Shown here piece after piece: positions 1 through 64,000 of a stretch of DNA of 64,000 nt. The position numbers and the translations under genes are program-made. The stretch lies in sequence record MN988561.1, one strand, 5' to 3'. How positions within the stretch are numbered: the first letter of the stretch is position 1; every line of letters starts with the position of its first letter. The notes beneath the pieces were generated by a model that saw nothing but the letters and a program-made list of their open reading frames with translations, was not told the origin of the DNA and ran no database searches.

Positions 1-2
1 CA

Positions 3-428
3 TCTGAATCAACCATTGACAATGGATACAATCTTCCGATCAAAGAAGCAGTTGATACGTCGATCAGTACGAGGACTACGACGTCTACTGCTATACGTCG
101 TCAACCTGAGCATCGTAGACAGGAAGTCAAGTCTGAGAAACGTCAGTCATATGACAATGATACGGTTGCCACTTCATACGATGATAATTCGGATACTGTA
201 ACTGCTGCAGTTATCTCAACGATCCTCTCGATTGAATCCAACAATTCTAGCTCGTCTCATTCAGATCATTCAAGTAGCTCGTCGTCTTCTCACTCAGATA
301 CCTCGAGTAGTTGGTCGTCATCTCACTCGGATAGTTCATCTTCTCACTCATCGTCTTACGACTCAGGATCGTCCAGCTCATACGACTCTGGTAGTAGCAC
401 GTCAGACTCTGGTGGTGGAGGATGGTAG
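3..428 (+). CDS. Hypothetical protein, 5'-partial, with Ser/Asp/Gly low-complexity C-terminal tail
   Basis: Frame 3 is open from the window start to TAG at 426-428 (...SHSDHSSSSSSSHSDTSSSW...SYDSGSSSSYDSGSSTSDSGGGGW*). Missed by the ORF track because it has no start codon. Confidence 0.8.
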   Translation, partial: SESTIDNGYNLPIKEAVDTSISTRTTTSTAIRRQPEHRRQEVKSEKRQSYDNDTVATSYDDNSDTVTAAVISTILSIESNNSSSSHSDHSSSSSSSHSDTSSSWSSSHSDSSSSHSSSYDSGSSSSYDSGSSTSDSGGGGW

Positions 429-446
429 GCGAATTTATTTTAACGA

Positions 447-480
447 ATAGGTTCACTTGAGGTCGTTAAGGGATTCTTCT
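447..480 (+). promoter_or_regulatory. Class-2 bipartite motif ATAGGTTCACTT-N9-AAGGGATTCTTCT, copy A
   Basis: Both blocks and the 9-nt spacer length recur at 45906-45939. Both copies lie at gene junctions upstream of an RBS and ATG. Confidence 0.5.
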
Positions 481-521
481 CTGAAGGGTCGGGTGGTCCG
501 TCCCTCCTAGGAGAATTTAAA

Positions 522-653
522 ATGAAACTCTCTGCTCTTGTTCTGCTTTCAGTTGGTCTCGGTTGGTACTTGATGGGTTCGACTCAGTCGGATGCAATCA
601 ATAAGTGCCTTCAGAAGTTCTCTGAATCGACGTGCATTAATCAATACCGTTAA
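522..653 (+). CDS. Small exported or membrane-anchored protein (43 aa)
   Basis: AGGAGA RBS, then MKLSALVLLSVGLGWYLMGSTQSDAINKCLQKFSESTCINQYR*. Hydrophobic N-terminus and two Cys. Confidence 0.65.
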   Translation: MKLSALVLLSVGLGWYLMGSTQSDAINKCLQKFSESTCINQYR

Positions 654-682
654 GTTCACTCCATCAAAAGAGGGGAATCAAG

Positions 683-886
683 ATGGTAATGTTCGGTGTA
701 TCGAAAGATCCCATCGTACGTAAAGGATTTGAGGTACTGGCTCATCAAGCTGGTACCTCAGCAGCAAGAGATAATGAGCAGAGGGTAGTACCTGATCCGT
801 GGATAGGTTTTGAGGACCACTGGAAATCTGGATACGACTCCTTTGTTAAAGGAGTTATGAGTTACGACTTCCTTCGACGTACGTAA
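683..886 (+). CDS. Hypothetical protein
   Basis: 67 aa ORF with GAGGGG upstream. Confidence 0.6.
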   Translation: MVMFGVSKDPIVRKGFEVLAHQAGTSAARDNEQRVVPDPWIGFEDHWKSGYDSFVKGVMSYDFLRRT

Positions 887-897
887 CTGGTGAATTG

Positions 898-939
898 TCT
901 GGGATACTTGCTTAGGTAGGTATCCCAGATTACTTGTTT
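898..939 (+). terminator. Rho-independent terminator
   Basis: TCTGGGATACTTGC-TTAG-GTAGGTATCCCAGA stem followed by TTACTTGTTT. Confidence 0.6.
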
Positions 940-1017
940 CTAGACTAACTCTGAGGATCGTAAGATCCGATGAGGGATGCATTATTATTACACGGACCCC
1001 TCCCTTGGAGATTGTTA

Positions 1018-1299
1018 ATGACTAAGACATATGAGACTCGAGAGATTAGTCCAGGTCAATCTGTATCTGTTGACAAGGCTAAGTTTACATTCTACAAGGA
1101 ATCAGGAAAGTATTACACAGAGGGTGAGGGTATTGCTCCATTGTACTCTCATTATGACAACTCTCGTGAAGCTCTCATGAAGTTGAATGGAGGTAAGATG
1201 CCAGGACTCAGTGGTCCAGGAAATGATTTCTATCTTGTAATCTATCCTCTCAATGACGAGAGCGATATTGTCCCACGTTTACTGAAACCAGGAGAGTAG
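1018..1299 (+). CDS. Hypothetical phage protein
   Basis: GGAG RBS before ATG 1018; start moved from 970. Confidence 0.7.
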   Translation: MTKTYETREISPGQSVSVDKAKFTFYKESGKYYTEGEGIAPLYSHYDNSREALMKLNGGKMPGLSGPGNDFYLVIYPLNDESDIVPRLLKPGE

Positions 1300-1300
1300 T

Positions 1301-1597
1301 ATGAGTGACGTGCGTCTTCAGGAATTGGATGAGATAGTTGAAGTTTCTCGTCAATCGAACACTCTGGATATCACATATCCAGTTTCACATATTCTGAGAT
1401 ACTATCATGAAGACTCAGATAAATATGATGTGGATCAGATGCTCGAGATCTTCAACAAATGGCTTGATAGTTATCTGCGCACTCATATAAATTCTGAAAT
1501 GCACATACTCTCGATTGATGCTATTCTTGTGAAATTCTTTGAAGATCACAAGGTAGAATTTCCATCGTACCTCATTTCTAACAAGGACCTTGACTAG
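1301..1597 (+). CDS. Hypothetical protein
   Basis: 98 aa ORF, RBS GGAGAG, tightly packed. Confidence 0.7.
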   Translation: MSDVRLQELDEIVEVSRQSNTLDITYPVSHILRYYHEDSDKYDVDQMLEIFNKWLDSYLRTHINSEMHILSIDAILVKFFEDHKVEFPSYLISNKDLD

Positions 1598-1598
1598 C

Positions 1599-2051
1599 AT
1601 GAGAGACTATAATCTTAGATATGATCAGGATGCACTGGTATCGGTAAAATTGAAGAAGGGTAACGATCGTAGAGATCGTAATTCTAGATCTCTTAAAGAA
1701 CTGACTGGTAAGATTAAACTAGTCATTCCATCTGGTGCAGATGAGTACACTTATCTGAGATATAAAGGTTTAGTAAAGAGGCCTCGGAGGAATACTAAGT
1801 CATTAAAATCTGCACCTAAGACATCGATACGATACGCTATTGTTACTAGAAATGGTAATACAATATGTAATCACACTCGACTGAGATCAACTAAAGAAGA
1901 AACTGAGCGACGAAAACGGATTCGTGAGTTAGCTAATCGAGCTCGTGAGATGTTTGATGACATGGACTGTGATGTGTTCGCAGATAATGTCTGGAAGCTA
2001 CTCAATGGAGACGAATCAGGTAAGATGTACTTTGGAGTGAATGAACAATGA
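1599..2051 (+). CDS. Hypothetical basic protein
   Basis: Arg/Lys-rich ORF; ATG at 1599. Confidence 0.7.
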   Translation: MRDYNLRYDQDALVSVKLKKGNDRRDRNSRSLKELTGKIKLVIPSGADEYTYLRYKGLVKRPRRNTKSLKSAPKTSIRYAIVTRNGNTICNHTRLRSTKEETERRKRIRELANRAREMFDDMDCDVFADNVWKLLNGDESGKMYFGVNEQ

Positions 2052-2485
2052 ACTGGTCAGATCTTACAATTGCATTTCAGTACATCGTTAGTAATGTACC
2101 AGAACCTATGGGCAAGTCTAGTGATGGGATTCTGAAAGTCGAGTTTGGTAATGAGAGTCTGTGGGATAAAGAATTCCACATCAAACCTCTAGTCTCAGTT
2201 GAACTCGGAGGTTATCAAATAGGTACCTGGAATAGACATACAGTTATCGGACCATTCGATACTGAAGAAGATGCTATGGAAGGTACACGTAAGAAGATTC
2301 TTGAAGCATTCGATATTGTTAATCAAGAAATTTTCGAACATCTTCGACCTGAGTACTATCATCTTGAGGATGATCAGATCCCTCGATGGAACAATGAAGT
2401 TAGTAGATTCTCGGACTCAGAGAAGTCTAAGATGATGAGTCTTGAGAACGAATTTCTCTCTGTATTAAGCGATCGGAAGGCTTGA
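2048..2485 (+). CDS. Hypothetical protein
   Basis: 145 aa ORF with ATGA overlap. Confidence 0.7.
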   Translation: MNWSDLTIAFQYIVSNVPEPMGKSSDGILKVEFGNESLWDKEFHIKPLVSVELGGYQIGTWNRHTVIGPFDTEEDAMEGTRKKILEAFDIVNQEIFEHLRPEYYHLEDDQIPRWNNEVSRFSDSEKSKMMSLENEFLSVLSDRKA

Positions 2486-2495
2486 TAGCCTTCCT
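2469..2495 (+). promoter_or_regulatory. Putative phage promoter, class 1 (copy 1)
   Basis: GCGAT-N13-AGCCTTCCT. Confidence 0.7.
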
Positions 2496-2524
2496 TTCTT
2501 GATAAGAATAATATAGAGATTATT

Positions 2525-2797
2525 ATGAATAATACTATATCTACCCAATTGATTTGGGAAGAAGTAGATGAGGACCAGTGGTTTCTTTACTATAATCCTA
2601 CTGATAATTCTTCTAAGATTTTCATCGGAGAAGTGTACTGGTCTATTTCAGGATCTATTAGATGGATTAATAAATTGACAGACTGGAGAGATTCATCATC
2701 TTCAATCGAACAAGCACGAGATGACTTGTTCACTAGTTGTCTGGAAGAACTTAGTAGACTCGATAAGTCATATCAAAGGATAGAGTATGCCAACTGA
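2525..2797 (+). CDS. Hypothetical protein
   Basis: 90 aa ORF downstream of motif copy 1. Confidence 0.7.
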   Translation: MNNTISTQLIWEEVDEDQWFLYYNPTDNSSKIFIGEVYWSISGSIRWINKLTDWRDSSSSIEQARDDLFTSCLEELSRLDKSYQRIEYAN

Positions 2798-3215
2798 AAT
2801 CGTAGATGGTAAAATTGATGGGATCGATATAAACGATCCTCATTTTACTCTAAAACATATGTATCGAATCATTCCAGAGAGTGAAGCTGGACAAGGACAT
2901 GTTGATCGTATGCTTGACTTCTTCGTTGAGCATCCATATATTCCGGAGCAAGATACATATACCAAATATGAATTTGCTAATATTCTAACGAAACATGATC
3001 ATCGACTAGAGATGACAGGATTTTACTTCAATCCTGATGAAGAATTTAGTAACCTGGAAGTCGAGGATGACGAAAAGGCTATTCTACAACCTTATGCACT
3101 GATGCTTGCATGCCTACAAGGTAATGCATTCCCTGACCTTATCGAACAATACATGAAGGAAGCTAAATGGTTTCTCATGTCTAACGGTTGGTGGGATAAA
3201 GTACGTCAGGCATAA
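2787..3215 (+). CDS. Hypothetical protein
   Basis: 142 aa ORF, overlapping start. Confidence 0.7.
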   Translation: MPTEIVDGKIDGIDINDPHFTLKHMYRIIPESEAGQGHVDRMLDFFVEHPYIPEQDTYTKYEFANILTKHDHRLEMTGFYFNPDEEFSNLEVEDDEKAILQPYALMLACLQGNAFPDLIEQYMKEAKWFLMSNGWWDKVRQA

Positions 3216-3230
3216 TCTGAAAGGATATGC

Positions 3231-3476
3231 ATGAGTATAGAATACTTTATCAAACTAGGGATCAATCTTACATTATCATTATCCTGTATAGGTATGCTGA
3301 TAATTATGAGGCAGATTCTCCATAAGGAGAGTTTTACTCAGAAAAGATTGATCATGTTGTTCACGAGTATACTGATTGTAGTCATTCTGGCCATGATCTG
3401 GACTGACTACTCATTTGTCGTCTATCGTTACTTGCATCCAGCTGAGAAATCAGACTTGATCCTTAACGGTAATTAA
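3231..3476 (+). CDS. Small membrane protein (2 predicted TM helices)
   Basis: Two hydrophobic stretches. Confidence 0.7.
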   Translation: MSIEYFIKLGINLTLSLSCIGMLIIMRQILHKESFTQKRLIMLFTSILIVVILAMIWTDYSFVVYRYLHPAEKSDLILNGN

Positions 3477-3490
3477 TCACTCTAGAATCG

Positions 3491-3517
3491 GCGAACCTAA
3501 CGTCGGATAGCCTTCCT
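3491..3517 (+). promoter_or_regulatory. Putative phage promoter, class 1 (copy 2)
   Basis: GCGAA-N13-AGCCTTCCT. Confidence 0.75.
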
Positions 3518-3554
3518 TAATGTCAGACGTTCGATCGTCTTTCAGGTTGCCTTA

Positions 3555-3595
3555 GCCAGTATCTTAGTCTTCGGATTGAGATACTGGCTCTTTTT
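3555..3595 (+). terminator. Rho-independent terminator
   Basis: GCCAGTATCTTAGTC-TTCG-GATTGAGATACTGGC (15 bp with 2 G-U pairs, cUUCGg loop) followed by TCTTTTT. Confidence 0.85.
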
Positions 3596-3623
3596 CTGTT
3601 TCTACTGAAATTTGTGGTGTGAC

Positions 3624-3809
3624 ATGAGTATTAAAGATCGTGAGATGAAGTCTCTATGCAATCAACTCAAAACTCTGTTTTGTGGAGGTAAAGTGGATGA
3701 CCTCACTCGATTAATAATTTCAAATGAACTAGCGATCTTCAATCGGAAGTATAAGAGTAATCTCACAATGGACATTTCCAATGATGGAATATTGTTCGAG
3801 GAACGTTAA
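3624..3809 (+). CDS. Hypothetical protein
   Basis: ATG at 3624; coupled by TAATG to the next gene. Confidence 0.6.
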   Translation: MSIKDREMKSLCNQLKTLFCGGKVDDLTRLIISNELAIFNRKYKSNLTMDISNDGILFEER

Positions 3810-6073
3810 TGTCAATTGTAGTCGTCAATGGTCAAGAATTTGAGACAGATAGTCTTGATTTTAGTGACAAGTCTAAAAGATTAAATTGGCATACGGATGA
3901 AGGTAAATTTATTCGTTCATTGAAGCAAGATATCTATCTAACTGCTAAGATGGTTGAATATTGTACCGATCATGTAGATAATTTGGCCACTGATTACAAG
4001 TCACCGGACGGTCTCGGGTTCAAGTATGTCAAAGCCTCATTTATGGCTGAGCTACGTGATAAATCTAATAAAACACCTGAGAATTTCGTTAATAACCTAT
4101 TTATCCCGTATTATACTGTAATGATCAATGCGATCAAGGCACTATCTCAAGTTGTTGATACGGACGAGAAAGAGGATACATGGGTATGGACGTACAATGA
4201 GCAAGGTAAGATCATTTATGATTATTCACCTGAAGCTCTTCAACGTCGTAAAACATTCCTAGAGAATTTTGACAAGTCGATCCTACCTCTAGACTACAAG
4301 AAGTTAGAGGAGATTTTTACTAAGCCTGAATACACGACAGAGACTAACAAACGAGTAGTCTGTTGGTCGTGTGGTTCTTATAAGACGACACTGATTCGTC
4401 AGTTTATCGTAAAGAACTGGCTTAAAGGCATATTGTATGCTTGTACAACGATCGAAGAAGTCGACATGTTGTCATACGATATCGCGTGCTTCATAGGTGA
4501 GCAGAATGTATTCAAGCTCCACTCTCAGATCGATGAGAGTATCTATGATCAGTACCATAAGGACCCAGAGTTCCTATTCTCCAAGCCTGTCGTCGTGACG
4601 ACGCATTACAGACTTATGATGGACCCTCCGACTATCTTCATCTCTCAGATTAATAAACCTGGAGGTCAAGATCCTCGTCGACAGTACGTCCTCATCGATG
4701 AGAAACCACAATTCTTTGATTCGATCAGTATTTCAAGTGATCAGATTAAGAATGTGATGAGTCTTGTTACTAGCATCGATGATCCTGATGCTCCAGATGA
4801 AGCATTTAGATCATTCAGAAATTCAGTGATGAATTCTACAGGACTTCAGAAGTCATTAAATCACAATTCTGTTGAGATCTTCAGTAAATCGATTGTTAAT
4901 AAGTCTACTCAGATGGTAACAACTTATACGACTCCGTCTGGTTCGATTAAAGAAGTACCTAATATTCATATGTTGAGAGCAGAATTCTCAATTTATATGA
5001 TTGTTAAGCAGATTCAGAAGAAATTGAAGCAGGATCCTCAGTATTATCCTAAGACTAAGGATAATGTGTTCTATTATAATCTTGGTGATCTTGGATTCAA
5101 GAATCTGATTATCTTTGATGGCACAGGTGATCTTATTCTAGGTTCTGAGGACCCTGACTGGAAGAATCCAGATTGGATGATTGTTAAGACTCCAGAGACT
5201 AGCTTTAGATTCAAGGGATCATTCAATGAGATCGAATGTGATATTCGCAGACGTCTCGTTGGTAATCAACTTGAGCATTACTCTCGTGAGTTTGATAAGA
5301 TTATTCAGTATTTGATTGATCTCGCAGATAAGCATGAGAAGATCTTTGTAGTGTCATGGAAGGATCTTAAGAATGGAGAAGAAGATATATCTCCGAGTCC
5401 TATCCTGGAACATAATGTACTAGCTAAGCTAACAGATCAAAGGATTGTTCAAGCGACTGATGATCTAAATTCTTACATTAAGTATCGTATTCCTGTATCC
5501 ATTCGTCACAAGTTCGACTTCACATATTACATGTCAGGTAGAACGAGAGGTACGAATCAATTCATGAATTGTGATGCTGCTGTTCTATTAGGTAGTTTTC
5601 ATATTCCTAATAGTGTGATTGCTCGTATGAATGAGCAAAACAATGCTAAGATGACCAACAAGATGCACTCTATGGCAGAAGTCGTTCAAGCTATCTATCG
5701 TACTAGAGCTCGAAAGATGAAGCCTGTCGATGTTTACTATACTTCTGATTGGAGTAAAGAATTTATCGTAGATGTGATGAAATATATCAATGCTACAGTT
5801 TCTGATGAGTTTAATGTTGACCTACAGACTTCAATGAGGTTATTCTCAATGACGTATGGAGTAAATATTACTCCGACGACAACTAAGTTGATAAAACTGT
5901 TATCTTCTAGATATACAGATTTGACTTCAGGTAAAAGTGTTGAATTTAGAATACCTGATGGTGAAGATAGTAGAGAATACAAATCTGCTATCAAGAACTT
6001 ATTGAATAAGGTGGATGAATTACGATTTGAAGATAAGAAGTATTCTCGATTCTTCAGCGTAGTACCCGTCTAA
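3809..6073 (+). CDS. SF2 helicase-like protein (754 aa) with degenerate Walker A
   Basis: WSCGSYKT (motif I), VVVTTH, VLIDEKP (II), IIFDGTG (III), RGTNQF (V), QAIYRTRAR (VI). Confidence 0.65.
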   Translation: MSIVVVNGQEFETDSLDFSDKSKRLNWHTDEGKFIRSLKQDIYLTAKMVEYCTDHVDNLATDYKSPDGLGFKYVKASFMAELRDKSNKTPENFVNNLFIPYYTVMINAIKALSQVVDTDEKEDTWVWTYNEQGKIIYDYSPEALQRRKTFLENFDKSILPLDYKKLEEIFTKPEYTTETNKRVVCWSCGSYKTTLIRQFIVKNWLKGILYACTTIEEVDMLSYDIACFIGEQNVFKLHSQIDESIYDQYHKDPEFLFSKPVVVTTHYRLMMDPPTIFISQINKPGGQDPRRQYVLIDEKPQFFDSISISSDQIKNVMSLVTSIDDPDAPDEAFRSFRNSVMNSTGLQKSLNHNSVEIFSKSIVNKSTQMVTTYTTPSGSIKEVPNIHMLRAEFSIYMIVKQIQKKLKQDPQYYPKTKDNVFYYNLGDLGFKNLIIFDGTGDLILGSEDPDWKNPDWMIVKTPETSFRFKGSFNEIECDIRRRLVGNQLEHYSREFDKIIQYLIDLADKHEKIFVVSWKDLKNGEEDISPSPILEHNVLAKLTDQRIVQATDDLNSYIKYRIPVSIRHKFDFTYYMSGRTRGTNQFMNCDAAVLLGSFHIPNSVIARMNEQNNAKMTNKMHSMAEVVQAIYRTRARKMKPVDVYYTSDWSKEFIVDVMKYINATVSDEFNVDLQTSMRLFSMTYGVNITPTTTKLIKLLSSRYTDLTSGKSVEFRIPDGEDSREYKSAIKNLLNKVDELRFEDKKYSRFFSVVPV

Positions 6074-6083
6074 GACCCTTCCC
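6057..6083 (+). promoter_or_regulatory. Putative phage promoter, class 1 (degenerate copy)
   Basis: GCGTA-N13-ACCCTTCCC. Confidence 0.45.
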
Positions 6084-6158
6084 GCTTAAGGAGGCTGAAT
6101 ATCCCGGTTTGTACTGGACCGGGGAATTGACCTTTCTTAAGTAACTTATAATAAGATA

Positions 6159-6707
6159 ATGATTTATATTCATAATAAGTCTTGTAGAGAAGACATTTTG
6201 ACGACCATTTTAGGGATGTCTTTACAATACTGTAAAGAGTCATCTAAGAAATTTTTAGATAGAATGGAATCTAGTGAAGAGATTATCAATATTCATCTTC
6301 ACAAGAGGTATCCAGATGGAGACTGTAAAATCTGTCCTGATATCGTTATTGAAACAGAGAGTACGGTTTATATTGGTGAAAGTAAATTAAAATATGAACC
6401 TGATGCTCTGAATCAAGTCGAAGATTACGTGAGAAGACTTTCTTCCTTAGAAGAATTTTATTACAAGAATAAAATACCTCTTTTGATTATTCCAGATCGA
6501 AAGAATCTCAATGAGTGGATTTATCACTGTGAGGACAATTACTGTTTTGACATGGATAAACAAACTGATCGTAAGGGTAAACTACTTAAACGAATCGGTA
6601 ACGACTATAACAGTCTATCGGACAAAATAACTATGGGATTCATTGATATTGAGCATATCGTCAATGGGTCACCGTATGATGCAATTCTAAGGGAAATGAT
6701 GAAATGA
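6159..6707 (+). CDS. PD-(D/E)xK nuclease-family protein
   Basis: CPDIVIE...YIGESK...NQVEDY matches PD...(D/E)xK with the Q-x-x-x-Y helix. Confidence 0.6.
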   Translation: MIYIHNKSCREDILTTILGMSLQYCKESSKKFLDRMESSEEIINIHLHKRYPDGDCKICPDIVIETESTVYIGESKLKYEPDALNQVEDYVRRLSSLEEFYYKNKIPLLIIPDRKNLNEWIYHCEDNYCFDMDKQTDRKGKLLKRIGNDYNSLSDKITMGFIDIEHIVNGSPYDAILREMMK

Positions 6708-6991
6708 AACTCACGAGGACTGAAGTTTATCAAATCAACGGTAAAGAGACAGCTCATATCGTAGCTAGTAAGTTTGCTATAGATGGATCACTCTTCAACA
6801 AGTTCTATCTTGAAGTCAATGACAAAGTGAGTGCTCCTAGATTGATTAGAGATTATATTGATACTCTACAATTGACAATCCCTGATAAGGTTGTCTATAT
6901 TCTTAGCTTAGAGAAAACTGAAATTAGAACTACAGATTTCCGAAAGAAGAATAATGAGCAAGGTAGGAGACCTACTCCAAAATCTGAATGA
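6704..6991 (+). CDS. Hypothetical protein
   Basis: 95 aa ORF with ATGA overlap. Confidence 0.65.
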   Translation: MKLTRTEVYQINGKETAHIVASKFAIDGSLFNKFYLEVNDKVSAPRLIRDYIDTLQLTIPDKVVYILSLEKTEIRTTDFRKKNNEQGRRPTPKSE

Positions 6992-7166
6992 TAAGTATGT
7001 AGCAAGTGATGAACTTAGACAATCTCGTCTAGACATTTGTAATACTTGTCCATTCAGTGTGATGAAGAAATTCACTATTGAATTGAATATATGTAACAAA
7101 TGTGGATGTGTCATTAGTCAAAAGACTAAGATCAAGTCCTCAGAGTGTCCAATTGGTAATTGGTGA
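6954..7166 (+). CDS. Small Cys-rich protein (DUF6171-like)
   Basis: RLDICNTCP...CNKCGC...K...CPIGNW pattern. Confidence 0.6.
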   Translation: MSKVGDLLQNLNDKYVASDELRQSRLDICNTCPFSVMKKFTIELNICNKCGCVISQKTKIKSSECPIGNW

Positions 7167-7280
7167 TCATGTTAATGGAACGTTCCATGGATGGAGGATC
7201 CACGATATACTATGGGAGACCAGAGATCGGACAACTGAGAGATCCTCAGAGTCCATTCATTTTAGATAAAAGTGTGAGTT

Positions 7281-7691
7281 ATGACAAAAGTAGCAATAGC
7301 AGGAGTCATCGTAAAAGATGGCAGAGAAATCCTTCTAGGTAAGAGAATTGGTGGTATCATCGATGGATTCTACGTATTACCTGGAGGTAAGCTTGAAGAT
7401 GATGAAAGCTTACAAGAATGTCTGAAACGAGAAATTCTTGAAGAGACAAATCTCGAACTTAAGAATATCTCGACACACATTGCTTATCGTGAACCAGACA
7501 TTAAGGGATTCAGATTCCTTATGATCTACTTTAGAGCTGACGTAGTCGATGAATCACTACTTCAGAATACTGAGCCTGACAAGTGCGAAGGATGGGGATG
7601 GTATGATATCCATGACCTTCCGACTCCATGTTGGGATCTCGATCCGATCAAACAATTCTATCCTTCAGCCATCATCAAGAGAGCTATCTAA
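7281..7691 (+). CDS. NUDIX hydrolase (MutT/NUDT15-like)
   Basis: Nudix box GGKLEDDESLQECLKREILEETNL and EPDKCEGWGW. Confidence 0.9.
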   Translation: MTKVAIAGVIVKDGREILLGKRIGGIIDGFYVLPGGKLEDDESLQECLKREILEETNLELKNISTHIAYREPDIKGFRFLMIYFRADVVDESLLQNTEPDKCEGWGWYDIHDLPTPCWDLDPIKQFYPSAIIKRAI

Positions 7692-7903
7692 TGTCTGACA
7701 ATTTCTTTGAGTATGCTAAGTCCCATAACAATAAAACTGTAATGACGATTAAGGATTTCAAAGGAAAGAAGTACTTAGATATCCGTGAGAAATTCTTTGA
7801 TGGTACCAATTGGCACTATACCAAGAAAGGTGTCAGTATTCCAATCGAGGAGATGGAACAACTGTCGAAGGATCTAGAGGAACTTAAGAGAAACACAGCA
7901 TGA
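7691..7903 (+). CDS. PC4/YdbC-like ssDNA-binding protein
   Basis: FKGKKYLDIREKF...W..TKKGVSI PC4 signature; ATG at 7691. Confidence 0.8.
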   Translation: MSDNFFEYAKSHNNKTVMTIKDFKGKKYLDIREKFFDGTNWHYTKKGVSIPIEEMEQLSKDLEELKRNTA

Positions 7904-8142
7904 ATTACTTTACAGATATAAGCAGTGTCAGAGAAATGCTAGGTAAGCTAGCTGAAGCTCCTGATTCTCAGATTGATGATAAGTTTCGTAAGGAGCTATC
8001 TCATCTCGTTACAATTGAGACTCTAGGTTCACAAGATGTTAAGCGAGCATTAGACATGTGTGTACATTCGTCTCTCGCATCTGACTTTGTAGTCAATGTT
8101 CTAGATATTATCTACAAACAATTGAAGACGTGGAATGAGTGA
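7900..8142 (+). CDS. Hypothetical protein
   Basis: 80 aa coupled ORF. Confidence 0.65.
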   Translation: MNYFTDISSVREMLGKLAEAPDSQIDDKFRKELSHLVTIETLGSQDVKRALDMCVHSSLASDFVVNVLDIIYKQLKTWNE

Positions 8143-8359
8143 AATCACTTTAGGTCAAGCTGATAAAATCCAACAGATCTGCAAGGATGTTCAAGTCGAA
8201 GGAGCTCACTTTATCTTTAGACTCGCTACTGCCCTTGCAGCAGATGTAGGTTATAGTTTATACCCTGAGTCAGATTATAACTACGGTGCAGAATCTGATA
8301 CGATTCGAAATCTTAGAAGTCTTGCTCAGTCTATGGGTTACAAATTGGAACCTCTTTAA
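8135..8359 (+). CDS. Hypothetical protein
   Basis: 74 aa coupled ORF. Confidence 0.65.
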   Translation: MSEITLGQADKIQQICKDVQVEGAHFIFRLATALAADVGYSLYPESDYNYGAESDTIRNLRSLAQSMGYKLEPL

Positions 8360-8739
8360 TGGGTAAGATTAATAAATTAGATCGATTCAAAATTGTTGAG
8401 TCGATCGCAGGCAAGAAGCCTGAGAGACAATACAAGAACTTCAGTCACTACATTTTGACTACCAGAGGAGAGTGCCAGAATTGTTATGGTGCAGGTAGAG
8501 TAGTGGCTCCAGGGGAGAGACCTGACGTTTATGAGGGACATAAAATGTCAAGGAGAATTAACTGTCCTAAGTGTGAAGGTACAGGTCGTGCTACTAGTAA
8601 AATGCTGACCTCGTACTATGCTAAGACTGTTAGTAATTTTAATACGAGAATGCATAAGTGGAGGGAAGACAGAGCGAAGATCGAGAAAGCGATTCTATCT
8701 CTATCTCGAGAAGATGCGAAAGTCTTAAAGCTGCTATGA
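8359..8739 (+). CDS. DnaJ-type zinc-finger protein
   Basis: Two CxxCxGxG repeats: CQNCYGAG and CPKCEGTG. Confidence 0.65.
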   Translation: MGKINKLDRFKIVESIAGKKPERQYKNFSHYILTTRGECQNCYGAGRVVAPGERPDVYEGHKMSRRINCPKCEGTGRATSKMLTSYYAKTVSNFNTRMHKWREDRAKIEKAILSLSREDAKVLKLL

Positions 8740-8756
8740 TTTAGCGGAATGTTTCA

Positions 8757-8999
8757 ATGAGTTTTATCAAGAAAATTGTTAGTTTTCTATTAAAGCTATT
8801 CTATCGAGACTACATTTTCCTTAGATATAAGCCTCTGAAGAATATCACTAGTTCAGAAGTATCGAGATGTATAGATTTGGTACCTATGACAACAATCGAC
8901 AATCCTCTTGATGAGGATGTCCGTATCAAGATTAGTCGAGCTCAGTACGATGAGCTTCCCTATGAGATTTCTAGACACTTTGAGGACTACTATGGTTAA
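8757..8999 (+). CDS. Hypothetical protein
   Basis: 80 aa ORF. Confidence 0.6.
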   Translation: MSFIKKIVSFLLKLFYRDYIFLRYKPLKNITSSEVSRCIDLVPMTTIDNPLDEDVRIKISRAQYDELPYEISRHFEDYYG

Positions 9000-9354
9000 A
9001 TTCGGATCAGAACCATTTCTTGAATGTTCGTCGAAAGGAGATAAGAGATTCAGTGCATTCTACGCTCGAATCAAGTCTCGTGACAACAAGTCGATTGAAG
9101 ATATTTATCAGTCTTCTAAGATCTTCGAAGATGGTTCTACTGGATTGTCATGGAAAGAGGCTAAAGGTCGTAAGTGTGTTAATCAGACTGAGGTCAGGAA
9201 CCTCTACCGTAGACTCTGGATTGAATATCTAGATGAAAATCCTGACCTCGTCGAATTCCTTAAGAGATTTAACGGTTATTCAGATATCTTCGGTCAAGAC
9301 GGTCATGCATGTCAAGCTGAAGAGATCTATGATTATATGGCTATGAGATCATGA
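8992..9354 (+). CDS. Hypothetical protein, possibly NADAR-like
   Basis: GAGGA RBS and ATG 8992. LECSSKGDKRFSAF...IEDIYQSSK...WKEAKG loosely resembles the NADAR FSNF...E..YQA.K pattern. Confidence 0.45.
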   Translation: MVKFGSEPFLECSSKGDKRFSAFYARIKSRDNKSIEDIYQSSKIFEDGSTGLSWKEAKGRKCVNQTEVRNLYRRLWIEYLDENPDLVEFLKRFNGYSDIFGQDGHACQAEEIYDYMAMRS

Positions 9355-9596
9355 CAATAAATAGTAATGTATTGCATGCAATTAATGATTTCAAGAACTA
9401 TATCATTGAACTTGATAATGGTGTACCGTATCGTCGAGCAGTTCAGATAAGAGATCAAGCTAGTATCTGCAATGATCTGATGAACTATACGAGTGCCAGT
9501 ATGTGGGATTCTAATCCTCCTGAGTGGCAGGAATTAGATTCACTAGTGACAATGGTATTTCAAAAGACAAATAAATTGATCTACAAGAGCGAATGA
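9351..9596 (+). CDS. Hypothetical protein
   Basis: 81 aa coupled ORF. Confidence 0.6.
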   Translation: MTINSNVLHAINDFKNYIIELDNGVPYRRAVQIRDQASICNDLMNYTSASMWDSNPPEWQELDSLVTMVFQKTNKLIYKSE

Positions 9597-9615
9597 GAGG
9601 TCGATTAACCTTCCT
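9589..9615 (+). promoter_or_regulatory. Putative phage promoter, class 1
   Basis: GCGAA-N13-AACCTTCCT. Confidence 0.7.
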
Positions 9616-9648
9616 CTTTACAACAACGAATCCAGGTATTTTTAGATA

Positions 9649-10602
9649 ATGATTATTTTAGGAGCAGGTCTGGCTGGTACATTAGCTGGACTAATTAATC
9701 CTCAGGCTTTGATCCTAGAAGGATCAAAGTCCGTTGACGATATGAGAATGCATAAAGCTGTTCTCAGATTCAGAGACGATAAGATCGGTAAATTGACTGG
9801 CGTACCTTTTACTAAGATCAAGGTCCGTAAGTCAATTCATATCGACAATAAAGACTATTTGGAATGCACTCCTCGACTAGCGAATATGTATTCGAAGAAG
9901 GTCACTGAAGGATATTCAGATCGTTCGATCTGGAATCTAGAGACTAGCGATCGATTCATTGCTCCTACGAATTTCCATGAGATTCTTATGAGCTATTGTG
10001 GTGATCGTATCAAGTTCAATCATAGTGTCACTGCAATCAAATCAGATAAGATTTATGCAAAAGATGATGTAACGATTGAACGAGATGATACTCCTATCGT
10101 TAGTACACTACCAATGCCTCTTCTAGGTCGTGTCATTGGTAAGCCATTCGACATCAAGTTCGAATCTAAGCAGATCAAGGTCTCTCGCTACAAAGTGAAA
10201 GGTGCCAAGATCAATCAAACGATCTATTTCCCAGGAACTGAGACACTTGCATATCGTGCATCGATGGTTCAAGATATCTTGATTATCGAGAAGATTGAAG
10301 ACGATAGTGGAGCGATTAACGATCGAGTTGATGATGCGTATATTATCAATGCGTTCGGTCTAGATACTCTTGATGTTGAATTCATTGAAGATGCATCCCA
10401 GCTTGGTAAGATCACAGCAATTGATGAGAAGGTTCGTAAGAATTTCATCTTCAATGTGACACGTGATCTGAATGTATACTCATTAGGTAAATTTGCATTG
10501 TGGAAAAATCACACGTTATTGGATGACGTTTATGATGACATATTCAAGATTAAAACTTATATGTCAGGTACTGATTACGATAGAATGAAATCAAGTTTTG
10601 GT
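9649..10602 (+). CDS. FAD/NAD(P)-binding oxidoreductase; 3' end runs into an N-gap
   Basis: N-terminal IILGAGLAG dinucleotide-binding motif and C-terminal VYSLGKFALW flavin-binding-type motif. Confidence 0.75.
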
Positions 10603-10622
10603 NNNNNNNNNNNNNNNNNNNA

Positions 10623-10955
10623 CAGTCTATTATAAAGAAGATTGCGAATTCTAATCGAGGGAAGCCTCGTACTGAAGAATTTAAATTAAAAGTATCTCTT
10701 CAGCATAAAGGTAAAACTGTTTCAGAAGAGTCTCGTAAGAAAATGAGTGATGCTCATAAAGCGAGAAGATCTAATCCTAATTATGTCGACAAAAGAGTAT
10801 GGTCTGAAGAGTCTAAACGTAGTTCAGGTAAACATCGTCGAGGATCTTTATGGATTACTAATCCAGATCTTAAGATAAATAAATTCATTAAGACAGATCT
10901 TGAAACTTATCTATCAAATGGATGGGTCAAAGGTCGAGGTAGTTACAATGCATAG
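10623..10955 (+). CDS. Homing endonuclease C-terminal part (NUMOD3-type repeats); 5' end lost in gap
   Basis: Frame is open from the gap: NRGKPRTEEFKLKVS, HKGKTVSEESRKKMSDAHK, WITN...GWVKGR. Confidence 0.7.
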   Translation, partial: QSIIKKIANSNRGKPRTEEFKLKVSLQHKGKTVSEESRKKMSDAHKARRSNPNYVDKRVWSEESKRSSGKHRRGSLWITNPDLKINKFIKTDLETYLSNGWVKGRGSYNA

Positions 10956-11229
10956 AAACGTTGAAGAGATCGTTAGATCATCCTTCGACGGATCGAAATG
11001 TCCAGCATTTCTGGAGAGACATATGAGAGTCTCTCCAGATGGTCAAAGACTTGCTCGAATTATTATGAACAAGTTTGATATTTTCGATACGAACGAAGTC
11101 TCTTATAATCTCGTAGAATATTACAATCCAGAAGGTGGTGAGGAATCATTTCTCATTCACATTAAAGATGACAAGGATGTCTATTTTGATATCCAGGTAC
11201 CTTCTAAGGCTATTTCTAGTTATATCTGA
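10948..11229 (+). CDS. Hypothetical protein
   Basis: GAGGT RBS and ATG 10948. Confidence 0.6.
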   Translation: MHRNVEEIVRSSFDGSKCPAFLERHMRVSPDGQRLARIIMNKFDIFDTNEVSYNLVEYYNPEGGEESFLIHIKDDKDVYFDIQVPSKAISSYI

Positions 11230-11237
11230 AAGTCATT

Positions 11238-11810
11238 ATGAACCATATTATGTTAGACTTTGAGACACTCGACACTAAACCTAGTGCAGTCGTGATGTCC
11301 GTAGGTATCGTTGCATTTGATCCCCTAGCTAACGATACCATTGAAACCCTCCGTAATGATCCTCACAGAAAATTGTATCTAAATCTGCAATTCGATGATC
11401 AGATCAAAAATGGTCGTACTATATCAGAAGATACGATCAGATGGTGGTTCGAGGATAAACTTGCAGAATCTCGATCCAAACTCAAAAGTACTGATCTTGT
11501 AAGTACTCCATTAGCTCTGACTCTAATCGATAACTTTATTCTGAAACATGATATCAGATACAGTTGGGGTAATGGATCTGACTTTGATAATGCGATCTAT
11601 GACGATCTTCATCGTACGTTTAATCGTCTTAATCGCATTAAGTATAAGAACAAGAGATGTGCTCGTACGATTTTCGGTATGACTAAGAAAAAGTATAATC
11701 CTAAGGATTATAATATTCTCGAACATGATGCAATTGAAGACTGTTACTTTCAAATCCTTCGTCTTCAAGACATGTTCAGAAATCATCTCACAGGAATCGA
11801 TTTCTCATGA
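11238..11810 (+). CDS. 3'-5' exonuclease, DEDDh (Rv2179c-like)
   Basis: IMLDFETL, WGNGSDFD, HDAIEDC. Confidence 0.85.
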   Translation: MNHIMLDFETLDTKPSAVVMSVGIVAFDPLANDTIETLRNDPHRKLYLNLQFDDQIKNGRTISEDTIRWWFEDKLAESRSKLKSTDLVSTPLALTLIDNFILKHDIRYSWGNGSDFDNAIYDDLHRTFNRLNRIKYKNKRCARTIFGMTKKKYNPKDYNILEHDAIEDCYFQILRLQDMFRNHLTGIDFS

Positions 11811-12181
11811 TACTATTCATGCATGAAGATGGATCCTACTACAGTAGTGAAGAGATCTTCCAAGACATTCATACTAATATTGATACTTCAGATGAGGGAT
11901 CTTTTCTGCTCAAGTATCTTGAGAGAGGATTTGAACCTCCTGCAGATGCTACCTCTGAGACAAAGTATGAGTATCATCTTGCCAAAATTGGATTTGGTCG
12001 ATGGATCCGTAACTCATACGGTCTATGGCAAGAAGATAATCCTCATGTCATACTGAATCCTTCTCCAAATGACGAAGGTATCATTGATCATCCACTATTT
12101 CCAGACAATCTTAGTGGCACCATAATTGATAGATTGATCCAGCACTATCAATCTAAACTTCCACAGGTGGAAAATGTATGA
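11807..12181 (+). CDS. Hypothetical protein
   Basis: 124 aa coupled ORF. Confidence 0.65.
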   Translation: MILFMHEDGSYYSSEEIFQDIHTNIDTSDEGSFLLKYLERGFEPPADATSETKYEYHLAKIGFGRWIRNSYGLWQEDNPHVILNPSPNDEGIIDHPLFPDNLSGTIIDRLIQHYQSKLPQVENV

Positions 12182-12476
12182 CCAAGTTTACTCTCGAGTA
12201 AGATGTACAAAGTACATTATTCGATATGTTACAGAAGGATATCCTTCGAGTATTCATCTTGACTATACTGTAGTTCCAGTCGAAGGTGATCTCGTTCATG
12301 CTGAGATTCATACGTCTCACTCTTTCGATATTAAAGAATTCGTAGTAGGTGCGAGTACATATAATATGTCTCAAATTTTCGATACTCATGGAGAAGCTGA
12401 GATTGCAGCTAAGAAGAGAATTCGTAACGACTATGAAAAGACGAAATCTCTATTAGAACGCTTCAATCTGGCATAA
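12174..12476 (+). CDS. Hypothetical protein
   Basis: 100 aa coupled ORF. Confidence 0.65.
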   Translation: MYDQVYSRVRCTKYIIRYVTEGYPSSIHLDYTVVPVEGDLVHAEIHTSHSFDIKEFVVGASTYNMSQIFDTHGEAEIAAKKRIRNDYEKTKSLLERFNLA

Positions 12477-12484
12477 GCCTTCCT
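12458..12484 (+). promoter_or_regulatory. Putative phage promoter, class 1
   Basis: ACGCT-N13-AGCCTTCCT. Confidence 0.65.
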
Positions 12485-12514
12485 AATTGTCCAGCACCAA
12501 ATAGGTAATTTATA

Positions 12515-13315
12515 ATGGTAAAGAGAGCCGTAGCTAAGGTACGACTTATTAACAATACTAAGTTCGCAGACTCACTTCTCGTATTTAGTAAGAATACTCG
12601 ATTGACGATGACTCCTGATATGTATGATCAGATTGTTAATCGAGAAGGTCAGTGGACTGATGAAAAGATCAGTGAAGAACTTGACTACATGGCTAACACT
12701 ATTCCTAGTAGCTGGGAATTTTGCGATTACTACTTCTTGATTTCAGGTGTGTCAAGAGCATTCACGCATCAGTTTGTTAGAAATCGTACTAACTCTTATG
12801 CACAACAGACAATGAGAGTTCTGGATATGTGCGAGTTTGATTATGTCTTTACTCGACCATATACTGATCTTCCGACGGATCGAGATCCGACTAAGGAAGA
12901 ACTCATTAATATGTCTTATGACTTCCATACTAATAAAGCATTGGAAGAAGTCCAGAAGAGATATAATGCTATGATTGAGGATGGCGTACCTGCAGAAGAT
13001 GCACGAGGCATTCTCCCTACGAACATCGCTACCAACATTCTTGCGAAGATCAATCTTCGTACGTTTGCTGATATGGCTAAGTCTCGTACAGGTGGACGTA
13101 CTCAAGGTGAGTACCAGATGATCATGAATCAGATGGTTGATGAAGTTCTGAAGGTACATCCATGGGCTGAGAAATTCTTCTTTAAGCAGGGTCGAGATTA
13201 CTTCAAGGATCTTGAAGATCTATGTGCTGAAATCTTTGGGTCTGGTACAACCAAAGAGAATCTGCATACTAAGGGTCGATTCTTGAAAATTATCGACAAG
13301 ATGCGTAAAGGTTAA
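12515..13315 (+). CDS. thyX: Flavin-dependent thymidylate synthase-like protein with variant signature
   Basis: ISGVSRAFTHQFVRNRTNSYAQQTMR, EDARGILP, INLRTF; RAQ-like QGEYQ. Confidence 0.8.
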   Translation: MVKRAVAKVRLINNTKFADSLLVFSKNTRLTMTPDMYDQIVNREGQWTDEKISEELDYMANTIPSSWEFCDYYFLISGVSRAFTHQFVRNRTNSYAQQTMRVLDMCEFDYVFTRPYTDLPTDRDPTKEELINMSYDFHTNKALEEVQKRYNAMIEDGVPAEDARGILPTNIATNILAKINLRTFADMAKSRTGGRTQGEYQMIMNQMVDEVLKVHPWAEKFFFKQGRDYFKDLEDLCAEIFGSGTTKENLHTKGRFLKIIDKMRKG

Positions 13316-13317
13316 TA

Positions 13318-13503
13318 ATGACAGAGAGATTTTATCGTACTAAACCTTCATCTGCTTTGACACGTCATGGTCGTGTAGTCTACAAACTTGTGAAAGTTTC
13401 TGTGACTGATGACTTTGATTATGCTAAATTTGAAGCAGATACTCCTGATTTTGCATCATGGGTCGATGAGTCTAAGTCGACTCCTATATTTGGAACTAAC
13501 TGA
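13318..13503 (+). CDS. Hypothetical protein
   Basis: 61 aa coupled ORF. Confidence 0.55.
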   Translation: MTERFYRTKPSSALTRHGRVVYKLVKVSVTDDFDYAKFEADTPDFASWVDESKSTPIFGTN

Positions 13504-13736
13504 TGAAAGCGACTGAATTCTGTTATTGGCTTCAAGGTTACTTTGAGATTAATGATCAGTCATCTACTTCAACTCCTCCAACTCTAAATTCATCTCAAGT
13601 CGAGGTGATTAAACGTCATCTTCAACTCGTATTCGTTCATGATATTGATCCTAGTTATCCTGCAGAACAGCAGAGTAAGTTAAATTCAATTCATAATGAT
13701 ACGCATAAGACGACAGGTCCTCTTATGAGGTGCTAA
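13503..13736 (+). CDS. Hypothetical phage protein
   Basis: 77 aa; MKATEFCYWLQGYFE N-terminus. Confidence 0.7.
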   Translation: MKATEFCYWLQGYFEINDQSSTSTPPTLNSSQVEVIKRHLQLVFVHDIDPSYPAEQQSKLNSIHNDTHKTTGPLMRC

Positions 13737-14048
13737 ATGCATTATAGTTATAATCTCGGTGAGAGATTTGATCGTGCTCGTAAGATACGTAAATTTGAAG
13801 ACGAGGTTAATGCTATTGCAGGACCTCGACAGTATCAAACGAAGAAGCTGACTCCTTGTGAGCAGTATATCTGTAGAGTATGTAATGGTACCAATCAAGT
13901 CGAAGAGACAGGTGACTTACATCGATCTGCAGGAATTATTCCTTGTCCTCATATGCATTGTGTAGGAGGCATTGTCGTAGCTGAAACTATTGAAATCAAA
14001 CGTAGAGTTAGAGTAAAAGCTATCTCTCGGAGATCTGAAGATGAATAA
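13737..14048 (+). CDS. Putative zinc-finger protein
   Basis: CRVCNGT and CPHMHCVGG. Confidence 0.55.
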   Translation: MHYSYNLGERFDRARKIRKFEDEVNAIAGPRQYQTKKLTPCEQYICRVCNGTNQVEETGDLHRSAGIIPCPHMHCVGGIVVAETIEIKRRVRVKAISRRSEDE

Positions 14049-14265
14049 AGCTAATCAAGTCCTCAAAAGATTGAGTGAAGACTATGATGTTCTGGAACCT
14101 TGTACTAAGGACCAGTTCTATACTGCAGTTAATACTGCTCACGGAGAAGGGTCATATACGCCTGTCGAAGATGAGTACGGTAACATTGACTGTAAAAGAG
14201 ATGACCTTGTGATTGCATCTTATACAAAAGGTCAAGAGAAGTACCTAGGGTACATCTATAAGTGA
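14041..14265 (+). CDS. Small acidic hypothetical protein
   Basis: 74 aa; N-terminus MNKANQVLKRLSE. Confidence 0.65.
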   Translation: MNKANQVLKRLSEDYDVLEPCTKDQFYTAVNTAHGEGSYTPVEDEYGNIDCKRDDLVIASYTKGQEKYLGYIYK

Positions 14266-14269
14266 CATC

Positions 14270-14497
14270 ATGACAAATGTTGATCAGAGTAAAATCGTAG
14301 TCATTGACTATACTAATTGGGAAGGTAAGAGATCAGTTCGAGAGATTATCCCGACTGGTGAACTCAAGTTCAAGAGTACTCTTTATCATCCAGAAATGCA
14401 ATGGATTCTAGAAGCAATCGATGTGCGTAAAGGTGAAATTCGCCACTTTGCACTGACAGACATCCATTCTATTAACGCTTATAAGGAATCGAAATAA
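14270..14497 (+). CDS. Stand-alone WYL-like domain protein
   Basis: VIDYTNWEGKRSVREIIP...QWILEAIDVRKGEIRHFALTDI matches the WYL SH3-like pattern (Y...R.v.P...W.L.A.D....R.F....I). Confidence 0.7.
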   Translation: MTNVDQSKIVVIDYTNWEGKRSVREIIPTGELKFKSTLYHPEMQWILEAIDVRKGEIRHFALTDIHSINAYKESK

Positions 14498-14766
14498 TGA
14501 GCAGAGCTCAACAAGTCATTAAGACTCTTACTGAGAATGAAAATCCACTGTACAAGAATATCGTTATGCATGTTCGTGACGGTGACTTCGACAAGTTCCA
14601 GTCAGCACTAGGTCTTCCTCTTGACCCTTCAAGTGAAGGCTATGCTAAGGGTAAGGAACTTTATGACCTACTCTCTAATGGCGCAGCTGATGATACGACT
14701 TATTCCACGACAGCAGAAGTCGTTGATAAGTTCATGACTGACAATACTGGACTGTTCAATAAGTGA
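14497..14766 (+). CDS. Small acidic hypothetical protein
   Basis: 89 aa; N-terminus MSRAQQVIKTLTE. Confidence 0.7.
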   Translation: MSRAQQVIKTLTENENPLYKNIVMHVRDGDFDKFQSALGLPLDPSSEGYAKGKELYDLLSNGAADDTTYSTTAEVVDKFMTDNTGLFNK

Positions 14767-15041
14767 TCTACGTCTTTGTCAAGACTCCAATGCATGCATG
14801 GCTTCAGGTACCTACTGAGTCTGTCGTAGGTGCAGTAGGTTCACTCTCTAAGATTGGACCTACATGGAGCTATCTTGAGAAGGAGAATGATGCTGATATG
14901 TTTATTAAAGCATATCAGCTCACCCTCGATAATCTTCATTACTATATTTTTGATCATGAACTTATGTTCTGGAATGAAGATGACTTTGAACTATTCCAAC
15001 AGATGCATACTACATTAAATACTAAAGAGAACATTGCGTGA
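14763..15041 (+). CDS. Hypothetical protein
   Basis: GTG start, coupled. Confidence 0.6.
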   Translation: MIYVFVKTPMHAWLQVPTESVVGAVGSLSKIGPTWSYLEKENDADMFIKAYQLTLDNLHYYIFDHELMFWNEDDFELFQQMHTTLNTKENIA

Positions 15042-15220
15042 AGTTATCAGATAATGAGATCGCAGAGTTGAACGCTCTGATTCGTAAATTTGTCCTCCCT
15101 ATTAATAAGAAGGAGGTCACTAGGCATAACTCAAATTACGAGTGGCTTAGAAAGAATATCAGGACTAAGAATTCTGATAGATTGACTCCACGTATTATCG
15201 AACTATTGAAATTGAATTAA
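15038..15220 (+). CDS. Hypothetical protein
   Basis: GTG start, coupled. Confidence 0.55.
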   Translation: MKLSDNEIAELNALIRKFVLPINKKEVTRHNSNYEWLRKNIRTKNSDRLTPRIIELLKLN

Positions 15221-15230
15221 TTTGATTAAG

Positions 15231-15257
15231 CCGTACAGGAGTAAGGATAGCCTTCTC
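15231..15257 (+). promoter_or_regulatory. Putative phage promoter, class 1
   Basis: CCGTA-N13-AGCCTTCTC, lying within a hairpin. Confidence 0.55.
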
Positions 15258-15285
15258 TCTTGTACGGCAATTCTTAGGCATGTAA

Positions 15286-16008
15286 ATGACAACGAATACT
15301 AGTGAGAAATCTCTGAAGAATGACATTGCTGTCAGTTCTCCAAATAAGAAGAGACTGACATTCGCTATCGACTTTGATGGCGTTATTTATCCATACAAGA
15401 ATGGATATAACAATGGGCTCATGTCTGAAGATCCCATTCCAGGTGCACGAGATGCACTGGTTCACCTTCGCAATGAAGGTCATAAGATCGTAATCAACAC
15501 CTGTCGAGGTGCTGTAGAAGATCTTAAATCTTATTTCAATCTCCATGACATTCCATTCGATGAAATCAATGAGAACTCAGATAACTATGAGGACTCAAAT
15601 AAGGGTAAACCTTTTGCTGATTATTACATCGATGATCGAGCTATTCGATTCGAAGGCGATTGGTCCCTCACATTAGATGAGGTACGTCGCAAGAGATTCC
15701 CATGGTTCATTAAGTCTGAGAATAAGATTGCAGCAGATCTTATGAATGACTCAGCAGAATTATATCGACAGCGTAATCTTGTTTATGGCGATTCATATCG
15801 ACGTCACGGTGAGATTATGGCTAAACTATTTCCTAATGGTGTAACCTTGAAGACAGCTGAAGATTTTAATCGATTCGGCATTCTTAACATGAAGATATCT
15901 AAGGTTACTAGATATTGTCAGAATTTTGAGAAGGGTGGTCATCTTGACTCAGTGATCGATGATGGTGTTTATACCTTCATGCTCGCTGAGCTTGATATGT
16001 CCAAGTAG
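15286..16008 (+). CDS. HAD phosphatase fused to a DUF6378/nucleotide-modification-associated helical domain
   Basis: N-terminal AIDFDGVI, INTCR, KPFADYYIDDRA (HAD motifs I-IV). C-terminal RNLVYGDSY...KISKVTRY...HLDSVIDDGVY. Confidence 0.65.
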   Translation: MTTNTSEKSLKNDIAVSSPNKKRLTFAIDFDGVIYPYKNGYNNGLMSEDPIPGARDALVHLRNEGHKIVINTCRGAVEDLKSYFNLHDIPFDEINENSDNYEDSNKGKPFADYYIDDRAIRFEGDWSLTLDEVRRKRFPWFIKSENKIAADLMNDSAELYRQRNLVYGDSYRRHGEIMAKLFPNGVTLKTAEDFNRFGILNMKISKVTRYCQNFEKGGHLDSVIDDGVYTFMLAELDMSK

Positions 16009-16018
16009 TGGAAGTTAT

Positions 16019-16381
16019 ATGCATACTGAAACTGAATTCACTCCTGAGGTACCTGAAGGATCTATTCAAGCTCTCACGATCTACATTCACGATAATGGTG
16101 TCTACGTCAAGCTTTCTGATGAGATGAAAGAGAAGTCGAAGGACGATCTAAGGAATGCAATTCATACATCTACGGATGTACTCATGCAATTATGTGGAGA
16201 TAATCCTTTAATCTCAATCTTCTCTATCGACAATAATGTCGCAGTGAGCCCTCTCCATAACTTTCGTCAATTGAACTCTAAGAGTAAGCTCTCTTATATT
16301 CAAGATCTTATTAATATCCTGCAAAGGATGAGATTTAACATTGAGAATCAGGTTTCAGCATTACCTGAGACAGTCAACTAG
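16019..16381 (+). CDS. Hypothetical protein
   Basis: ATG at 16019. Confidence 0.6.
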   Translation: MHTETEFTPEVPEGSIQALTIYIHDNGVYVKLSDEMKEKSKDDLRNAIHTSTDVLMQLCGDNPLISIFSIDNNVAVSPLHNFRQLNSKSKLSYIQDLINILQRMRFNIENQVSALPETVN

Positions 16382-16389
16382 GCACAATA

Positions 16390-16887
16390 ATGACTAAATC
16401 AATTAAAGTTAAAGTAATTAATGAATCTACTACCAATGCTCTTCCAGCTTATGAGACTGAAGGTTCCGCAGGTATGGACCTCAGAGCTCATATCAATGGC
16501 GACAGTCCATTCTCGAAGATTGTTAAGATCGAGAACAAAGAAGAGCATGTAATTGATATCGCTCCAGGTGAGCTACGTCTCATCTCTACAGGACTTAAAG
16601 TTGAAATTCCTGCAGGTTATGAACTTCAAGTTCGTCCACGTAGTGGATTAGCTTATAAGAATATGGTAACAGTACTAAATAGTCCTGGCACCATTGACTC
16701 TGATTATCGAGGAGTAGTCGGAGTACTTTTATTCAATCATCATCCTAGTACAGTTTTCAGAGTCAGGAATGGTGAACGTATTGCTCAGGCAGTTTTTGCT
16801 GAGTATGTACGTGCTGAATATGATAATGTAACTGATCTGAGTGCCACTGATCGAGGAGAAGGTGGATTCGGAAGTACTGGTAAATAA
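16390..16887 (+). CDS. dut: Trimeric dUTPase
   Basis: GSAGMDL, PRSGLA, GTIDSDYRG, GERIAQ, RGEGGFGSTG (motifs 1-5). Confidence 0.97.
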   Translation: MTKSIKVKVINESTTNALPAYETEGSAGMDLRAHINGDSPFSKIVKIENKEEHVIDIAPGELRLISTGLKVEIPAGYELQVRPRSGLAYKNMVTVLNSPGTIDSDYRGVVGVLLFNHHPSTVFRVRNGERIAQAVFAEYVRAEYDNVTDLSATDRGEGGFGSTGK

Positions 16888-16900
16888 TTTAGGAAATATT

Positions 16901-17884
16901 ATGCGTAATATCTTTGAACCAAGAACTGCTCCTAAGCCATACGAATATCCTGACGTTATGGGCTTCAAGGATGCAATCCGTCATAGTTACTGGTTGCATA
17001 CTGAGTGGAACTTTGAAGCTGATAAACAAGACTTCCATGTCAAGTTAAATGACGTAGAACGTTCACTCGCTAAGAATGGTCTACTCACTATCTCTCAGAT
17101 CGAAATAGCTGTTAAGAAGTTCTGGGGACGGCTTGGTGATAGATTTCCTAAGCCTGAGATTGAAGCAGTAGGTGCTACATTCGCTGAGTCTGAAGTCAGA
17201 CACTTTGACGCCTATTCGCATCTTCTAGAAATTCTAGGTCTGAATAGTGATTTCGATCAACTACTTCAGAATCCTGTAATCCAAGGTCGAGTTGATTATC
17301 TCGAGAAATACATCAAGGGTGGATCCAAGAATTCGGATCAGAACTTTACGATGACCTTGGCACTATTCTCGATCTTTATCGAGAATGTAAGTCTCTTCTC
17401 GCAGTTCCTGATTATCAAGTCGATTCATAAGCACCGTCAGGTACTTAAGGATATTGACAATGTTATCCAGGCTACTCAGCAAGAGGAAGTGATCCATGCT
17501 CTGTTTGGCATGCAGATCATCCAGTATGTTAAAGACGAGAATCCTGATTGGTTTAATGAGGATTTCTATGTCAAACTTTATGAAGCATCCAGAAAAGCTT
17601 ATGACTCTGAGTGCAAGATTATTGATTGGATCTTCGAGAACGGTGAGACTACCTATCTGAAGAAGGATACTGTCAAGGAATTCATCAAGGATAGATTCAA
17701 TGAGAGTCTGACCATGATTGGAGGAAAGGAAATATTCCCAGTCGATAAGTCTGTACTATCGAGTATCCAGTGGTTCAAGGATGAGATCGTAGCTGAAATT
17801 CAGGTTGACCAATTTAATAAGAAGTCAATTAATTACGCTAAGAAAATGCAATCTATTACAGCAGAAGATCTTTTCAATGACTAA
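16901..17884 (+). CDS. nrdB: Class I ribonucleotide reductase beta subunit
   Basis: Ferritin-like iron ligands: ESEVRHFDAY, ENVSLFSQF, EEVIHA; ATG 16901 after AGGA. Confidence 0.93.
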   Translation: MRNIFEPRTAPKPYEYPDVMGFKDAIRHSYWLHTEWNFEADKQDFHVKLNDVERSLAKNGLLTISQIEIAVKKFWGRLGDRFPKPEIEAVGATFAESEVRHFDAYSHLLEILGLNSDFDQLLQNPVIQGRVDYLEKYIKGGSKNSDQNFTMTLALFSIFIENVSLFSQFLIIKSIHKHRQVLKDIDNVIQATQQEEVIHALFGMQIIQYVKDENPDWFNEDFYVKLYEASRKAYDSECKIIDWIFENGETTYLKKDTVKEFIKDRFNESLTMIGGKEIFPVDKSVLSSIQWFKDEIVAEIQVDQFNKKSINYAKKMQSITAEDLFND

Positions 17885-19541
17885 TGAGTACGCTGAATAC
17901 AGATGGCTCAACGAGATAGGATACGAATTCCTATCTCGTGACTATCTGCTTGAGAATGAAACATGGGACGACAAGGTAAATGTTATCGTAGGTCGTGCTG
18001 CTGAAATCCTAGGTGATAAGGTACCCGACTTCTTCGAGAAGTTTAAGGGATATTATCAGAAGGGATACTATTCTTGGTCCAGTCCGATTATCTCGAACTT
18101 TGGGACCTCCAGAGGTCTTCCGATTAGCTGCTTCGGTAGTTATATTGAAGACTCAATGGAATCGATTCTGTACACGTTTGCAGAAGTAGGAATGATGTCT
18201 AAGATTGGTGGAGGTACGTCTGGTACCTTTGACCAACTTAGACATAAGGGTGCTGAGATCCGTGGAAACGGTAAGAGCTCAGGTCCAGTTCACTTTATGA
18301 GACTGTTTGATACGAATATCAATGTTGTCAGTCAAGGTAAGACTCGTAGAGGTAGCTTTGCTGCTTATATGAGTGTTGCTCATCCAGACATTATGGAACA
18401 TCTCACTCTACGTAGTGAAGGCAGTCCAATTCAAGATCTTTCATTCGGTGTCACTATTCCTGAAGGATGGATGCAGTCCATGCTTGATGGTGACAAGGAT
18501 AAGAGAAAGATCTGGGCTCGTATCCTAGAGGTACGTGCAAATACTGGTTATCCTTACATCATGTTCTTGGATAACGTTCAGAACGGTCGACCAGACGTTT
18601 ACAAAGATTACGATATGAGAATCACTCATTCGAATCTATGTTCTGAGATCATGCTTCCAGATAGTCCAGATGAGTCATTCGTCTGTGATCTATCTTCGAT
18701 GAATATTCTTTACTACGATGAGTGGAAAGATACTGATGCAGTTGAGTATCTGACTTACTTCCTCGATGCAGTTATGACTGACTTCATCGAGAAAGCCAGA
18801 AATATTAAGTTCATGGAACGTGCAGTAAGATTTGCTGAACGTCATCGTGCTCTAGGTATTGGTCAGTTCGGATGGCATAGCTATCTTCAGAGCAAGATGA
18901 TTCCATATGAATCTATTGAAGCTAAGATGCATGTCATTCAGATCGCTCGTAGAATCAAGGAGAAGGCTTATGCAGGATCAGCTAATCTAGCCACATGGTT
19001 CGGTGAGCCTGAACTCCTTAAGGGATATGGTCGACGTAACACTACGCTGATCGCTATTGCTCCTACGAAGTCCTCAGCATTCATCCATGGTCAAGCATCA
19101 GAAGGTATTGAACCTTATCAATCCAATGCTTATATTAAGGATCTTCAGAAGGGTAAGTATACCTTTAAGAATCCTTATCTGAAGAAGTTACTAGCTGAGA
19201 AGGGATACGATAACGATCAGGTTTGGTCAGGTATCCTCAAGAATCGTGGATCTGTCCAGAATCTAGAGTTCTTGACTCCAGAAGAGAAGAGTGTCTTCAA
19301 GACATTCTCTGAAATCTCTGCTCGTGATGTTATCATCATGGTAGCTCAACGTCAGAAGTATGTTGATCAAGGTCAGTCTACGAACATCATGATCCATCCT
19401 AAGACTCCAATCAAGGATGTTCATGAACTGTATGTTGAAGGATGGAAGCTTGGTATCAAGTCATTCTATTATCAGTACAGTATCAATGCTGCTCAGGAAT
19501 TCTCGAGAGATCTGGTTATCTGCTCGAGTTGTGAGGGTTAA
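17877..19541 (+). CDS. nrdA: Class I ribonucleotide reductase alpha subunit (no ATP cone)
   Basis: PISCF, SNLCSEI, VCDLSS, IAPTKSSA, KSFYY; C-terminal CSSCEG. Confidence 0.95.
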   Translation: MTNEYAEYRWLNEIGYEFLSRDYLLENETWDDKVNVIVGRAAEILGDKVPDFFEKFKGYYQKGYYSWSSPIISNFGTSRGLPISCFGSYIEDSMESILYTFAEVGMMSKIGGGTSGTFDQLRHKGAEIRGNGKSSGPVHFMRLFDTNINVVSQGKTRRGSFAAYMSVAHPDIMEHLTLRSEGSPIQDLSFGVTIPEGWMQSMLDGDKDKRKIWARILEVRANTGYPYIMFLDNVQNGRPDVYKDYDMRITHSNLCSEIMLPDSPDESFVCDLSSMNILYYDEWKDTDAVEYLTYFLDAVMTDFIEKARNIKFMERAVRFAERHRALGIGQFGWHSYLQSKMIPYESIEAKMHVIQIARRIKEKAYAGSANLATWFGEPELLKGYGRRNTTLIAIAPTKSSAFIHGQASEGIEPYQSNAYIKDLQKGKYTFKNPYLKKLLAEKGYDNDQVWSGILKNRGSVQNLEFLTPEEKSVFKTFSEISARDVIIMVAQRQKYVDQGQSTNIMIHPKTPIKDVHELYVEGWKLGIKSFYYQYSINAAQEFSRDLVICSSCEG

Positions 19542-19804
19542 TGAATAAGCTCGACTATTGTCACGATTGTGCGAGAGCTCATCTACAATCAGTAGTCGAG
19601 CGTATTGCTATTAAGAAGAATCTGAAATTAGAAGTAATAAATGCAGGCATACCTTGGCAGACTTTCATTGTTATGAATCGAGATAGTCAGTACTGGGTTC
19701 AGATTGACATGAAAATCGATCAGATCTCTTATCATGACATCAAAGAAGACTTAATGTTTTCGTATGTGGACCTAGATGCAACCTTAAGTGAGATTCTTAA
19801 ATGA
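19541..19804 (+). CDS. Hypothetical protein
   Basis: 87 aa coupled ORF with CHDC. Confidence 0.6.
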   Translation: MNKLDYCHDCARAHLQSVVERIAIKKNLKLEVINAGIPWQTFIVMNRDSQYWVQIDMKIDQISYHDIKEDLMFSYVDLDATLSEILK

Positions 19805-20259
19805 AAATCCGGACATCTCTTTCAATCCTGTTACTATCTTCATCCGTTGCATATGCTGATCCTAAGGTCAGTGAAGTTGATAAGATGACTCATGTCCCTT
19901 CATGGAAGATTCTGAGAGTTGTAGATGGAGATACTGTCAAGGTTATTCTTCCAGAGTCTCCAGATATTCCTGCACAGCTTCGAGAGATGAGCATTCGTAT
20001 CTACGGTGTAGATACTCCTGAGAAGGGTGGTCGTGCTAAATGTGCTCAAGAAGCTGCACTAGGTCGTAAGTCTACACAATTCGCTAAAGATATCGTCGAC
20101 CCTAGTTCTGCACAGATCTATGTTCTTCAACATGATAAATTCGGTGGAAGAGTAGATGGAGATATCGTAGTTAATGGAGTACCATTGTCCAAGATTCTTA
20201 TTGACAATGGATTAGCTCATGAATACTACGGTGATACCAAGAAGTCCTGGTGTGATTGA
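19801..20259 (+). CDS. Thermonuclease (SNase) family protein with signal peptide
   Basis: VVDGDTV, IRIYGVDTPE, DKFGGR; N-terminal LLLSSSVAYA signal-like sequence. Confidence 0.88.
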   Translation: MKIRTSLSILLLSSSVAYADPKVSEVDKMTHVPSWKILRVVDGDTVKVILPESPDIPAQLREMSIRIYGVDTPEKGGRAKCAQEAALGRKSTQFAKDIVDPSSAQIYVLQHDKFGGRVDGDIVVNGVPLSKILIDNGLAHEYYGDTKKSWCD

Positions 20260-20286
20260 ACGAATTTGAGGTCCTAAAGCCTTCCT
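20260..20286 (+). promoter_or_regulatory. Putative phage promoter, class 1
   Basis: ACGAA-N13-AGCCTTCCT. Confidence 0.75.
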
Positions 20287-20316
20287 TGTCAGGTCGGTTT
20301 TAGGACCTTTTATTTT
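20269..20316 (+). terminator. Rho-independent terminator overlapping the promoter motif
   Basis: AGGTCCTAAAGCC...GGTTTTAGGACCT followed by TTTATTTT. Confidence 0.65.
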
Positions 20317-20327
20317 AGAGGTTAGCT

Positions 20328-20690
20328 ATGGAATTCGGATTACTTCTATTTAAGCTACTCGTAGGTCATGCTATATGGGACTATCCTGGACAAGGATTTC
20401 TAGCCGATCTCAAGAATTGTAATAAAGACTGTAAGTCTCTTTTGAAGAGCAACTTCGCAGTTGATAAGCATGCATGGATGTTCGGACTATTCTTCCATGT
20501 CCTACTTCATTGTGGAGCAGTTGCTTTTATTACTCAATCTGTCACTGCTACTATACTAGAATTCGTAGTGCATATTATTACGGATCACGTTAAATGTAAG
20601 GATAAGATCTCGTTTGTAACGGATCAGATTATTCATATCCTCACTAAAGTAGTTATCTGCATTATTGTACTCCACGGAGGATTTCCATGA
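20328..20690 (+). CDS. DUF3307-like membrane protein
   Basis: GHAIWDYPGQ, HVLLH, HIITD..K, DQIIH pattern in hydrophobic helices. Confidence 0.75.
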   Translation: MEFGLLLFKLLVGHAIWDYPGQGFLADLKNCNKDCKSLLKSNFAVDKHAWMFGLFFHVLLHCGAVAFITQSVTATILEFVVHIITDHVKCKDKISFVTDQIIHILTKVVICIIVLHGGFP

Positions 20691-20857
20691 GTAGAGCAGA
20701 CGATATTATTAACATTGTAAATTATATTACTCATGAAGATTCGATCCACAAGAAGGCTGCTCAGGCAGCTGACAAGATTAAATCTGATCGTAAATCTGCA
20801 TGGGATAAAGATCTTGAACGTCTGAAAGACTCAGGATCTACAGGTACCAAATATTAA
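20687..20857 (+). CDS. Small charged protein (56 aa), not in ORF track
   Basis: GGAGG RBS; MSRADDIINIVNYITHEDSIHKKAAQ...GTKY*. Confidence 0.7.
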   Translation: MSRADDIINIVNYITHEDSIHKKAAQAADKIKSDRKSAWDKDLERLKDSGSTGTKY

Positions 20858-20866
20858 GAGAAATCA

Positions 20867-21049
20867 ATGACCACAGCTTCAAGTCTAGAAGATATTGTCT
20901 ATAGTATCAACAAAGTCTTGAGTTCTCCTATCGAATCGAGTGTTGCTCCTAGAATAACGAGCACTCTGTCTTCTTTACTGAAGCTACAAGAGTCTCATAT
21001 GAAAACTCTCAAGGATATTAAATCCAAGATGGAAAGCTCAGAGAGTTAA
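20867..21049 (+). CDS. Hypothetical protein
   Basis: 60 aa ORF. Confidence 0.6.
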   Translation: MTTASSLEDIVYSINKVLSSPIESSVAPRITSTLSSLLKLQESHMKTLKDIKSKMESSES

Positions 21050-21051
21050 CC

Positions 21052-21294
21052 ATGAGAAAAACATTGACTGATATTCCTATTCCTGCAGAGCGTAGATGTG
21101 CGACTCTGAAGGTAGTTACTAAAGTCCCTACTAAATACATCTTGATCGACTCTGAGACAGGTCATGTTTACAGAGGAAATTCTTCTCACGATCAAGAGAT
21201 TCATGGATATGATTGGAGATCACATAAAGTTGATCGAGATTTAGTACAGAAGGTGATCTCAGAAGTCATCAAAGAAGAAGAGAATGTACTGTAA
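21052..21294 (+). CDS. Hypothetical protein
   Basis: 80 aa ORF. Confidence 0.65.
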   Translation: MRKTLTDIPIPAERRCATLKVVTKVPTKYILIDSETGHVYRGNSSHDQEIHGYDWRSHKVDRDLVQKVISEVIKEEENVL

Positions 21295-21721
21295 TCATTT
21301 CAAGAATCCTATCACCTGCTTGCAATGTACTCCTGAAGAACGTGATCAAGCAGTGGAAGTTGCTAAACAATTAATTAGATCAAGACCTGTAGTCTCTGAA
21401 ATTCAAGAGTCTGAGGTACTTGATAAAATCGAACCTGTAGTTATTGTTGAAGAACCTGAGTCTCTGACTCCGCAGAATGAAACGATACCATTAAATATCG
21501 TAATTTCACCTGCACCACTTCCCGTAGATAAGAATCCTGTCATGTCTGAGAATACAATTACTGTTAATCTTGAGACTGTAACTGGAGAATCCATCAGATT
21601 CGAGTGTTCTGTATGTGAAGATACTCAAGATCTGTTGTCAGCAATATCTCGTAACATTAGTGCTAAGAATCCATCTCTCAAGAAGATGGTTATTCATAAT
21701 CCTCGGAAAAATTCTGTATGA
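21284..21721 (+). CDS. Hypothetical protein
   Basis: 145 aa; N-terminal CxHx5CxxC. Confidence 0.65.
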   Translation: MYCNHFKNPITCLQCTPEERDQAVEVAKQLIRSRPVVSEIQESEVLDKIEPVVIVEEPESLTPQNETIPLNIVISPAPLPVDKNPVMSENTITVNLETVTGESIRFECSVCEDTQDLLSAISRNISAKNPSLKKMVIHNPRKNSV

Positions 21722-22053
21722 ACATTTCTAATCTAGAAGGTACTCTCTTAGTAAATGCTAAAGAGATAACTATGATTAAAGGATCTAAAGGATCTGGAAA
21801 ATCTCACTGTGCCCATCTCCTCTTCAAAGATGCTACGGATAAGTGGGAATCTGTGCTACTTATCGATGGTCCTAATAGTAAGCAACACATTCAAGTCAAT
21901 CAGACTACTCGTGTTATTGACGTGGCTGCAGCTACTGTTGGTAGATCTTATGACAAAGTCATCTATGTCGATAATGATGAGAAGGACTTTAAAGTCGTCT
22001 CACTTAATAGTGATCTCAGAATCCGTCAAATCAGTGTCGGAGACGTCGACTAA
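21718..22053 (+). CDS. Hypothetical protein with P-loop-like motif
   Basis: GSKGSGKS at the N-terminus. Confidence 0.55.
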   Translation: MNISNLEGTLLVNAKEITMIKGSKGSGKSHCAHLLFKDATDKWESVLLIDGPNSKQHIQVNQTTRVIDVAAATVGRSYDKVIYVDNDEKDFKVVSLNSDLRIRQISVGDVD

Positions 22054-22054
22054 C

Positions 22055-22450
22055 ATGATTAATTTGAATAAAGTAAGTACTCCGATTTGCAAGAGTGGAT
22101 TTGAGATTATAATTCACTCGGATTCTCTGAGTAAACGAGAACGTGAAGCAGTAGCACTGAGTCTACTCAAACAGGTCAAAAGACTTGATAAACGTACTCG
22201 TGTTGAGACGATCGAGCTTCAATTCGCTGAGATGCTTCATCCGAACATCTACGAGTGTTTGAAGACTCTAGTCCTAGATTCTACAGGTAGTATTGAATAT
22301 TTTGATTCTGACCGTGTAGGAGATATCGATCGTTTGACTTGTGACTTGTACAAGTTTAATGATTTCGATGATGTCACTATGATTTCTCGTCGTGATGTTG
22401 AATGTGATGATGTAGCAACTATTGTTTTAACTATGAAAGTGAATGTATAA
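22055..22450 (+). CDS. Hypothetical protein
   Basis: ATG at 22055; start moved from 21809. Confidence 0.65.
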   Translation: MINLNKVSTPICKSGFEIIIHSDSLSKREREAVALSLLKQVKRLDKRTRVETIELQFAEMLHPNIYECLKTLVLDSTGSIEYFDSDRVGDIDRLTCDLYKFNDFDDVTMISRRDVECDDVATIVLTMKVNV

Positions 22451-22566
22451 TGGGTAGTCCCGCACGTATTCTTAATGAAGTAGTCGCTGATTCTTCCAAG
22501 GATCGTAAGCTTAATGAGTCTCCTGAGAAGAAGGCTGAGAAGAAATCACATGAAGTTGGTATTTGA
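22450..22566 (+). CDS. Small charged protein (38 aa), not in ORF track
   Basis: TAATG coupling; MGSPARILNEVVADSSKDRKLNESPEKKAEKKSHEVGI*. Confidence 0.55.
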   Translation: MGSPARILNEVVADSSKDRKLNESPEKKAEKKSHEVGI

Positions 22567-22879
22567 TCGAGATAATCCAAACAATATGAGTGTTGGAGGT
22601 ACGATTACTGTCGAGCCTTCATTCTCTTCTATGTATCCTCCATACAACATTCCATCTACTAGTCCATATATTAAACCATATGATCTGACTCCTATGAGTC
22701 CGAATGTAGCTCCAATTCCATCATTCACACCTGCTACTACCATTCCAGGTATTGGAGTGTATTATACCAAGCGTGAAGATATCTTCTTTAAGATTCTGAA
22801 CTTGCCTCGATTTGATGATAAGTCAATCGAAGAAGTATGGGAAGCATCTGGGAAAATGGAGCAGATGTTTAAATCTTAA
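22550..22879 (+). CDS. Pro-rich hypothetical protein
   Basis: ATG at 22550. Confidence 0.6.
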   Translation: MKLVFDRDNPNNMSVGGTITVEPSFSSMYPPYNIPSTSPYIKPYDLTPMSPNVAPIPSFTPATTIPGIGVYYTKREDIFFKILNLPRFDDKSIEEVWEASGKMEQMFKS

Positions 22880-22889
22880 GGAGAATTCC

Positions 22890-24383
22890 ATGAGTCAGGT
22901 GAGCACCATCAAGTTGGAGTTTGCTGATTTCTACAAGATCGCTCTATCATCTGACAGTCAATTTATTCTTGATTATTTCAGGAAATCTCTTTCAACTGAG
23001 TATGAAACATCTTATACTATTAACCTTAGAGGTGGTGGTAAAAAGAAGATAACTCAGAAGAAGGATATGAAAATCTATCAAGATCTGAAGTCATGCTTGC
23101 TAATCGATGCTGGTCTTGTGGACTACATCATAGCAAGCATTTCTACTCTATTGCGAGAGAACGGACCTGAGAATTTCAAGATTGAATCCTTGTTACCTAA
23201 GATCCAACCTCTCGTACTGAGTGAGAAGTGGTTTAAGATTTTTAATAGTCATCCTCGTGGTGAAGAATTTGCTAAGAATCAGTTAACTGATTTTCCTAAG
23301 ATCACTTCTTCATTCGGCGGTACTGCAGAACTATTTACAGGATACGGTAAGACAGAATTGCAATTATCTATTGCTGAATGTTTTACTGAACAATATCCAG
23401 GTAATGTCCTTATTCTTGCTCCAGATAATGCGATTAAAGATGAAATCTATCTTCGATCTAAAAGATGGGAAGTTGATGTCGGAGATCGTGATTGGAGTAA
23501 AAGGATCAATGTAATCAATCCTGTAGGATTCATGAGATCCAAGGCATTGAGTAGTGAATCGAGAGAGTGGCACTCTGACGTCAAGATGGTTTTAACTGAT
23601 GAGTCTCATCACTTAACTGCAGAATCTTGGCATAAGATCTTTGGATTAATTTGTCATCTTGATAGATCATACGGCTTCTCCGCATCTGTTGACGTTGGTG
23701 AAGGTCAGATTATGCTACCAGGTAGTACTACTCTGAAGAGTCTAGGACCTCGAAATATGAAGATCGTAGGTTTGTCAGGTAGTCTTAAGGTACGTCGTAG
23801 ACTTCCAGTTCCGGTATCTGTTCTTAGAGTTTATCATCGTGTAGCTGATCCTACAAAATGTAGAGATCAAGACGGTTGGATGATCGCTTATGATCAAACA
23901 ATTACGCAGATGAAATTTGCTGCAGATATGTTGAATACAATGGTAGAAACGGATCGAATATTCTTCGTTCCGATTTATAAGAAGGAATCAGGATTCCAAT
24001 TGTACAAGAATTTGATCTCGTTAGGGTCAAGTTCGATCTTTTGGACTTCAGATGAACTTCATGTTAATGGTGAGAAAGTCACCACGGACAACCCTCTTGC
24101 ATACGTTAAAGAATTTATGCGTAAAACTCCTGCAAGAACTCTAATATCGACACGATTTGAAGGTATCGATATTCCTAATCTTGACGGGATTGTACCACTT
24201 ACAGGTACGAGTCATCGAATGACGATTCAGCCTGTAGGACGATCAGCACGTAATCAAGACGTGTTGGTTATTTTAATGTATGACAAGAATAATCCTATTG
24301 TTATGTATCAATCTAAAATACGCAGAAATAGAATCGAGAATGAATATAACATCGTGAGTTCGCGATCTAGAACAATTGATTAA
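22890..24383 (+). CDS. SF2 DExH helicase (UvsW-like)
   Basis: TGYGKT, LTDESHH, GFSAS, QPVGRSAR; AAGGAG RBS before ATG 22890. Confidence 0.85.
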   Translation: MSQVSTIKLEFADFYKIALSSDSQFILDYFRKSLSTEYETSYTINLRGGGKKKITQKKDMKIYQDLKSCLLIDAGLVDYIIASISTLLRENGPENFKIESLLPKIQPLVLSEKWFKIFNSHPRGEEFAKNQLTDFPKITSSFGGTAELFTGYGKTELQLSIAECFTEQYPGNVLILAPDNAIKDEIYLRSKRWEVDVGDRDWSKRINVINPVGFMRSKALSSESREWHSDVKMVLTDESHHLTAESWHKIFGLICHLDRSYGFSASVDVGEGQIMLPGSTTLKSLGPRNMKIVGLSGSLKVRRRLPVPVSVLRVYHRVADPTKCRDQDGWMIAYDQTITQMKFAADMLNTMVETDRIFFVPIYKKESGFQLYKNLISLGSSSIFWTSDELHVNGEKVTTDNPLAYVKEFMRKTPARTLISTRFEGIDIPNLDGIVPLTGTSHRMTIQPVGRSARNQDVLVILMYDKNNPIVMYQSKIRRNRIENEYNIVSSRSRTID

Positions 24384-24410
24384 CCTCTAGAGAGGTTAAT
24401 AAGCCTTCCT
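24384..24410 (+). promoter_or_regulatory. Putative phage promoter, class 1 (upstream block degenerate)
   Basis: CCTCT-N13-AGCCTTCCT; preceded by the palindrome TAACCTCT-AG-AGAGGTTA. Confidence 0.55.
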
Positions 24411-24471
24411 TATTGAGGAGGATTTCTTAGATATCCCTATCAATTAGAAATTTTAAGTTGACGAGAATTAA

Positions 24472-25716
24472 ATGTCTGAAATAACTTTTGCATGCGCACT
24501 ATCCAATCCTACCGTACGTTCAGCAATTAGAGGTCACGTATCGGAACTGAATTGGAAATCTAAGCTTGCACAACAGATTGTAAATTTCTTTCTGAGTAAG
24601 ACTGAAGCTAATGTTAATCCAGGATCTTTGAGAGCATTTCTAGGAAATGTATGTTTGGAGAATGAGATTGATAATCTTCTTGTCAAGATGAAGGATTATA
24701 TGGATGCAGGAGAGAATGTCAATGACATCTTGCAATCCTTCGGAGACTTCTATGCTAATAAGAGACTCACAGAGATTCTTGAAAGTAACAGAGGTACTGG
24801 TGCATCTGAAATCATTAAACGTGTTAATGAGATTAAGAAGATCGAATCATTCTCGACTCCAATTGATTGTCTAGGTGAACTAGATATCGATAAAGTTATG
24901 GAGGCAGAACTAGGTGGAACAGCAATCCTACCTAGTAAGTTCGATCTGATTAAAAGAGCTACGCCATGGGCTGGATATCTTCGTGGTCAGGTAGTTCAGG
25001 TAGTTGCACCTCCAGGCGTTGGTAAGTCACTATTCCTAGCAAATGAGTCAGTCGAAATGGCTCGAGCTGGTGCAGAAGGTTACTTCGTAGCACTAGGTGA
25101 TATGATGAAAATCGACTTCATTGTCCGATTTACTTCAATCGTTACAGGAGTAGATTATTATGACGTATCACTTGCTCCAAAGAAATATTATAGTGATGAA
25201 GTTAAGAATCTTCTGAAGAAGCTTCGAATCACAGTTCTACCTTCAGGTCAAATTGATCCTGTAGCACTAGGTGAATTTATTGAGAATAAAGTCCAGCCAG
25301 CTAAATCACTGGACTATGTATGTGTTGACTACGATTCTAACTTTGCGAAGACAAGCGATAGTATGTATGAAGAAGGTGGTATTGTTTACGATTCACTTTC
25401 TCGTATCTCTCGTCCTATGCATGCTCCGTATCGTCTAGTATTCGTAGCATCTCAGCCTAAGACTGCATTCTGGAATAATGAAGAACTTCCAATGGAGTGT
25501 GCAGCTGAATCATCTCGTAAGCAAGCCATTATCGACTTGCAAATCACGATTGGTAGATCTCCTCAGATTAAGCAGTGTAAAGCTGGTGTTATGAAGGTAG
25601 GTAAGGCTCGTCGTGGTAAGGTGAATGAGAAGTCCTGGTATAAAGTTGAAGACTGTGGACGTCTCAAAGAAATTGAACAATCAGATTACGCTCTCTTGAA
25701 GTCTCATGAGGGTTGA
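24472..25716 (+). CDS. dnaB: DnaB/gp41-type replicative helicase
   Basis: APPGVGKS, VCVDY, VASQP, AAESSRKQAIID, GKARRG. Confidence 0.8.
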   Translation: MSEITFACALSNPTVRSAIRGHVSELNWKSKLAQQIVNFFLSKTEANVNPGSLRAFLGNVCLENEIDNLLVKMKDYMDAGENVNDILQSFGDFYANKRLTEILESNRGTGASEIIKRVNEIKKIESFSTPIDCLGELDIDKVMEAELGGTAILPSKFDLIKRATPWAGYLRGQVVQVVAPPGVGKSLFLANESVEMARAGAEGYFVALGDMMKIDFIVRFTSIVTGVDYYDVSLAPKKYYSDEVKNLLKKLRITVLPSGQIDPVALGEFIENKVQPAKSLDYVCVDYDSNFAKTSDSMYEEGGIVYDSLSRISRPMHAPYRLVFVASQPKTAFWNNEELPMECAAESSRKQAIIDLQITIGRSPQIKQCKAGVMKVGKARRGKVNEKSWYKVEDCGRLKEIEQSDYALLKSHEG

Positions 25717-25749
25717 TATTAATAACCGCCATAATTTATTCCATCTTAG

Positions 25750-26199
25750 ATGAATGTGGAAATTTTATGGAATAAGCATTTGAGTGAATGGATTGAATTT
25801 GAAGGGATGATCCGATTTAAAACTAGGAGCATCCCCTCTGAAAATGATTTGTATAAACCTAATTATCGTAGCAAGCATATGTACAAGAATCCTGAGATCG
25901 GTGGATATCAGGATGACTTTATCGAGCTTGGTAAGAAGACAGATTTAATTAAAGTAAGAGATTACGTTGACAAGTGGAGTGAGATTCGAGTTGAATTTCA
26001 CTTCTACTTGCGATCTAATAGAAAGATTTGGGGTCTCGATGTAACTAATATGGTTAAGGCAACGGAAGATGCTCTTAAAGATATTACTAAAATTGATGAC
26101 TCGAAGCATAAATCTGTAACATCTGAAAAGTATGAATCTGAAGACGAATACGAGTCTGTGAAAGTCGTATATCGAATGAAGTTAAAAGATGAAGCATAA
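25750..26199 (+). CDS. rusA: RusA-family Holliday junction resolvase
   Basis: IPSEN, DVTNMVKATEDAL...IDDS. Confidence 0.8.
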   Translation: MNVEILWNKHLSEWIEFEGMIRFKTRSIPSENDLYKPNYRSKHMYKNPEIGGYQDDFIELGKKTDLIKVRDYVDKWSEIRVEFHFYLRSNRKIWGLDVTNMVKATEDALKDITKIDDSKHKSVTSEKYESEDEYESVKVVYRMKLKDEA

Positions 26200-27469
26200 T
26201 CTTTCTACATTAAAAACACTTTATAGTATCGACAAGAAGTCAGCAGCATCATTAATGGCGATGTTGTGCAGTTTAAATGAAGGTGAGGAGTTCCACTCTA
26301 ATCTTGGTCGTATCAAGAAAGACGGTGAGAATTCCTTCAAGATTATATTTAACAACAATACGATTAATAATATCGAGCTCGTAGTAATTTATCGTCAGAC
26401 GAAGAGTTCTACTGATCTAAAGAATTTGTTAGATACAACAATTCTACTAGTGAAGTCTGTAAGAATTATCATATTGAATCTTCGTAATGTGAGCAATGAA
26501 GATTTTGATCAGGATGTATGTCTTGATTTTATCTCCATGATTCTTACAGGACGAGACATTCAAAATCCTACCTATAAAATCAAGTCGATCATCGAGTTCA
26601 GGATTAGAAATAATTCTCGGACGTATCGACTTGATGACGGTGACATGGACGTACTTGAAGATATGGAATCTTCAGACTATGTCGACAATCGTCTATTGAT
26701 CGATGAGATTATTAGACGAGAGACTGAAGGACTACCAGACCGTGTTGTAGTGCAGATTCTTTATTATGTATCTAATCCTGCCTACATTAAGAACTATATA
26801 AAAATGGCTCCTGAGTGTCCTGAGAAATATGTTATTGTTCTCAAGACGTATTACATTCGAAGAAAGATCATGGACGATAAGTCTAAAGAACTAAACATTA
26901 CAGTATCAAAGGATAGAGTTGCTAATCTACTTTTGATGTCAGGCTTGTACAATACCAGCCCACCAGCCTTCGTGCTACTTTCACTGATGAAAGATTTTAA
27001 GAATCTTCTTCAATTCCTAGTCTTGTTCGAAGGTCAATCTATCAAAATACCTACTATTGAGCAGATTAATCATATCTTCTCGGATAGTAGTCATGTCTCG
27101 ACAGCATTCGAGAATGATACATTGACGATCAATAACAAAGAGATGCTCGCATCACTTGTTACAGATACAGATCTTTCTCAGATCGACGCAGATACTAAAT
27201 TGAATAGGTTCATTGATGAATATCTATCTGAGCTTATCAACGTAGCTACTAAGAACTACGATGTGATTCAGACTAGACTTCTCAAGAATATCGACTACAC
27301 TGATACCAAGCGTGTCAGTGAAGCTTACAAGATTATCAATCAAGAGATGACTGCTCAGATTAAGTTGATGGGAGAAATCGTATCAACTCTTAGTACGATC
27401 AAAGATATCAGATCTGCGATTGAGATGATCAAATCAAACAAAGAAGATAATTCTTCTAATAGTGTTTAG
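26189..27469 (+). CDS. Putative transcription regulator (sigma-region-2-like and Mor-like segments)
   Basis: EDFDQDVCLDFI...NPTYKIKSIIEFRIRNNSR resembles sigma region 2; FLVLFEGQSIKIPT resembles Mor FGG..IYIP. CDS is solid, function is tentative. Confidence 0.4.
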   Translation: MKHNLSTLKTLYSIDKKSAASLMAMLCSLNEGEEFHSNLGRIKKDGENSFKIIFNNNTINNIELVVIYRQTKSSTDLKNLLDTTILLVKSVRIIILNLRNVSNEDFDQDVCLDFISMILTGRDIQNPTYKIKSIIEFRIRNNSRTYRLDDGDMDVLEDMESSDYVDNRLLIDEIIRRETEGLPDRVVVQILYYVSNPAYIKNYIKMAPECPEKYVIVLKTYYIRRKIMDDKSKELNITVSKDRVANLLLMSGLYNTSPPAFVLLSLMKDFKNLLQFLVLFEGQSIKIPTIEQINHIFSDSSHVSTAFENDTLTINNKEMLASLVTDTDLSQIDADTKLNRFIDEYLSELINVATKNYDVIQTRLLKNIDYTDTKRVSEAYKIINQEMTAQIKLMGEIVSTLSTIKDIRSAIEMIKSNKEDNSSNSV

Positions 27470-27474
27470 TTCGA

Positions 27475-27501
27475 GCGAAGTTAGGTGCGATAAACCTTCC
27501 T
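27475..27501 (+). promoter_or_regulatory. Putative phage promoter, class 1
   Basis: GCGAA-N13-AACCTTCCT. Confidence 0.7.
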
Positions 27502-27555
27502 TCTTCGTTGAGCGGATTCGAGTTATTGAATTCGTTCATTTAATGTGAGAGAAAT

Positions 27556-28689
27556 ATGCAGAAGATTAGTTTTAATATTGATAAACTCCAGAGTATCATT
27601 GGTGCTGCGAAAGCTTCGGCAAACAGTGGTCAAAGACGTGAGTTCACAAATACTGCGTTCCTTCCAGATGGTACGCATAAAATGCGATTCTTCCTAGGTC
27701 CAGATAATGAACTGTTCCGTGATGTGAAGATGTATCAATTCAAGGGTAAGAAGACTCTGTCTCCTCAAGTCTTGAATCGTGAGAATGAGAAGAATCCTGA
27801 ATGGCCTAAGATTGTACAGGCTATGAAGCCTGAATGGAAAGAACAAGAGGTTACGAAGATTCCTCTTGAAGATACCATTGACAAGGCTGCTAAGGAAATT
27901 AATAACTGGAAGTCTGGTCTATCTCTGAAGGGTCGTACCATGGTTTATGCCAAGGTATATGCGACTAACAAGGAAGATCAGTACTGGAAGCCAGATAATG
28001 TGTATGCCGTCATTGGTAAGAAGAAGCTGAAGGATGCTATTCTTGCTATGCTTGAATCTCTTGCAGCAGATTCGCCTGACTACATTATCTCGATGCTTAA
28101 TCCTTCGCTATCTGGTGGTATGGTAACGGTTAACGTTACTGGTGGTACTCAAGGTGCAGTTACGATTACTCCGATCCCTGGATCAACCAAGGATCCGATC
28201 CTTACTCTCGACGAGGCTGGTAAGGGTCCAGAATGGTGGAGACCTCTTGATGAAGTCTTCATTGGTAAAGATTTTAATCTCAAGGCATGGGAAGAAGCTG
28301 AAGCAGAAGCTCAGAAGATTCTTGCTGAATGGCGTGAGAAGAAGGCTAATGGCACTGCTCCATCAGGTGATGGAGATGGTGACGGAGAAGGCAGCTCTGA
28401 TGATAAGGAGGGCGAGAGGTCTAGTACCTCTCAGTCCTCTCAATCTGAATCTCAGCAGTCATCTGAAGTAAAGGATTCTCCTAAAGAGGATCCTAAGCCT
28501 GAAGTGAAGACAGAGGTCAAGTCTGAACCTGACCTAGCTTCTAATCAGCGCAAGTGTCATACAGGTAGAGTAGTGACTCTACCTGATATCGCTATCCAGG
28601 ATAATTGCTGGAAGGGATATGACGCTGGTAATATCAAGTGCATCTCATGTCCTGTGAACATTGAGTGCATGTCTGAGCAGGCTTTTTAA
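27556..28689 (+). CDS. Probable ssDNA-binding protein (gp32-like) with acidic linker and Cys-rich tail
   Basis: LPDGTHKMRFFLGP N-terminal strand pattern, long D/E/S/G linker, location among replication genes. Confidence 0.6.
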   Translation: MQKISFNIDKLQSIIGAAKASANSGQRREFTNTAFLPDGTHKMRFFLGPDNELFRDVKMYQFKGKKTLSPQVLNRENEKNPEWPKIVQAMKPEWKEQEVTKIPLEDTIDKAAKEINNWKSGLSLKGRTMVYAKVYATNKEDQYWKPDNVYAVIGKKKLKDAILAMLESLAADSPDYIISMLNPSLSGGMVTVNVTGGTQGAVTITPIPGSTKDPILTLDEAGKGPEWWRPLDEVFIGKDFNLKAWEEAEAEAQKILAEWREKKANGTAPSGDGDGDGEGSSDDKEGERSSTSQSSQSESQQSSEVKDSPKEDPKPEVKTEVKSEPDLASNQRKCHTGRVVTLPDIAIQDNCWKGYDAGNIKCISCPVNIECMSEQAF

Positions 28690-28695
28690 GTCATA

Positions 28696-28733
28696 TGGGT
28701 GGGATTCAGAAATGGATTCCACCCAATTCTTTT
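28696..28733 (+). terminator. Rho-independent terminator
   Basis: TGGGTGGGATTC-AGAAAT-GGATTCCACCCA followed by ATTCTTTT. Confidence 0.75.
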
Positions 28734-28749
28734 GTCTTCAGGATTATAA

Positions 28750-29040
28750 ATGTACGAACATTATACTACCAGATTTAAACTGTTCGATGAGGTAGAAATC
28801 TCTGATAATTATCAATATGCAGGTGATTATAAAGGAGAGAAATTCCTCGTTACAGGTATCAAATATGATCGTCCTCTTGGTATGACATTTAATTCTCATA
28901 GAAATGGTTATAGGATTAGTGACTTGAATCTTAACATTCAACTTACTCAGATAAGTAGAGATACAGGTCGAATGTACGATGCTCCGACTGATGAGTGGAA
29001 AGAGGAAGATTTGACTCTAATTAAGAGGAACGTACCGTGA
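28750..29040 (+). CDS. Hypothetical protein
   Basis: 96 aa ORF. Confidence 0.65.
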   Translation: MYEHYTTRFKLFDEVEISDNYQYAGDYKGEKFLVTGIKYDRPLGMTFNSHRNGYRISDLNLNIQLTQISRDTGRMYDAPTDEWKEEDLTLIKRNVP

Positions 29041-29357
29041 AGTCTAGTAATCTATCTGCTGTCATAGAGCTCATGGATCTGAAAGAGAAGCTTAGACATC
29101 TAAGTGACTCAGAACATGGATTCATTAGAGTCGAGGTAGGTCAAGATAGTAGATGTAACTTCTTCAAAGATGGAAGTGCAAGTGTAGAAAGTGATTACGA
29201 TGACGACGATGATGATCGTGTGATCCTGTCTAAGTCTAATTCTAAGCACAAGAAGATATCTTTCGACATCTACACTCGCATTATACAGGTATTGCAGGAC
29301 TCTATCTCGGACTGCAACGTGGCTCTCAAACAACTAGGAGTTGAGATTGATGACTAA
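29037..29357 (+). CDS. Hypothetical protein
   Basis: GTG start, coupled. Confidence 0.6.
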   Translation: MKSSNLSAVIELMDLKEKLRHLSDSEHGFIRVEVGQDSRCNFFKDGSASVESDYDDDDDDRVILSKSNSKHKKISFDIYTRIIQVLQDSISDCNVALKQLGVEIDD

Positions 29358-30465
29358 TAATTCATTTGCAGATCGTCTTTCTAAGGTAACTACAGTACCT
29401 CCTCCAGCACCTGTAGGTAATCTACCTGTAGCTAAGCTAGCAGGGTTCTCAGGGATCAAGTCTAATACCAATTCTGATCTCGTTTACAAGAGTGTTGTTA
29501 CCAAGGATGACATCGAGAATCTTGGTAAGGATATTGGTCGATCTGTAGGTGAAACTACTGAGAAGATCGTTCAGAAGGTTGCTCTCAGTAACTTCGGTGA
29601 TCTAGGAGCTATCCTCGCTCAAGTTCAAGCTGAAGCTGATAAGCTGGATCCTAATGCACAATTCTCAGGTGTAGGTGGATGGATTAAGTCCAAATTCAAG
29701 GACATTAAATCCGTACTCATTCAACAGTTGAATAGCGCTAGTAAAGTATTTGATGATCTTGAAGTGAAGATCGCTGACAATATCGCTGTTCATCAAGAGT
29801 GGGTAAAGGATTTGGATCTCCTATACAAGGAGAATTACAATCACTTTAAAGCTATTAATGCACTCATCGTCAAGGCTACTGAGTGGAAGGCTATGATCGA
29901 AACTCAGATCAAGAATCTGCCTCCGATCGATCCTAATGATCCTGAAGCTATGATGAAGGGTGAGCTCATTCGAGAACTCGAATCTCTGAAGAACCGTGCG
30001 GCTATCAAGCTCGACAACTTCACGAGACTTCGTATTATCTCGGAGAGTAATGCTCCTAAGATCAAGAGTCAGTCTGAGACATCTGAAACGACTATCATGA
30101 CTCTTCGTGATCTCATGGAACAAGCCATTCCGATGATCAAGATGGAATTTGCACTCTATCTCCAATCAATGGCATCTAAGTCTTCGCAAGATCTGATCAA
30201 GAATGGTCGTAATCTTGCTAATCAGACGCTGAAGAGATCTGCTGATGCAGCACATGATGCAGCTATCACTTCAGCTACTTCTCTGAACGACTCTATCGTT
30301 CAGACAGATACTCTGGATCACATCCGTAAGAAGATGCTTGATACTGTGCAGAATGTTCGTAAGATCCAGAGTGATGCACAGGCTAAACGAGATGCAGATG
30401 CTAAGACTCTCAAGGAGAGTTCTGCAGCTTATCTCACTGAATTGCAGAAGAACAACGCTATCTAA
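29350..30465 (+). CDS. telA: Toxic anion resistance protein (TelA/KlaB family)
   Basis: All-helical coiled coil; IENLG, VALSNFGDLGAIL...DPNAQFSGVGGWIKSKF; sits in a Ter context. Confidence 0.75.
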   Translation: MTNNSFADRLSKVTTVPPPAPVGNLPVAKLAGFSGIKSNTNSDLVYKSVVTKDDIENLGKDIGRSVGETTEKIVQKVALSNFGDLGAILAQVQAEADKLDPNAQFSGVGGWIKSKFKDIKSVLIQQLNSASKVFDDLEVKIADNIAVHQEWVKDLDLLYKENYNHFKAINALIVKATEWKAMIETQIKNLPPIDPNDPEAMMKGELIRELESLKNRAAIKLDNFTRLRIISESNAPKIKSQSETSETTIMTLRDLMEQAIPMIKMEFALYLQSMASKSSQDLIKNGRNLANQTLKRSADAAHDAAITSATSLNDSIVQTDTLDHIRKKMLDTVQNVRKIQSDAQAKRDADAKTLKESSAAYLTELQKNNAI

Positions 30466-30483
30466 CGAGGATAAATCATAGAT

Positions 30484-31197
30484 ATGACTAACGCTATCAC
30501 ACTCGACCTCACCAAGAAGTTTGAACTCAATCTCGAGAAGGCTGGTATCACTCAGATTCCAGTTCTAGAGACTCGTCTTGCAGTAGATCGTTCAGGTTCT
30601 ATGCAGGAAGAATTCGATGCAGGATGGGTTGATAAGACGATCAATCTCTTCATCGTAGCAGCTATGAAGTTCGATGACAACCAGTCTCTGGAAGTCGGAT
30701 TCTTCAATACTGAATTCACTCAGACTCCTGAAGCTCAGGCTGGTGATGTAGGTACGTATCTTAAGAGCAAGGCTCGTAATATTCGTCCGACGTCTGGTAC
30801 ATACTATGCTCCAATCATCGAGAATCTCGAGTCTAAGATGTCAGCCTCTGCTCCTATTCAGGAGAAGAAGTCTGGATTCTTCGGATTCTTCAAAGGAGAC
30901 TCTTCTGCTCCAGCATCTAAGGAACGAGTAGCTAAGAACAAGGCATACGTTGGTGTTATCACTGACGGTGATCCTGGTGATAAGCGTAGCTTTGAGTCTG
31001 CTCTCGCTAATACTTCTGGCGATACGTTCTACCAGTTCATCGCTATCGGTAATCAGATCGATGCCAACTATCTGAAGGGACTGTCGAATCAGTACAAACA
31101 TGTCTCCTTCATTCATCTGAAGGATCCTTACAAGGTGACTGACGACTCCTTCTACGAGAACCTCTGCAATGAGAAATTCGTAGCCTGGACGAAGTAA
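30484..31197 (+). CDS. vWA-domain protein (Ter-associated)
   Basis: MIDAS DRSGSM, VITDGDP, FYQFIAIG. Confidence 0.85.
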   Translation: MTNAITLDLTKKFELNLEKAGITQIPVLETRLAVDRSGSMQEEFDAGWVDKTINLFIVAAMKFDDNQSLEVGFFNTEFTQTPEAQAGDVGTYLKSKARNIRPTSGTYYAPIIENLESKMSASAPIQEKKSGFFGFFKGDSSAPASKERVAKNKAYVGVITDGDPGDKRSFESALANTSGDTFYQFIAIGNQIDANYLKGLSNQYKHVSFIHLKDPYKVTDDSFYENLCNEKFVAWTK

Positions 31198-31203
31198 TAC
31201 TTT

Positions 31204-31239
31204 AAGTAGTAGCTTCGTACCAGCGGAGCTACTACTTTT
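31204..31239 (+). terminator. Rho-independent terminator
   Basis: AAGTAGTAGCTTCG-TACCAG-CGGAGCTACTACTT followed by TT. Confidence 0.75.
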
Positions 31240-31267
31240 CATTAATCTGGTAATCCTAGAGGGTTAA

Positions 31268-32305
31268 ATGTTTAAATATTTCGGTGGATCGTTCATTTTC
31301 GCAGCTGCAGCATTGATTGGACTGTATTTCTTCACAGGCAATCCTGCTGCTCTAGTGACAGCAGTTGTCCTCTCAATTGTAGAGGTAGCTGTTAGCTTCG
31401 ACAATGCTATCGTAAATGCATCAATCATGAAGACGATGTCTCCTTTCTGGAAGAAGATGTTCGTTACAGTCGGTATGTTGTTTGCAGTAGGATTCATGAG
31501 ACTATACTTCCCGATTCAGATCGTATCAGCGATTGGAGGTATCTCACTCCACGAAGCTGGTCATCTAGCTCTTGCTGAGCCTGATCGATTCTCTCACATT
31601 CTTATCGAATCTCATCACATCGTAGCTGGATTTGGTGGTGCATTCCTTATGCTCGTAGCATTGAAGTACTTTATCAATGCTGAGAAGGATGTCCACTGGG
31701 TACATGCTATTGAAGCACCTCTAGCATCTCTCGGTAAGCTTGATGAAGTCCAAGTTCTGATCGTAGCAGTTGTATCGTATATCCTTTCTCGCTATCTCGG
31801 AGATCATGGTACAGAGTTCTTCTATGCTGCTTTGATCGGTATCGGTACACATATTGTAGTTGATCTGATCAAAGAAACTCTGAGTCATATCGATACGTTT
31901 CTTGCTAAGGGAGCAGATGTAGCAGTCAAGGGAGGTCTTGGTGCATTCATCTATCTTGAAGTACTTGATGCATCCTTCTCGTTCGATGGAGTCATCGCTG
32001 CATTCGCTATCACCAATCAGATTGCAGTCGTAGCTGCAGGTCTTGGTATCGGTGCTATGTTCGTACGTAGTCTGACACTCATGCTTGACGATAAGGATAC
32101 TCTCACGACTTTCCGATATCTTGAGAGTGGTGCATTCTGGGCTATCGGTGGACTTGCTGCATTCATGTACATCAGCACACTTGTACATGTCTCAGAGTGG
32201 ATTATCGCAGGATTCTCTGCTGTAGTCATTCTCGTATCGTTCCTACATTCGATTAAGGCTAACAAGGATGAAGAACTCCTACAGCCTGTCCTCGAAATTC
32301 ATTAA
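31268..32305 (+). CDS. TerC-like integral membrane protein (DUF475)
   Basis: LSIVEVAVSFDNAIVNA, YLEVLDASFSFDGVIAAFAIT, YLESGAFWAIG. Confidence 0.9.
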   Translation: MFKYFGGSFIFAAAALIGLYFFTGNPAALVTAVVLSIVEVAVSFDNAIVNASIMKTMSPFWKKMFVTVGMLFAVGFMRLYFPIQIVSAIGGISLHEAGHLALAEPDRFSHILIESHHIVAGFGGAFLMLVALKYFINAEKDVHWVHAIEAPLASLGKLDEVQVLIVAVVSYILSRYLGDHGTEFFYAALIGIGTHIVVDLIKETLSHIDTFLAKGADVAVKGGLGAFIYLEVLDASFSFDGVIAAFAITNQIAVVAAGLGIGAMFVRSLTLMLDDKDTLTTFRYLESGAFWAIGGLAAFMYISTLVHVSEWIIAGFSAVVILVSFLHSIKANKDEELLQPVLEIH

Positions 32306-32334
32306 CATTAACTCCTAGATAAGGATTTGGAGAA

Positions 32335-32919
32335 ATGATCGTGCTCGACCTCAATAAAGACGCAGGTATCGTACTGGATCTCAGCAAGGAAGATCCGACC
32401 CTTGAGACTCTCAAGATCAAGCTGGACTGGAATCCTCATCCAGTTCACGGCGCTAGCCTGACAGATGGCTTCGACTTGGATATCTTCGCATATGTTCTCA
32501 ATGAACAAGGCAAGATCACTAGTGGTTCTGATGTTGTATTCTTCAATAATAAGAATTTCGCTAATGGTGCTATTGTTCTTCCTAAGGACAACCGTACTGG
32601 TGAAGGTGACGACGATGAAGAATTGCTCATCACCACGTCTAAGATTCCTGCAGACAAGAAGTCTGTAGCTATCTATGTGACCATTCACAAGGCTACAGAA
32701 CGTGGTCATCACTTCGGTATGGTATCTGGAGCATCTCTCCAGTTCATCAATGCTGACTCTGGTAAGATTATTGCCAAGTATGACCTGACTGCCAACTACT
32801 CTGGTAATACTGCATTCTTTGGTGGTATCCTTTCTGTCGAGAATGGTAAGGGTAAGTTCCAATCGAATGGTGAAGCAGCAGACGCAGATCCTAACCAGAT
32901 CGCTCAGCTGTACGTTTAA
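32335..32919 (+). CDS. terD: TerD-family protein
   Basis: LDWNP, FDLDIFA, VVFFNN, DNRTGEGDDDEE, VTIH, HFGMV. Confidence 0.9.
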   Translation: MIVLDLNKDAGIVLDLSKEDPTLETLKIKLDWNPHPVHGASLTDGFDLDIFAYVLNEQGKITSGSDVVFFNNKNFANGAIVLPKDNRTGEGDDDEELLITTSKIPADKKSVAIYVTIHKATERGHHFGMVSGASLQFINADSGKIIAKYDLTANYSGNTAFFGGILSVENGKGKFQSNGEAADADPNQIAQLYV

Positions 32920-32926
32920 CATTATC

Positions 32927-32964
32927 GGGCTGGTATCTCATTCGAGGTACTGGCCCTTCTTTTT
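32927..32964 (+). terminator. Rho-independent terminator
   Basis: GGGCTGGTATCTC-ATTC-GAGGTACTGGCCC followed by TTCTTTTT. Confidence 0.85.
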
Positions 32965-32975
32965 GGAGAAATTTC

Positions 32976-33608
32976 ATGGATATTGCATTATTTGGTCTAA
33001 TTGACTATACACTCTTCAGCTGGGTACTTTTCGCAGTGCTCATCGGATTTGTAGGTATCATTGAAGAGAATGAACTACCTATTCCAGCATTCATTGTATT
33101 TATTGTAGGTCTTACCGCACTTCAGTACTATACAGATCTGAAAGCTTGGACATATGTCTACGAGAATCCTTGGTACTTCCTCTTGTATGTAGTTATCTAC
33201 ATCATAGCTGGTATCGTATGGTCTCATGCTAAATGGGTACTTTATCTTCAAGAGATCAAGCGTTATCATCCTACGAGCATCAAAGAAGCAGAGGCTCACG
33301 CACTCGTAGTTGAAAAACGTAATGAAGAGTATCGTAGTACTCATCCTGAGTACAAATGTCAGTCTGTTGATGTTAATAAAGAAGCGATCGAATATACTAC
33401 TAAGAGATTCCGATTGAAGTCTCTTCCTCCGAAGGCTTCTGAGAAGAAGGTAGCTATCACATCATGGTTGATGTATTGGCCTATCTCTGCACTATGGACA
33501 GTTGTTGATAATTTCGTACTTAATCTATTCAACAATTTGTTCGAACTGATTCGTGCTAGCTATCAGCAGGTATCGGATCGTATATTCGCTGATTTTACGA
33601 CCAAGTGA
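32976..33608 (+). CDS. Membrane protein
   Basis: Three to four hydrophobic segments. Confidence 0.75.
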   Translation: MDIALFGLIDYTLFSWVLFAVLIGFVGIIEENELPIPAFIVFIVGLTALQYYTDLKAWTYVYENPWYFLLYVVIYIIAGIVWSHAKWVLYLQEIKRYHPTSIKEAEAHALVVEKRNEEYRSTHPEYKCQSVDVNKEAIEYTTKRFRLKSLPPKASEKKVAITSWLMYWPISALWTVVDNFVLNLFNNLFELIRASYQQVSDRIFADFTTK

Positions 33609-33626
33609 GGCTCGATTAGCCTTCCT
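33600..33626 (+). promoter_or_regulatory. Putative phage promoter, class 1
   Basis: ACCAA-N13-AGCCTTCCT. Confidence 0.65.
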
Positions 33627-33655
33627 CTTTATCGAGAGAACGAAGTGAGATATTT

Positions 33656-34561
33656 ATGACTGTTCTAATATTTGATGGATCACATCTGCTACAACGGATG
33701 AAGTTCGTAGCTGTTAAAGAGAATCGTATATCCTCAAAGTATATGTCATGGCTCTTATTCCGTTCTCTCATTAAGAAGTGTGTTGAGAATCAGCCTTCTC
33801 GTATTTATGTACTATGGGATGAAGGAGCTTGTACATATAGGCATAAGATTGTTGAAGGCTATAAAGAAAGTCGAATCAACAATAATCCTTCAGAGAAGGA
33901 CGTTCTTGCATTTAGAGAATTTCTAGATTCACGTAGATATCTCCATGAGATCCTACCTACAATTGGTGTAGTATCTATCAAAGTACCTGGAGTAGAAGCA
34001 GACGATTGGGGACATTATCTCTCTAATAAGTTTGATACTGGTGTTCTCGTAAGTGAGGATAAGGACTGGCTTCTTAATCTCCGCCCAGGATGGAAGTTGA
34101 TTCGTCCCATTATCAAAGAAGAGTATACATGGGAATCGTTCGACGAAATGATGAACGAACGCTACTATAAGAATCCCACTGAGTACACTCATTATGATCC
34201 TCTCAAGAAGTATCTGATCATGAAGGCAGTTTATGGAGACAAGGACGAGGTTCCTCGTATCACAACTCCTGCTCCTGCTAAGAAGATTATTGATTACTTG
34301 ACAGGTCAAATCAAGTCGTTGGATCCTAAGGAGAAGAGCACTCTAGACAATAGTCGTAAAGAGCTAGCTCGTAATCTTAGACTAGCGGCTACTGACTGGC
34401 TGACAGTTCATCCTGAACTTATTGATAGTGAAGGAATCCATCAGTCAGAACTAAATAGGGTAACGTACAAGAGTAAAGAGAATTTCTTAAAAGTCGCATC
34501 TGAGTTAAATCTCTTTCAATACATTAATAAATGGCATAAAATATCGGAGAGACTAAGTTGA
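33656..34561 (+). CDS. 5'-3' exonuclease / flap endonuclease (T4 RNase H-like)
   Basis: LIFDGS, WDEG, YKESR, GVEADD, SEDKDW, GDKDEVP. Confidence 0.9.
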   Translation: MTVLIFDGSHLLQRMKFVAVKENRISSKYMSWLLFRSLIKKCVENQPSRIYVLWDEGACTYRHKIVEGYKESRINNNPSEKDVLAFREFLDSRRYLHEILPTIGVVSIKVPGVEADDWGHYLSNKFDTGVLVSEDKDWLLNLRPGWKLIRPIIKEEYTWESFDEMMNERYYKNPTEYTHYDPLKKYLIMKAVYGDKDEVPRITTPAPAKKIIDYLTGQIKSLDPKEKSTLDNSRKELARNLRLAATDWLTVHPELIDSEGIHQSELNRVTYKSKENFLKVASELNLFQYINKWHKISERLS

Positions 34562-34746
34562 CAGTTAAGTCTATCAATGAAGTCATAAACAACCTGACGA
34601 ATCTTGTAGAACAAGGTGGTATTCAGGCTATCAAGAATGCATCTGATGAAGATCTATACGCACTGTTCAGATCTTATATTATGATGAATGATCTTCTCAA
34701 AATTAGACAGTCACGCATTGCTAACTTAGAGCGTGGCATCAAATAA
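34558..34746 (+). CDS. Hypothetical protein
   Basis: TTG start, coupled. Confidence 0.55.
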   Translation: MTVKSINEVINNLTNLVEQGGIQAIKNASDEDLYALFRSYIMMNDLLKIRQSRIANLERGIK

Positions 34747-34760
34747 TCTTAGGGTATATT

Positions 34761-35630
34761 ATGAACTTAGAATCTATGAAGGCTGCTCTCGAAGAATCAG
34801 GTAAATACATGATTCTCGATGTCTACAAGTATCAAGACAAATATAATGAAAATATAGATAATAGACCCTTGCGACTGGTCTCTGTTATCGATACTGAAAC
34901 GACTGGTCTAGATTCTAAGAAAGATTCTATTATAAATCTCGGAATAGTGAACATCGAAGTTGATGACGATGGTAATATCTATCGAGTAGTGGAAGGATAT
35001 AATGGATTTGAGCAACCTCGCTATCCTATCCCTCCACACATTACAGATATCACAGGAATCACCGATGATCTAGTCAAAGGTCATAAATTTGATTATGACA
35101 AAGTGAATAAAATGTTGGATGCATCGGATCTTGTCATTGCTCACAATGCTGGATTCGATCGTCCATTCGTAGATGATAAGTTTACATCATCTAAAGAAAA
35201 GATATGGGCATGTTCGTTAGAAGATGTTCCATGGAAAGCTTATAATTTTGGTAGTAAGCGATTAATTGATATTGCAATCCACTTTGGATTCTACTATAAT
35301 GCCCATCGTGCAATCAGTGACGTAATGGCTCTTGTTCATATCTTGAGCAAGAAGCTAGACGGTACCACGATGATGAGCCATATGCTCGATTCTATAAGTA
35401 AATCGTACGTGATGATCTATGCATTAGAAGCTCCGTTCGAAACAAAGGATCTGTTGAAGGCTAAGAGATATAAATGGGATTTTGTCAGAAAGTCCTGGTA
35501 CAAGATTGTACCTACATCGGTATCTATGTTTGAGAAAGAATTTCTTGAAAGAGAGATCTACGATGGATCTCCGAGATATCAAATCACACCATTACCACGA
35601 AATACGGTATATAGTACTCTGGTCAAATAA
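34761..35630 (+). CDS. DnaQ-like DEDDh 3'-5' exonuclease
   Basis: IDTETTG, AHNAGFDR, HRAISD. Confidence 0.92.
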   Translation: MNLESMKAALEESGKYMILDVYKYQDKYNENIDNRPLRLVSVIDTETTGLDSKKDSIINLGIVNIEVDDDGNIYRVVEGYNGFEQPRYPIPPHITDITGITDDLVKGHKFDYDKVNKMLDASDLVIAHNAGFDRPFVDDKFTSSKEKIWACSLEDVPWKAYNFGSKRLIDIAIHFGFYYNAHRAISDVMALVHILSKKLDGTTMMSHMLDSISKSYVMIYALEAPFETKDLLKAKRYKWDFVRKSWYKIVPTSVSMFEKEFLEREIYDGSPRYQITPLPRNTVYSTLVK

Positions 35631-36097
35631 TGAAGAAGAATGTATTAGTAGGATTAGATCATAGGATCCTTACAGGTCTAGATAGTCTTGTCCTACTCTT
35701 ATGCACCAGACTACAAATCAAGAAAATCCATCTTCAGAGACTCCTGGTTTGTATTTATTGTGTCTTATTGCATAAAATTGGATTTTCTGTTATAGGCATC
35801 CTTGTTCTACAAGGTTTACAAGAATTGTCCCTGTTAAATATGGGGACGAAATCATACAACAATTACATCGAGGGAACTCGATTTGAGCCATTCAATATTT
35901 ATGTCAGGNNNNNNNNNNNNNNNNNNTCCTTCCTATTCTGTATATATTATACTGCATATTCATTCGCTCTTCATGAGATCACTACAATTAATGTACTTCA
36001 GAAGATTATTCTGGAAGTGTACGTGTATAGTGTATTCTGTCGAGACTACAACGGTACGACGCAAGTAGAGTACTGGGACGAGACGAAGTTCGCCTGA
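35630..36097 (+). CDS. Hypothetical protein spanning an N-gap
   Basis: TAATG coupling; frame continuity across the gap at 35909-35927 cannot be verified. Confidence 0.35.
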   Translation: MKKNVLVGLDHRILTGLDSLVLLLCTRLQIKKIHLQRLLVCIYCVLLHKIGFSVIGILVLQGLQELSLLNMGTKSYNNYIEGTRFEPFNIYVRXXXXXXSFLFCIYYTAYSFALHEITTINVLQKIILEVYVYSVFCRDYNGTTQVEYWDETKFA

Positions 36098-36109
36098 ATA
36101 AGCCTTCTC
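36083..36109 (+). promoter_or_regulatory. Putative phage promoter, class 1
   Basis: ACGAA-N13-AGCCTTCTC. Confidence 0.7.
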
Positions 36110-36174
36110 TTCTTAGAGAATCAAGAATTTTCTACTTAGATATAAATTTAATTTAACATAACATTAGGTATAAA

Positions 36175-36630
36175 ATGCCTCTACTATTCAGAGAAAATAT
36201 CTGGAGAGTCGATCTTCAACTTAATCGCAATATTCTATTCCTCTTTGGTGACAATGAGGCTAGATATGGCTTAGGTGGTCAAGCTAGAGAGTGCAGAGGA
36301 GAGCCTAACGCTGTAGGCGTCAGAACTAAGAAGAAACCTTCTCGAGATAATGACGCTTACTGGTCTGATAATAAGTACGATAAATATGTTGAAATGATTG
36401 ATGAAGATTTTAAACGTGCATTCGATCATATCTTAGCAGGAGGTACAGTGGTCTGTCCTATGGCTAAGTTAGGATCTGGTATGTCTGAGCTCCCTACAAG
36501 AGCACCTAAACTTTATCGATATATTGAATATAAAATTAGCGAACTCGGTCGTCTGGGCAACATGATCCGAGAAGTCGATACTGAGATTAGTGATAGATAC
36601 CTTGCTCAGAAGGGTATCTTGAAAACATAA
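36175..36630 (+). CDS. Conserved phage protein, possibly macrodomain-like
   Basis: LFLFGDNEARYGLGGQA...NAVGVRTK...LGSG; Gly-rich loop reminiscent of macro folds. Confidence 0.5.
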   Translation: MPLLFRENIWRVDLQLNRNILFLFGDNEARYGLGGQARECRGEPNAVGVRTKKKPSRDNDAYWSDNKYDKYVEMIDEDFKRAFDHILAGGTVVCPMAKLGSGMSELPTRAPKLYRYIEYKISELGRLGNMIREVDTEISDRYLAQKGILKT

Positions 36631-36639
36631 GAGTTCAAA

Positions 36640-36903
36640 ATGAACAAACTAGGTATTTCATGTTATGAAGTGCTATGGATTGTTATCCAATTATCTCTCA
36701 TTACCATTAGTATATTAGGTAATGTAAATTGGGATTGGTTTACAGTTCTAACTCCAGTTTGGACACATCTTTTCTTAACAATGATGACATTCCTATACGT
36801 TAGTCGTTATCGTAATTCGTCATTCAGTTACAGAAAAGATAGATCCTACTTGATGAACAAGTTCTTCAGCATATCTATCAAACTGTTATCCACAGAGAGA
36901 TAA
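36640..36903 (+). CDS. Membrane protein
   Basis: Two hydrophobic helices; WDWFTVLTPVW. Confidence 0.65.
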   Translation: MNKLGISCYEVLWIVIQLSLITISILGNVNWDWFTVLTPVWTHLFLTMMTFLYVSRYRNSSFSYRKDRSYLMNKFFSISIKLLSTER

Positions 36904-37047
36904 ATGAATCTGCAAGTTAAAGAGTGCCAGTCTTCTTTGACGATTCGGAGAGCTATACAGACGTTGGTCAGGAGATATGAAAATGCTCAGACTTACGTAA
37001 TGAAGAAATCTGACGACAAAGTAGGCAAAGAATTAGTAGTCCAATAA
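36904..37047 (+). CDS. Small hypothetical protein (47 aa), not in ORF track
   Basis: ATG immediately after the upstream TAA; fills the gap. Confidence 0.45.
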   Translation: MNLQVKECQSSLTIRRAIQTLVRRYENAQTYVMKKSDDKVGKELVVQ

Positions 37048-37063
37048 CGGGGTATCGTATAAG

Positions 37064-37309
37064 ATGGCGCATGGGGATGCAGTTGTTCAACTCAAGCCTT
37101 TGTCTACTACAGAATCTTTGTCTAGTATCTTGAATCTTTTGGACGCATCTAGTCGTGTAGAAGATATCAGTAATATGACCGTAGAAGTTTTAGATAAGTG
37201 GGCTAATAATTTAGCTGGCTTCGTAGGTCTGAAAGTGACAAGTGTCACTGAAGACGCAATTGAATTTATTCCAAGTCCTGGACATAGAATTATTTTAGAC
37301 GTCGCATAA
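37064..37309 (+). CDS. Hypothetical protein
   Basis: 81 aa ORF. Confidence 0.6.
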   Translation: MAHGDAVVQLKPLSTTESLSSILNLLDASSRVEDISNMTVEVLDKWANNLAGFVGLKVTSVTEDAIEFIPSPGHRIILDVA

Positions 37310-37321
37310 TCAGGAAATATT

Positions 37322-40201
37322 ATGAAAGTACTTATTACTGCAGATATTCATCTGCATGATTTTAGAGTACACAATCTATTTGGAAATCCCTATTTTAGAC
37401 TAGGTCAATACAGTAAATTAGCTGATCGACTTGTCCAAATTATTAAAGAGCATAACGTCGGAGCGATGGCTATTGCTGGAGATTTTCTCCACGTAGCCTC
37501 GCCACGTCCATACATTACGAATGCTGCTGGTAAGTTCCTAGATAAGATTGCTGCTCATGTACCTCTATACGTCACTCATGGTCAACATGACTATGACTCT
37601 CGTACAGAGATGAGTTCTGATAATACTCTGTTGAGTATGTACAATGGTCGTCCTAATATTAGGTATCTCCATAAAGAGTCTGTCACACTAGATGGTAGAA
37701 AGTTCTACTTCCAAGGATGGACTAGTCAACAAGATTTCTCTCATATCAAGCATGGTGAATATGATGTTTTGATTGGTCATGCTACCATTCAAGACTCTAT
37801 CATTAATCAATATGGGACAACGATGGAACATGGACAGTCGATCGAGAACGATAAGTTCAAGATCTGCTTCTTTGGTGATATTCATCGACATCAAGTTAAA
37901 GGTAATCAAGTTATTCCTGGAGTACCAATTCAGGCTAACTTCGGTGACCACCCTGATGTAGGAGTGATTATTCTTGACACAGAGACTCTTGAATGGACTC
38001 GTGTCAAGACTATTACAGAAGAATTCCCATTCCTACGATTCCTTGTTACAGATAAAGTTTTTGACGATCCATATATTGTCACTAAACTACCTGCCAGTAA
38101 CTCTAATGCTACTAAGCGTGAGAAGTTACATAAATCGATTGACATCATGGAAGTCATCGACAAGTCTGTACTAGGTGCGGATGTGCTTGACATTCATGAT
38201 TTAGCACTAGCTGCAATCTCTAAGCTTGAGTCTGATGAAGTTAATCTGAACTTCTCGATCACCTCTCTGAAGATTAGAAATTTCAGATCCATTGATAAGG
38301 TCGAGTGGACTCCTAAAGACGGAGTCATGCTGATCAATGGTATCAATGGTGCAGGTAAGTCTACACTTATTCGAGCTATATCGTTTGCTCTCCATGGATC
38401 ACGTAGTGGTAAGTCACTCGTCCGTAAAGAGCAGACTGAGATGAGTGTTGATCTTGAATTAACGTACAATGGTATTAACTATCGTATCTACAGAGGTCTC
38501 TCTGATGGTAAGGGATGGTTAAACTATTTTATTGATTCCAAACAGATCGAAACTGAGAATCAAACTGCGACTAATGATAGAATCTCCAAAGATTTGAAGT
38601 TTCTATCGATGTGGCAATTACTGTACCATGTTCAAGGTAAGCCTAGATTCCTATCAGCATTCAATTATGGATCTCGAGTTGAACTCGTATCCAATGTTGT
38701 TGGACTATCAATTGTTGAACGATTGAAGCAAGCTGCTGAGTCCATTAAGTCTAAGTCAGATAAAGAGTATTCATCTTTGTCAACAGAGACTGATGGTATA
38801 AATATGTATCTCGAAACTATGAAGTCTGTCGACTTCTCGGAGATGCAAAATGACTATAGTGACTTGATAGGATGGGCTGACAGGATCATCAAGGATTTGA
38901 ATGATCTTATCAATCTTGAAAGAGATCTCGCTAGCGCTCAAAGTGAAATGAGATCTTCAGAAAATGCTTTATCTCAGTACAAAGATATCGACTTCAGTCG
39001 AGCATCTATGGATACTGAACAGATGACTGCTCGTATTACTAGTTTGAGTGATACGATCAATTCTAAGAATAAGAGCATCTCTGAGTACGAACGTGAGATC
39101 TCTGAAATCCGTAATAAAATGGGTCTCAAACAACAAGAGATTCAGTCTAAGAAAGTTGACATCTCTTCGATCGAGACTAAAATGCACTCTCTGCAAGCTA
39201 GCACATGTTATGCTTGTGATCAGATTGTTGGAGAAGACAAAGTCTTTCAAATGAAAGGTCAGTTTGAATCTAGCAAGATGAATATTGAGGAGGTCATCAA
39301 GTCTCTTCAGACAGAGATACCGGACCTCCTACAAGCTGCTACTAAGTACATGGCAGACATCGAGACAGTACGTAAAGATGTCAATGTCTATGTTGAAGAG
39401 AAGTCCAGCTTGAGTACAGATCTGTCGAACATTACAAATCTTCGTAATCAATATGCAAGATTTAATAATGTGAAGGCAGTGCTAAATAAGAATATCGACG
39501 ATGTAGCTGCACTTAATTCTAAAGTCGATCTTCAGAAAATTCGAATCAAAGAACGATTCGGCACTATAATCAGTCACGAGAATACATCGAACGATGTCCT
39601 AATGAAGACGAGAGAACAACTCGCCATTCTGAAGGAGAAGCAGTCGAATGTTCAGAGACTGACTGATTTGCATAAAGACATGACTGCTAAGATCGAGAGA
39701 CTCTCAGCTGTTAAGGTCTTGATGGAAGAAATTGTAGCTTCCAGATCTAAGTATGACAAGTACATCAGTTTGATGGATCCAAAGGGTATTGTAACGAGAT
39801 CAGTTCTTACTGCTATCTCTGAACAATTGTCAAATGACAAGATTAAGGTCGTTGCTCATAAGACTCTAGCAAATGGTGAGACAAGACCTGACTTTAATCT
39901 ACTGCTCAATGTCCACGGTAAGTGGATTGAGTACGATGAATTGTCAGGTGGTCAGATGATTGTCTGTGATTTATATATTCTTTCTCACTTAATTTCTATC
40001 TGTGGAGGAGCAGGATTACTTATCTTCGACGAGACATTCGGAGAGCTAGATCCTACAAATCTTGAGTATACTGTTGATATGATCAAGTCGATCAACGTTC
40101 AGAACATTCTTATCGTGAGCCATCACGAGGCGTTCCCGTACTACGATCATCATACAGTAGCGAGACTCCAGGATGGAGTGACCAACTATACATTCTCTTA
40201 G
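37322..40201 (+). CDS. Single-chain Mre11/SbcD nuclease - Rad50/SbcC ATPase fusion
   Basis: Phosphoesterase motifs ADIHL, GDFL, HGQHD, GH, GDIH. SMC-type NFRS, GINGAGKS, CYAC zinc hook, LSGGQ, LLIFDETFGELD, VSHH. One uninterrupted 959-aa frame. Confidence 0.93.
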   Translation: MKVLITADIHLHDFRVHNLFGNPYFRLGQYSKLADRLVQIIKEHNVGAMAIAGDFLHVASPRPYITNAAGKFLDKIAAHVPLYVTHGQHDYDSRTEMSSDNTLLSMYNGRPNIRYLHKESVTLDGRKFYFQGWTSQQDFSHIKHGEYDVLIGHATIQDSIINQYGTTMEHGQSIENDKFKICFFGDIHRHQVKGNQVIPGVPIQANFGDHPDVGVIILDTETLEWTRVKTITEEFPFLRFLVTDKVFDDPYIVTKLPASNSNATKREKLHKSIDIMEVIDKSVLGADVLDIHDLALAAISKLESDEVNLNFSITSLKIRNFRSIDKVEWTPKDGVMLINGINGAGKSTLIRAISFALHGSRSGKSLVRKEQTEMSVDLELTYNGINYRIYRGLSDGKGWLNYFIDSKQIETENQTATNDRISKDLKFLSMWQLLYHVQGKPRFLSAFNYGSRVELVSNVVGLSIVERLKQAAESIKSKSDKEYSSLSTETDGINMYLETMKSVDFSEMQNDYSDLIGWADRIIKDLNDLINLERDLASAQSEMRSSENALSQYKDIDFSRASMDTEQMTARITSLSDTINSKNKSISEYEREISEIRNKMGLKQQEIQSKKVDISSIETKMHSLQASTCYACDQIVGEDKVFQMKGQFESSKMNIEEVIKSLQTEIPDLLQAATKYMADIETVRKDVNVYVEEKSSLSTDLSNITNLRNQYARFNNVKAVLNKNIDDVAALNSKVDLQKIRIKERFGTIISHENTSNDVLMKTREQLAILKEKQSNVQRLTDLHKDMTAKIERLSAVKVLMEEIVASRSKYDKYISLMDPKGIVTRSVLTAISEQLSNDKIKVVAHKTLANGETRPDFNLLLNVHGKWIEYDELSGGQMIVCDLYILSHLISICGGAGLLIFDETFGELDPTNLEYTVDMIKSINVQNILIVSHHEAFPYYDHHTVARLQDGVTNYTFS

Positions 40202-40233
40202 ATGTAGAAAAACAAGAGAATGAACAAAGAGTA

Positions 40234-40455
40234 ATGTCTGATATGTTCAACGAACTAAACATTGAAGTAGCTCAACGAGTTACGGATAACCATATTAATA
40301 CTGCTATTAAACGTGCATCTGCAGCATGTGCTCCTCAGTCGAGCTCGAGATTCGATGGTATTCATTGCATCACATGTAATGAAGCTATCCCTGCGAGAAG
40401 ACTGGAACTTGGACGTATCAGATGTATTGATTGTCAATACGATCTGGAAAACTAA
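40234..40455 (+). CDS. TraR/DksA C4 zinc-finger protein
   Basis: CITCNEAIPARRLELGRIRCIDCQ. Confidence 0.88.
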   Translation: MSDMFNELNIEVAQRVTDNHINTAIKRASAACAPQSSSRFDGIHCITCNEAIPARRLELGRIRCIDCQYDLEN

Positions 40456-40464
40456 GAGAAGTAA

Positions 40465-40914
40465 ATGTCACTTGTAGCATATAAGAGTAAGCTAAACATT
40501 TTCGAGAGATTTCTTAGATATGTAGATAATATCTTCTATGCTGACGAATACGGAGACAAGAGACCTTCTTCACAGGATGTCCTTGATCTAAGTAATACGT
40601 CTTTAAAAGAGATCATTCTACCTGCCAACATTGTTATTAAGTCTCCTGGGAATATCTTTATCAAATCAGAACGACATATTGTTCTTGACTCAGGACATAG
40701 AAATGACAACGATGGGAAGGTATGGCTTAATAGCGATCAGCTTGTATTTGATATTGATACATTCGATAGCTACGCTTATAGAAAGATTCATGGAGTCATC
40801 GATTCTATGGATCATTCGGATTATCATAACGTGAAGCAAGATGATCATCTTCAGCTTGAGTTTGATTTCTGCAATCATAAGGAGACTTGTGGATGCCAGG
40901 AGCAGCACGCTTAG
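40465..40914 (+). CDS. Hypothetical protein
   Basis: 149 aa ORF upstream of PAAR. Confidence 0.65.
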   Translation: MSLVAYKSKLNIFERFLRYVDNIFYADEYGDKRPSSQDVLDLSNTSLKEIILPANIVIKSPGNIFIKSERHIVLDSGHRNDNDGKVWLNSDQLVFDIDTFDSYAYRKIHGVIDSMDHSDYHNVKQDDHLQLEFDFCNHKETCGCQEQHA

Positions 40915-41186
40915 CTGATATATGTACAGGACATGGATGTTGGCCACCTAGAGCTAATTCGAGTGCATCTTCAGATGTATTCATAAATGGTCGAGGAGCT
41001 CATCGTCAAGGTGATACATGGTTACCTCATACATGTCCTGATATACCTGAAACTCATGCATCTGTATTAGCATCAGGGTCAAGTACCGTTTATACTAACG
41101 GTAAACAACAAGGTCGAATAGGAGATCCAGTAGCTTGTGGAAGTACTGTAGCTACAGGATCTGGTAATGTCATAGTCGGTGGATAA
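40893..41186 (+). CDS. PAAR-repeat spike-tip protein (T4 gp5.4-like)
   Basis: MPGAARLADICTGH, VFING.GAHRQGD, H...CGS; ATG 40893. Confidence 0.9.
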   Translation: MPGAARLADICTGHGCWPPRANSSASSDVFINGRGAHRQGDTWLPHTCPDIPETHASVLASGSSTVYTNGKQQGRIGDPVACGSTVATGSGNVIVGG

Positions 41187-41192
41187 TTTATA

Positions 41193-41561
41193 ATGTTGGA
41201 TGAAGATACGATTTCGATGGCAGGTCTTCAATCTTCTACGACGATGGAAATCGTCAAGAAGGTACTGAGAGCTGAAGATGTCGAAACTCGAGATTTGAGA
41301 GCAGCTATCATCTCAGTTTATGGTGCTGTTAATCAGTTGTACGATATGGGTAAGAAGATTACCAATAGCAAGATGACAACTGCTAAGATCCGTAAGGATT
41401 TTGAGAGAGCACTGAAAGGCGTCGAGGTAGGTTTTAATATTCCTATCGAAGTACGTCTACCTAATCACCTTCGAGGTGATACAGACGTCACTGAAGCAGT
41501 TAAGTCTGTAGGTGGTGCAATTGATCTGGGACCTGTAGTAAGTGAGACTAATCTACAGTGA
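41193..41561 (+). CDS. Hypothetical protein
   Basis: 122 aa ORF. Confidence 0.65.
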   Translation: MLDEDTISMAGLQSSTTMEIVKKVLRAEDVETRDLRAAIISVYGAVNQLYDMGKKITNSKMTTAKIRKDFERALKGVEVGFNIPIEVRLPNHLRGDTDVTEAVKSVGGAIDLGPVVSETNLQ

Positions 41562-41570
41562 TCTAATATC

Positions 41571-41613
41571 GCGTAATTCTTCTAAATAAACGGAAGAATT
41601 ACGCTTTATTTTT
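41571..41613 (+). terminator. Rho-independent terminator
   Basis: GCGTAATTCTTC...GAAGAATTACGC followed by TTTATTTTT. Confidence 0.8.
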
Positions 41614-41624
41614 GTCCATATGAA

Positions 41625-41651
41625 GCGAAGGAGCGTCCCTTAAGCCTTCCT
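41625..41651 (+). promoter_or_regulatory. Putative phage promoter, class 1
   Basis: GCGAA-N13-AGCCTTCCT, directly after a terminator. Confidence 0.8.
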
Positions 41652-41751
41652 CTCTCGTAAGACGTTAATTCTAGAAATTCCAATACGGAGTATGTAATGT
41701 CTTCTATTAAAAACTCCGATCCTAAAACCATCTCCTGAAAGGAAAATTCTC

Positions 41752-44007
41752 ATGGATCTCAATAAGTTCAAAGTAACTATCGGTGGTAAGTCTGTCAATG
41801 TGACCGCATTCACTCCTGACACTACAGCTACCAAGGCTGCAGGTAAGACTCACCATGTCCTTCTCATCGACCGTTCCGGTTCGATGTACTCCTCGATCAG
41901 TTATCTGATTGATCAGGTTCAGAATACAGTTAAGCTCATCGGTCAAGACGATCTGATTAGCATTCTCTGGTTCTCTGGTCAGGGTAGTAAGGGAGTTATC
42001 TGCCAAGGTGTTAAGGGATCTGAGGACATTACTACTGTTCTCAATAAGTTCCGTAGCGTTCTTGGTACGACATGCTTCTCTGAACCTCTCGCAGAGTCGA
42101 CTAATGTTGTTGCTATGTACAAGGACGTTGTTGATCAGTCCGTTATCACTCTCTTCACGGACGGTTGCCCAGTAGTCAGCTGGTCTACTGAGGAAGAGAC
42201 TGAACGTTGCCTCGAGATCATTAAAGATCTCGTTGATGATCTCAATGTCTCGGCAGTCAATACCGTAGGTTATGGTAACTACTACAATCGTGACTTCTTG
42301 CAGACTCTCTCCGAGGCATCGGATCAGGGTATGTTCGTTCACAGTAGTAAGATTGAACAATTTACTGACGTCTTCACCTCAGCAGTGGAGGTCGCCAGTG
42401 GTCTGGTACTTCAGTCTCTGGACATTGAAGTATCGGATGATGACGCTGATATTCTTTACGTAGGTAATGGTACCAGTGGTCTTCACAAGTCTGATCTCAG
42501 CATGCGTCGTCTTGACAAGTCTCGCAACCTTGTCTTCATCGTATCTGAGAATTCCAAGTACGATCTGACGATCAACGGTGTTACGGATCACAAGATTGAG
42601 TCCATGACTCAGTCCTCGAATCCTGAATTCGTTGAGAACTTCCTCTACTCGTATGCAGATTCTCTCTACTATCGTGGAGAACGTCAGAAGGCTCTTGACA
42701 TTATTGTCAACAATCTTCGTGACAAGCATCTCGCAGATCTGATGATGAATGCATTCACCATCGATGAAGTAGCTGATGTTCAGAAAGCTCTGAACATTGC
42801 ATGTGAGTTCAAGTCTGAACGTTACATCAGTGGTAAGTGCGGAGTAGGATACCTTCCCAAGAAGGATGCATTCTGCTTGATGGATCTCTTCAATCTGTTC
42901 TTCAAGAAGGATGTAACCGCATATTATGTCCCATTCTCGAAGAATGTTGAAGAATATCAGCGTATCGGTCGTAAAGTAACCGATGAATTCAATCTGTTCA
43001 CTAAGTCTCCTGAAGAAGTTATCGTTCCTCTGAACGATTTCGTCTGGAACAAGGACAAGCTGAATCTCTCGATTCGTATTCTGATTCCTGGTACAGTAAC
43101 TCTCAATCCGAAGGCTGCTAAGACAGTAGGACTTGCTTCTACTTATCCGTCCAAGATCTATCGTAACCATACGTTTATCAAAGACGGTCAGCTGAATATT
43201 AAGACTGCAGAATTCCTTCTGTCGTCTGATGTACTTGAAGTACTCAATGCGAATAAGATCGGTAACCGTATCCTGTCTACGGACGAGGATGTTGGTGGGA
43301 TCCTTCTGAATCGAGTAGTAGTCGATCTCACGAAGCTTCCTGTTATCAATCGTCTCTACATTGATAACTCTGATTCTCTGGATGATCTGAAGGATATTGT
43401 CGTTAATATCTCTAAGGCTGAGGCTTCCATCAAGGTAGCTAAGGATGCACTGGCAACCGTTCTGGCATCGAATGTGAATCTGACGAAGGTCGGAGCATAT
43501 AAGGGTCTTACGGCTGATCAGATCACCGTACTCGAAAATCATGGTATCTCCAAGGATGGAGTCTACGGAGGTATCGATAATGTCAAGCCTAAGGCTGCGG
43601 ATTCAGATAGCTACGAAGTACGTACTCTCGAATTCTATCTGAAGGGATTCTCGTCGCTTCCTTCCATCGCTGACTTCAACAAGATGCTCAATGGTGAGAA
43701 GAGAGTGAATGCTCCTGGACAAATGATGATCGACTATCTGAAGGATCTTGAATTCCGACTGAAGGCCGAGAATCTTAGTCTGAATCAGCCGAATGCAGCT
43801 GTTAGAGACTTCCTTAATGAGGAACTCGAAGAGCTTAAGGCTGGCCTAGCTACTGCTCGTAATCATCTCAATGCTGTCAAGATGGCTAAGGTGCTTACAC
43901 ATGACTTCTTCCATGGTCTAGTTGCTGACGACAAGGGTAACTACTCTTATGGAGATGAGAATCATACTATGATTCTTCGTAATGATCGTACTGTAGAGTA
44001 CGTTTAA
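41752..44007 (+). CDS. Large vWA-domain protein (751 aa)
   Basis: LLIDRSGSM, T, LFTDGCP MIDAS residues; VGYGNYYNRDFL. Confidence 0.8.
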   Translation: MDLNKFKVTIGGKSVNVTAFTPDTTATKAAGKTHHVLLIDRSGSMYSSISYLIDQVQNTVKLIGQDDLISILWFSGQGSKGVICQGVKGSEDITTVLNKFRSVLGTTCFSEPLAESTNVVAMYKDVVDQSVITLFTDGCPVVSWSTEEETERCLEIIKDLVDDLNVSAVNTVGYGNYYNRDFLQTLSEASDQGMFVHSSKIEQFTDVFTSAVEVASGLVLQSLDIEVSDDDADILYVGNGTSGLHKSDLSMRRLDKSRNLVFIVSENSKYDLTINGVTDHKIESMTQSSNPEFVENFLYSYADSLYYRGERQKALDIIVNNLRDKHLADLMMNAFTIDEVADVQKALNIACEFKSERYISGKCGVGYLPKKDAFCLMDLFNLFFKKDVTAYYVPFSKNVEEYQRIGRKVTDEFNLFTKSPEEVIVPLNDFVWNKDKLNLSIRILIPGTVTLNPKAAKTVGLASTYPSKIYRNHTFIKDGQLNIKTAEFLLSSDVLEVLNANKIGNRILSTDEDVGGILLNRVVVDLTKLPVINRLYIDNSDSLDDLKDIVVNISKAEASIKVAKDALATVLASNVNLTKVGAYKGLTADQITVLENHGISKDGVYGGIDNVKPKAADSDSYEVRTLEFYLKGFSSLPSIADFNKMLNGEKRVNAPGQMMIDYLKDLEFRLKAENLSLNQPNAAVRDFLNEELEELKAGLATARNHLNAVKMAKVLTHDFFHGLVADDKGNYSYGDENHTMILRNDRTVEYV

Positions 44008-44012
44008 AATCT

Positions 44013-44062
44013 AGGCTCCATTATTCTTCTCGCAAGGGATGAGTAATGGAGCCTTTTCTTTT
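44013..44062 (+). terminator. Rho-independent terminator
   Basis: AGGCTCCATTATTC...GAGTAATGGAGCCT followed by TTTCTTTT. Confidence 0.8.
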
Positions 44063-44080
44063 GTCTTATTGAGAGGTAAT

Positions 44081-44659
44081 ATGCATACCGCTGATCTAGA
44101 GAATATGCCATCTCTGGTTCTCAATGCTGATATGTTACCCTTATCTTCTTCACCATTAAGCTTGTATCATTGGCACGATACGATCAAGGCAGTGACTGAA
44201 AATAAGGCTAGTGTAATAGCTGAGTACGACAGAGTTATTCGATCTCCTACATTTGAGATGAAGCTACCATCCGTGATAGCCTTGAACAACTATGTCGGAA
44301 TCTATACCGAGATTAAATTTACACGTTACAATCTATTTCTAAGAGATAAATTCACTTGTCAGTATTGTATGGAGAAGTTTGCTTACAAGAATCTTACGTT
44401 TGATCATGTCGTACCTGCATCTAGAGGTGGTAAGACAGTTTGGACTAATATCGTAGCAGCATGTCATCCTTGCAATATTAAGAAACGTGATAGAACTCCT
44501 GAAGAAGCAGGTTTGCATCTCCATTACAAGCCATATGCTCCTAACTATGAGCAGTTTAAACGTTTAGGACGTCAAGATCCTGGTAAGAATCATTACGGTA
44601 ATCTCCATAAGACCATTATAGACTGGTTGTACTGGGACACAGAATTGGAATCAAAATAA
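44081..44659 (+). CDS. HNH endonuclease (McrA-like)
   Basis: RDKFTCQYC, TFDHVVPASRGG, NIVAACHPCN; GAGGT RBS before ATG 44081. Confidence 0.92.
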   Translation: MHTADLENMPSLVLNADMLPLSSSPLSLYHWHDTIKAVTENKASVIAEYDRVIRSPTFEMKLPSVIALNNYVGIYTEIKFTRYNLFLRDKFTCQYCMEKFAYKNLTFDHVVPASRGGKTVWTNIVAACHPCNIKKRDRTPEEAGLHLHYKPYAPNYEQFKRLGRQDPGKNHYGNLHKTIIDWLYWDTELESK

Positions 44660-44661
44660 CA

Positions 44662-44985
44662 ATGGCACACGCCTGTATCCTACTGATCGGCAAGTACAAG
44701 AAGTCACTTGTCAACTATCTTGACCAAGATCCTATTTACTACAGTCAAGTCGAAGAAGGTACTGAGGTCATAGCTCATTACTTCAACGTACATAATGTCA
44801 TTGATGTTCAGAGACTAGGTGAACTAGTCGGCATCGATGATTACAAAGACATGAGTCAGTCCGTAATCAATAAGGCACGGATTGACCATGAGGAGCTCGA
44901 AGAATTTGGTAGTCCTGCAAAGGTAAATGGATTTATCAAACTCCTTGATAATGGATTTAAACCATATTTTGAGGTGAGCTTCTGA
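44662..44985 (+). CDS. Hypothetical protein
   Basis: 107 aa ORF. Confidence 0.65.
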   Translation: MAHACILLIGKYKKSLVNYLDQDPIYYSQVEEGTEVIAHYFNVHNVIDVQRLGELVGIDDYKDMSQSVINKARIDHEELEEFGSPAKVNGFIKLLDNGFKPYFEVSF

Positions 44986-45212
44986 TGACAAATCCTGACA
45001 CTCCTGTAACATTTTCCTTTTCTGGTCGACGTCTATATGATATAACGGACGATCAGTTGAAGATTGTCAAAGCATTCAGACAAGTTTTATCTAAAGAACT
45101 AAAATTTTGTTCAATGATAGACTGTGCATATGCTTTGAAAGAATCTAACTGGGATGTTGACAAGGCTAGGGTACTTATGATTGAATTGAGTAGATACAGA
45201 GTTGTTCTTTAG
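44985..45212 (+). CDS. Hypothetical protein (EF-Ts/UBA-like helix pattern)
   Basis: SMIDCAYALKESNWDVDKAR resembles the EF-Ts N-terminal mmdCkkAL.e..gD.ekA motif. Confidence 0.5.
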   Translation: MTNPDTPVTFSFSGRRLYDITDDQLKIVKAFRQVLSKELKFCSMIDCAYALKESNWDVDKARVLMIELSRYRVVL

Positions 45213-45247
45213 TGTGAGTACAACGGTTCTACTTAAAGGATGAAAAA

Positions 45248-45658
45248 TTGAAGATCTACACTGTAATTGTCAGCATTATGTTGGCTCTCATCTCTACTTC
45301 AGTTTACGGAGGAGAAGTGATAACACGTAAAGTTGGTTATTCCAGCAGATCGCTCATTGTGAGTGAGGCAGCTAAATACGGAATAAGCAAAGCAGTCATC
45401 GAACATGTCGCACGTAAGGAGAGTACATTTAGATGTACGACTGGAGGTCGATATAAAGGTCCACTTCAAATCAGCCCAAGGAGCGCTCGTGCTCTAGGGT
45501 ATCAAGGTAAAGGTGGTCTAGATAATTGCGGAGACGGTCTGAAATACGGACTGAGACACTTAGCAATCTGTGTTAAGAAAGTAGGTCAGAATCCAAAGAA
45601 GGCAGCTTCATGTCATGCGTCCCCAGGTGCGTATGGTGTGAGAGTAGTATGGAGATAG
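45248..45658 (+). CDS. Lytic transglycosylase (SLT-like) with signal peptide
   Basis: AAKYGI...VARKESTF (catalytic Glu), GPLQI, YGLRHL; hydrophobic N-terminus. Confidence 0.8.
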   Translation: MKIYTVIVSIMLALISTSVYGGEVITRKVGYSSRSLIVSEAAKYGISKAVIEHVARKESTFRCTTGGRYKGPLQISPRSARALGYQGKGGLDNCGDGLKYGLRHLAICVKKVGQNPKKAASCHASPGAYGVRVVWR

Positions 45659-45909
45659 TTCCATCAAAATGGACGGTTTATATCGTAGAGTGTAGAGATA
45701 AATCCTTGTATACAGGAATCACTACTGATATAAACCGTCGTCTACTCCAGCACAATAATGGTACTGGAGCCAAGTATACAAGAAGCAGAAGACCTGTTAG
45801 TATCGTTTATACCGAGAAATTACCAGATAGGTCTTCTGCTCTCAAACGTGAATACGCTATTAAGCAACTATCTCGTAAGGAGAAGTTGCAATTAGTAAAT
45901 TTTAGATAG
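45649..45909 (+). CDS. GIY-YIG nuclease (UPF0213)
   Basis: VYIVECRDKSLYTGITTDINRRLLQHN.GTGAKYTR..RPV. Confidence 0.92.
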   Translation: MEIVPSKWTVYIVECRDKSLYTGITTDINRRLLQHNNGTGAKYTRSRRPVSIVYTEKLPDRSSALKREYAIKQLSRKEKLQLVNFR

Positions 45910-45939
45910 GTTCACTTAACGTCTCCAAGGGATTCTTCT
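45906..45939 (+). promoter_or_regulatory. Class-2 bipartite motif ATAGGTTCACTT-N9-AAGGGATTCTTCT, copy B
   Basis: Both blocks identical to 447-480, with the same spacer length. Confidence 0.5.
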
Positions 45940-45977
45940 TTAGGAAGGGACCTTGGAGATTCTTAGAGGTAATTTAA

Positions 45978-46214
45978 ATGGGCACTAGTGCTCCTGATAT
46001 TACAATTAGTAATCCCAATATTGATCATACTTACGATACGAGTAATCTTCCATTTCTCAGGAAGACTCCTCCTCACGTCCTTGGAGAATCTAAGGACGAT
46101 TTTCTAAGTAGAATGTCCCTTGCTACTCATGACCGAGTGAACAACTTAGAGTTCACGATTGTGAGTCGTAGAGATTGGGACCATCTGCTCTACTTAGCAA
46201 GTAGATCCATCTAA
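45978..46214 (+). CDS. Hypothetical protein
   Basis: GAGGT RBS; 78 aa. Confidence 0.6.
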   Translation: MGTSAPDITISNPNIDHTYDTSNLPFLRKTPPHVLGESKDDFLSRMSLATHDRVNNLEFTIVSRRDWDHLLYLASRSI

Positions 46215-46270
46215 TCCCTTAACAATTTGTCTTAAGAATCGTCTGCTTTAATGGCAGGTAGGAGAAAGTA

Positions 46271-46516
46271 GTGGCCGAGTATAGTAGCACTGTAACTGCA
46301 TATGATAGTGCAGGTAGTGAGAAATTATTTAATATCTTTAAAGATCTTAAAATGGATTTGGATATGCTTAGTGCAATTGTTCAGAATCCTATGAAGATCA
46401 AACATACTGAACTTCTTAGATTTAAGAAAGATATGGATATCTTTTGTCTAAAGTTTGTAATCCTAAAGGATGAAACTATGGATTTCGTTATGAGTCAACC
46501 ACCTAGTGATCCTTGA
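46271..46516 (+). CDS. Hypothetical protein
   Basis: GTG start after AGGAGA. Confidence 0.55.
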   Translation: MAEYSSTVTAYDSAGSEKLFNIFKDLKMDLDMLSAIVQNPMKIKHTELLRFKKDMDIFCLKFVILKDETMDFVMSQPPSDP

Positions 46517-46521
46517 TCTTG

Positions 46522-46582
46522 ATTATCATTATAATAATGATAATTATAATAAGAATAGTATAGATAATATTATTCTTATTAT
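46522..46582. repeat. Two adjacent AT-rich inverted repeats
   Basis: ATTATCATTA-TAA-TAATGATAAT (46522-46544) and ATAATAAGAATAGTAT-AGATA-ATATTATTCTTATTAT (46546-46582, one mismatch). Confidence 0.85.
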
Positions 46583-46644
46583 TCTTGTGATCTAGGACTG
46601 ATTTTACAGATATTCGACTCCTGATTAAGGACTTATTCCAGTCA

Positions 46645-46671
46645 GCGAAGTAGAGGCCGGAGAGCCTTCCT
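46645..46671 (+). promoter_or_regulatory. Putative phage promoter, class 1
   Basis: GCGAA-N13-AGCCTTCCT. Confidence 0.8.
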
Positions 46672-46684
46672 TGTTAGACGTCAA

Positions 46685-47008
46685 TTGGTGATGAATATGA
46701 AAATAAAACGTATATTTAAATCATTATTCTTTAGACGTAAGCATGTGATTGATAAATTAGTTCTCATAGGTAGAGCGTCTGATTATGTAAGTGATCCTTT
46801 TATGGTTGGATCATATGCATGGAAGTCACTCTATGGTACTTACAAGTTACAAGTTGATTCTGTTGATGTAGCACAAGACAAAGTTGTCTTTTATTCATAC
46901 TACATTGATCCTCATGGTAGCGAGTTCATTCAAGGTAACTATCGAGTAACAACAATCACTGAAATCGTTCGAAGAGTTAGAAGTTTAAGATTGTTGGTAG
47001 ATATCTAA
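46685..47008 (+). CDS. Hypothetical protein
   Basis: 107 aa ORF; start uncertain. Confidence 0.6.
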   Translation: MVMNMKIKRIFKSLFFRRKHVIDKLVLIGRASDYVSDPFMVGSYAWKSLYGTYKLQVDSVDVAQDKVVFYSYYIDPHGSEFIQGNYRVTTITEIVRRVRSLRLLVDI

Positions 47009-47196
47009 TGAATCCTTTTATAAAAGTAGAAACTGTCGATTGTAATTGTGACAAGATTATGTACCTTGTTCAAATATCAGACGGTCAAGAAGTGCATGAA
47101 GTACAGATTGAATCTCCTGATTTAATCCCTGTACTAGGTCGTGGTATTGAGTTATTGAATGCGGCTAGACGTGCAGAGAGTAATGCTAAGACATGA
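47008..47196 (+). CDS. Hypothetical protein
   Basis: TAATG coupling. Confidence 0.6.
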   Translation: MNPFIKVETVDCNCDKIMYLVQISDGQEVHEVQIESPDLIPVLGRGIELLNAARRAESNAKT

Positions 47197-47211
47197 CAAA
47201 GGAGATACGAA

Positions 47212-47412
47212 ATGTCGAGCACCAAGGCTAAGAAAGAAGACTTGACTCCAGAGCAAATCATGGAGCTAAAGGAGACTCACGTTATCCTTCACGAGGATGA
47301 TGTTTATATCGAGTTCGTTCCCAATATCGTGGAAACGATTATGCTCGATAAGTTTTTCAGTGCAATCAACCCAGAAGAAGAGAATAATGGCGACAACAAC
47401 CTCACAACCTAG
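47212..47412 (+). CDS. Hypothetical protein
   Basis: AAGGAG RBS; 66 aa. Confidence 0.65.
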   Translation: MSSTKAKKEDLTPEQIMELKETHVILHEDDVYIEFVPNIVETIMLDKFFSAINPEEENNGDNNLTT

Positions 47413-48712
47413 TGCAGCTCCGATCGCACAGATTGAAGCTCGTAATCTTATCGAGGCTGATTATCTCGAGTACGGTGCATACGTGAACACGACTCGATCT
47501 GTTCCAGGCTATGATGGTCTGAAGTCAGGTCAACGTCGTGTTCTCTTTGCATTAAGAGATGTAGATGATGGATCTGATGAAATTCCTTCTCTGGAAGTAG
47601 TTACTCAGACTCTGAAGAAGTACCATCCTCACGGTGATGCCTCTATCTACGATACGATGTGTCGACATATCCACAAGGGGTTTATCGAAGGTCGTAGTAA
47701 CTTCGGTACCAATCACTTGATGGAAGAAATCGGTGCAGCCGCATACCGATATACCTATGTGAAGCCTCATAAGCAATTCACTGATGGTGCGTTTCGATTC
47801 ATCGATCAAGTACCGACTGTTGAGAATGAGTACGGTTTTAATGAACCTACGTATCTACCAGTACCGATTCCTCTAGGACTAACAACTGGTGCAAAGGGTA
47901 TCGGTATTGGTCTTCTCTGCAACATTCCTGCATTTTCTCCTAAGTCTCTTTTTGATGCACTTATGGCAGATGATCCTTCTCGTCTGAAAGCACCTGCTGG
48001 TACTTTTATTGTAAGTGGCGATATGGATAAGCTCTGGAAGACAGGTGAAGGCTGGATCCAATATGGTCTCAAGTGCTATCAGACTTGGCATGATCTGGAC
48101 GGTAAGACCGTATCAGTTATTGAAGGATCTGGTCGTATCTTCAAGCCTCGTATCTGGGATACTTTCTCTACATTGATTGAAGATGAAAGTGTTTATACTC
48201 GAGACGAATCTGGTGAAAAGATCAAGATGATCATCACTCGAGTCAAGGGTCTTAAGCGTATTACTGATGAACAAGTTCACCAGATGGCTCAGCAAGCAGC
48301 TGTCGAGAAGATGTTCTTCCGTATCTATGTTACTGAGAACAAGGTCGTTTACCGTAAGTCGATGAAAGACTGGATGCAGGAACTATGGGCTCGTTACGAG
48401 AAGGTAGTTGATACGTACAAGACTACTCAAGTTAATGATTTGAATCATCGTATCAAAATCCTGAACCTGATTCCTGTAGTAGCACCTAGCATTCTTCAGG
48501 ATCTTCCGATTGCTGAAATCGCTAAGACGACTGGAGCTAGTGAAGCTGATCTTCGAGAAGTCGAAGGGAAGTCGATCAAGATGCTTCGTAAGTCAGACTT
48601 TGGTGCTCAGATTACTGATCTCAATAAGAAGATTACCAATGTCCAGAAGATCAGTGCTAAGGCTCTAGCAGTTGACTTCGTTGATATGCTTGAGAAGGCT
48701 CAGGCTATCTAA
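47387..48712 (+). CDS. Type IIA topoisomerase cleavage subunit (GyrA/ParC-like, no CTD)
   Basis: DGLKSGQRRVLF, YHPHGDASIY, AAAYRYT (catalytic Tyr); ATG 47387. Confidence 0.92.
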   Translation: MATTTSQPSAAPIAQIEARNLIEADYLEYGAYVNTTRSVPGYDGLKSGQRRVLFALRDVDDGSDEIPSLEVVTQTLKKYHPHGDASIYDTMCRHIHKGFIEGRSNFGTNHLMEEIGAAAYRYTYVKPHKQFTDGAFRFIDQVPTVENEYGFNEPTYLPVPIPLGLTTGAKGIGIGLLCNIPAFSPKSLFDALMADDPSRLKAPAGTFIVSGDMDKLWKTGEGWIQYGLKCYQTWHDLDGKTVSVIEGSGRIFKPRIWDTFSTLIEDESVYTRDESGEKIKMIITRVKGLKRITDEQVHQMAQQAAVEKMFFRIYVTENKVVYRKSMKDWMQELWARYEKVVDTYKTTQVNDLNHRIKILNLIPVVAPSILQDLPIAEIAKTTGASEADLREVEGKSIKMLRKSDFGAQITDLNKKITNVQKISAKALAVDFVDMLEKAQAI

Positions 48713-48738
48713 ACTCATTTATAAATCGAGGAGTCAAT

Positions 48739-50685
48739 ATGACTGAATCAATTTCGATTATGACGCCACTCCAGCAGATGTTCCACCGTCGTGGTATGTA
48801 CATCGGTGGCGCTGAGAATCCTGAAATCCTGGCTAAGGAACTTATCGATAACGCACTCGATGAACTCCTCTGCGGTTATGCCGATCGAATTGAATTCGAT
48901 TGGGATCTCAAAGAAGGATGGTTCAGGATTCGAGATAATGGTCGAGGCATGCCTCTATCTCAGTTCCATACTGAAGATCAGGACATGTCTGGATTGAATG
49001 GAGCTATTCAGGCTCGTCTTCTCTTCACTCGTCCATTCTCGTCTGGTAAGTATGACAAGAATAACTACAAGTATTCGTCCGGTACGAATGGTGTAGGTAT
49101 CAAGGCAGTCAACGTTTTCAGTACGAAGACTGAAGTACGTGTCAAGGATAAGAAGCTCGTTCATAATGGCGATCTGTATCATCTCACTCTTGGATGGACT
49201 GAGCCAGAACGTGTCCAGACAATTGATGAGCAGTGGATTGATGCTAGCACGATTGAAGACTTCTGGTGGTCTACTGAAGTCAAGTGCTATCCGAATATGG
49301 AAGTCTTTAAGACGATCAAGTGCAAGATTCGTGAGACTCAGCTTCAGCTAGCTAAGACTTCGAAGCCTAACTGTAAGATCGTTGTCAATGGTGAAGAGAT
49401 CAAGCCATTCTCGTTCCGTGAGAGTGTTACTAATGATCTCCTTCTGAATAAGACTTTCAAAGTCAATGTCACGGTTGGATATACCAACTTCGAGATTGAA
49501 CTTGGATGGTCCTCTAAAGATTTCAATTCCTACTATCGTGGAGCAGTCAATCTTGGTTCATGTAATGAAGGTTGGCATATCAAGGAGACCAAGTATGCAG
49601 TAGGTCGAGTACTTGCTGGATATGATGATCTGTTGACTAACTCGGATGCCGAGTACGGTCTCCGTATGTTTATCAACTGCCTGATCTCTGAACCGATCTA
49701 CACTTCTCAGACCAAGGAGAAGTTAGCTGGTGTGACTGACTTCGATGTATTCAATGAAGCATTGATGCGTAAGAAGTATGCCGATCTTATCGAGAAGGAT
49801 GAGAACGGTAGAGAGAATGTCGTCAAGGCTAAGGAAGCAGTCAAGAATGATCCTGAATTCCTGAAACCTGAGTTGCTCTATGCTGCTATTCAGAAAGCTG
49901 TCAAGAAAGAACTTGATCAGGATGAATCGTTCAAGACAGTTCTTGTTAAGAGAATTGTTGAGTACAAGAAATCTGTCCAGAAACTATCTGAGCAGAGCTT
50001 CATCAATTCTATCGTTAAGACTGGTAATCATAAGATCGCTAGAAATTCGGTAGTAGGTATCAAGGAGGCAGGGTCTGCTGATCGTGCTAAGTGCGAACTC
50101 TTCATCTGCGAAGGTAAGTCTGCAGAAGGTAATCTTCTTCAGAAGAGAGATCGTATGTTCCAGGCAGTCTTCCCTCTTCGTGGTAAGCCATTGAATGCTG
50201 CCAACGTGAGTGACATCAAACAGATTCTTGAGAATCGTGAGATGAAGACTCTGGTCAACGGCATCGGTGCAGGTATTCTTCCTCAGGTCGATCTTACTCA
50301 TGCTCGTTATGGTAAGTTGATCATCCTTACAGACGCTGACCCAGATGGTAAGAATATTGAAGCTCTCATTATCGGAGCTCTCTTGTTCTTGAATCCTAAG
50401 GTCATTGAAGCAGGTATGTTGTACACAGTAGCTGCTCCTCTGTACAAGCAGGATGGTAAGCTTCTATATTCAGAGAAGGATCTGAATATGAAGAAGAAAT
50501 TCAAGAGATTCAAAGGTCTTGGATCAATGATGGCTGACGAACTCGAAGCTAGTGCTCTGAAGTCAACTACTCGTAAGCTTCGTCAGATCACATTGACTGA
50601 AGCTCGTGAGAAAGCTCTCGAAATCATTACTTCTTCTCATGAGAAGAAGCGTATCATGACAATCAATAAAATCCTAGTGGAATAA
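48739..50685 (+). CDS. Type IIA topoisomerase ATPase/TOPRIM subunit (GyrB/ParE-like)
   Basis: GMYIG, ELIDNALDE, DNGRGMP, GTNGVG, EGKSA, PLRGK, DADPDG, FKGLG. Confidence 0.95.
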   Translation: MTESISIMTPLQQMFHRRGMYIGGAENPEILAKELIDNALDELLCGYADRIEFDWDLKEGWFRIRDNGRGMPLSQFHTEDQDMSGLNGAIQARLLFTRPFSSGKYDKNNYKYSSGTNGVGIKAVNVFSTKTEVRVKDKKLVHNGDLYHLTLGWTEPERVQTIDEQWIDASTIEDFWWSTEVKCYPNMEVFKTIKCKIRETQLQLAKTSKPNCKIVVNGEEIKPFSFRESVTNDLLLNKTFKVNVTVGYTNFEIELGWSSKDFNSYYRGAVNLGSCNEGWHIKETKYAVGRVLAGYDDLLTNSDAEYGLRMFINCLISEPIYTSQTKEKLAGVTDFDVFNEALMRKKYADLIEKDENGRENVVKAKEAVKNDPEFLKPELLYAAIQKAVKKELDQDESFKTVLVKRIVEYKKSVQKLSEQSFINSIVKTGNHKIARNSVVGIKEAGSADRAKCELFICEGKSAEGNLLQKRDRMFQAVFPLRGKPLNAANVSDIKQILENREMKTLVNGIGAGILPQVDLTHARYGKLIILTDADPDGKNIEALIIGALLFLNPKVIEAGMLYTVAAPLYKQDGKLLYSEKDLNMKKKFKRFKGLGSMMADELEASALKSTTRKLRQITLTEAREKALEIITSSHEKKRIMTINKILVE

Positions 50686-50686
50686 T

Positions 50687-51589
50687 ATGCTTAAACGTAA
50701 TGTTTTGTTGACAGGTTCAGCAGGATACATTGGATGCGTAGTCGGAGATCGACTACGCAAGTCCAACAATACTGCATTAACTACCTTAGATCGAAAATAT
50801 CATATTACTGAAGGTGCTCATCACATCCAAGGTGATGTGAAGAATCTTATCAATTCAGAACAAGATGTGCTCGTTCATCTCGCAGCATTGATCTCAGTAC
50901 CTGAGTCTCATAGTCACGCTGAAGAGTACTATGATAATAATTGTTCTCAATTTCATGAAATGCTGAATCTGAATCAAAATCACTTTGGTCATCTGATTTA
51001 TGCATCTTCATTCTCAATTTATGATGAGAATCTAGAGATCTATCCTAAATCCGTTTATGCTTCTACTAAATTAGAAGGTGAATGGATTGTAAAGAGATGG
51101 GCTCAGACGATGAATCAAGATTATTCGATTCTAAGATTTGCAAATCCGATTGGTGTTAGTCAATCACTCCACTCTCATATTGCAGATCGTATACAATCGA
51201 GTTACGCTAATGTTATGTGGAGACTTGCTCGATGCAAATTACTAGGCGAGATGTTTTATATTCATGACCTGCCTGGTATGACACGTGACTTTTATCCTGT
51301 TGAATGGATTGGATATGTTATCGACTGGATTGCTAAGAATGGTCCCGTAGGTACTGTAAATCTAGGTAGCGGTAAGCCTGTATCAGTTATGAATCTTCTT
51401 CAGCATATCTGTGAGAAGTATAATATCAGTTACAAGTATGTTCTACCACCTGAAGGTACTGCTCTAGGTATTACCAAGAAGGTTGATGTATTCAAAGAAG
51501 GGATTCCTGATTTTGATACCTACGATCCAGTTGCATATTGTGAGAAGTCGTTTTTAGATTATCTATCGTTGATTCAGAACGCGAATTAA
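50687..51589 (+). CDS. NAD-dependent nucleotide-sugar epimerase/dehydratase (GalE-like SDR)
   Basis: TGSAGYIG, HLAALISV.ES, YASS, YASTK. Confidence 0.9.
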   Translation: MLKRNVLLTGSAGYIGCVVGDRLRKSNNTALTTLDRKYHITEGAHHIQGDVKNLINSEQDVLVHLAALISVPESHSHAEEYYDNNCSQFHEMLNLNQNHFGHLIYASSFSIYDENLEIYPKSVYASTKLEGEWIVKRWAQTMNQDYSILRFANPIGVSQSLHSHIADRIQSSYANVMWRLARCKLLGEMFYIHDLPGMTRDFYPVEWIGYVIDWIAKNGPVGTVNLGSGKPVSVMNLLQHICEKYNISYKYVLPPEGTALGITKKVDVFKEGIPDFDTYDPVAYCEKSFLDYLSLIQNAN

Positions 51590-51607
51590 CGCTAGATTAG
51601 CCTTCCC
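51581..51607 (+). promoter_or_regulatory. Putative phage promoter, class 1
   Basis: GCGAA-N13-AGCCTTCCC. Confidence 0.75.
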
Positions 51608-51617
51608 TTCTCGTAGA

Positions 51618-51818
51618 ATGAATAAGAGGATCACCATGAAAGATCTACGTGAATTCAAATCTAAGCTTGATGCTAAGTTCGATACTCAGACATCTTGGGG
51701 TAAGAATCAGATCAAGCAAGTCATCAATGATACTTATATTGAAATCATTGAAAGTAAAGTAGAAGGTACTATCCAGCAGTCGACTCCTTCTAATCGTATC
51801 GACGAAGACTCTAAGTAA
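51618..51818 (+). CDS. Hypothetical protein
   Basis: 66 aa ORF; start may be ATG 51636 after GAGGA. Confidence 0.6.
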   Translation: MNKRITMKDLREFKSKLDAKFDTQTSWGKNQIKQVINDTYIEIIESKVEGTIQQSTPSNRIDEDSK

Positions 51819-51840
51819 TTTTCTAGTCAAGGTTAACAAT

Positions 51841-53028
51841 ATGAATTTTCTTTATATCACAAGAAGCATTGATCCGCTAGCTGCTGATCATCGTCCTGAA
51901 GCATATGATCGTTATCGATTCTATGCTCCGATGATGTCACGTCTAGCTGAGATCGGTGGAGGTGACGTCTACCTTCAGACTCGTTATAATCCTAAGGATT
52001 ATCGTCCTGGTGGTACGATTGAAAGAATGGAAAGAAATTTCCGTCTTCCTAAGAAGTACAAGACTGGTGATAAGATTGACATGATCGTATGTGCCATCTT
52101 CTGCCCAGACGATGACATTACATTCAATGAGGATCTGAACAAGTTCCGTCAGACTCTTGAAGATACTGGTGCACCATACATCTATCACGACTCTGATAAA
52201 GAGTTCTCCACTCAGGATGATCAGCAAGATCTTTTCCATCCAGGTAATAAGAACTATTTCCTTCAGACAATATCTAAGCTTCCAGAGGATGACATCCTCC
52301 GATCCCGACTACGCTGCGTGGCTACGTCGGTTCCGGATGCAGATTATCATCAGATTCTGAAGGATAATCTCAAGGTCGATGTAACGTATCTACCTGCTAC
52401 GTTCTGGGGAGACTGGAAAGATAAGTTTGGATACATTCCTCTTTCTGAACGTAAGTACGATCTGACATTCCTTCGTGACTTCTATCTGAATCCGAAGCGT
52501 TCAGTCATTCTGAAGAATCTTGGTACTGGTGTATCGGATATCAGTGTTCTTCTTGGATCTCGTAGTGGCGACCCTTCTAGTCGTGGAGGATACATCAGCC
52601 ATAAGGTTCCGACGATTGATTTCGATCAGATGCGTCAAGGTGCTACGTACAATGATCTATCGAAGTACATGTCTAAGTCTCGTCTGACTCCGTCTACGAG
52701 TATTTATATGCGTGTCACTTCTAAGCTATTCGAAGCAGCTGAGAGTCGTACTCTAGCACTACTCTTCTCTCCGTGCTTCTATTCAGACGTAGTTGATCAC
52801 CCTTCTGAGGCAGATGCTTATCTGAGTCAACTTGCTCTTGTAATTCCAGGATCCACTACTGTAAGTCAGTTGATTACACGTATTCGTAGTCTGACTGATG
52901 AAGAATATCTGAAGCTTGTCGAGGTTCAGGATAAGCTCGTTGAGACTGTATTCAGTATCAAATCTGATTACATCACTAGCAAGCTGACTAAGATCATCAC
53001 AGATTATGTAGGTAATGTGAATGGCTAA
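51841..53028 (+). CDS. Putative GT-B glycosyltransferase (beta-glucosyltransferase-like C-terminal lobe)
   Basis: YDLTF...KR, VTSKLFEAAESRTLAL, QLITRIRSL..EYLKLVEVQ echo the GT-B nucleotide-binding lobe. Comparison by eye only. Confidence 0.5.
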   Translation: MNFLYITRSIDPLAADHRPEAYDRYRFYAPMMSRLAEIGGGDVYLQTRYNPKDYRPGGTIERMERNFRLPKKYKTGDKIDMIVCAIFCPDDDITFNEDLNKFRQTLEDTGAPYIYHDSDKEFSTQDDQQDLFHPGNKNYFLQTISKLPEDDILRSRLRCVATSVPDADYHQILKDNLKVDVTYLPATFWGDWKDKFGYIPLSERKYDLTFLRDFYLNPKRSVILKNLGTGVSDISVLLGSRSGDPSSRGGYISHKVPTIDFDQMRQGATYNDLSKYMSKSRLTPSTSIYMRVTSKLFEAAESRTLALLFSPCFYSDVVDHPSEADAYLSQLALVIPGSTTVSQLITRIRSLTDEEYLKLVEVQDKLVETVFSIKSDYITSKLTKIITDYVGNVNG

Positions 53029-53899
53029 TGTTCTAGTTACTCTCATTACCAATCGTCCAGATGTTTCTTCGGAACGATGGATCGGTACCATCGGAAAGCT
53101 ATCTAAGCTTTCCGAGTACCATGATATGACCTACTCGATTCTTCTGCAACCTCCTTTTACAGTAGAAGACTGTGATAAAGTTCGTACTAGAGTACTTGAA
53201 GCACTCGGTCCTAAGAATCAGGTAGTCGTAGAGCATTTTATTAATCCTCCAGGTCCATTCAATTTTAGAACTGCTCGAAATCAGGCTATGTTGAATGTAC
53301 CGTATCTGAATACTTTTGATTACGTTCTTATCACTGACGATGACTTCAAGTTCAGTGGTCCTACTCCTAAGGGATATGACTCATGGGAACGTTATCATCA
53401 GGCTATTAAGTATCTCGATGAGAACCGTCGATGCGGTGGTGTATTAATCAAAGGTATGTTTGGATCTCCTCCAGTCGATAAGGGTGGAAATGAGGTATCA
53501 AAAGTACATGACGAGTACTACTCGACCAATCGAGGCATTCTTCATCGTAATGTGATGAAGTACGATAACGTAGATTGGATCTACTCAAATGAATGCTTCG
53601 ATTATCCTTCTGCTCTCGAGGATGCAGCAGCTTGTTTCTCTCGAATTGAGCTCGGCTACTATTATGCTCGTATCTGGAAGTCACCCACCACACCTCTTCC
53701 TGTGAAGCAGACATGTGCTGATGACATCCCTGATGACAATATCTATTCGCGACATATGGTCAATGAAGTAGGTATTGGTAAAGCTATTCGTGAACGTTAC
53801 GACGATCCTACATGGGAAGTCGATCAGAAGCGTATGCCTAAGAAACTCAATAATCTTAAACTCGAAGCCATGAACAGTCGTGGATGGGTTGTAACCTAA
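53021..53899 (+). CDS. Putative GT-A (GT2-like) glycosyltransferase
   Basis: FNFRTARNQ, YVLITDDD (DxD), EDAAAC. Confidence 0.6.
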   Translation: MANVLVTLITNRPDVSSERWIGTIGKLSKLSEYHDMTYSILLQPPFTVEDCDKVRTRVLEALGPKNQVVVEHFINPPGPFNFRTARNQAMLNVPYLNTFDYVLITDDDFKFSGPTPKGYDSWERYHQAIKYLDENRRCGGVLIKGMFGSPPVDKGGNEVSKVHDEYYSTNRGILHRNVMKYDNVDWIYSNECFDYPSALEDAAACFSRIELGYYYARIWKSPTTPLPVKQTCADDIPDDNIYSRHMVNEVGIGKAIRERYDDPTWEVDQKRMPKKLNNLKLEAMNSRGWVVT

Positions 53900-53910
53900 G
53901 GAGTCTCGAC

Positions 53911-54150
53911 ATGAAACATCTTCTTGAGAAAGCAACGACTCTCGTCAAGCAGTCTAATAAATTGACTCTGGAATACCGTAAGTCTCCAGATGAATTGAAA
54001 TCTAAGACTCAAGAGATCGTCAAGCACTTTCTCGAATTCAACGAGATCGAATCGAAAGAAGATTTCATTGATCAATTGTCGTCCAAATCTGAGGAGACAG
54101 GTAATATGGATTACCTGTCTGCAGCTGAGATTATCCGAGAGTACTCTTAA
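53911..54150 (+). CDS. Small helical hypothetical protein
   Basis: AAGGAG RBS before ATG 53911. Confidence 0.65.
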   Translation: MKHLLEKATTLVKQSNKLTLEYRKSPDELKSKTQEIVKHFLEFNEIESKEDFIDQLSSKSEETGNMDYLSAAEIIREYS

Positions 54151-54455
54151 TGTTTAAAATTACTGTAGAGTCGTCTCAACCTGTTAAGAGTATCAACATT
54201 GAGTTCGGTGAAACTCAGGAGACGAAGGCTGAATTCTATCCTGTACCGACCTTTGAGACTAGAGGTGTAGAGAGTCTTAAATACGAGACTCCTCCTTCAT
54301 CTGAGTCATATGAAGACGTTCTAGCAAGACGAGCATCGACTGTATCGACTACTCCTGTAAAGCCTAAAGAGACTGAGACTGCTCCAGAAGTAGTCGAGGA
54401 TCTTACTAATCGACCTGCACTTGTTGATCAATCCTTTGCAGGATCTACTTTCTAA
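54150..54455 (+). CDS. Hypothetical protein; candidate ParM adaptor
   Basis: Short beta-rich N-terminus, disordered acidic Pro/Thr linker, aromatic C-terminal tip (FAGSTF); lies directly upstream of parM. Confidence 0.6.
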   Translation: MFKITVESSQPVKSINIEFGETQETKAEFYPVPTFETRGVESLKYETPPSSESYEDVLARRASTVSTTPVKPKETETAPEVVEDLTNRPALVDQSFAGSTF

Positions 54456-54463
54456 GAGGTAAT

Positions 54464-55429
54464 ATGAAAACTGTATTAGGTCTTGATCCTGGGTACGGAG
54501 ACTTCAAGGTATGCTTCGGTAATTCTAAAGGGATTATCTCTAAGCTATACAAGTTCAACTCCGTACTAGGTCGTGTTGATGTCAGTCAACATATCAACGA
54601 TACTCGAGTTTATGGATATAAAGGTACGACCTACTATGTAGGTGAGATGGCCTTGAAACTTGAGTCATCTCGAATCATCGACTTGATGTCTTACAACAAT
54701 CTGGAGACATTCTCTCCTCTTCTGATTGAACATGTCATCAATGAACTCGGAGAAGTTCCTGATATCGTCGTATGTGGTCTTTCGATTGCTCACGTTGATT
54801 ATTCAGGGTACTATCGAGATGCGATTCTTAACTATCTTGTTAAGGAGAAGAATCTTCCAATCAAAGATGTCCGCATCATCCCACAGGGTGTAGGTGGTAA
54901 GTTAACGTATGACAAGTATGGTCGTACATTCCCTGCCCTCACATCAGAATTCAGTGATGACAACAACTATGTAGGTTGTGATATTGGATTCAATACACTC
55001 GATGTATTCCATGTCATTCAGAACAAGGTATCTCCTAACTTGATTAGAGGTATTGAAAGTCAAGGTGTAGTCAAGATTGTGACTCGTCTTCTTGACTACA
55101 TCAAGAATGACTACAGTCTGGAATTCTCTGTCAAGGAAGGTAAGAACATCCTTGATAATGGTCAATTTAAGATCCGTGGACGTGAATTTGATGTCACCAA
55201 ACAGATTGAAGTGATCAAACGCTCTTATCTTGAAGAAGTCAAGGAACTCATCGAGAATGAGTTCGGAGCAGTACTTGACAAGGTCGAGAAGATCAAGATG
55301 TTTGGAGGAGGTTCATATCTCTTCAATACGATGAATGACTCCTTCATCGAAACTCCAGAATCTCGTGCTGAATACTATAATTCCATCGGGAATTATCTAC
55401 ATGGCTTGACGATTGTCGAGAAAGATTAA
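54464..55429 (+). CDS. parM: ParM/StbA-family actin-like ATPase
   Basis: Actin-fold motifs: GLDPGYGDFK (phosphate 1), IIPQG (connect 1), CDIGFNTLD (phosphate 2), FGGGS (adenosine). Confidence 0.9.
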   Translation: MKTVLGLDPGYGDFKVCFGNSKGIISKLYKFNSVLGRVDVSQHINDTRVYGYKGTTYYVGEMALKLESSRIIDLMSYNNLETFSPLLIEHVINELGEVPDIVVCGLSIAHVDYSGYYRDAILNYLVKEKNLPIKDVRIIPQGVGGKLTYDKYGRTFPALTSEFSDDNNYVGCDIGFNTLDVFHVIQNKVSPNLIRGIESQGVVKIVTRLLDYIKNDYSLEFSVKEGKNILDNGQFKIRGREFDVTKQIEVIKRSYLEEVKELIENEFGAVLDKVEKIKMFGGGSYLFNTMNDSFIETPESRAEYYNSIGNYLHGLTIVEKD

Positions 55430-55433
55430 TCTT

Positions 55434-55473
55434 AAGGTCTACTAGAAGAGATTCTAGTAGACCTTTTCTTTTT
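55434..55473 (+). terminator. Rho-independent terminator
   Basis: Perfect 14-bp stem AAGGTCTACTAGAA-GAGA-TTCTAGTAGACCTT followed by TTCTTTTT. Confidence 0.9.
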
Positions 55474-55482
55474 GAGGATAAA

Positions 55483-55842
55483 ATGCTCAAATTAGATAGA
55501 AGTGTCAAAGAGTCTGAGTGTCTACACTACGAATTTGATATTAATGGTGGTTATAGCATTACTTTAAAAATCGTCTTTGATGATACTGAAGAGAATGCGA
55601 TTCACTTTGATTCTCATGATCACGATGTTCAGATTAATGGATTTAAATATTATATTTTAGATTCAGATACATACAGTAATGGGACATCAATGAGGATTAT
55701 GAAGATATCGTCTACAAATGATGATAGTGCTAAATACCTGATGTCTTATATTGAAGGTTTCATCATCAAAAATAAATTAGGAAACTCTAGCGGACTTCGA
55801 TATAGATCTTATATACGATCAGATCAACAATCACTCAAGTGA
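55483..55842 (+). CDS. Hypothetical protein
   Basis: GAGGA RBS; 119 aa. Confidence 0.65.
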   Translation: MLKLDRSVKESECLHYEFDINGGYSITLKIVFDDTEENAIHFDSHDHDVQINGFKYYILDSDTYSNGTSMRIMKISSTNDDSAKYLMSYIEGFIIKNKLGNSSGLRYRSYIRSDQQSLK

Positions 55843-55851
55843 GGACAGAAG

Positions 55852-56580
55852 ATGGCTCGTTGCTATGTAGGATGTAGTGGATTCTCGTATAATCATTGGA
55901 ATGATAACTTCTACCCTGCAGGAGTAGAGAGGTTCTCATTTTATACGAGTCAATTTGATTCATTAGAGATCAATAGTTCATTCTACAGATTACCTAGTGC
56001 AAGCGTATTCCACTCATGGTATCGACGATCACCTGCTCATATGACATTCACTGTGAAAGCTCCTCAGACGATTACTCATCGTAAGAAGCTAAAGGATGCT
56101 GACGATATAGTTCAGAGATTCTATGAGAATACTCTTGAGCTAGGTGACAAGATGAAATGTGTCTTATGGCAGTTACCTCCTAATTTCTCCATAAGAATGT
56201 ATGATCGTGTCAAGAAATTCTGTGACAGTATTCATAACAGATTTCCTAATTCAGCATTCGAGTTCAGACATCCTTCATGGATGCAGACTCACGTACCTCA
56301 ACTTCTATCTACATACGACTTTGAGTTTGTACGTACAGATTTTCATAAATACGTAAATGTATCCATGGATGGGTCCTCGTCTAAATTCCAGTACTACCGA
56401 TTACATGGACCTACAGGTCAGTATCACGGTCGTTACACTGATGAGTTTCTTGAGAATATAGCTGATCGTCTAACAGATGAATCATTCGTATTCTTCGACA
56501 ATGATGGTGGAGGTCAAGCTCCTAAGGATGCTAAAAGATTAATCAAAATTCTAGAGACAAGAAATGAAATTAAATTATAG
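55852..56580 (+). CDS. DUF72 (YecE) family protein
   Basis: YVGCSGFSYNHW, LEINSSFYRLP, FTVKAP..ITH, LWQLPP, AFEFRH.SW, YYRLHG, FFDND. Confidence 0.92.
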   Translation: MARCYVGCSGFSYNHWNDNFYPAGVERFSFYTSQFDSLEINSSFYRLPSASVFHSWYRRSPAHMTFTVKAPQTITHRKKLKDADDIVQRFYENTLELGDKMKCVLWQLPPNFSIRMYDRVKKFCDSIHNRFPNSAFEFRHPSWMQTHVPQLLSTYDFEFVRTDFHKYVNVSMDGSSSKFQYYRLHGPTGQYHGRYTDEFLENIADRLTDESFVFFDNDGGGQAPKDAKRLIKILETRNEIKL

Positions 56581-57109
56581 AGCATATGCAGGAATTGGAT
56601 CAAGAAGTACTCCTCCACATATTCTTGAGTTTATGAGAATTCTAGCATTCAAGCTTGGGTCTCAAGAAGATCCATGGACTGGTCGGTCAGGTCACGCTGA
56701 TGGTGCAGATGATGCATTCGAAGTAGGTATGGAACAAGCTAATGGACCTATGGAGATCTTTCTACCGTGGAGAGGTATGGCTAACAGTCGATGTAAGAGT
56801 GATTCTCCGTATTACGAAATCAAAACAATTGCTTACGATCTAGCTTCTAGGATTCACCCTAAATGGTACGGATTAACTCATGGAGCTAAGAAACTTCATG
56901 CTAGGAATACTTATCAAGTCTTAGGTTACGATCATCAGACTTGGAGTAAAGCTGTTGTATGCTATACTTCTGACGGTCTACCGATTGGAGGTACTCGTAC
57001 AGCGATTAAGATAGCAGAGATGCACGGTATTCCGGTTATCAATCTAGGTGATCCTGAGTGTAAATACGAAACTCCTGATCAAATTGTGGAATATTTAAAC
57101 TCTCTATAG
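56564..57109 (+). CDS. SLOG/DprA-like Rossmann-fold protein
   Basis: YAGIGSR.TP, RSGHADGAD, HARN..QVLG, GGTRTA. Confidence 0.8.
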   Translation: MKLNYRAYAGIGSRSTPPHILEFMRILAFKLGSQEDPWTGRSGHADGADDAFEVGMEQANGPMEIFLPWRGMANSRCKSDSPYYEIKTIAYDLASRIHPKWYGLTHGAKKLHARNTYQVLGYDHQTWSKAVVCYTSDGLPIGGTRTAIKIAEMHGIPVINLGDPECKYETPDQIVEYLNSL

Positions 57110-57110
57110 A

Positions 57111-57137
57111 GCGAATCTAGCGTGGGAAAGCCTTCCT
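57111..57137 (+). promoter_or_regulatory. Putative phage promoter, class 1
   Basis: GCGAA-N13-AGCCTTCCT. Confidence 0.8.
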
Positions 57138-57160
57138 TCTTATTGTGGAATAATATGGAA

Positions 57161-57169
57161 TGCTATAAT
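57161..57169 (+). promoter_or_regulatory. Possible sigma70 extended -10 element
   Basis: TGCTATAAT in an intergenic position; no clear -35. Confidence 0.3.
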
Positions 57170-57233
57170 TGTTTGAAGAGTTAAAATTNNNNNNNNNNNN
57201 NNNNNNNNNNNNNNNNNNNNNNNNNNNNNNNCA

Positions 57234-57872
57234 TACGGTGAGTGGCATCATATTCTTCCTTACGCTATATTTCCTGCGTATCAGTCTGATAAAAGATTTA
57301 TTGTTAAGATACCTGCAAGAGCTCACTTGATAGCACATCGAATGTTAGTAAAAGCACTGCCAGGTAATCATAAAGCAGTACTTGCTGTTTACTATATGAC
57401 TCTTATCAAGAAGCCTGGTATGTATTTGAGATCTAAAGAATTTGAAAGATTAAGAAAGATAAGATCTGAAATTCAATCTCAACGTAGTAAAGAAATGAAT
57501 ACTGGTCGGACGAGATCAGAAGAGACTAAACAGAAAATGTCTCAATCGAGATTGGATCTATTAGAAACTAGACCTGATCTTAAAGAGATGCAGTCGATCA
57601 GAAATCTTGGGAATAAGTACAATCTAGGCAAGAAAAATTCTGATGAGACTAAGGCTAAACGTACAGCTAGTTGGAAGAGAACAGTTGCAGATAATCCAAA
57701 GAATATGGAAAGTCTCTTAGAAAGAAATAAGGGAAATAAATATGCTGAAGGATGTAAGTGGATGCATCATCCTGAGAAGCAATTGACTACGCTCGTTCCA
57801 TCTAAAGACGTACAAATGAGACTATCACATGGATGGTTTTACGGAAGAAAGAAATTCAAGAAGGCTTCTTAG
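57234..57872 (+). CDS. HNH homing endonuclease with NUMOD3-type repeats; 5' end in gap
   Basis: In-frame extension upstream of 57327 gives YGEWHHILP...IPARAHLIAH. Also RTRSEETKQKMS, KKNSDETKAK, C-terminal GWFYGR. Confidence 0.8.
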   Translation, partial: YGEWHHILPYAIFPAYQSDKRFIVKIPARAHLIAHRMLVKALPGNHKAVLAVYYMTLIKKPGMYLRSKEFERLRKIRSEIQSQRSKEMNTGRTRSEETKQKMSQSRLDLLETRPDLKEMQSIRNLGNKYNLGKKNSDETKAKRTASWKRTVADNPKNMESLLERNKGNKYAEGCKWMHHPEKQLTTLVPSKDVQMRLSHGWFYGRKKFKKAS

Positions 57873-58775
57873 ATGTTTGACATTAGAATTGACAATCCTG
57901 AACTTCATAAGATTCTTGAGTCTTATAAAGGCAAAAAGATTGATTTTTATCACAATGACGGCAACGCTGGGGACAGTGTGATTGCAGTTGGTACTTATCA
58001 GACTTTTGATAAGTACGATATCGAGTACTCTGCTTACAATAAGCCTCGTGCTCATAAGCAAACAAGTGATACTCTCTTTATAGCCGGTGGAGGTAATCTT
58101 GTAAATTATTACCCTAATGGTGAACGAGCTATCAAAGAGGGTATGAAGAAGTACGATAAAATTATTGTCCTTCCTCACTCTATCCGAGGTAAAGAAGAAC
58201 TTCTCAAGAAGATGGATAAAAGGTTCACAGTCTTTACTCGTGAAGTTCCATCTCATGAATACGTTAAGTCGATGGTCAGATCGGACGTAACTGTTCATCT
58301 TGAACATGATATGGCTTTCTTCATGGATGTAAAAGCTATCTTTGAAGATCCTACGATCAATGAGAAAGCTAATAAATTCTACATTAATAAACTTCGATCA
58401 ATCGGTCGAGGTCCTGAAGATGTTATTGGCAAGGATAATTACTGTTTCCGTGAAGACGTCGAAGCAGTTGTAGAGGTTAAGTCTTCTCAGAATGTCGATA
58501 TCTCTCATCTGTTCGAAAGAGGATTGGATCGTACGAACTCTTTCATCGCTGCTAATGCATTTCTAAAGTACATTGATGCTTCAAAGTCAATTACTACAAG
58601 TCGTCTTCATACAGGCATTGGTGCAGCTATGTGCGGTACTCCTGCTACGGTATTTGATAATTCATATGGCAAGATTTCTAGTATCTACGAATTCTCAATG
58701 AAGGATCGTGGATACAACTTCCGTGTAGGTCTCATTGATGAAATGAGATCAATTATCGAACGAATTGAGGACTGA
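57873..58775 (+). CDS. Polysaccharide pyruvyltransferase family protein
   Basis: GNAGDSVI, GGGNL, LPHSI, FTRE..S, HDMAF, TSRLH..I, DNSYGKI. Confidence 0.88.
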   Translation: MFDIRIDNPELHKILESYKGKKIDFYHNDGNAGDSVIAVGTYQTFDKYDIEYSAYNKPRAHKQTSDTLFIAGGGNLVNYYPNGERAIKEGMKKYDKIIVLPHSIRGKEELLKKMDKRFTVFTREVPSHEYVKSMVRSDVTVHLEHDMAFFMDVKAIFEDPTINEKANKFYINKLRSIGRGPEDVIGKDNYCFREDVEAVVEVKSSQNVDISHLFERGLDRTNSFIAANAFLKYIDASKSITTSRLHTGIGAAMCGTPATVFDNSYGKISSIYEFSMKDRGYNFRVGLIDEMRSIIERIED

Positions 58776-59366
58776 ATGAACATCTTCATCTTGGATCCAG
58801 ATCCGATCAAGTCTGCTAGATCATACGTCGCGAGTCATCAGAAGATTATTCTGGAGGCTACTCAGATGTTATGCACTAACGTAAGACTAACAAATGGTAA
58901 GCTTAGAGTCCCTATTCATCCATTTACAGGTCGTAAGAGAAAATTCTGGGTCCTCGATGGAGAGGAGTTAATGTACAAGGAGAATCCTGAGAATCCTTCT
59001 AAGGGATTCTTCTGGATCAAGTCTTCTAACAAGATTTATGGTGCATGTCATGCTAATCATCCTTGGACTGTATGGGGTCGTAAGTCTAGGGAGAATTTCG
59101 TATGGATGCAAAACTTTGTTGAGATACTTAACAATGAATTTGTGAGTCGAGGATATAGATCCCATGGATCAGCCTCTATAGCTAAGTCTCTAATCGTACC
59201 TGATTTACCTGAGACTGGACTGACTCCTATGCCTCACTGCGTTGATCATGGATCTAAATCGGATGATGTAGTTGAAAGCTATAGAAATTATTATCGTAGA
59301 AGCAAGAAGCACTTACATGTATGGAAATCCGTTCCTATACCTGATTGGATAAATAATGAAGAATAG
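58776..59366 (+). CDS. Pyrimidine-dimer DNA glycosylase (DenV/Endo V-like)
   Basis: MNIFILD.DP..SA, KIILE..QML, HANHPWTVW, VVESYRNYY...K. Confidence 0.8.
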   Translation: MNIFILDPDPIKSARSYVASHQKIILEATQMLCTNVRLTNGKLRVPIHPFTGRKRKFWVLDGEELMYKENPENPSKGFFWIKSSNKIYGACHANHPWTVWGRKSRENFVWMQNFVEILNNEFVSRGYRSHGSASIAKSLIVPDLPETGLTPMPHCVDHGSKSDDVVESYRNYYRRSKKHLHVWKSVPIPDWINNEE

Positions 59367-59514
59367 ATATCTAATGTTAGAATCTAGTAAGAAAAACAAG
59401 AATAAGGTTAAGTCTAAGCTTCTCGAATCTGCTACAGATAAGACTGTGAAGAAGGAAGATAATCCTAATTCTAATCGTGCTCTGAAATTGCTGAGTTTAA
59501 CTAACGGTAAATAA
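59356..59514 (+). CDS. Small Lys-rich protein (52 aa), not in ORF track
   Basis: MKNRYLMLESSKKNKNKVKSKLLESATDK...TNGK*. Confidence 0.55.
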   Translation: MKNRYLMLESSKKNKNKVKSKLLESATDKTVKKEDNPNSNRALKLLSLTNGK

Positions 59515-59515
59515 T

Positions 59516-59828
59516 ATGACCGAATCTGATATTTTCTCTAAGTTTAGACAAGGTCGTAACGATATTGATCGTGATGCCTGCTTGCATATGTTGCTAGCTA
59601 ATTGTTGGAATCGTAATTCTCTGATTTCAGTAGAATTTCCTGTAAGACCTAATATTAATTTATGATTTTGTGATTTCTCCGTCTCTACGATCGATTGATG
59701 TTAAGAGGAAAGAATACAAGTCATTCATAGGTGGTAATGAAACATTATCTACCAGTCTCGATCTAGCTAAAGATGCTCTCGAGAAATTGGAAGAAGTGTT
59801 CTACGCATCGATGTTTGGAGCCCACTAA
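59516..59828 (+). pseudogene. Probable single ~103-aa gene split by a +1 frameshift in TTT at 59659-59661
   Basis: MTESD...PNINL* is continued in the next frame by YDFVISPSL...GAH*, which has no ATG of its own. Confidence 0.45.
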
Positions 59829-59830
59829 AT

Positions 59831-62800
59831 ATGTCAATTAATTCCAGAGACTACGCTCCGTTATTATCTTATGCTAAGATGCTAACGTCAAGACTGTCTA
59901 CTATTCCAGACGTCACGATGGTTGGTAACTTTGCTAAGACTCCTCCTAATCTTAATGTCTTTCAAATTAAGCCTACTCTGATCCGATTCGGTACTGATCT
60001 TCTCATTCAAGGTGACAAGTCAGATATCGTACTCGGATCTAATTATCTTGCTGCTCATCCTAAGGATGAATACGAAATCCTCGAATATGAGGATCCTAGT
60101 ATCGCTGCACGTCGATTCGAGAGTACATGGGGTATGACTCTTGAAGAGTATGATGACCATGTTAAAGTTCTGAATACGCAAGTAGCTACTGTCAATAACG
60201 AAAGTTATGTCCTAGATGAGGAGACGAAAGCTAAGATGTCAGATGCATCAGACTTTCTCACACGATGGATTAGAATGTTCAGTTCTAAGACCAACAAAGC
60301 ACCACTGCTAGTTGGTCATTCAGGTATCTCGAAATCTGCATTCGTTAAGGAAGTTATATCTCGTCTAGATGCTCAGTCGACTGAATGGGGATATCGCCTC
60401 GTTGACATTCGTGCTGCTTATCTTGATAAGACTGACCTTATGGGTTACATCTCTGTCGAGAGTTTCAAGGGTAATGATGTATGGACTGACTCTCCTAAGA
60501 TTGAATTCTTGACATCTACGTCTGAGTTCATCAAGGAGTGCCGTAAATTCGTTACGACTACTCCTCGTGATGATGACAACGGTGAGATGTGGGATATCGT
60601 CAAGGAGTATTCCAAGACACCTGTCCTCTTCTTCGATGAAATCAATCGTGCACCTGCTTATATTCAAGCTCAGGTTATGATCATCATCAACCAGCATCGT
60701 CTGAACGACTACTCGCTGGATCTCGCTCCTAAGATCGCTGCTGCTAACGTACCGATTGATATGGAAGATCTTGATGATACGCAGAAAGAACTGATCAAGT
60801 ACGTTCTGCAGGATGAGATCACCGATAAGGCGATCATTGACAGATTCATTCCTATAGAAATCAAAGGTAAGGATAAATCTGTTATTGATGCTACGTATTC
60901 GTATCTCACCAGGAGATATGCTACGAGTGGTGCCAGTATGGACCTTCTTGAGTCTGTCTACAAGAAGGGTAAACCTCTTCATGACATCACGACAATCGAC
61001 AAGTATGGTAAGTTCAGATCGCACCGTGGTCTAGAATTTGTATGTACGTACCTATCAGGTTGTGAAGGTGCTAAAGAGAAGCCTATGCTATCAGTGATCA
61101 AGTCACTGATTGGTGAGAATGCTACGGACGATTATGTAAGTTATCTTGCTGAGAAGTTCAAGACGACTAAAGAAAATCTCTCTAAGAAGATCTTTGATCT
61201 GAATGAGTCAACTTCCAAGTTTACAGCTCATTGCATCAAGTTCAATATCCCTACGATGCTATTAGGTCGTATGGGTATTGGTAAAACTGCTAAGATCAAT
61301 GCTGCTACGAAAGAGTTGGACGCTGATGTTATCAATATCGATCTATCCTCGAGAGATCGTACCGATATCAGTGGATTCCCGAGTCAGTATTCCTTCGCTC
61401 AGTATATCTTCAGCAAGGGTGGCCAGAATGATGATCTAACAACATCCTCAGCATTCAGACAGTTTGAAGCTCAGCTAGTTAACAATCCTAATGTTCCTAA
61501 GAAGACGACTGGATTCGTAGGTAGTGGTACTCTCACACGTCGTCTGGATGAAGCTAGAGCATCAGGTAAGAAGTTAGTCATTGTATTCGACGAAATCAAT
61601 CGTGCATCTCCTATCGTTCAGTCTGCTGTCTTTGAAGCAATCTCTGATAAGCGATTCATGGGCGTATCTCTAGAAGGTATCGATTACTCTGTTGTATCTG
61701 CTGGTAACTGGGAAGACCCTAACGAGTCTTCAGGTAACTATCAGGTTACACCTCTTGATACTGCTACTCTTCACCGATTTGCATCTCGAGTCATCGATAA
61801 GATGACAGAAGACGATATCGGAGAAATGAGAGACTTCATCAAGACAACGTATCCGAATACTTACTCTGCTCTCAATATGGGTCAGATGAGTAACAACGAT
61901 ATCGTTCAACTCTTGAATACTTCTTCAGATGAAGATGATAACGCTGAGCCAGGTACTGAATGGGCTAGACCCTCATTCTCGATGCGTACATTCCAGTCTC
62001 TGAACGAGATCCTGGATATGTATAAGTTCGTCTGGACTCAAGAGATGACGGTGGATGAATCGGACGATATCGTCAAGGTACTCGAATCACCTAACTACAT
62101 TCTCCGTGATCGTGCAGGTGAAGAAGTTACTCTGAGAACATCAGGTATAAAGAAGTACTTCCCGAGTCTAGTAGTTGAAGACTTTATCGCTAAAGCTGCT
62201 CAGATGCTAGGTGACGATAATGTTTCAGTCCTCGATAAAAGTATGATTCTTGCAGAACTTCAGTACAATGAAGTCACTGCATATCAGTCACTTGAGAAGG
62301 CTGTCCGAGGAGTCATTCCTGGATCAATGCTTAAGCATATGGGATCAGGTCTTCGTGTATACTATACAGATCTGAGTAAGGCTTCAGTAGGTGCTGTTGA
62401 CCTTGATCAACTAGTTATGGAACTCTCGGATAATGAAATCCGTAAGGTTCTGAACAAGATGATCTCAAGATCTGAGGCTTCGAAGACTAATGACGTTATC
62501 AAGAGTGCTATCATTGCTCTTGGTCAGGCTAATGAGATCTCTGTCGATTATATCAACAAGATTCTCAGTCTGTACAAGTCAGTAGTTCCAACATCTACGA
62601 TCAGTCTTGTTGATATCTTGAATCAGATTCCAGACGAGAATATCGTCAGTGGAGGATCTGAGATTGTATTCAACTTCATAGATCTTGCTGCATTCCCTGA
62701 ACGTGATGTCATCTTGCAGTCAGGTTCTGTCTCAGTAGGTACACCAGTTTCGACTAATCCTACTGATTATAAGTTCCTGAGCTACTTGAAGGTTCCACTT

Positions 62801-63355
62801 GAATTTGGATCTGTTAATCTTGGATCTAAATATGAGAAGGATCAGAGACTTTACATTCGAAATATCATTCCTAACTGCTTCAGAATCATCTGTAATGCTG
62901 ATGCACTACAAGCGTACTATCGTTATGAGTTTACGATTTCTGATGCATTCTGGAAGATCGACACTATCAAACCTTCGACTAAACGATTTGAATACAATAT
63001 CGAATACGTAGCGAAGATCAAAGGTGTCAGCTTCAGAATGAAGATTGATAATATTCGTCATCCTGTAGCTCACAAGGACGGTGATCTGACTAAGCCTCTG
63101 ACTAAGGATACAATTATCCAACGTGATACGACAGTCTTGTCGGGTATGCTGGCTACACAAGCAGTGGTATCTGATTCTTCTGTTAGTAACTTGACTAAGA
63201 ATCTATCAGACGTTCTGACGGATGACGATATCACAGTCATCAAGAGTACAGTGATGAAGAAGAAGGCAGATACTGCCAAGATGTCACTCACTAATGACTA
63301 TATGCAACTCATCCTTGTCGGATGGCGTAAAGTCGAGCCTAAGTTCTCATTCTAA
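59831..63355 (+). CDS. Tandem MoxR-type AAA+ ATPase (1174 aa)
   Basis: AAA1: GHSGISKS, LFFDEINRA, AAN, IDRF. AAA2: GRMGIGKT, IVFDEINRA, AGN, LHRF. Confidence 0.88.
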   Translation: MSINSRDYAPLLSYAKMLTSRLSTIPDVTMVGNFAKTPPNLNVFQIKPTLIRFGTDLLIQGDKSDIVLGSNYLAAHPKDEYEILEYEDPSIAARRFESTWGMTLEEYDDHVKVLNTQVATVNNESYVLDEETKAKMSDASDFLTRWIRMFSSKTNKAPLLVGHSGISKSAFVKEVISRLDAQSTEWGYRLVDIRAAYLDKTDLMGYISVESFKGNDVWTDSPKIEFLTSTSEFIKECRKFVTTTPRDDDNGEMWDIVKEYSKTPVLFFDEINRAPAYIQAQVMIIINQHRLNDYSLDLAPKIAAANVPIDMEDLDDTQKELIKYVLQDEITDKAIIDRFIPIEIKGKDKSVIDATYSYLTRRYATSGASMDLLESVYKKGKPLHDITTIDKYGKFRSHRGLEFVCTYLSGCEGAKEKPMLSVIKSLIGENATDDYVSYLAEKFKTTKENLSKKIFDLNESTSKFTAHCIKFNIPTMLLGRMGIGKTAKINAATKELDADVINIDLSSRDRTDISGFPSQYSFAQYIFSKGGQNDDLTTSSAFRQFEAQLVNNPNVPKKTTGFVGSGTLTRRLDEARASGKKLVIVFDEINRASPIVQSAVFEAISDKRFMGVSLEGIDYSVVSAGNWEDPNESSGNYQVTPLDTATLHRFASRVIDKMTEDDIGEMRDFIKTTYPNTYSALNMGQMSNNDIVQLLNTSSDEDDNAEPGTEWARPSFSMRTFQSLNEILDMYKFVWTQEMTVDESDDIVKVLESPNYILRDRAGEEVTLRTSGIKKYFPSLVVEDFIAKAAQMLGDDNVSVLDKSMILAELQYNEVTAYQSLEKAVRGVIPGSMLKHMGSGLRVYYTDLSKASVGAVDLDQLVMELSDNEIRKVLNKMISRSEASKTNDVIKSAIIALGQANEISVDYINKILSLYKSVVPTSTISLVDILNQIPDENIVSGGSEIVFNFIDLAAFPERDVILQSGSVSVGTPVSTNPTDYKFLSYLKVPLEFGSVNLGSKYEKDQRLYIRNIIPNCFRIICNADALQAYYRYEFTISDAFWKIDTIKPSTKRFEYNIEYVAKIKGVSFRMKIDNIRHPVAHKDGDLTKPLTKDTIIQRDTTVLSGMLATQAVVSDSSVSNLTKNLSDVLTDDDITVIKSTVMKKKADTAKMSLTNDYMQLILVGWRKVEPKFSF

Positions 63356-63364
63356 GGTGCAACC

Positions 63365-64000
63365 ATGCTTGTTTATTCTTACATCTTATACGGATGGGCA
63401 CAATCCACTATTACAGGTGGAGATGGCAGTAGTGCTAAGCGTCTAACTCTGATCAGAAAGCTTAATCAGGAGTTCAATCTGCTACCCGACTCTCTCAGAG
63501 GGAAGGGTGGCAAGAATGACTTTGATACAGCTAGAGCATTGACGACATATCTATGTCAAATGTTGAAGGTACCTCCTATCAAGTTTCCTGATCCTGCTAG
63601 TTCTATCAAGTCTATAGACCAGGCTGTACTTGTATCTGATAAACTCAGTATTGATGTCATCAACAAAGGTAGCCCAGTCTACTTTACGATGACTAAGATC
63701 ATGCAGACGATTCAGAGTTCAGGTACAGATGCTCACAGAGCATATTTCTTGTCAGCTATCATCAATATGATGTTGGCAGGTAGTAGAATGTTCTTCACAC
63801 TTGCAGCATCTCAAGGTAGCTATAACTACGATGAGTCTACTGCAATAACATCGTACATCAATCGATTTACGAAGATGAAGATCAGTACTTTTGGTAAGTC
63901 AATGACGTTCATGGAATTGAATTTCACTTCTATGACTGAACAGTTCAATAACTGCTACAGAGCTCTTGTCAGAGACTATCCGAATCTTCAGATAAGTGAT
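63365..64000 (+). CDS. Hypothetical protein, 3'-partial
   Basis: AAGGTG RBS, ATG 63365, frame open to the window end (MLVYSYILYGWAQSTITGG...). Confidence 0.8.
   Translation, partial: MLVYSYILYGWAQSTITGGDGSSAKRLTLIRKLNQEFNLLPDSLRGKGGKNDFDTARALTTYLCQMLKVPPIKFPDPASSIKSIDQAVLVSDKLSIDVINKGSPVYFTMTKIMQTIQSSGTDAHRAYFLSAIINMMLAGSRMFFTLAASQGSYNYDESTAITSYINRFTKMKISTFGKSMTFMELNFTSMTEQFNNCYRALVRDYPNLQISD

What the first reader, a model, noticed from the sequence alone, without database searches (positions are those of the whole stretch)
2469..57137. Bipartite promoter-like code RCGAA-N13-AGCCTTCCT repeated 15 times at operon heads
Seen: 15 copies, all on the + strand and all at or overlapping gene junctions, with an invariant 13-nt spacer. 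Upstream block / downstream block (start of upstream block): GCGAT/AGCCTTCCT 2469; GCGAA/AGCCTTCCT 3491; GCGTA/ACCCTTCCC 6057; GCGAA/AACCTTCCT 9589; ACGCT/AGCCTTCCT 12458; CCGTA/AGCCTTCTC 15231; ACGAA/AGCCTTCCT 20260; CCTCT/AGCCTTCCT 24384; GCGAA/AACCTTCCT 27475; ACCAA/AGCCTTCCT 33600; ACGAA/AGCCTTCTC 36083; GCGAA/AGCCTTCCT 41625; GCGAA/AGCCTTCCT 46645; GCGAA/AGCCTTCCC 51581; GCGAA/AGCCTTCCT 57111. Nine carry exact AGCCTTCCT, against roughly 0.2 expected by chance per strand if GC is about 40%. Nine carry RCGAA at exactly the same offset. Downstream genes are mostly replication and nucleotide functions (helicases, thyX, dut/nrd, SSB, exonucleases, Mre11-Rad50, topo II, GT/ParM). Established: this does not match sigma70, sigma54, sigma28, T4 late (TATAAATA) or T4 MotA-box consensus. 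Inference: a phage-specific, probably middle-class promoter read by a phage sigma factor or RNAP.
Basis: partly seen in the sequence, partly recalled or inferred. Interest (0 to 1): 0.85.

Follow-up and report, generated by a model that had tools for sequence, protein, structure and literature searches.

The report
Phage-specific promoter motif in a rhizobiophage
A 31-base two-part DNA signal sits just upstream of gene clusters and tRNA genes in a 200-kb Rhizobium phage; it is most likely a promoter read by machinery the phage supplies itself, and no such signal has been described for this little-studied phage group.

Summary
The window is Rhizobium phage RHph_TM61 (MN988561.1, 62001-126000). 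All 15 cores lie in the 5.6% of the window that is non-coding (P about 2e-19). The complete relative TM30 has about 30 copies. Each follows the gene orientation of its block, one heads the long plus-strand block, and several sit directly before tRNA genes.

The motif is not the phage's terminator type, matches no Rfam family, has no conserved hairpin, and resembles no sigma-70-type consensus. A promoter is the best reading, but no transcription-start data exist.

- **Second class:** a related motif, GGTTCA-N13-AGGGATTCTTCTT, has the same architecture and dominates the left 62 kb.
- **Distant relatives:** E. coli phage IME392 and Vibrio phage Va2 each carry their own sense-strand intergenic motif.
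- **Possible reader:** all three phages encode a bacterial-type RNA polymerase beta' (in TM30 intact, with no beta found among the proteins scanned). In TM30, two paralogous helical proteins are encoded just upstream of it.

The reading factor is unidentified.

The parts
2469..2499 (+). Class A site GCGAT-N13-AGCCTTCCT. The core is also the 3' arm of a perfect 8-bp hairpin followed by TTTCTT. Next gene starts at 2525.
   Evidence: (32.6 bits)
3491..3521 (+). Class A site GCGAA-N13-AGCCTTCCT. A strong terminator (3554-3595) follows 37 nt later. Next annotated gene starts at 3809.
   Evidence: (35.2 bits)
6057..6087 (+). Class A variant GCGTA-N13-ACCCTTCCC, followed by a hairpin and T-run at 6093-6138. 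This site is absent from TM30.
   Evidence: (27.8 bits)
9589..9619 (+). Class A site GCGAA-N13-AACCTTCCT. Next gene starts at 9649.
   Evidence: (38.6 bits)
12458..12488 (+). Class A site with a degenerate upstream block (ACGCT), before thyX (12515). In TM30 the flanks differ but the core and about 20 nt downstream are kept.
   Evidence: (23.7 bits)
15231..15261 (+). Class A variant CCGTA-N13-AGCCTTCTC. Next gene starts at 15286, leading the dUTPase and ribonucleotide reductase cluster.
   Evidence: (23.3 bits)
20260..20290 (+). Class A site ACGAA-N13-AGCCTTCCT, lying inside a terminator hairpin (20269-20316) that ends the upstream operon.
   Evidence: (33.7 bits)
24384..24414 (+). Class A site with a degenerate upstream block (CCTCT), before the DnaB-like helicase gene (24472).
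   Evidence: (25.2 bits)
27475..27505 (+). Class A site GCGAA-N13-AACCTTCCT, before a 377-aa protein (27556) that is conserved in IME392 and Va2.
   Evidence: (36.9 bits)
33600..33630 (+). Class A site ACCAA-N13-AGCCTTCCT, before the 5'-3' exonuclease gene (33656).
   Evidence: (34.0 bits)
36083..36113 (+). Class A variant ACGAA-N13-AGCCTTCTC. Next gene starts at 36175.
   Evidence: (28.3 bits)
41625..41655 (+). Class A site GCGAA-N13-AGCCTTCCT, 12 nt after the terminator at 41571-41613. Next gene starts at 41752.
   Evidence: (35.3 bits)
46645..46675 (+). Class A site GCGAA-N13-AGCCTTCCT, the best-scoring copy, heading small genes and then the topoisomerase II genes.
   Evidence: (40.3 bits)
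51581..51611 (+). Class A site GCGAA-N13-AGCCTTCCC. It has one extra C relative to TM30, which reads AGCCTTCCT.
   Evidence: (33.8 bits)
57111..57141 (+). Class A site GCGAA-N13-AGCCTTCCT. Homology with TM30 ends about 10 nt after it, where a different homing-endonuclease cassette begins. An assembly gap lies 48 nt downstream.
   Evidence: (38.9 bits)
446..489 (+). Class B site ATAGGTTCACTT-N10-AGGGATTCTTCTCTGAAGGG. This is a related second motif class with the same block-N13-block architecture. Next gene starts at 522.
   Evidence: (63 bits)
45905..45950 (+). Class B site, directly after a terminator-like hairpin (45858-45903). Next gene starts at 45978.
   Evidence: (57 bits)
41571..41613 (+). 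Canonical intrinsic terminator (13-bp stem, T-run) immediately upstream of site 41625. It is an example of the phage's real terminator type, which is distinct from the motif.

Best explanation
**Claim.** The motif is a class of phage-specific promoters in Rhizobium phage RHph_TM61 and its near-identical relatives (Cuauhnahuacvirus).

**Inferred geometry.** A -35-like block (a)GCGAA and a long -10-region block AGCCTTCCTyNTT sit 13 nt apart. Transcription would start about 4-7 nt after the last conserved T, at offset about 34-37.

**Inferred role.** This class drives the replication, nucleotide-metabolism and tRNA part of the genome (61-150 kb). A sister class, GGTTCA-N13-AGGGATTCTTCTT, drives mainly the left 62 kb.

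**Inferred reader.** Neither class looks like a host sigma-70 promoter, so a specificity factor supplied by the phage is inferred. The most plausible machinery is host core polymerase rebuilt around the phage's own beta' subunit, together with unidentified factors. The two paralogous helical proteins encoded next to the beta' gene are candidates.

**Shown versus inferred.** Placement, orientation, spacing and distinctness from terminators are shown.
For: **Statistics.** The core occurs 9 times against 0.27 expected. The 15 sites score 23-40 bits with nothing comparable elsewhere or on the other strand.

**Placement.** All 15 cores lie in the 5.6% non-coding sequence, at least 29 nt before the next start codon.

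**Genome-wide in TM30.**
- About 30 copies, all on the + strand within the + gene block.
- The one strong - strand copy (160755) lies in the - block, upstream of a - strand gene.
- One copy (207355) lies in the divergent region at the head of the + block, with no + strand gene upstream of it.

**tRNA genes.** The tRNA-Ser gene begins at offset 36 of site 128600. The tRNA-Asn gene begins at offset 44 of site 137522. A translational role is therefore excluded, and any start point must lie at or before offset 36.

**Information profile.** Conservation stops at offset about 31, followed by purine enrichment at offsets 31 and 34-36.

**Terminators are a different element.** The real terminators have 13-16-bp stems with T-runs and sit in other gaps. 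One directly precedes site 41625.

**Other negatives.** Sigma-70-type matches number 62 against 59.5 expected. There is no Rfam match.

**Sister class.** Class B has identical block-N13-block geometry and 9 of 13 identical bases in the downstream block. It has 17 copies, all sense-strand, and the first lies just before gene 1. Class-B-like motifs are kept at the orthologous spot in two diverged relatives.

**Distant phages.** IME392 has 25 sense-strand copies of CCGCTCTTT-N10-AAAGGCTGTTAA. Va2 has about 30 copies of GAACCy-N5-AACCTTGCT, which matches AACCTTCCT at 8 of 9 bases.

**Candidate machinery.** The phage beta' is intact (E 4e-152 to bacterial beta', NADFDGD present). A 218-aa protein and a 243-aa paralogue are encoded just upstream of it. 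The linkage between this family and beta' is kept in Va2 and in a metagenomic contig.
Against: - No transcription-start data exist for this phage or for any close relative.
- No sigma, T7-like polymerase or beta subunit was found. Pfam was run on about 90 proteins and PHROGs on 10 selected ones.
- The protein family next to beta' has no significant match to sigma or to any solved structure.
- The core is C/T-rich rather than A/T-rich, which is unusual for a melting element.
- Two sites (3491, 6057) are followed within 10-40 nt by a terminator, and two (2469, 20260) lie inside one. A signal acting on RNA is therefore not excluded.
- The spacer is weakly but significantly complementary to the core: the mean best stem is 3.8 bp against 2.9 bp for shuffled spacers, 0 of 2000 shuffles reaching it.
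- The upstream block is degenerate in 6 of the 15 sites.
- All available class A copies come from genomes at least 98.6% identical, so conservation under divergence could not be tested for this class.
Confidence: 0.65

Rival explanations
1. The motif acts in RNA. It would be a recognition site in long polycistronic transcripts for an endoribonuclease, a stabilising factor or an antitermination factor (as with T7 RNase III sites or lambda nut sites), rather than a place where transcription starts.
For: - The strict sense-strand and intergenic placement fits equally well.
- The spacer is weakly complementary to the core, counting G-T pairs.
- In four sites the motif lies inside or just before a terminator hairpin.
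Against: - No conserved secondary structure: only 7 of 34 sites have a stem of 5 bp or more.
- No Rfam match.
- Two sequence blocks at a rigid 13-nt distance, without pairing between them, is the signature of protein-DNA recognition.
- One copy heads the + block, where no upstream + strand gene exists.
- Conservation stops abruptly at about offset 31.
- The sister class B precedes the very first gene.
Confidence: 0.15
2. The motif is a promoter, but it is read by the unmodified host polymerase with one of the host's own alternative sigma factors. No phage factor would be involved.
For: - The geometry (a 5-nt block, about 17 nt, then a pyrimidine-rich -10 region) suits sigma-70-family holoenzymes.
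- No phage sigma was detected.
- From my own knowledge, the pattern 'GAA-N15-CC..' is loosely reminiscent of heat-shock sigma promoters.
Against: - It does not match the housekeeping, RpoN, RpoH or extracytoplasmic-function (ECF) sigma consensus of alphaproteobacteria as I recall them. This was not tested against a host genome.
- Relatives infecting E. coli and Vibrio have equally dominant motifs that fit no E. coli-type consensus.
- The Va2 core resembles this one although the hosts differ.
- The phage carries its own beta'.
Confidence: 0.12
3. The motif is the 3' half of an intrinsic terminator or another DNA hairpin element, or it is a DNA site for recombination, homing or replication rather than for transcription.
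For: - Site 2469 is a perfect 8-bp hairpin followed by TTTCTT, and site 20260 lies in a 10-bp hairpin followed by a T-run.
- Module boundaries between phages coincide with sites 12458 and 57111.
Against: - Thirteen of 15 sites have no terminator-grade hairpin.
- The phage's genuine terminators are long perfect stems in other gaps.
- A copy sits at the head of the + block, where there is no upstream + strand gene to terminate.
- Sites for recombination or replication would not need to be co-oriented with genes and strictly intergenic.
- Module exchange at shared promoters is expected and is known from T4-type phages (my own knowledge).
Confidence: 0.04

Closest known systems
Bacillus phage SPO1 middle promoters read by the phage sigma gp28 (AGGAGA-N17/18-TTTNTTT, from my own knowledge)
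   Same: - Bipartite, with a non-host consensus and a T-rich -10 region.
- Repeated ahead of replication-type gene clusters.
- Exists alongside other promoter classes in one large lytic phage.
   Different: - The sequence is unrelated.
- No gp28-like or any other sigma domain was found here.
- Here two classes share one geometry.
T4 middle promoters (MotA box plus sigma-70 -10, with AsiA) and T4 late promoters (TATAAATA with gp55/gp33)
   Same: Phage-directed reprogramming of the host core polymerase at a conserved upstream box, marking a temporal class.
   Different: - There is no TAnnnT-type -10, no TATAAATA and no MotA box.
- The spacing differs.
- No MotA, AsiA or gp55 homologue is annotated, and none appeared among the proteins I scanned.
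Promoters of phage-encoded multisubunit polymerases (phiKZ-type and AR9 non-virion polymerases)
   Same: Phages with unusual DNA (uracil in AR9) that carry beta/beta'-like genes and short phage-specific promoters unrelated to sigma-70.
   Different: - Those phages encode full sets of split, highly diverged beta and beta' pieces.
- This phage has one intact, bacterial-type beta' (E 4e-152) and no detectable beta.
- Their promoters are short and lie around the start site, not 31-nt bipartite.
T7-type single-subunit polymerase promoters
   Same: A highly conserved element of about 23-31 nt repeated some 15-30 times, all co-oriented, at gene-cluster heads.
   Different: - Those are one continuous block extending past +1, whereas here two blocks are separated by a variable spacer.
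- No T7-like polymerase gene is annotated in TM30.
Promoter-early stem-loop cassettes of T4-type phages (my own knowledge)
   Same: - Promoters paired with stem-loops at the borders of exchangeable gene modules.
- Here module junctions fall at sites 12458 and 57111, and hairpins follow class B sites.
   Different: Those promoters are ordinary sigma-70 early promoters; these are not.

Membership tests
Sigma-70-family bipartite promoter | Two conserved blocks at a fixed spacing compatible with -35 and -10 contacts | tested here: met
   GCGAA and AGCCTTCCTyNTT are separated by exactly 13 nt in all 34 distinct sites. If transcription starts at offset about 36, the blocks fall at about -36..-32 and -18..-6.
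Sigma-70-family bipartite promoter | Match to a known consensus (TTGACA/TATAAT or the known alternative-sigma consensuses) | tested here: not met
   Generic sigma-70 scan gives 62 matches against 59.5 expected, and none lies at the sites. By eye the blocks fit no consensus I know.
Sigma-70-family bipartite promoter | A cognate sigma factor encoded by the phage or the host | tested here: inconclusive
   No Sigma70_r2 or r4 hit in about 90 phage proteins. The family next to beta' is helical with two domains but has no significant match to sigma. Host sigma factors were not examined.
Sigma-70-family bipartite promoter | Primary transcripts start a fixed 5-9 nt after the -10 element | not testable with these tools
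   No RNA data. Indirect evidence only: tRNA-Ser begins at offset 36, and conservation ends at about offset 31.
Intrinsic (Rho-independent) terminator | G+C-rich hairpin of at least 5-6 bp immediately followed by a T-run | tested here: not met
   Only sites 2469 and 20260 qualify. Genuine terminators are long stems in other gaps.
Structured RNA element (Rfam family or a conserved hairpin) | Conserved secondary structure, or a match to a curated covariance model | tested here: not met
   No Rfam hit at gathering score in the window. The best spacer-core stem is 3-4 bp in most sites and 5 bp or more in 7 of 34.
T7-like single-subunit polymerase promoter | A single-subunit polymerase gene in the genome and a continuous consensus running through +1 | tested here: not met
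   No such gene in the TM30 annotation. The spacer is variable.
Promoters of phage multisubunit polymerases (phiKZ/AR9 type) | The phage encodes both beta-like and beta'-like subunits | tested here: not met
   beta' is present and intact. No Rpb2/beta domain was found in any large hypothetical protein scanned.

The most novel reading that the evidence does not exclude
Class A and class B motifs are the promoters of a hybrid polymerase. A lone phage-encoded, bacterial-type beta' would replace the host beta' in the host core. The two paralogous helical proteins encoded next to it (218 and 243 aa in TM30) would be a new kind of specificity factor, one per promoter class. This would be an adaptation for transcribing the thymine-hypermodified DNA expected in this phage clade. 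The arrangement would be shared with E. coli phage IME392, Vibrio phage Va2 and their relatives.
Probability: 0.15. Interest if true: 0.85.

Novelty: new member of a known kind. Interest (0 to 1): 0.5.

Why it matters
Nothing is published on how transcription works in this group of large phages. The group includes the YerA41, SP-15, RP13 and IME392 relatives, in which thymine-hypermodified DNA is proven or suspected. The only promoters on record for the group are generic sigma-70 software predictions.

A clean 31-nt consensus with about 30 copies per genome, plus a sister class, gives three things:
- a transcription-unit map of the phage;
- a handle for finding the factor that reads the motifs;
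- portable, phage-dependent expression signals for Rhizobium.

Tried and rejected
1. **Exact-pattern scans** of IMG/VR and of metagenome contigs returned only single chance matches. No locus held a second good copy.
2. **Relatives of the helicase in IMG/VR:** none found.
3. **Rfam:** no match.
4. **Hunt for a sigma factor:**
   - Pfam on about 90 hypothetical proteins and PHROGs on 10 selected ones, including the genes between capsid and sheath where YerA41 is reported to carry a 'sigma factor', gave nothing.
   - ORF 58776-59366, conserved in IME392, has relatives carrying the T4 endonuclease V domain, so it is not a regulator.
   - The protein family next to beta' folds as two helical domains (pLDDT 79.5) but has no significant match in the PDB.
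5. **Nuclease upstream of site 20260:** I tried to reach a diverged relative through it. Its best hit is an unrelated 56% G+C phage with no motif.
6. **Promoter features in the YerA41 record** are BPROM predictions with no shared phage consensus.
7. **Conservation test against TM30:** the genomes are too similar, and two sites sit at module junctions.
8. **Anti-Shine-Dalgarno or translational reading** of CCTTCCT: rejected because copies precede tRNA genes.


Full report
**Identity of the window.** The window is identical to Rhizobium phage RHph_TM61 (MN988561.1) positions 62001-126000. This is a myovirus of about 203 kb (Kleczkowskaviridae, Cuauhnahuacvirus), isolated on R. etli. Seven other isolates (ten records, two of them duplicated in RefSeq) are 98.6-99.7% identical. 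I fetched TM30 (NC_070966.1, 207,623 bp, complete) in full for comparison. All genes in the window are on the + strand. In TM30 the + block runs from 1 to about 159.6 kb, and the structural genes form a - block from 159.6 to 206.9 kb.

**Assembly gaps first.** I mapped the flanks of each run of N onto TM30.
- 10603-10621 replaces 322 bp of TM30. The 328-aa ORF read through this gap is therefore not reliable.
- 35909-35926 replaces 6 bp and is in frame either way.
- 57189-57231: the right flank has no TM30 match, because a different homing-endonuclease cassette follows.

No gap touches a motif copy.

- AGCCTTCCT occurs 9 times, all on the + strand, against 0.27 expected.
- All 15 listed sites are as described.
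- A weight matrix gives them 23-40 bits. The next + strand hit scores 11.5 bits and no - strand hit reaches 9 bits.
- The window is 94.4% coding, yet all 15 cores are non-coding (P = 1.7e-19). They occupy 15 of the 34 gaps of 20 nt or more.
- The spacer is 13 nt in every copy.
- With 34 distinct sites from TM61 and TM30 the consensus is aGCGAA-N3-ARGS-N6-AGCCTTCCTyNTTR. Conservation ends at about offset 31, and purines are enriched at offsets 31 and 34-36.

**Genome-wide behaviour.**
- TM30 has 28 exact cores, every one on the coding strand of its block.
- It has about 30 full sites.
- The one strong - strand site (160755) lies in the - block, upstream of a - strand gene.
- One site (207355) lies in the 0.8-kb divergent region that heads the + block.
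- Five sites lie in the tRNA region. tRNA-Ser starts at offset 36 of site 128600, and tRNA-Asn starts at offset 44 of site 137522. This excludes a translational role for the pyrimidine core, which resembles an anti-Shine-Dalgarno sequence. It also means any start point must lie within about 10 nt after CCTTCCT.
- AGCCTTCC is the most over-represented 8-mer in both the 0-61 kb and the 61-160 kb parts, and it is not among the over-represented 8-mers of the structural block.

**Not a terminator, not a known RNA.**
- The phage's real terminators are perfect 13-16-bp stems with T-runs, at 28696, 31206, 32927, 44014 and 55434. They occupy gaps that lack the motif. One (41571) sits 12 nt before site 41625.
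- Terminator-like sites are enriched in the region I scanned (21 against 9.1 expected). Sigma-70-type matches are not (62 against 59.5).
- Rfam finds nothing.
- The spacer tends to complement the core: the mean best stem is 3.8 bp against 2.9 bp for shuffled spacers, with 0 of 2000 shuffles reaching it. However, only 7 of 34 sites reach 5 bp. I treat this as a sequence preference or a minor feature, not as a defining structure.
- Complications remain. Sites 2469 and 20260 lie inside terminator hairpins. Sites 3491 and 6057 are followed within 10-40 nt by one. This could mean overlapping terminator-promoter pairs, short RNAs or attenuation.

**A sister motif.** The same genome carries 17 sense-strand copies of ATAGGTKCASTTA-N9-RAGGGATTCTTCyTTGAAGGG.
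- Fourteen lie in the first 62.3 kb, and the first is right before gene 1.
- Two are in the window, at 446-489 and 45905-45950.
- Written as GGTTCA-N13-AGGGATTCTTCTT, it has the same block-N13-block geometry as GCGAA-N13-AGCCTTCCTTCTT, and 9 of 13 bases of the downstream block are identical.
- It often follows a terminator and is followed by a variable G+C-rich hairpin.

Two classes with one geometry, partitioned along the genome, is what a switch between two specificity factors on one polymerase would produce.

**Relatives.** There are no close relatives outside the eight isolates in IMG/VR or in the metagenome pattern scans.
- The phage belongs to a loose clade whose DNA polymerase resembles that of YerA41. 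That clade is the one discussed for thymine-hypermodified DNA. PMC12686479 lists RHph_TM30 together with IME392, EP_H11, RP13 and SP-15.
- The nearest outgroup, E. coli phage IME392 (tail sheath 41% identical, helicase 34%), has 25 sense-strand intergenic copies of its own motif, CCGCTCTTT-N10-AAAGGCTGTTAA.
- Vibrio phage Va2 has about 30 copies of GAACCy-N5-AACCTTGCT before genes. Its 9-mer differs from the AACCTTCCT variant of the present motif at one base. That is suggestive, but could be chance at roughly the 0.03-0.05 level.
- Neither motif fits a host consensus.
- Class-B-like motifs are kept at the orthologous position in two metagenomic relatives, at 63% and 44% protein identity.

**Who reads it?** Outside the window, TM30 encodes an intact bacterial-type beta'. 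It is 1127 aa, has Rpb1 domains 1-5, scores E 4e-152 against bacterial beta' structures, and keeps NADFDGD and the N-terminal zinc motif.
- No beta, sigma or T7-like polymerase was found.
- IME392 and Va2 also carry a beta' homologue (split into pieces in IME392) next to the polymerase A gene or nearby.
- Just upstream of beta' in TM30 lie a 218-aa protein and a 243-aa paralogue (hhalign probability 96%).
- The 218-aa family has 35 members in the representative library.
- It is also encoded upstream of beta' in Va2.
- In one metagenomic contig it is directly followed by the beta' gene.
- It models as two helical domains (pLDDT 79.5).
- It matches uncharacterised proteins of the same clade in BFVD.
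- It has no significant match to sigma or to anything else in the PDB.

These proteins are leads, not findings.

**Verdict.** The repeat is real and highly non-random. A phage-specific promoter class is the best explanation (about 0.65). The main rival is a signal acting on RNA (about 0.15). The consensus is new and undescribed: text searches for the motif and for the genus found nothing relevant. The GenBank promoters of the related YerA41 are only BPROM output. As a kind of thing it is familiar, namely a new member of the class of phage-specific promoters. What lifts it above routine is the sister class with the same geometry, together with its occurrence in a clade that carries a lone bacterial-type beta'.

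Noticed in passing
TM30 (NC_070966.1) 155259-158642, locus L006 5259-8642; outside the window: An intact, bacterial-type RNA polymerase beta' gene (1127 aa, NADFDGD present, E 4e-152 to bacterial beta'), with no beta partner detected. Homologues at about 29% identity occur in Vibrio phage Va2, E. coli phages IME392 and EP_H11, and others.
   Followed up: partly
TM30 153180-153911 and 154354-155010 (L006 3180-3911, 4354-5010): Two paralogous helical proteins (243 and 218 aa; hhalign probability 96%) are encoded just upstream of beta'. The family is linked to beta' in Va2 and in a metagenomic contig (L243). It has no Pfam, PDB or sigma match.
   Followed up: partly
window 446-489 and 45905-45950; 17 copies in TM30: A second repeated sense-strand intergenic motif, ATAGGTKCASTTA-N9-RAGGGATTCTTCyTTGAAGGG. 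It is concentrated in the first 62 kb and has the same geometry as the reported motif.
   Followed up: partly
window 3491-3600: The motif copy at 3491 is followed after 37 nt by a very strong terminator (3554-3595, -24.6 kcal/mol). The next annotated gene is 210 nt further on. This could be a small RNA of about 70 nt, or an attenuator.
   Followed up: no
window 10603-10621: The 19-N gap stands for 322 bp in TM30. That stretch holds the end of a polysaccharide deacetylase gene and the start of a homing-endonuclease gene. The annotated 328-aa ORF 9649-10635 is therefore an artefact of reading through the gap.
   Followed up: yes
window 57141-57872, compared with TM30 118546-119469: Different homing-endonuclease genes are inserted in TM61 and TM30, starting about 10 nt after the same motif copy. 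Site 12458 likewise marks a junction between non-homologous modules.
   Followed up: partly
E. coli phage IME392 (MH719082.1; L114-L116) and Vibrio phage Va2 (MW073017.1; L238, L239, L112, L240): Each has its own dominant sense-strand intergenic motif: CCGCTCTTT-N10-AAAGGCTGTTAA (25 copies) and GAACCy-N5-AACCTTGCT (about 30 copies). As far as I could find, neither has been described.
   Followed up: partly
window 58776-59366: A 196-aa 'hypothetical' protein conserved in IME392. It hits PHROG 624 (DNA binding protein), and several of its relatives carry PF03013. It is therefore probably a T4 endonuclease V-like pyrimidine-dimer glycosylase.
   Followed up: partly
window 27556-28689: A 377-aa protein of unknown function directly after motif copy 27475. 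It is conserved in IME392 and Va2 (E 1e-20 to 1e-28) next to helicase and exonuclease genes, and has no Pfam or PHROG match.
   Followed up: no
TM30 207560-207623 and 1-20 (head of the + block): A run of about 60 nt made almost only of A and T, in short repeats, lies between motif copy 207355 and the class B copy before gene 1. It may be an origin or another control region.
   Followed up: no
Logan contigs ERR1198915_4122 (L241) and SRR5896279_7814 (L243): Fragments of undescribed relatives of this phage (63% and 44% protein identity). They would allow a true conservation test if more of their genomes were assembled.
   Followed up: partly

What the first reader, a model, noticed from the sequence alone, without database searches (positions are those of the whole stretch)
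50687..53899. Epimerase plus BGT-like GT-B plus GT-A module: possible novel DNA (or virion) glycosylation
Seen: a GalE-like SDR coupled to the topo II operon, then, after a class-1 promoter, two overlapping ORFs. In 51841-53028 the segments YDLTF...KR, VTSKLFEAAESRTLAL and QLITRIRSL..EYLKLVEVQ parallel, by eye, T4 beta-glucosyltransferase LDVIY...QR, ITLRVWETMASDAVML and ELIDRVNEL...KEMLSIQ. ORF 53021-53899 has a GT-A DxD motif. Established: T-even phages glucosylate hmC with BGT/AGT, and relatives add other or second sugars. Inference: co-expression with replication genes favours DNA hypermodification using a non-glucose NDP-sugar made by the epimerase. No ThyA-fold hydroxymethylase is in this window, so the acceptor base is unknown.
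Basis: partly seen in the sequence, partly recalled or inferred. Interest (0 to 1): 0.7.

Follow-up and report, generated by a model that had tools for sequence, protein, structure and literature searches.

The report
Orphan phage sugar-transfer gene module
A 203-kb Rhizobium phage carries a sugar epimerase and two very rare glycosyltransferase genes that share a promoter type with its DNA-replication genes, but nothing shows that they decorate DNA, and the genome lacks every enzyme known to prepare DNA bases for sugar attachment.

Summary
The window is Rhizobium phage RHph_TM61 (Kleczkowskaviridae, Cuauhnahuacvirus). All ORFs exist as described.

- 50687-51589 is a GalE-like extended SDR: Pfam Epimerase 3.6e-21, GxxGxxG and YxxxK present.
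- 53021-53899 (ORF-B) has a GT-A fold. All 50 listed PDB fold hits are GT-A-type, and DDD 106-108 is invariant in its 4-member family.
- The by-eye likeness to T4 BGT is colinear but no better than chance: BLASTP E 0.54, shuffle z 1.5, profile-profile E 0.19, no Pfam PF09198 hit. T4 BGT is rank 10 among many GT-B hits.

Both GTs are near-orphans (3-4 relatives in billions of proteins), have no membrane segment, are mildly acidic and are under purifying selection. They sit behind a phage-specific promoter-like motif shared with ThyX, primase and PolA units.

The complete genome has no detectable ThyA-fold hydroxylase or hydroxymethylase, no Tet/JBP match for its one annotated oxygenase, and no annotated DNA methyltransferase. 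DNA glycosylation is therefore unproven (about 0.25). A host surface-glycan acceptor is marginally favoured (about 0.3) because a pyruvyl transferase lies 4 kb away. The module is real; its acceptor is unknown.

The parts
47387..48712 (+). Topoisomerase II small (GyrA-like) subunit gene; the upstream part of the transcription unit that ends with the epimerase.
   Evidence: GenBank EVB64_255; ORF list.
48739..50685 (+). Topoisomerase II large (GyrB-like) subunit gene. Its stop lies 1 nt before the epimerase start.
   Evidence: pN/pS 0.02 against the TM30 lineage.
50687..51589 (+). GalE-like extended SDR, probably an NDP-hexose 4-epimerase (300 aa). It has G10xxG13xxG16, S107/S108 and Y124xxxK128. 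The exact substrate cannot be assigned.
   Evidence: Pfam PF01370 3.6e-21. phrog_540. TIGR01179 galE is the best NCBIfam hit, at 66 bits against a cut-off of 262. PDB sequence hits are GalE-type. The allele is divergent from the TM30 lineage: 55 of 299 residues differ, pS 0.44.
51581..51606 (+). Phage-specific promoter-like bipartite motif (GCGAA, about 13 nt, GATTAGCCTTCC), upstream of the small ORF, ORF-A and ORF-B.
   Evidence: 7 bipartite copies in the window against 0.09 expected, all on the + strand; the core 8-mer occurs 12 times against 0.7 expected. Genome-wide, 25 of the 26 + strand copies lie in the non-structural arm. Promoter function is inferred.
51618..51818 (+). Small ORF of 66 aa (60 aa from the internal ATG at 51636, as annotated in TM30). 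Function unknown. Not annotated in the TM61 record.
   Evidence: TM30 CDS EVB93_259. Sub-threshold DUF6137 hit, E 1.3e-4.
51841..53028 (+). ORF-A: an orphan, soluble protein of 395 aa, probably a GT-B-fold glycosyltransferase. Conserved residues in its 3-member family are R204, D207, R291, T293-S294-K295 and E298-A299-A300.
53021..53899 (+). ORF-B: an orphan, soluble GT-A-fold glycosyltransferase of 292 aa, probably metal-dependent. It has R86, an invariant D106-D107-D108, and an acidic pair at 200-201. It overlaps ORF-A by 8 nt.
   Evidence: Foldseek PDB: 61 hits at E<=1e-3, and all 50 listed hits are GT-A-type folds (TarS, AvpGT, TarP, GtrB, ArnC, glycogenin). AFDB clusters and Swiss-Prot give the same fold. 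Alignments. pN/pS 0.13.
53911..54455 (+). Two small ORFs of 79 and 101 aa in the same unit. The second is rich in Ser, Thr, Pro and Glu. Function unknown.
   Evidence: No Pfam match above cut-off.
54464..55429 (+). ParM/Alp-like actin homolog; the last gene of the unit.
   Evidence: Pfam MreB-like_C 1.2e-11 and ALP_N 2.2e-10. phrog_691.
55434..55465 (+). Intrinsic-terminator-like hairpin (14-bp stem followed by a T run) that closes the unit.
57873..58775 (+). Polysaccharide pyruvyl transferase, 4 kb downstream, behind another copy of the promoter-like motif (57111-57136). It may belong to the same glycan pathway; this is inferred.
   Evidence: Pfam PF04230 1.6e-16, 61.5 bits against a cut-off of 25.3. 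Motif copy. Restricted to this genus, with divergent alleles at 92.7% and 84.7% aa identity.

Best explanation
The region is a genus-restricted, cytoplasmic glycan-building module.

Shown:
- A GalE-like NAD-dependent SDR lies at the end of the topoisomerase II unit.
- It is followed by a separate unit under a phage-specific early/middle-type promoter-like motif. That unit encodes a small ORF, a probable GT-B glycosyltransferase (ORF-A), an 8-nt-overlapping GT-A glycosyltransferase with a conserved DDD motif (ORF-B), two small ORFs and a ParM-like actin, and it ends at a terminator-like hairpin.
- Both GTs lack membrane segments, are acidic and are under purifying selection.

Inferred:
- The epimerase supplies a 4-epimerised NDP-hexose from the host pool.
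- One GT attaches a first sugar and the other extends it, giving at least a disaccharide.
- The nearby pyruvyl transferase may cap the glycan with a pyruvate ketal.

Acceptor:
This is the least certain step. My marginally favoured reading is a non-DNA glycoconjugate made at the cytoplasmic face of the membrane: a lipid-linked precursor of the host's exopolysaccharide or LPS. The phage would alter the infected cell's surface glycan, for example to mask receptors against superinfection or against trapping of progeny. This follows the precedent of the prophage GT-A enzyme TarP, which glycosylates wall teichoic acid.

Confidence:
That this is a glycosyltransferase module is about 0.8. The specific host-glycan acceptor is about 0.3, which is the figure given in the confidence field.
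For: - Enzyme classes: SDR; GT-A; GT-B.
- Operon structure.
- Real, selected genes.
- No membrane segment, acidic proteins.
- Against a DNA acceptor, and so for another one: no ThyA-fold protein in any frame of the whole genome; none among 10 mid-sized hypotheticals; the only annotated 2OG oxygenase matched PF13640 only, with no Tet_JBP match; no DNA methyltransferase annotated.
- For a polysaccharide-type acceptor: a PF04230 polysaccharide pyruvyl transferase lies 4 kb away under the same motif class. The only distant ORF-A relative lies between a WbqC-like gene (a family known from O-antigen clusters) and a second, weakly GT1-like gene. The top structural matches are envelope-glycan enzymes: TarS and TarP, with GtrB and ArnC further down, for ORF-B; PimA, WaaB and TarM for ORF-A. 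The phage's tail region carries SGNH esterases and a pectin-lyase-fold protein, so it deals with host surface polysaccharide.
- From my own knowledge, not tested here: Rhizobium exopolysaccharide is pyruvylated.
Against: - No experiment bears on the acceptor.
- The module shares its promoter type with replication and nucleotide-metabolism genes. ORF-B homologs in two other phage lineages sit among ThyX, dCMP deaminase, exonuclease and DNA polymerase genes with no other sugar gene nearby. That placement is also what a DNA-modifying enzyme would show.
- ORF-B carries the R...DDD...ED pattern and the TarP-like fold reported for validated phage DNA GT-A enzymes (10.1101/2023.12.21.572611).
- The pyruvyl transferase is separated from the GTs by a terminator and four unrelated genes, so its link to them is only by neighbourhood.
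- Surface-glycan remodelling by a strictly lytic phage has few precedents.
Confidence: 0.3

Rival explanations
1. DNA hypermodification. The two GTs would add a mono- or disaccharide, made from an epimerised NDP-sugar, to bases of replicating phage DNA. This would protect the DNA from host nucleases. The acceptor would have to be a base made by a route not yet described.
For: - Early/middle promoter class shared with ThyX, primase and PolA units.
- ORF-B homologs are embedded in replication and nucleotide-metabolism blocks in two other lineages.
- The epimerase+GT and GT+GT layouts match subclasses II and I of validated phage DNA-glycosylation clusters. ORF-B has R86, DDD and an acidic pair, with TarS/TarP as top PDB hits, as reported for those GT-A enzymes (10.1101/2023.12.21.572611).
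- Language-model neighbours of ORF-A include PF09198 clusters.
- Another Rhizobium phage family, the Pootjesviridae, does carry hexosylated 5-hydroxycytosine (PMC13326640).
- 6-mer palindromes are not avoided.
Against: - The complete genome shows no ThyA homolog, no Tet/JBP match for its one annotated oxygenase, and no annotated C5-methyltransferase. All characterised systems need one of these.
- A canonical dTMP route is present: dCMP deaminase, dUTPase and ThyX.
- No BGT-family sequence signal.
- Both GTs are acidic, whereas T4 BGT has pI 9.05.
- GC-only 4-mer palindromes are depleted (CCGG observed/expected 0.61), which hints that cytosine sites are still exposed to restriction.
- The cited preprint itself rates GT contigs without a neighbouring base-modifying enzyme as less likely to act on DNA.
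Confidence: 0.25
2. Virion protein glycosylation. The GTs would decorate capsid or tail proteins, as reported for some actinobacteriophages and for chloroviruses.
For: - The enzymes are cytoplasmic and lack membrane segments.
- The top Foldseek hits for ORF-A are GtfC/Gtf3 enzymes, which glycosylate serine-rich proteins. GtfA is the top VIA hit.
- A 101-aa protein rich in Ser, Thr and Pro is encoded in the same unit.
Against: - The module lies in the non-structural arm.
- Its promoter-like motif is almost absent from the coding strand of the structural arm: 2 copies against 25.
- No GT lies near the capsid or tail genes.
Confidence: 0.1
3. Another cytoplasmic acceptor: a host protein, an RNA or tRNA, a small metabolite or a nucleotide. 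The function would be host takeover or counter-defence.
For: - The genes are early/middle, lack membrane segments and are restricted to one genus.
- In two lineages, ORF-B homologs lie immediately next to pieces of a polynucleotide kinase/phosphatase-like protein.
- The phage carries RtcB, many tRNAs and a TROVE-domain protein.
Against: There is no positive evidence for any particular acceptor. An epimerase with two GTs suggests an oligosaccharide product, which is unusual for regulatory glycosylation of a protein or an RNA.
Confidence: 0.2
4. ORF-A is not a glycosyltransferase but some other enzyme with a two-Rossmann-domain fold, for example a 2-epimerase-like or pyruvyl-transferase-like enzyme, or a protein whose fold was mispredicted.
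For: - Model pLDDT is 47, and the C-terminal half is below 50.
- There is no significant sequence or profile hit to any GT family.
Against: - GT-B transferases dominate the top ranks in two independent aligners and in the language-model search.
- The conserved motifs (R204/D207, and R291..K295..E298) sit where GT-B C-domain donor-binding motifs lie. The best, though non-significant, hhalign stretches fall on exactly these motifs.
Confidence: 0.1

Closest known systems
T4 beta-glucosyltransferase (CAZy GT63, Pfam PF09198)
   Different: - No significant sequence or profile similarity.
- No partner dCMP hydroxymethylase in the genome.
- ORF-A is acidic (pI 5.8) while BGT is basic (pI 9.05).
- ORF-A is 44 residues longer.
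- Many cellular GT-B enzymes match as well or better.
Phage DNA-glycosylation clusters associated with 5mYOX/TET or ThyA homologs (bioRxiv 10.1101/2023.12.21.572611), and the arabinosyl/hexosyl-5-hydroxycytosine clusters of RB69, DLP3 and Rhizobium phage RL38J1 (PMC13326640)
   Same: - Gene content: a sugar epimerase beside a GT (subclass II) and two successive GTs (subclass I).
- GT-A enzymes with an R...DDD...ED pattern and TarP as a top PDB homolog.
- GT-B enzymes that resemble BshA-, MshA- and PimA-type enzymes.
- One member family infects Rhizobium.
   Different: - The defining partner that creates the hydroxylated acceptor base (C5-methyltransferase plus TET-like oxygenase, or a ThyA homolog) is absent from the whole genome.
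- No dCTPase or dNMP-kinase set was recognised.
- The residue after the acidic pair is not Y or F.
- The held supplementary text of the preprint does not mention any Rhizobium phage.
TarP / TarS / TarM: wall-teichoic-acid glycosyltransferases of Staphylococcus aureus, of which TarP is prophage-encoded
   Same: They are the best or near-best structural matches: TarS rank 1 and TarP rank 4 for ORF-B, TarM rank 11 for ORF-A. They are soluble cytoplasmic enzymes that glycosylate a surface polymer before export. TarP shows that a phage-borne GT-A can remodel the host surface.
   Different: The host here is Gram-negative and has no teichoic acid. Sequence identity is 14-18%. ORF-B lacks the trimerisation and C-terminal domains of TarS and TarP. 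This phage is lytic, not a prophage.
Rhizobial exopolysaccharide assembly enzymes (ExoB/GalE epimerase, Pss/Exo glycosyltransferases, PssM/PssK-type pyruvyl transferases). Named from my own knowledge, not compared by sequence here.
   Same: The same set of enzyme classes lies within about 8 kb: a 4-epimerase, a GT-B, a GT-A and a PF04230 pyruvyl transferase. All are cytoplasmic.
   Different: No detectable sequence relationship was tested or found. There are no flippase, polymerase or priming-transferase genes. The genes are scattered among replication genes and do not form a polysaccharide locus.

Membership tests
T4 beta-glucosyltransferase family (GT63 / PF09198) | Sequence match to the family profile | tested here: not met
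   Pfam scans of ORF-A, P0002 and P0007 gave no PF09198 hit at E<=1. BLASTP against T4 BGT gave E 0.54. hhalign against a 7-member BGT alignment gave probability 0.3% and E 0.19. Shuffle z was 1.5.
T4 beta-glucosyltransferase family (GT63 / PF09198) | GT-B fold (two Rossmann-like domains) | tested here: inconclusive
T4 beta-glucosyltransferase family (GT63 / PF09198) | Hydroxymethylcytosine DNA as acceptor, with a phage dCMP hydroxymethylase present | tested here: not met
   phmmer --max with T4 gp42 against all six-frame ORFs of the 203-kb genome gave a best E of 0.39. The annotation shows only ThyX. The acceptor itself cannot be tested with these tools.
T4 beta-glucosyltransferase family (GT63 / PF09198) | Basic, DNA-binding protein surface | tested here: not met
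   Whole-protein pI is 5.8 for ORF-A and 9.05 for T4 BGT. This is a crude proxy only.
GT-A fold, DxD-type glycosyltransferases (GT2-like) | N-terminal alpha/beta/alpha nucleotide-sugar-binding domain | tested here: met
   Foldseek PDB gave 61 hits at E<=1e-3, and all 50 listed hits are GT-A-type folds. Swiss-Prot models align over residues 1-150 at rmsd of about 3.3 A. AFDB clusters agree. pLDDT over residues 1-110 is 60-87.
GT-A fold, DxD-type glycosyltransferases (GT2-like) | DxD metal-binding motif at the end of the fourth strand | tested here: met
   D106-D107-D108 are invariant in all four family members and directly follow the predicted strand 101-106.
GT-A fold, DxD-type glycosyltransferases (GT2-like) | Match to a curated GT family profile (for example PF00535) | tested here: not met
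   No Pfam, NCBIfam or PHROG hit for ORF-B or its relatives. The best PDB sequence hit has E 0.19.
Phage DNA-hypermodifying glycosyltransferase clusters | A GT encoded with a base-hydroxylating partner (ThyA homolog, or C5-methyltransferase plus 5mYOX/TET) | tested here: not met
   None is annotated in the whole genome. gp42 search. Ten hypotheticals scanned. The only annotated 2OG oxygenase matched PF13640 only.
Phage DNA-hypermodifying glycosyltransferase clusters | Epimerase+GT pairing, or two successive GTs | tested here: met
   Gene order is epimerase, small ORF, GT-B, GT-A.
Phage DNA-hypermodifying glycosyltransferase clusters | Glycosylated nucleosides in virion DNA | not testable with these tools
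   This needs LC-MS/MS of virion DNA. No sequencing run was listed for this region.
Extended SDR NDP-sugar 4-epimerase (GalE-like) | PF01370 domain, GxxGxxG NAD-binding motif and Ser / YxxxK catalytic residues | tested here: met
   PF01370 at 76 bits against a cut-off of 20.9. G10/G13/G16, S107/S108 and Y124/K128 were read from the translation.
Extended SDR NDP-sugar 4-epimerase (GalE-like) | Equivalog-level match to UDP-glucose 4-epimerase | tested here: not met
   TIGR01179 scores 66 bits against a cut-off of 262. The substrate therefore cannot be assigned.

The most novel reading that the evidence does not exclude
The module glycosylates phage DNA on an acceptor made by a route that uses neither a ThyA homolog nor a TET-like oxygenase. 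The glycan might also be capped with pyruvate by the neighbouring PF04230 enzyme.

One candidate for the missing hydroxylase is the FAD-binding phrog_4828 protein (window 9649-10635). It recurs together with ThyX and the rare GT-A in all three phage lineages that carry an ORF-B homolog, and it sits behind a bipartite copy of the same promoter-like motif.
Probability: 0.1. Interest if true: 0.85.

Novelty: new member of a known kind. Interest (0 to 1): 0.42.

Why it matters
- Phage-encoded glycosyltransferases decide what a phage's DNA, its virion or its host's surface looks like to defence systems and to competing phages.
- These two proteins belong to sequence families with only three or four known members and match no curated family model, so they would probably be unclassified in CAZy.
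- If they modify DNA, this would be the first glycosylation pathway that does not start from a ThyA- or TET-made hydroxylated base.
- If they remodel rhizobial exopolysaccharide or LPS, that would be a rare case of a lytic phage editing the surface of a nitrogen-fixing symbiont. It would bear on phage resistance of inoculant strains.
- On present evidence it is a solid annotation upgrade, from two hypothetical proteins to GT-B and GT-A, with an open and testable acceptor question.

Tried and rejected
1. Natural deletion or fusion variants. In RHph_TM39 the epimerase and ORF-A are annotated as one 677-aa CDS, and RHph_TM21B seemed to lack the epimerase, DUF72 and the pyruvyl transferase. Every junction is a run of N, so these are scaffold gaps and not real deletions. 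Rejected as evidence.

2. P0006 (E 5e-8 in the exhaustive search) is an InlB-type repeat protein. The hit is spurious.

3. A conserved partner as the missing acceptor-maker. ThyX, a 328-aa FAD-binding protein, a HAD/PNKP-like protein and ORF-B recur in three lineages. But the flavoprotein belongs to phrog_4828, a widespread phage family, and the HAD neighbours are halves of a polynucleotide kinase/phosphatase-like protein. I kept this only as a lead.

4. The Z-genome idea. The PurA-like protein scores 99 bits to PurA models and 36 bits to PurZ, far below both cut-offs. The PolA scores 35 bits to DpoZ against a cut-off of 500. Not supported.

5. The sigma-70 consensus scan found 27 sites against 36 expected, so no host-type promoter can be called.

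6. Palindrome avoidance was ambiguous: GC-only 4-mers are depleted (p 6e-4), while 6-mers are not.

7. IMG/VR scans found one more ORF-B relative, on a 4.7-kb contig with no informative neighbours, and none for ORF-A.

8. The profile search with the 3-member ORF-A alignment found nothing new.

9. No sequencing runs were listed.

10. The PhiM9 paper (PMC4621102) does not mention glycosylation, restriction or modification. The DUF72 and pyruvyl-transferase literature searches added nothing.

11. There is no close out-group for synteny. The topoisomerase, ORF-A, ORF-B and the pyruvyl transferase are all confined to the ten Cuauhnahuacvirus records.

Full report
IDENTITY OF THE WINDOW. The region is 100% identical to Rhizobium phage RHph_TM61 (MN988561.1; 202,964 bp; Kleczkowskaviridae, genus Cuauhnahuacvirus; host R. 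etli). Window position equals genome position minus 62,000. Nine further records of the same genus carry the region at 95-100% nucleotide identity. No other phage record has a detectable ORF-A, and only two weak partial hits exist for ORF-B.

THE OBSERVATION. All ORFs are present as described. GenBank annotates them as 'UDP-glucose 4-epimerase' (EVB64_257) and two 'hypothetical proteins' (EVB64_259 and _260).

The epimerase gene starts 1 nt after the stop of the topoisomerase II large-subunit gene. ORF-A (51841-53028) and ORF-B (53021-53899) overlap by 8 nt.

Between the epimerase and ORF-A lie a 66-aa ORF and a motif, at 51581-51606, that is clearly non-random:
- GCGA-N8-14-WARCCTTC occurs 7 times in the window against 0.09 expected, always on the + strand.
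- The core AGCCTTCC occurs 12 times against 0.7 expected.
- Genome-wide, 25 of the 26 + strand copies lie in the non-structural arm. Only 2 lie on the coding strand of the 43-kb structural arm.
- Copies precede ThyX, the primase/helicase, an exonuclease and the HD-nucleotidase/PolA unit.

That it acts as a promoter is inferred. A host-type sigma-70 scan was not enriched. A strong terminator-like hairpin at 55434-55465 follows the ParM-like gene. The unit is therefore: motif, small ORF, ORF-A, ORF-B, two small ORFs, ParM-like gene, terminator.

THE EPIMERASE. The protein matches Pfam PF01370 (3.6e-21), phrog_540 'nucleotide-sugar epimerase' (1.7e-29) and GalE-type structures as its best PDB sequence hits. 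It has G10xxG13xxG16, S107/S108 and Y124xxxK128. The best NCBIfam model is galE, but at 66 bits against a cut-off of 262. The class is secure; the substrate is not.

Compared with the TM30 lineage, the epimerase differs at 55 of 299 residues (pS 0.44), while the flanking genes have pS of 0.05-0.10. This is an exchanged or much older allele.

ORF-B IS A GT-A GLYCOSYLTRANSFERASE. No Pfam, PHROG or NCBIfam model matches it. Only three relatives were found: P0004, P0005 and L018, at 26-37% identity.

The AF2 model is poor overall (pLDDT 52) but acceptable over residues 1-110. Its fold matches are uniform:
- 61 PDB chains at E<=1e-3. All 50 listed hits are GT-A-type folds, nearly all of them glycosyltransferases (TarS, AvpGT, TarP, GtrB, ArnC, glycogenin, LH3, B3GalT5).
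- AFDB clusters and Swiss-Prot models give the same result, with about 150 residues aligned at rmsd 3.3 A.

R86, D106-D107-D108 (directly after the predicted fourth strand) and an acidic pair at 200-201 are conserved in all four sequences. pN/pS is 0.13.

ORF-A IS PROBABLY A GT-B GLYCOSYLTRANSFERASE, BUT NOT DEMONSTRABLY BGT-LIKE. It is nearly an orphan. Two word-indexed searches of 5.8 billion proteins and one exhaustive HMMER pass over 1.84 billion representatives found only two relatives: P0002 (46% identity, on a 2.7-kb contig) and P0007 (about 20% identity).

The model has pLDDT 47 and an unreliable C-terminal half. The structural evidence is still consistent:
- The Foldseek top 10 are the GT-B enzymes GtfC and Gtf3 (E 5e-4 to 2e-2).
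- The language-model search puts it next to viral clusters carrying PF09198 and PF13524.

Their significance is nil:
- BLASTP gives E 0.54, on other regions.
- Smith-Waterman z against 500 shuffles is 1.5 for the full proteins and 0.3 for the C-domains.
- hhalign against T4 BGT alone gives probability 0.06%.
- hhalign against a 7-member BGT alignment built from phage records gives probability 0.3% and E 0.19.

A control against a GT1-like protein aligns the VTSKLFEAAE helix with the canonical GT1 glutamate motif at E 0.15. The eye probably picked up generic GT-B C-domain motifs, not a BGT relationship. pN/pS for ORF-A is 0.034.

PROPERTIES RELEVANT TO THE ACCEPTOR.
- Neither GT nor the epimerase has a membrane segment: maximum 19-residue hydropathy is 1.14 or less.
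- ORF-A and ORF-B are acidic (pI 5.8 and 6.1), while T4 BGT has pI 9.05.
- The two GTs are not a conserved pair. Contigs with ORF-B homologs carry no ORF-A-like or epimerase-like gene within about 20 kb, and the contig with the ORF-A relative carries no ORF-B-like gene.

IS THERE AN ACCEPTOR BASE? Characterised phage DNA glycosyltransferases act on one of the following:
- 5-hydroxymethyl-pyrimidines or 5-hydroxycytosine made by ThyA homologs;
- 5hmC made on DNA by a C5-methyltransferase plus a TET-like oxygenase.

This rests on bioRxiv 10.1101/2023.12.21.572611 and on PMC13326640. The latter shows Gal-Glc-Glc on 5-hydroxycytosine in Rhizobium phage RL38J1 of the Pootjesviridae.

I read the whole RHph_TM61 annotation:
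- It has ThyX, dCMP deaminase, dUTPase, DHFR and RNR, which is a canonical dTMP route.
- It has no ThyA homolog and no DNA methyltransferase.
- Its single small 2OG-Fe(II) oxygenase matched only PF13640, with no Tet_JBP match.
- A maximally sensitive phmmer search with T4 gp42 against every six-frame ORF of 50 aa or more gave only noise, with best E 0.39.
- Ten mid-sized hypotheticals had no thymidylate-synthase domain.

As an indirect test, GC-only 4-mer palindromes are depleted (CCGG observed/expected 0.61, GGCC 0.71; Mann-Whitney p 6e-4), but 6-mer palindromes are not. That is ambiguous, and it leans slightly against full cytosine protection. No public sequencing run was listed.

CONTEXT ELSEWHERE. 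ORF-B homologs sit in replication and nucleotide-metabolism blocks of two other phage lineages. Their neighbours include ThyX, dCMP deaminase, an RNase T-like exonuclease, a PF04447 dATP/dGTP pyrophosphohydrolase and Pol III alpha.

An all-against-all comparison showed that these lineages share only four families with RHph_TM61 in common (L006 shares two more: a dCMP deaminase and an exonuclease):
- ThyX;
- ORF-B;
- a 328-aa protein with an N-terminal GAGxAG FAD-binding motif;
- a HAD/PNKP-like protein whose two halves lie immediately upstream of ORF-B in the two lineages.

The flavoprotein belongs to phrog_4828, a widespread phage family with an amine-oxidase-like fold. Its co-occurrence with ORF-B is therefore weak evidence, and I keep it only as a lead.

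The ORF-A relative P0007 lies between a WbqC-like gene (a family known from O-antigen clusters) and a second, weakly GT1-like gene. That is a glycan-assembly context.

In RHph_TM61 itself, a PF04230 polysaccharide pyruvyl transferase lies 4 kb downstream behind another motif copy. Like the epimerase, it is allelically variable within the genus (92.7% and 84.7% aa identity), while the GTs stay at about 99%. The family as a whole is reported to be unusually rich in carbohydrate-active enzymes (bioRxiv 10.64898/2026.08.04.742344).

INTERPRETATION. The following are shown:
- a GalE-like SDR, a GT-A with a conserved DDD and a probable GT-B;
- all three cytoplasmic and under selection;
- the GT pair translationally coupled, and sitting behind a promoter-like motif of the class that precedes replication genes.

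The following are inferred: the epimerase feeds a 4-epimerised NDP-hexose to the GTs, which build at least a disaccharide.

The acceptor is undetermined. My estimates are:
- host envelope-glycan precursor, about 0.3;
- DNA, about 0.25;
- another cytoplasmic target, about 0.2;
- virion proteins, about 0.1;
- ORF-A not being a GT at all, about 0.1.

The ranking of the first two is soft. For DNA speak the placement, the timing and the cluster architecture. Against it speak the absence of any known acceptor-making enzyme in a complete genome, the acidic proteins and the lack of BGT-family signal. For a polysaccharide-type acceptor speak the pyruvyl transferase, the P0007 context and the TarP precedent.

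NOVELTY. A phage epimerase-plus-glycosyltransferase module is a known kind of system. What is new is that both transferases belong to tiny, unclassified sequence families. The finding is a useful re-annotation with an open, experimentally tractable acceptor question, not a demonstrated new DNA modification.

ARTEFACTS NOTED. The TM39 'epimerase-ORF-A fusion' CDS and the TM21B 'deletions' are read-throughs of N-filled scaffold gaps. The TM61 record and this window also contain N runs, for example near 57.2 kb and 10.6 kb.

Noticed in passing
window 2469-2493, 3491-3515, 9589-9613, 27475-27499, 41625-41649, 51581-51605, 57111-57135 (bipartite form); further AGCCTTCC cores at 12476, 20278, 24402, 33618 and 46663: A phage-specific bipartite motif (ATTCAGCGAA, about 10 nt, GAT(T/A)AGCCTTCC) is strongly over-represented. 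It is confined to the coding strand of the non-structural arm and precedes ThyX, the primase/helicase, the exonuclease, the topoisomerase unit and the PolA unit. It is probably the early/middle promoter class of this genus.
   Followed up: partly
window 9649-10635 (genome 71649-72635); L006:3507-4463; L010:5172-6137: A 328-aa FAD-binding protein (GAGxAG start, amine-oxidase-like fold, phrog_4828, unknown function) lies near ThyX in RHph_TM61 and in both metagenomic phage lineages that carry an ORF-B homolog. It may be a ThyX-linked flavoenzyme.
   Followed up: partly
window 15286-16008; L006:9200-9724; L010:9181-9573: The 'dehalogenase-like hydrolase' is a fusion of a HAD phosphatase domain (DxD motif FAIDFDG; phrog_1238) and a domain like the C-terminal part of a polynucleotide kinase/phosphatase (phrog_4889). 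In the two other lineages, one or the other half is a separate gene immediately upstream of the ORF-B homolog.
   Followed up: partly
L002:10176-11426 (PurA-like); L004:13305-13964 (HD 5'-deoxynucleotidase); L004:13964-17293 (UDG-PolA fusion). All are outside the window.: A very divergent adenylosuccinate-synthetase homolog scores 99 bits to PurA models whose cut-offs are about 400, and 36 bits to PurZ. An HD nucleotidase sits directly upstream of a 1109-aa DNA polymerase A with an N-terminal family-4 UDG domain. The layout recalls the PurZ/DatZ/DpoZ aminoadenine system, but no cut-off is met.
   Followed up: partly
window 50687-51589 and 57873-58775: The epimerase (82% aa identity, pS 0.44) and the pyruvyl transferase (92.7% and 84.7% aa identity) are much more divergent between sister phages than their neighbours, which are at about 99%. 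This suggests allele exchange or diversification of the sugar-tailoring genes, while the transferases stay fixed.
   Followed up: partly
L016:1501-3534 (MN988559.1, EVB32_242); L015 (MN988560.1): The GenBank CDS that fuses the epimerase and ORF-A in RHph_TM39, and the apparent multi-gene deletions in RHph_TM21B, span runs of 20-111 N. They are scaffold-gap artefacts, not biology.
   Followed up: yes
window 54464-55429 and 55434-55465: A ParM/Alp7A-like actin homolog is co-transcribed with the GT genes and is followed by a 14-bp-stem terminator-like hairpin. A 101-aa protein rich in Ser, Thr, Pro and Glu (54150-54455) lies just upstream.
   Followed up: no
window 55852-57109: A DUF72 (YecE-like) protein and a DprA/SLOG-like protein (phrog_768) have overlapping genes just downstream of the terminator. 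Their role in a phage is unknown.
   Followed up: no
L013:276-3340: The only distant ORF-A relative (P0007) is flanked by a WbqC-like gene (PF08889) and by a 372-aa protein with sub-threshold GT1-family hits (PF13692, PF13524 and PF00534, E about 0.01). This is a small glycan-assembly cluster on a 4.1-kb contig of unknown origin.
   Followed up: partly
whole genome (L001-L005): GC-only 4-mer palindromes are depleted relative to a second-order (trinucleotide-based) expectation: CCGG 0.61, GGCC 0.71, CGCG 0.78, GCGC 0.82. 6-mer palindromes are not. Genome G+C is 41%; the host's is about 61% (the host figure is from memory).
   Followed up: partly
window 29350-32919 (genome 91350-94919): A tellurite-resistance-type cluster (a TelA-like 'toxic anion resistance' protein, a vWA protein, DUF475 and TerD) lies inside the replication arm. 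I saw it only in the annotation.
   Followed up: no

What the first reader, a model, noticed from the sequence alone, without database searches (positions are those of the whole stretch)
53911..55473. Phage-encoded ParM-type actin with a candidate adaptor: an actin alternative to the PhuZ spindle
Seen: a 321-aa ORF with all four actin-fold motifs (DPGYGDFK, PQG, DIGFNT, GGG). It is preceded by two small, translationally linked ORFs and followed by a perfect 14-bp terminator. The 101-aa ORF has a short folded N-terminus, a disordered acidic linker and an aromatic C-terminal tip. Established: plasmid ParM works with ParR, whose C-terminal peptide binds the filament; jumbo phages such as phiKZ position DNA with tubulin PhuZ; phage actins are rarely characterised (AlpC of prophage CGP3 is one example). 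Inference: this phage may position or transport its replicating DNA or capsids with an actin filament. No parC-like iteron array is visible here.
Basis: partly seen in the sequence, partly recalled or inferred. Interest (0 to 1): 0.72.

Follow-up and report, generated by a model that had tools for sequence, protein, structure and literature searches.

The report
Phage actin gene with partner proteins
A large virulent Rhizobium phage carries a three-gene unit, an actin-like ATPase preceded by two small partner genes, and the actin plus its disordered partner recur together in hundreds of large phages, pointing to an unstudied phage cytoskeleton whose cargo is unknown.

Summary
The window is Rhizobium phage RHph_TM61 (about 203 kb, Kleczkowskaviridae). 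Window 54464-55429 encodes a ParM/Alp-type actin-fold ATPase. It passes two Pfam thresholds, has invariant nucleotide-binding motifs, and its confident model is closest to Ta0583, ParM proteins and CorM. GenBank already calls it 'MreB-like ATPase' or 'partition protein'.

The new result concerns the small ORFs. The 101-aa ORF belongs to an unannotated family of at least 244 clusters. Members have a conserved ~22-residue N-terminus, a variable acidic disordered linker and a conserved tip ending in a hydrophobic residue. The family lies just upstream of this actin clade in 41 of 49 loci, and three reverse look-ups found the actin downstream. Most phages also carry a paralogue. The window's subclade has the 79-aa helical ORF there instead, conserved in four closer relatives.

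This is not a ParMRC system. No ribbon-helix-helix adaptor or iterons were found, the gene order is reversed, and no close homologue occurs in plasmids or isolate genomes. No tubulin or chimallin was found.

Best reading: a filament-forming actin with a dedicated disordered tether or regulator, expressed alongside replication genes. Polymerisation, binding and cargo are untested. I classify it as a new variant of a known kind, interest about 0.6.

The parts
53911..54150 (+). 79-aa acidic, predicted helical protein ('w79 family'). It is the first gene of the module in the window's subclade.
   Evidence: ORF and GenBank CDS. AAGGAG lies at 53898-53903. Homologues occupy the same position, upstream of a type-A gene and the actin gene, in four metagenomic contigs: L078 E 1.5e-14, L075 7e-12, L074 3e-4, L073 2e-3. 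It is absent from the other actin clades and from the rest of the phage genome. There is no Pfam, PHROG or Atlas lead.
54150..54455 (+). 101-aa 'type A' partner. It has a conserved ~22-residue N-terminus with a beta-hairpin-like alternating pattern, an acidic disordered linker with a short helix motif at residues 54-61, and a conserved C-terminal tip (R-x3-V-x3-F ... F-end).
   Evidence: HMM built from other clades hits it at E 6e-22. Alignment A3. A profile search found 244 clusters at E<=1e-3, all listed members 77-151 aa. AlphaFold gives pLDDT 83-85 for residues 1-20 and 54-70 elsewhere. It lies upstream of the actin gene in 41 of 49 loci. The reverse test succeeded 3 of 3 times. It is paralogous to type B (hhalign 95.5%, E 1.4e-8). 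No significant Pfam or PDB match; PHROGs gave only one weak stray hit among 29 members.
54464..55429 (+). 321-aa ParM/Alp-type actin-like ATPase (ALP).
   Evidence: Pfam ALP_N 41.3 bits (cut-off 26.3) and MreB-like_C 45.7 bits (cut-off 27.8). PHROG 691 'partition protein' E 8e-31. Model pLDDT 89.5, pTM 0.88. Foldseek top hits: Ta0583 E 7e-18 (TM 0.76), pSK41 ParM, pCBH ParM, CorM, R1 ParM, Alp12 and Alp7A; MreB and DnaK score lower. Nucleotide-binding motifs are invariant.
55434..55475 (+). Intrinsic terminator (14-bp perfect stem, GAGA loop, T-run) that closes the transcription unit after the actin gene.
   Evidence: centroid -20.9 kcal/mol, z -4.3. It is lineage-specific: a terminator-like hairpin was found after the actin gene in only 9 of 37 loci, and most of those are weak.

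Best explanation
Window 53911-55475 is a three-gene cytoskeletal module of a virulent ~203-kb Rhizobium myovirus.

The 321-aa protein is a ParM/Alp-type actin-fold ATPase. It most likely polymerises with ATP into filaments during infection (inferred).

The 101-aa protein is its dedicated, co-inherited partner. It is an intrinsically disordered acidic tether made of short conserved motifs. I propose two roles (both inferred):
- The conserved C-terminal tip (R-x3-V/I-x3-hydrophobic ... hydrophobic end) docks as a short amphipathic helix on the actin. This would parallel how the C-terminal helices of ParR and CorR, and a short helix inside a disordered region of MinC, bind a pocket on ParM or CorM.
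- The ~22-residue N-terminal motif, with its strand-like alternating pattern, self-associates or binds a second target.

That second target is not a sequence-specific centromere. There is no DNA-binding fold, the protein is acidic, and there are no repeats. The partner therefore couples, nucleates or bundles filaments rather than acting as a ParR on parC.

The 79-aa helical protein is a subclade-specific third component. It sits where most other phages carry a paralogous second tether (type B).

The module lies at the end of a co-directional block that begins with DNA gyrase. In relatives it sits among replication and nucleotide-metabolism genes. The most likely role is therefore organising replicating phage DNA or the replication zone in phages that lack a PhuZ/chimallin system (inferred, weakest step).
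For: Actin identity and likely activity:
- Pfam and PHROG hits above thresholds.
- Invariant phosphate-1, catalytic PQG, phosphate-2 and adenosine motifs in 31 homologues.
- Confident model, closest to the ParM/Alp/Ta0583/CorM group and scoring above MreB and Hsp70.

Dedicated partner:
- The type-A family lies upstream on the same strand in 41 of 49 loci that have enough flank. The order is always B, A, ALP, and in 30 loci the gap is under 150 nt.
- An independent profile search of 1.84 billion proteins found 244 clusters, all listed members 77-151 aa.
- Three members chosen without regard to the actin gene all have an ALP gene directly downstream.
- Five closer relatives keep a small ORF, type A, ALP layout; in four the small ORF is a w79 homologue.
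- The one-adaptor versus two-adaptor state follows the ALP tree.

Tether architecture:
- The N-terminal pattern occurs in 146 of 150 members and the C-tip pattern in 131 of 150.
- The last residue is always hydrophobic. Linker length is variable and rich in K, E, S, D and P. 96% of members have pI below 6.
- AlphaFold confidence is high only for residues 1-20.
- Types A and B are paralogues that share the second strand and the tip.

Not a plasmid or prophage system:
- The best plasmid hit is 24-28% identical.
- Among 185,579 species genomes, only 5 MAG contigs reach 38% identity or more, and none is from an isolate.

Precedents:
- In AlpAC of prophage CGP3 the adaptor gene also lies upstream of the actin gene (PMC4446434).
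- CorMR is a ParMR system with no parC-like repeats whose adaptor binds membrane rather than DNA. A short helix within a disordered region of MinC binds the same CorM pocket as CorR (10.1101/2025.06.27.661541).

Genomic context: gyrase, PhoH, ligase, exonuclease, clamp and SSB genes are neighbours.
Against: - There is no experimental evidence of polymerisation, of a physical interaction, or of any phenotype.
- Conserved adjacency proves a functional link, not binding.
- It is unknown which end of the 101-aa protein contacts the actin, if either.
- No complex prediction could be run.
- The closest fold match, Ta0583, has no established cellular function.
- Some ALP lineages lack the small partners: the Campylobacter CP220 group, L047, L054 and L019. 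The actin can therefore work without them or with other partners.
- The neighbouring genes in this phage and its closest relatives include sugar and DNA-modification enzymes. An enzymatic role for an ASKHA ATPase is therefore not excluded.
- The cargo assignment rests on gene neighbourhood alone.
Confidence: 0.55

Rival explanations
1. The small partner is a regulator of actin assembly rather than a cargo tether. It could be a nucleator, capper, bundler or monomer-sequestering factor. Its several short motifs would each bind an actin protomer, in the manner of WH2-type or thymosin-like proteins, or of MinC on CorM. No cargo would be attached.
For: - Type A carries more than two conserved motifs: the N-terminus, a middle LDTDxDF-like motif (a short helix at residues 54-61 in the window's protein), an EVVEKPxIE-like motif and the tip.
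- No cargo-binding domain is recognisable.
- In CorMR, a short helix within a disordered region of MinC competes for the adaptor pocket and antagonises polymerisation.
Against: - The strongest conservation lies at the two extreme ends, separated by a linker of very variable length (77-151 aa overall). That is the classic architecture of a tether.
- Two paralogues with different N-termini but related tips suggest two attachment specificities.
Confidence: 0.25
2. This is a classical type II (ParMRC or AlpACS-like) partition system. It would segregate or position an episomal form of the phage genome, for example in pseudolysogeny or a carrier state. One of the small proteins would bind a centromere that lies elsewhere or is too degenerate to detect.
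For: - The actin is ParM-type, and public annotation calls it a 'partition protein'.
- The gene order, adaptor then actin, matches alpA-alpC.
- The alpS repeats of CGP3 are short and degenerate (TTAAnnG), so such sites could escape a repeat search.
Against: - Neither small protein has a ribbon-helix-helix, helix-turn-helix or other DNA-binding signature, and both are acidic (pI 4.55 and 5.16).
- No iterons occur in 51-58 kb or in five related loci, and no tandem array is nearby.
- In the k-mer scan the locus does stand out for one hexamer: GTCAAG occurs 7 times in 400 nt within the 3' half of the actin gene (tied top of the window). But the hexamer is enriched across the whole window, mostly on the coding strand, so a codon-pair bias is the likelier cause.
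- The family has no close homologue in 72,556 plasmids or in isolate genomes.
- The phages carrying it are large virulent myoviruses, and no integrase is annotated.
Confidence: 0.08
3. The 321-aa protein is a non-filamentous ASKHA-fold ATPase, such as a chaperone-like or kinase-like enzyme. It would act with the neighbouring sugar or DNA-modification genes, and the small proteins would be its substrates or co-factors.
For: - The module sits next to a nucleotide-sugar epimerase, two unannotated proteins and a pyruvyl transferase in this phage.
- In the closest relatives it sits next to glycosyltransferases or 5-hydroxymethyluracil DNA-modification genes (HMUD2, HMUDK_hel).
- Distant homologues in YerA41 are annotated as DnaK-like.
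- RP13, YerA41 and Carin-5, which carry ALP homologues, have hypermodified DNA (PMC13697223).
Against: - The top 29 structural matches are filament-forming ParM/Alp, MamK, AlfA and BeeR proteins or Ta0583, at E 1e-17 to 1e-11. No sugar kinase appears in the top 50.
- Pfam assigns the protein to actin-like families above threshold.
- The neighbouring genes are not conserved with the module; only the small partners are.
Confidence: 0.1

Closest known systems
AlpC/AlpA/alpS of Corynebacterium glutamicum prophage CGP3
   Same: It is a phage-encoded actin-like protein with a co-transcribed adaptor gene placed upstream of the actin gene. It is an early gene and is needed for efficient phage DNA replication rather than for classical segregation (PMC4446434).
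   Different: AlpA binds repeated alpS sites upstream of the operon; here no repeats and no DNA-binding features were found. CGP3 is a temperate prophage of an actinobacterium, whereas this is a virulent ~203-kb myovirus family. Sequence relatedness to AlpC and AlpA was not tested.
ParMRC type II plasmid partition (R1, pSK41, pCBH)
   Same: It shares the actin fold, the five nucleotide-binding motifs and close structural similarity. The partner has a flexible region and a conserved C-terminal tip. In ParR that tip is the ParM-binding helix (PDB 4A62 title).
   Different: There is no ribbon-helix-helix adaptor and no parC. The gene order is reversed, and the module is not on a plasmid. Identity to the solved ParM-like structures is 14-20% in the structural alignments, and the best plasmid homologues are only 24-28% identical.
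CorMR of Anabaena (repurposed chromosomal ParMR)
   Same: CorM is the nearest solved protein by sequence profile (E 1.2e-4) and among the top fold matches. It is an actin-like system with no parC-like repeats whose adaptor binds something other than DNA. Short helices in disordered regions bind a conserved pocket on CorM.
   Different: CorR keeps a ribbon-helix-helix core and uses an N-terminal amphipathic helix to bind membrane. The phage partner has neither. CorMR controls the shape of a cyanobacterium and has no role in a virus.
Ta0583 of Thermoplasma acidophilum
   Same: It is the best structural match (E 7e-18, TM 0.76) and the source of the Pfam MreB-like_C family that the protein hits.
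   Different: It is an archaeal chromosomal gene of unknown cellular role. Identity is 19%, and no comparable small partner is known to me (from memory).
PhuZ tubulin spindle of nucleus-forming jumbo phages
   Same: It is a phage-encoded cytomotive filament used during lytic infection of a large phage.
   Different: PhuZ has a different fold (tubulin GTPase) and works with a chimallin nucleus. Neither was found in this genome. No functional equivalence has been shown.

Membership tests
ParM/Alp-type actin-fold (ASKHA) ATPase | Phosphate-1, catalytic/connect, phosphate-2 and adenosine motifs | tested here: met
   D8-x-G10 ... K15, P140-Q141-G142, D173-x-G175-x-N-T178 and G281-G283 are present and invariant in 31 homologues.
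ParM/Alp-type actin-fold (ASKHA) ATPase | Matches curated actin-like family models above threshold | tested here: met
   ALP_N 41.3 bits against a 26.3 cut-off. MreB-like_C 45.7 bits against 27.8. Alp7A_like_C 22.2 bits against 22. PHROG 691 E 8e-31.
ParM/Alp-type actin-fold (ASKHA) ATPase | Four-subdomain actin fold, closer to ParM-like proteins than to MreB, Hsp70 or sugar kinases | tested here: met
   Model pLDDT 89.5. Ta0583, ParM proteins, CorM, Alp12 and Alp7A score E 1e-18 to 1e-13. MreB and DnaK score about 1e-11.
ParM/Alp-type actin-fold (ASKHA) ATPase | Nucleotide-dependent polymerisation into filaments | not testable with these tools
   Requires biochemistry or imaging.
Type II ParMRC partition system | ParR: ribbon-helix-helix centromere-binding adaptor | tested here: not met
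   Neither small protein has a significant Pfam, PHROG or PDB match. The model of the 101-aa protein shows no helix-helix core. Both proteins are acidic.
Type II ParMRC partition system | parC: array of direct repeats next to the operon | tested here: not met
   No family of three or more phased repeats was found in 51-58 kb or in five related loci. No tandem array is nearby. The only k-mer excess at the locus, GTCAAG x7 in the actin gene's 3' half, fits a window-wide codon-pair bias.
Type II ParMRC partition system | Gene order parM then parR, on a low-copy replicon | tested here: not met
   The partner genes lie upstream of the actin gene. The replicon is a virulent phage genome. There is no close homologue in plasmids or isolate genomes.
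Type II ParMRC partition system | Adaptor C-terminal helix that binds the actin's hydrophobic pocket | tested here: inconclusive
   A conserved C-terminal tip with i/i+4 hydrophobic spacing exists. No complex prediction or binding assay was possible.
AlpACS (prophage CGP3) | Adaptor gene upstream of, and co-transcribed with, the actin gene | tested here: met
   The order is 79-aa, 101-aa, actin, with overlapping or 8-nt junctions and a single terminator after the actin gene. Compare.
AlpACS (prophage CGP3) | Adaptor binds clustered short repeats (alpS) upstream of the operon | tested here: inconclusive
   No clustered repeats were detected. The upstream sequence is coding. Very degenerate sites cannot be excluded, and DNA binding is not testable here.
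AlpACS (prophage CGP3) | Sequence homology to AlpC and AlpA | not tested
   No AlpC or AlpA sequence was available through the tools.
PhuZ/chimallin system of nucleus-forming phages | Tubulin-fold GTPase and a chimallin shell protein in the genome | tested here: not met
   The filament candidate has an actin fold. No tubulin, PhuZ or chimallin appears in the annotation of all 375 features. Pfam on 10 large hypothetical proteins gave none. Limitation: many hypothetical proteins were not scanned.

The most novel reading that the evidence does not exclude
Many large virulent phages that lack a tubulin/chimallin nucleus organise their infection with an actin-based cytoskeleton of their own. These include phages of Rhizobium, Ralstonia, Vibrio and Acinetobacter, and many uncultivated marine and soil phages. 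Filaments would be coupled to the replication zone or another cargo without a centromere. The coupling would be made by a new class of intrinsically disordered tethers (type A and type B, with the 79-aa family as a substitute) built only from short linear motifs. This would be a minimal adaptor solution unrelated to ParR.
Probability: 0.35. Interest if true: 0.8.

Novelty: new variant of a known kind. Interest (0 to 1): 0.6.

Why it matters
Cytomotive filaments in phages are known in detail only for tubulins (PhuZ, TubZ) and for one prophage actin (AlpC). This work shows an actin-like ATPase conserved across large virulent phages of several bacterial classes, together with a previously unannotated, co-inherited family of disordered partner proteins.

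If the module forms filaments, subcellular organisation by a virus-encoded cytoskeleton would extend well beyond the nucleus-forming jumbo phages. It would also supply a minimal, centromere-free adaptor design for actin-like filaments.

The system is directly testable. The proteins are small and soluble-looking, and cultivable phage-host pairs exist for Rhizobium etli and Vibrio. The partner family (alignments A3 and A4) can also serve as a marker to find these modules in viromes.

Tried and rejected
- **Word-based and BLAST searches with the 101-aa protein** found only the same phage genus. A tblastn with a type-B protein found only Vibrio phages, and weakly. Profiles were needed.
- **Database searches for the small proteins** gave nothing useful: Pfam, PHROGs, PDB sequence profiles and the ESM Atlas.
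- **Other neighbours as part of the module.** The downstream 119-aa ORF, the 292-aa and 395-aa upstream ORFs and DUF72 are not syntenic with the actin gene anywhere else. I rejected them as parts.
- **Is the terminator a family feature?** No. A terminator-like hairpin was found in 9 of 37 loci, most of them weak.
- **Centromere search.** Repeat finder, tandem repeats and a local k-mer scan found one hexamer cluster: GTCAAG occurs 7 times in the 3' half of the actin gene. The hexamer is enriched window-wide on the coding strand (75 observed, 39 expected), consistent with a Val-Lys codon pair. I do not take it as a centromere.
- **Sliding-clamp idea.** From memory of the RB69 polymerase C-terminal peptide, I considered that the C-terminal tip could be a sliding-clamp-binding tail. 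In Vibrio phage pv27 only the two partner proteins carry such a tail among 39 neighbouring gene products, and the polymerase was not in the fetched stretch. The idea is neither supported nor excluded.
- **Literature searches** found no study of this actin clade or of its partners.
Full report
**Identity of the window.** The region is 100% identical to Rhizobium phage RHph_TM61 (MN988561, about 203 kb, Kleczkowskaviridae, genus Cuauhnahuacvirus, host R. etli). It is 98.5-98.6% identical to its sister phages TM30, TM40 and Y65. Window coordinate = record coordinate minus 62000. RefSeq calls the last one a 'partition protein'.

**The observation.** The ORFs are 53911-54150 (79 aa), 54150-54455 (101 aa) and 54464-55429 (321 aa).
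- The 79-aa stop overlaps the 101-aa start (TAATG). The 101-aa stop is followed 8 nt later by the actin start, behind a GAGG.
- A perfect 14-bp hairpin with a T-run lies at 55434-55465. Its centroid energy is -20.9 kcal/mol, z = -4.3, and none of 200 shuffles folds as well.
- The next strong co-directional terminators upstream lie at 46076-46098 and 41571-41604. The module therefore closes a block of about 9 kb that starts with the DNA gyrase genes. That these genes are co-transcribed is an inference.

**The 321-aa protein is a ParM/Alp-type actin.**
- It passes the Pfam gathering thresholds of ALP_N and MreB-like_C, and matches PHROG 691 end to end at E 8e-31.
- With an alignment of 31 homologues, AlphaFold gives pLDDT 89.5 and pTM 0.88.
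- Foldseek against the PDB ranks Ta0583 first (E 7e-18, TM 0.76). Next come pSK41 ParM, pCBH ParM, CorM, R1 ParM (including the entry with the ParR peptide), Alp12, Bacillus thuringiensis ParM and Alp7A. MreB and DnaK follow at about 1e-11. The Swiss-Prot models give the same order.
- By sequence the family is remote from everything solved. The protein alone finds nothing. The family profile finds CorM at 1.2e-4 and Ta0583 at 0.04.
- The phosphate-1, PQG, phosphate-2 and GGG residues are invariant across homologues that share only 38-46% identity. This argues for a working ATPase.
- Polymerisation is inferred from family membership and has not been shown.

**Distribution.**
- Homologues of 38-46% identity occur in Vibrio phages (Va1, pv27, phiTY18, phiKT1024 and others), the Campylobacter CP220/CP21/CPt10 group, Ralstonia phage RP13 and Acinetobacter phage Ab1-TPeters. 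Weaker matches occur in YerA41 and Carin-5.
- They also occur in 59 IMG/VR loci, on contigs of up to 205 kb.
- Metagenomes hold closer relatives at 52-59% identity.
- The best of 72,556 plasmids is only 24-28% identical.
- In one genome for each of 185,579 species, only five MAG contigs reach 38% or more, and none is from an isolate.
- The family is therefore confined to large, apparently virulent phages. This argues against a plasmid or prophage partition role.

**The small ORFs: the main new result.** BLAST-level searches with the 101-aa protein find nothing outside the genus. Reading the ORFs upstream of the actin gene in the related loci revealed a recurring pattern:
- The proteins are about 80-110 aa long.
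- They have a conserved N-terminus of about 22 residues. Hydrophobic and polar residues alternate in two stretches, like a beta-hairpin.
- The linker is of variable length and low complexity.
- The last 14 residues are conserved.

Two families exist. Type A lies next to the actin gene, and the window's 101-aa protein belongs to it (E 6e-22 against an HMM built from other clades). Type B lies upstream of A. The two are paralogues (hhalign probability 95.5%, E 1.4e-8).

Evidence that the pairing is real:
- Of 49 loci with at least 700 nt of upstream sequence, 41 carry type A and 31 carry type B. The order is always B, A, actin, and in 30 loci the gap is under 150 nt.
- A profile of type A scored against 1.84 billion representative proteins found 244 clusters at E<=1e-3 and 168 at E<=1e-10. 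All 150 listed members are 77-151 aa and match end to end.
- As a test free of the ascertainment bias of the first set, I looked up three of these proteins. Two have a gene with the two actin-like Pfam families directly downstream. The third has a truncated gene that is 42% identical to the window's actin over 299 residues.
- Among 150 representatives, the N-terminal pattern is present in 146 and the tip pattern in 131. The last residue is always hydrophobic (I 81, F 41, L 21). 96% have pI below 6, and the linker is rich in K, E, S, D, P and T.
- No Pfam family covers type A. PHROGs shows only a stray match for either family, and the type-A profile matches no solved structure.

**The window's subclade.**
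- In the actin tree the window groups with RP13, two IMG/VR contigs and the Acinetobacter phage (support 97/98). Members of this clade carry one adaptor rather than two.
- All five contigs fetched for the four closer metagenomic actins carry a type-A protein of 92-99 aa directly upstream of the actin gene.
- Four of the five also carry a 73-79-aa protein upstream of type A that is homologous to the window's 79-aa ORF. The phmmer E-values are 1.5e-14, 7e-12, 3e-4 and 2e-3.
- The fifth contig (L076) has only an unrelated 35-aa ORF in that position.
The 79-aa family is restricted to this subclade and sits where other phages have type B.
- Within the subclade, type A keeps three elements: the N-terminal motif, a middle 'D-V/I-L-A-x-R-A-S' motif and a tip 'N-R-P-x-x-V-D-x-S-F ... 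F'. The middle motif coincides with the only helix AlphaFold predicts, at residues 54-61.
- The AlphaFold model of the 101-aa protein has pLDDT 83-85 for residues 1-20 and 54-70 elsewhere. This fits a disordered protein whose N-terminus folds only with a partner.
- None of the other neighbours (119-aa, 292-aa, 395-aa, DUF72) is syntenic with the actin gene elsewhere.
- A further family of about 220 aa accompanies the module in 24 loci of the main clade, but it is absent from this genome.

**What it is not.**
- No iterons or tandem arrays flank the module here or in five relatives.
- The only local k-mer excess is a hexamer (GTCAAG) that is enriched throughout the window on the coding strand.
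- Neither small protein has a DNA-binding signature, and both are acidic.
- The partners precede the actin gene, as in alpA-alpC of prophage CGP3, whose authors contrast that order with ParM-ParR (PMC4446434).
- The annotation of all 375 features shows no tubulin, PhuZ or chimallin. Ten large hypothetical proteins gave no such Pfam hit.

**Mechanism.**
- Shown: an actin-fold ATPase with intact catalytic motifs, and a co-inherited family of disordered partner proteins with two conserved ends.
- Inferred from established knowledge of ParM/ParR: the tip docks as a short amphipathic helix on the actin. The CorMR system is a recent precedent. CorR's C-terminal helix and a short helix within a disordered region of MinC both bind a conserved pocket of CorM, and the adaptor has lost DNA binding (10.1101/2025.06.27.661541).
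- Inferred: the N-terminal strands pair with each other or with a second target.
- The result would be a centromere-independent tether, or alternatively a nucleator or bundler.
- The cargo is unknown. Replicating DNA or the replisome is the best guess, based on the genes that surround the module in different phages: gyrase or topoisomerase II, PhoH, ligase, exonuclease, clamp, SSB and primase.
- Rivals are a pure assembly regulator, a cryptic partition system, and a non-filamentous enzyme linked to the neighbouring sugar and DNA-modification genes. These are listed with their tests.

**Novelty.** The actin gene is already annotated, and phage actins are a known kind (AlpC). I found no paper on this clade or on its partners in the searchable library. 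New here are the partner families, their strict linkage to this actin clade, and the evidence that the system differs from ParMRC in every defining feature except the actin itself. I therefore classify it as a new variant of a known kind.

**Limits.**
- Everything is computational.
- The phylogeny has long branches for the window's clade.
- The loci from IMG/VR were collected through the actin gene. The co-occurrence count in that direction therefore says how often the actin has the partner, not the reverse. The reverse direction rests on three look-ups.

Noticed in passing
window 50687-53899 and 55852-58775: The module is flanked by a nucleotide-sugar epimerase, two unannotated proteins (395 aa and 292 aa), DUF72, a DprA-like protein and a polysaccharide pyruvyl transferase. 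In the closest metagenomic relatives the same module sits next to glycosyltransferases (L073, L078) or 5-hydroxymethyluracil DNA-modification genes (HMUD2, HMUDK_hel; L076). RP13, YerA41 and Carin-5, which carry ALP homologues, have hypermodified DNA (PMC13697223). This phage may also have sugar-hypermodified DNA.
   Followed up: partly
window 59831-63355: A 1174-aa protein with AAA_5 (dynein/MoxR-like) and further AAA domains. Von Willebrand factor A proteins are annotated elsewhere in the window. A MoxR/vWA-type pair in a phage is unusual. The heptamer CGATATC occurs 6 times within 400 nt inside this gene (around 61701-62200).
   Followed up: no
window 29350-32919: A tellurite-resistance-like cluster: a 'toxic anion resistance' protein, a vWA protein, a DUF475 membrane protein and a TerD-like protein, as annotated in GenBank.
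   Followed up: no
window 10603-10621, 35909-35926, 57189-57231: Three runs of N (19, 18 and 43 bases). The last lies just upstream of a homing-endonuclease-like ORF (NUMOD3 motif, 57327-57872). The GenBank record is labelled 'partial genome'.
   Followed up: no
window 55059-55410 (and whole window): The hexamer GTCAAG occurs 7 times within 350 nt in the 3' half of the actin gene. It occurs 75 times in the window against 39 expected, mostly on the coding strand. This is probably a Val-Lys codon-pair bias rather than a binding site.
   Followed up: partly
L009:1478-2137, L020:1181-1840, L121:3172-3828 and 21 more loci: A conserved ~220-aa protein family with no Pfam match lies upstream of type B, type A and ALP in 24 loci of the main (Vibrio/marine) clade. 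It is absent from the Rhizobium phage genome and may be a fourth component of the module in those phages.
   Followed up: partly
L121 (Vibrio phage pv27) 636-11171 and 23693-24043: At least eight small neighbouring proteins end in a shared C-terminal motif resembling H-P-E-Y/I/L-x-I. They form a multi-copy paralogous family of unknown function clustered around the actin module. Similar endings were seen in L017 and L057.
   Followed up: no
L071:29864-33193 and L071:35269-38652 (RHph_TM61 record 149863-158651, outside the window): The genome encodes a 1109-aa family-A DNA polymerase and a 1127-aa protein annotated as RNA polymerase beta-prime subunit. It also carries a long tRNA array. The large PolA recalls the SP15-like PolA group of phages with T-modified DNA.
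   Followed up: no
window 3809-6073: A 754-aa hypothetical protein with no Pfam match. It is the largest unannotated ORF in the window.
   Followed up: partly
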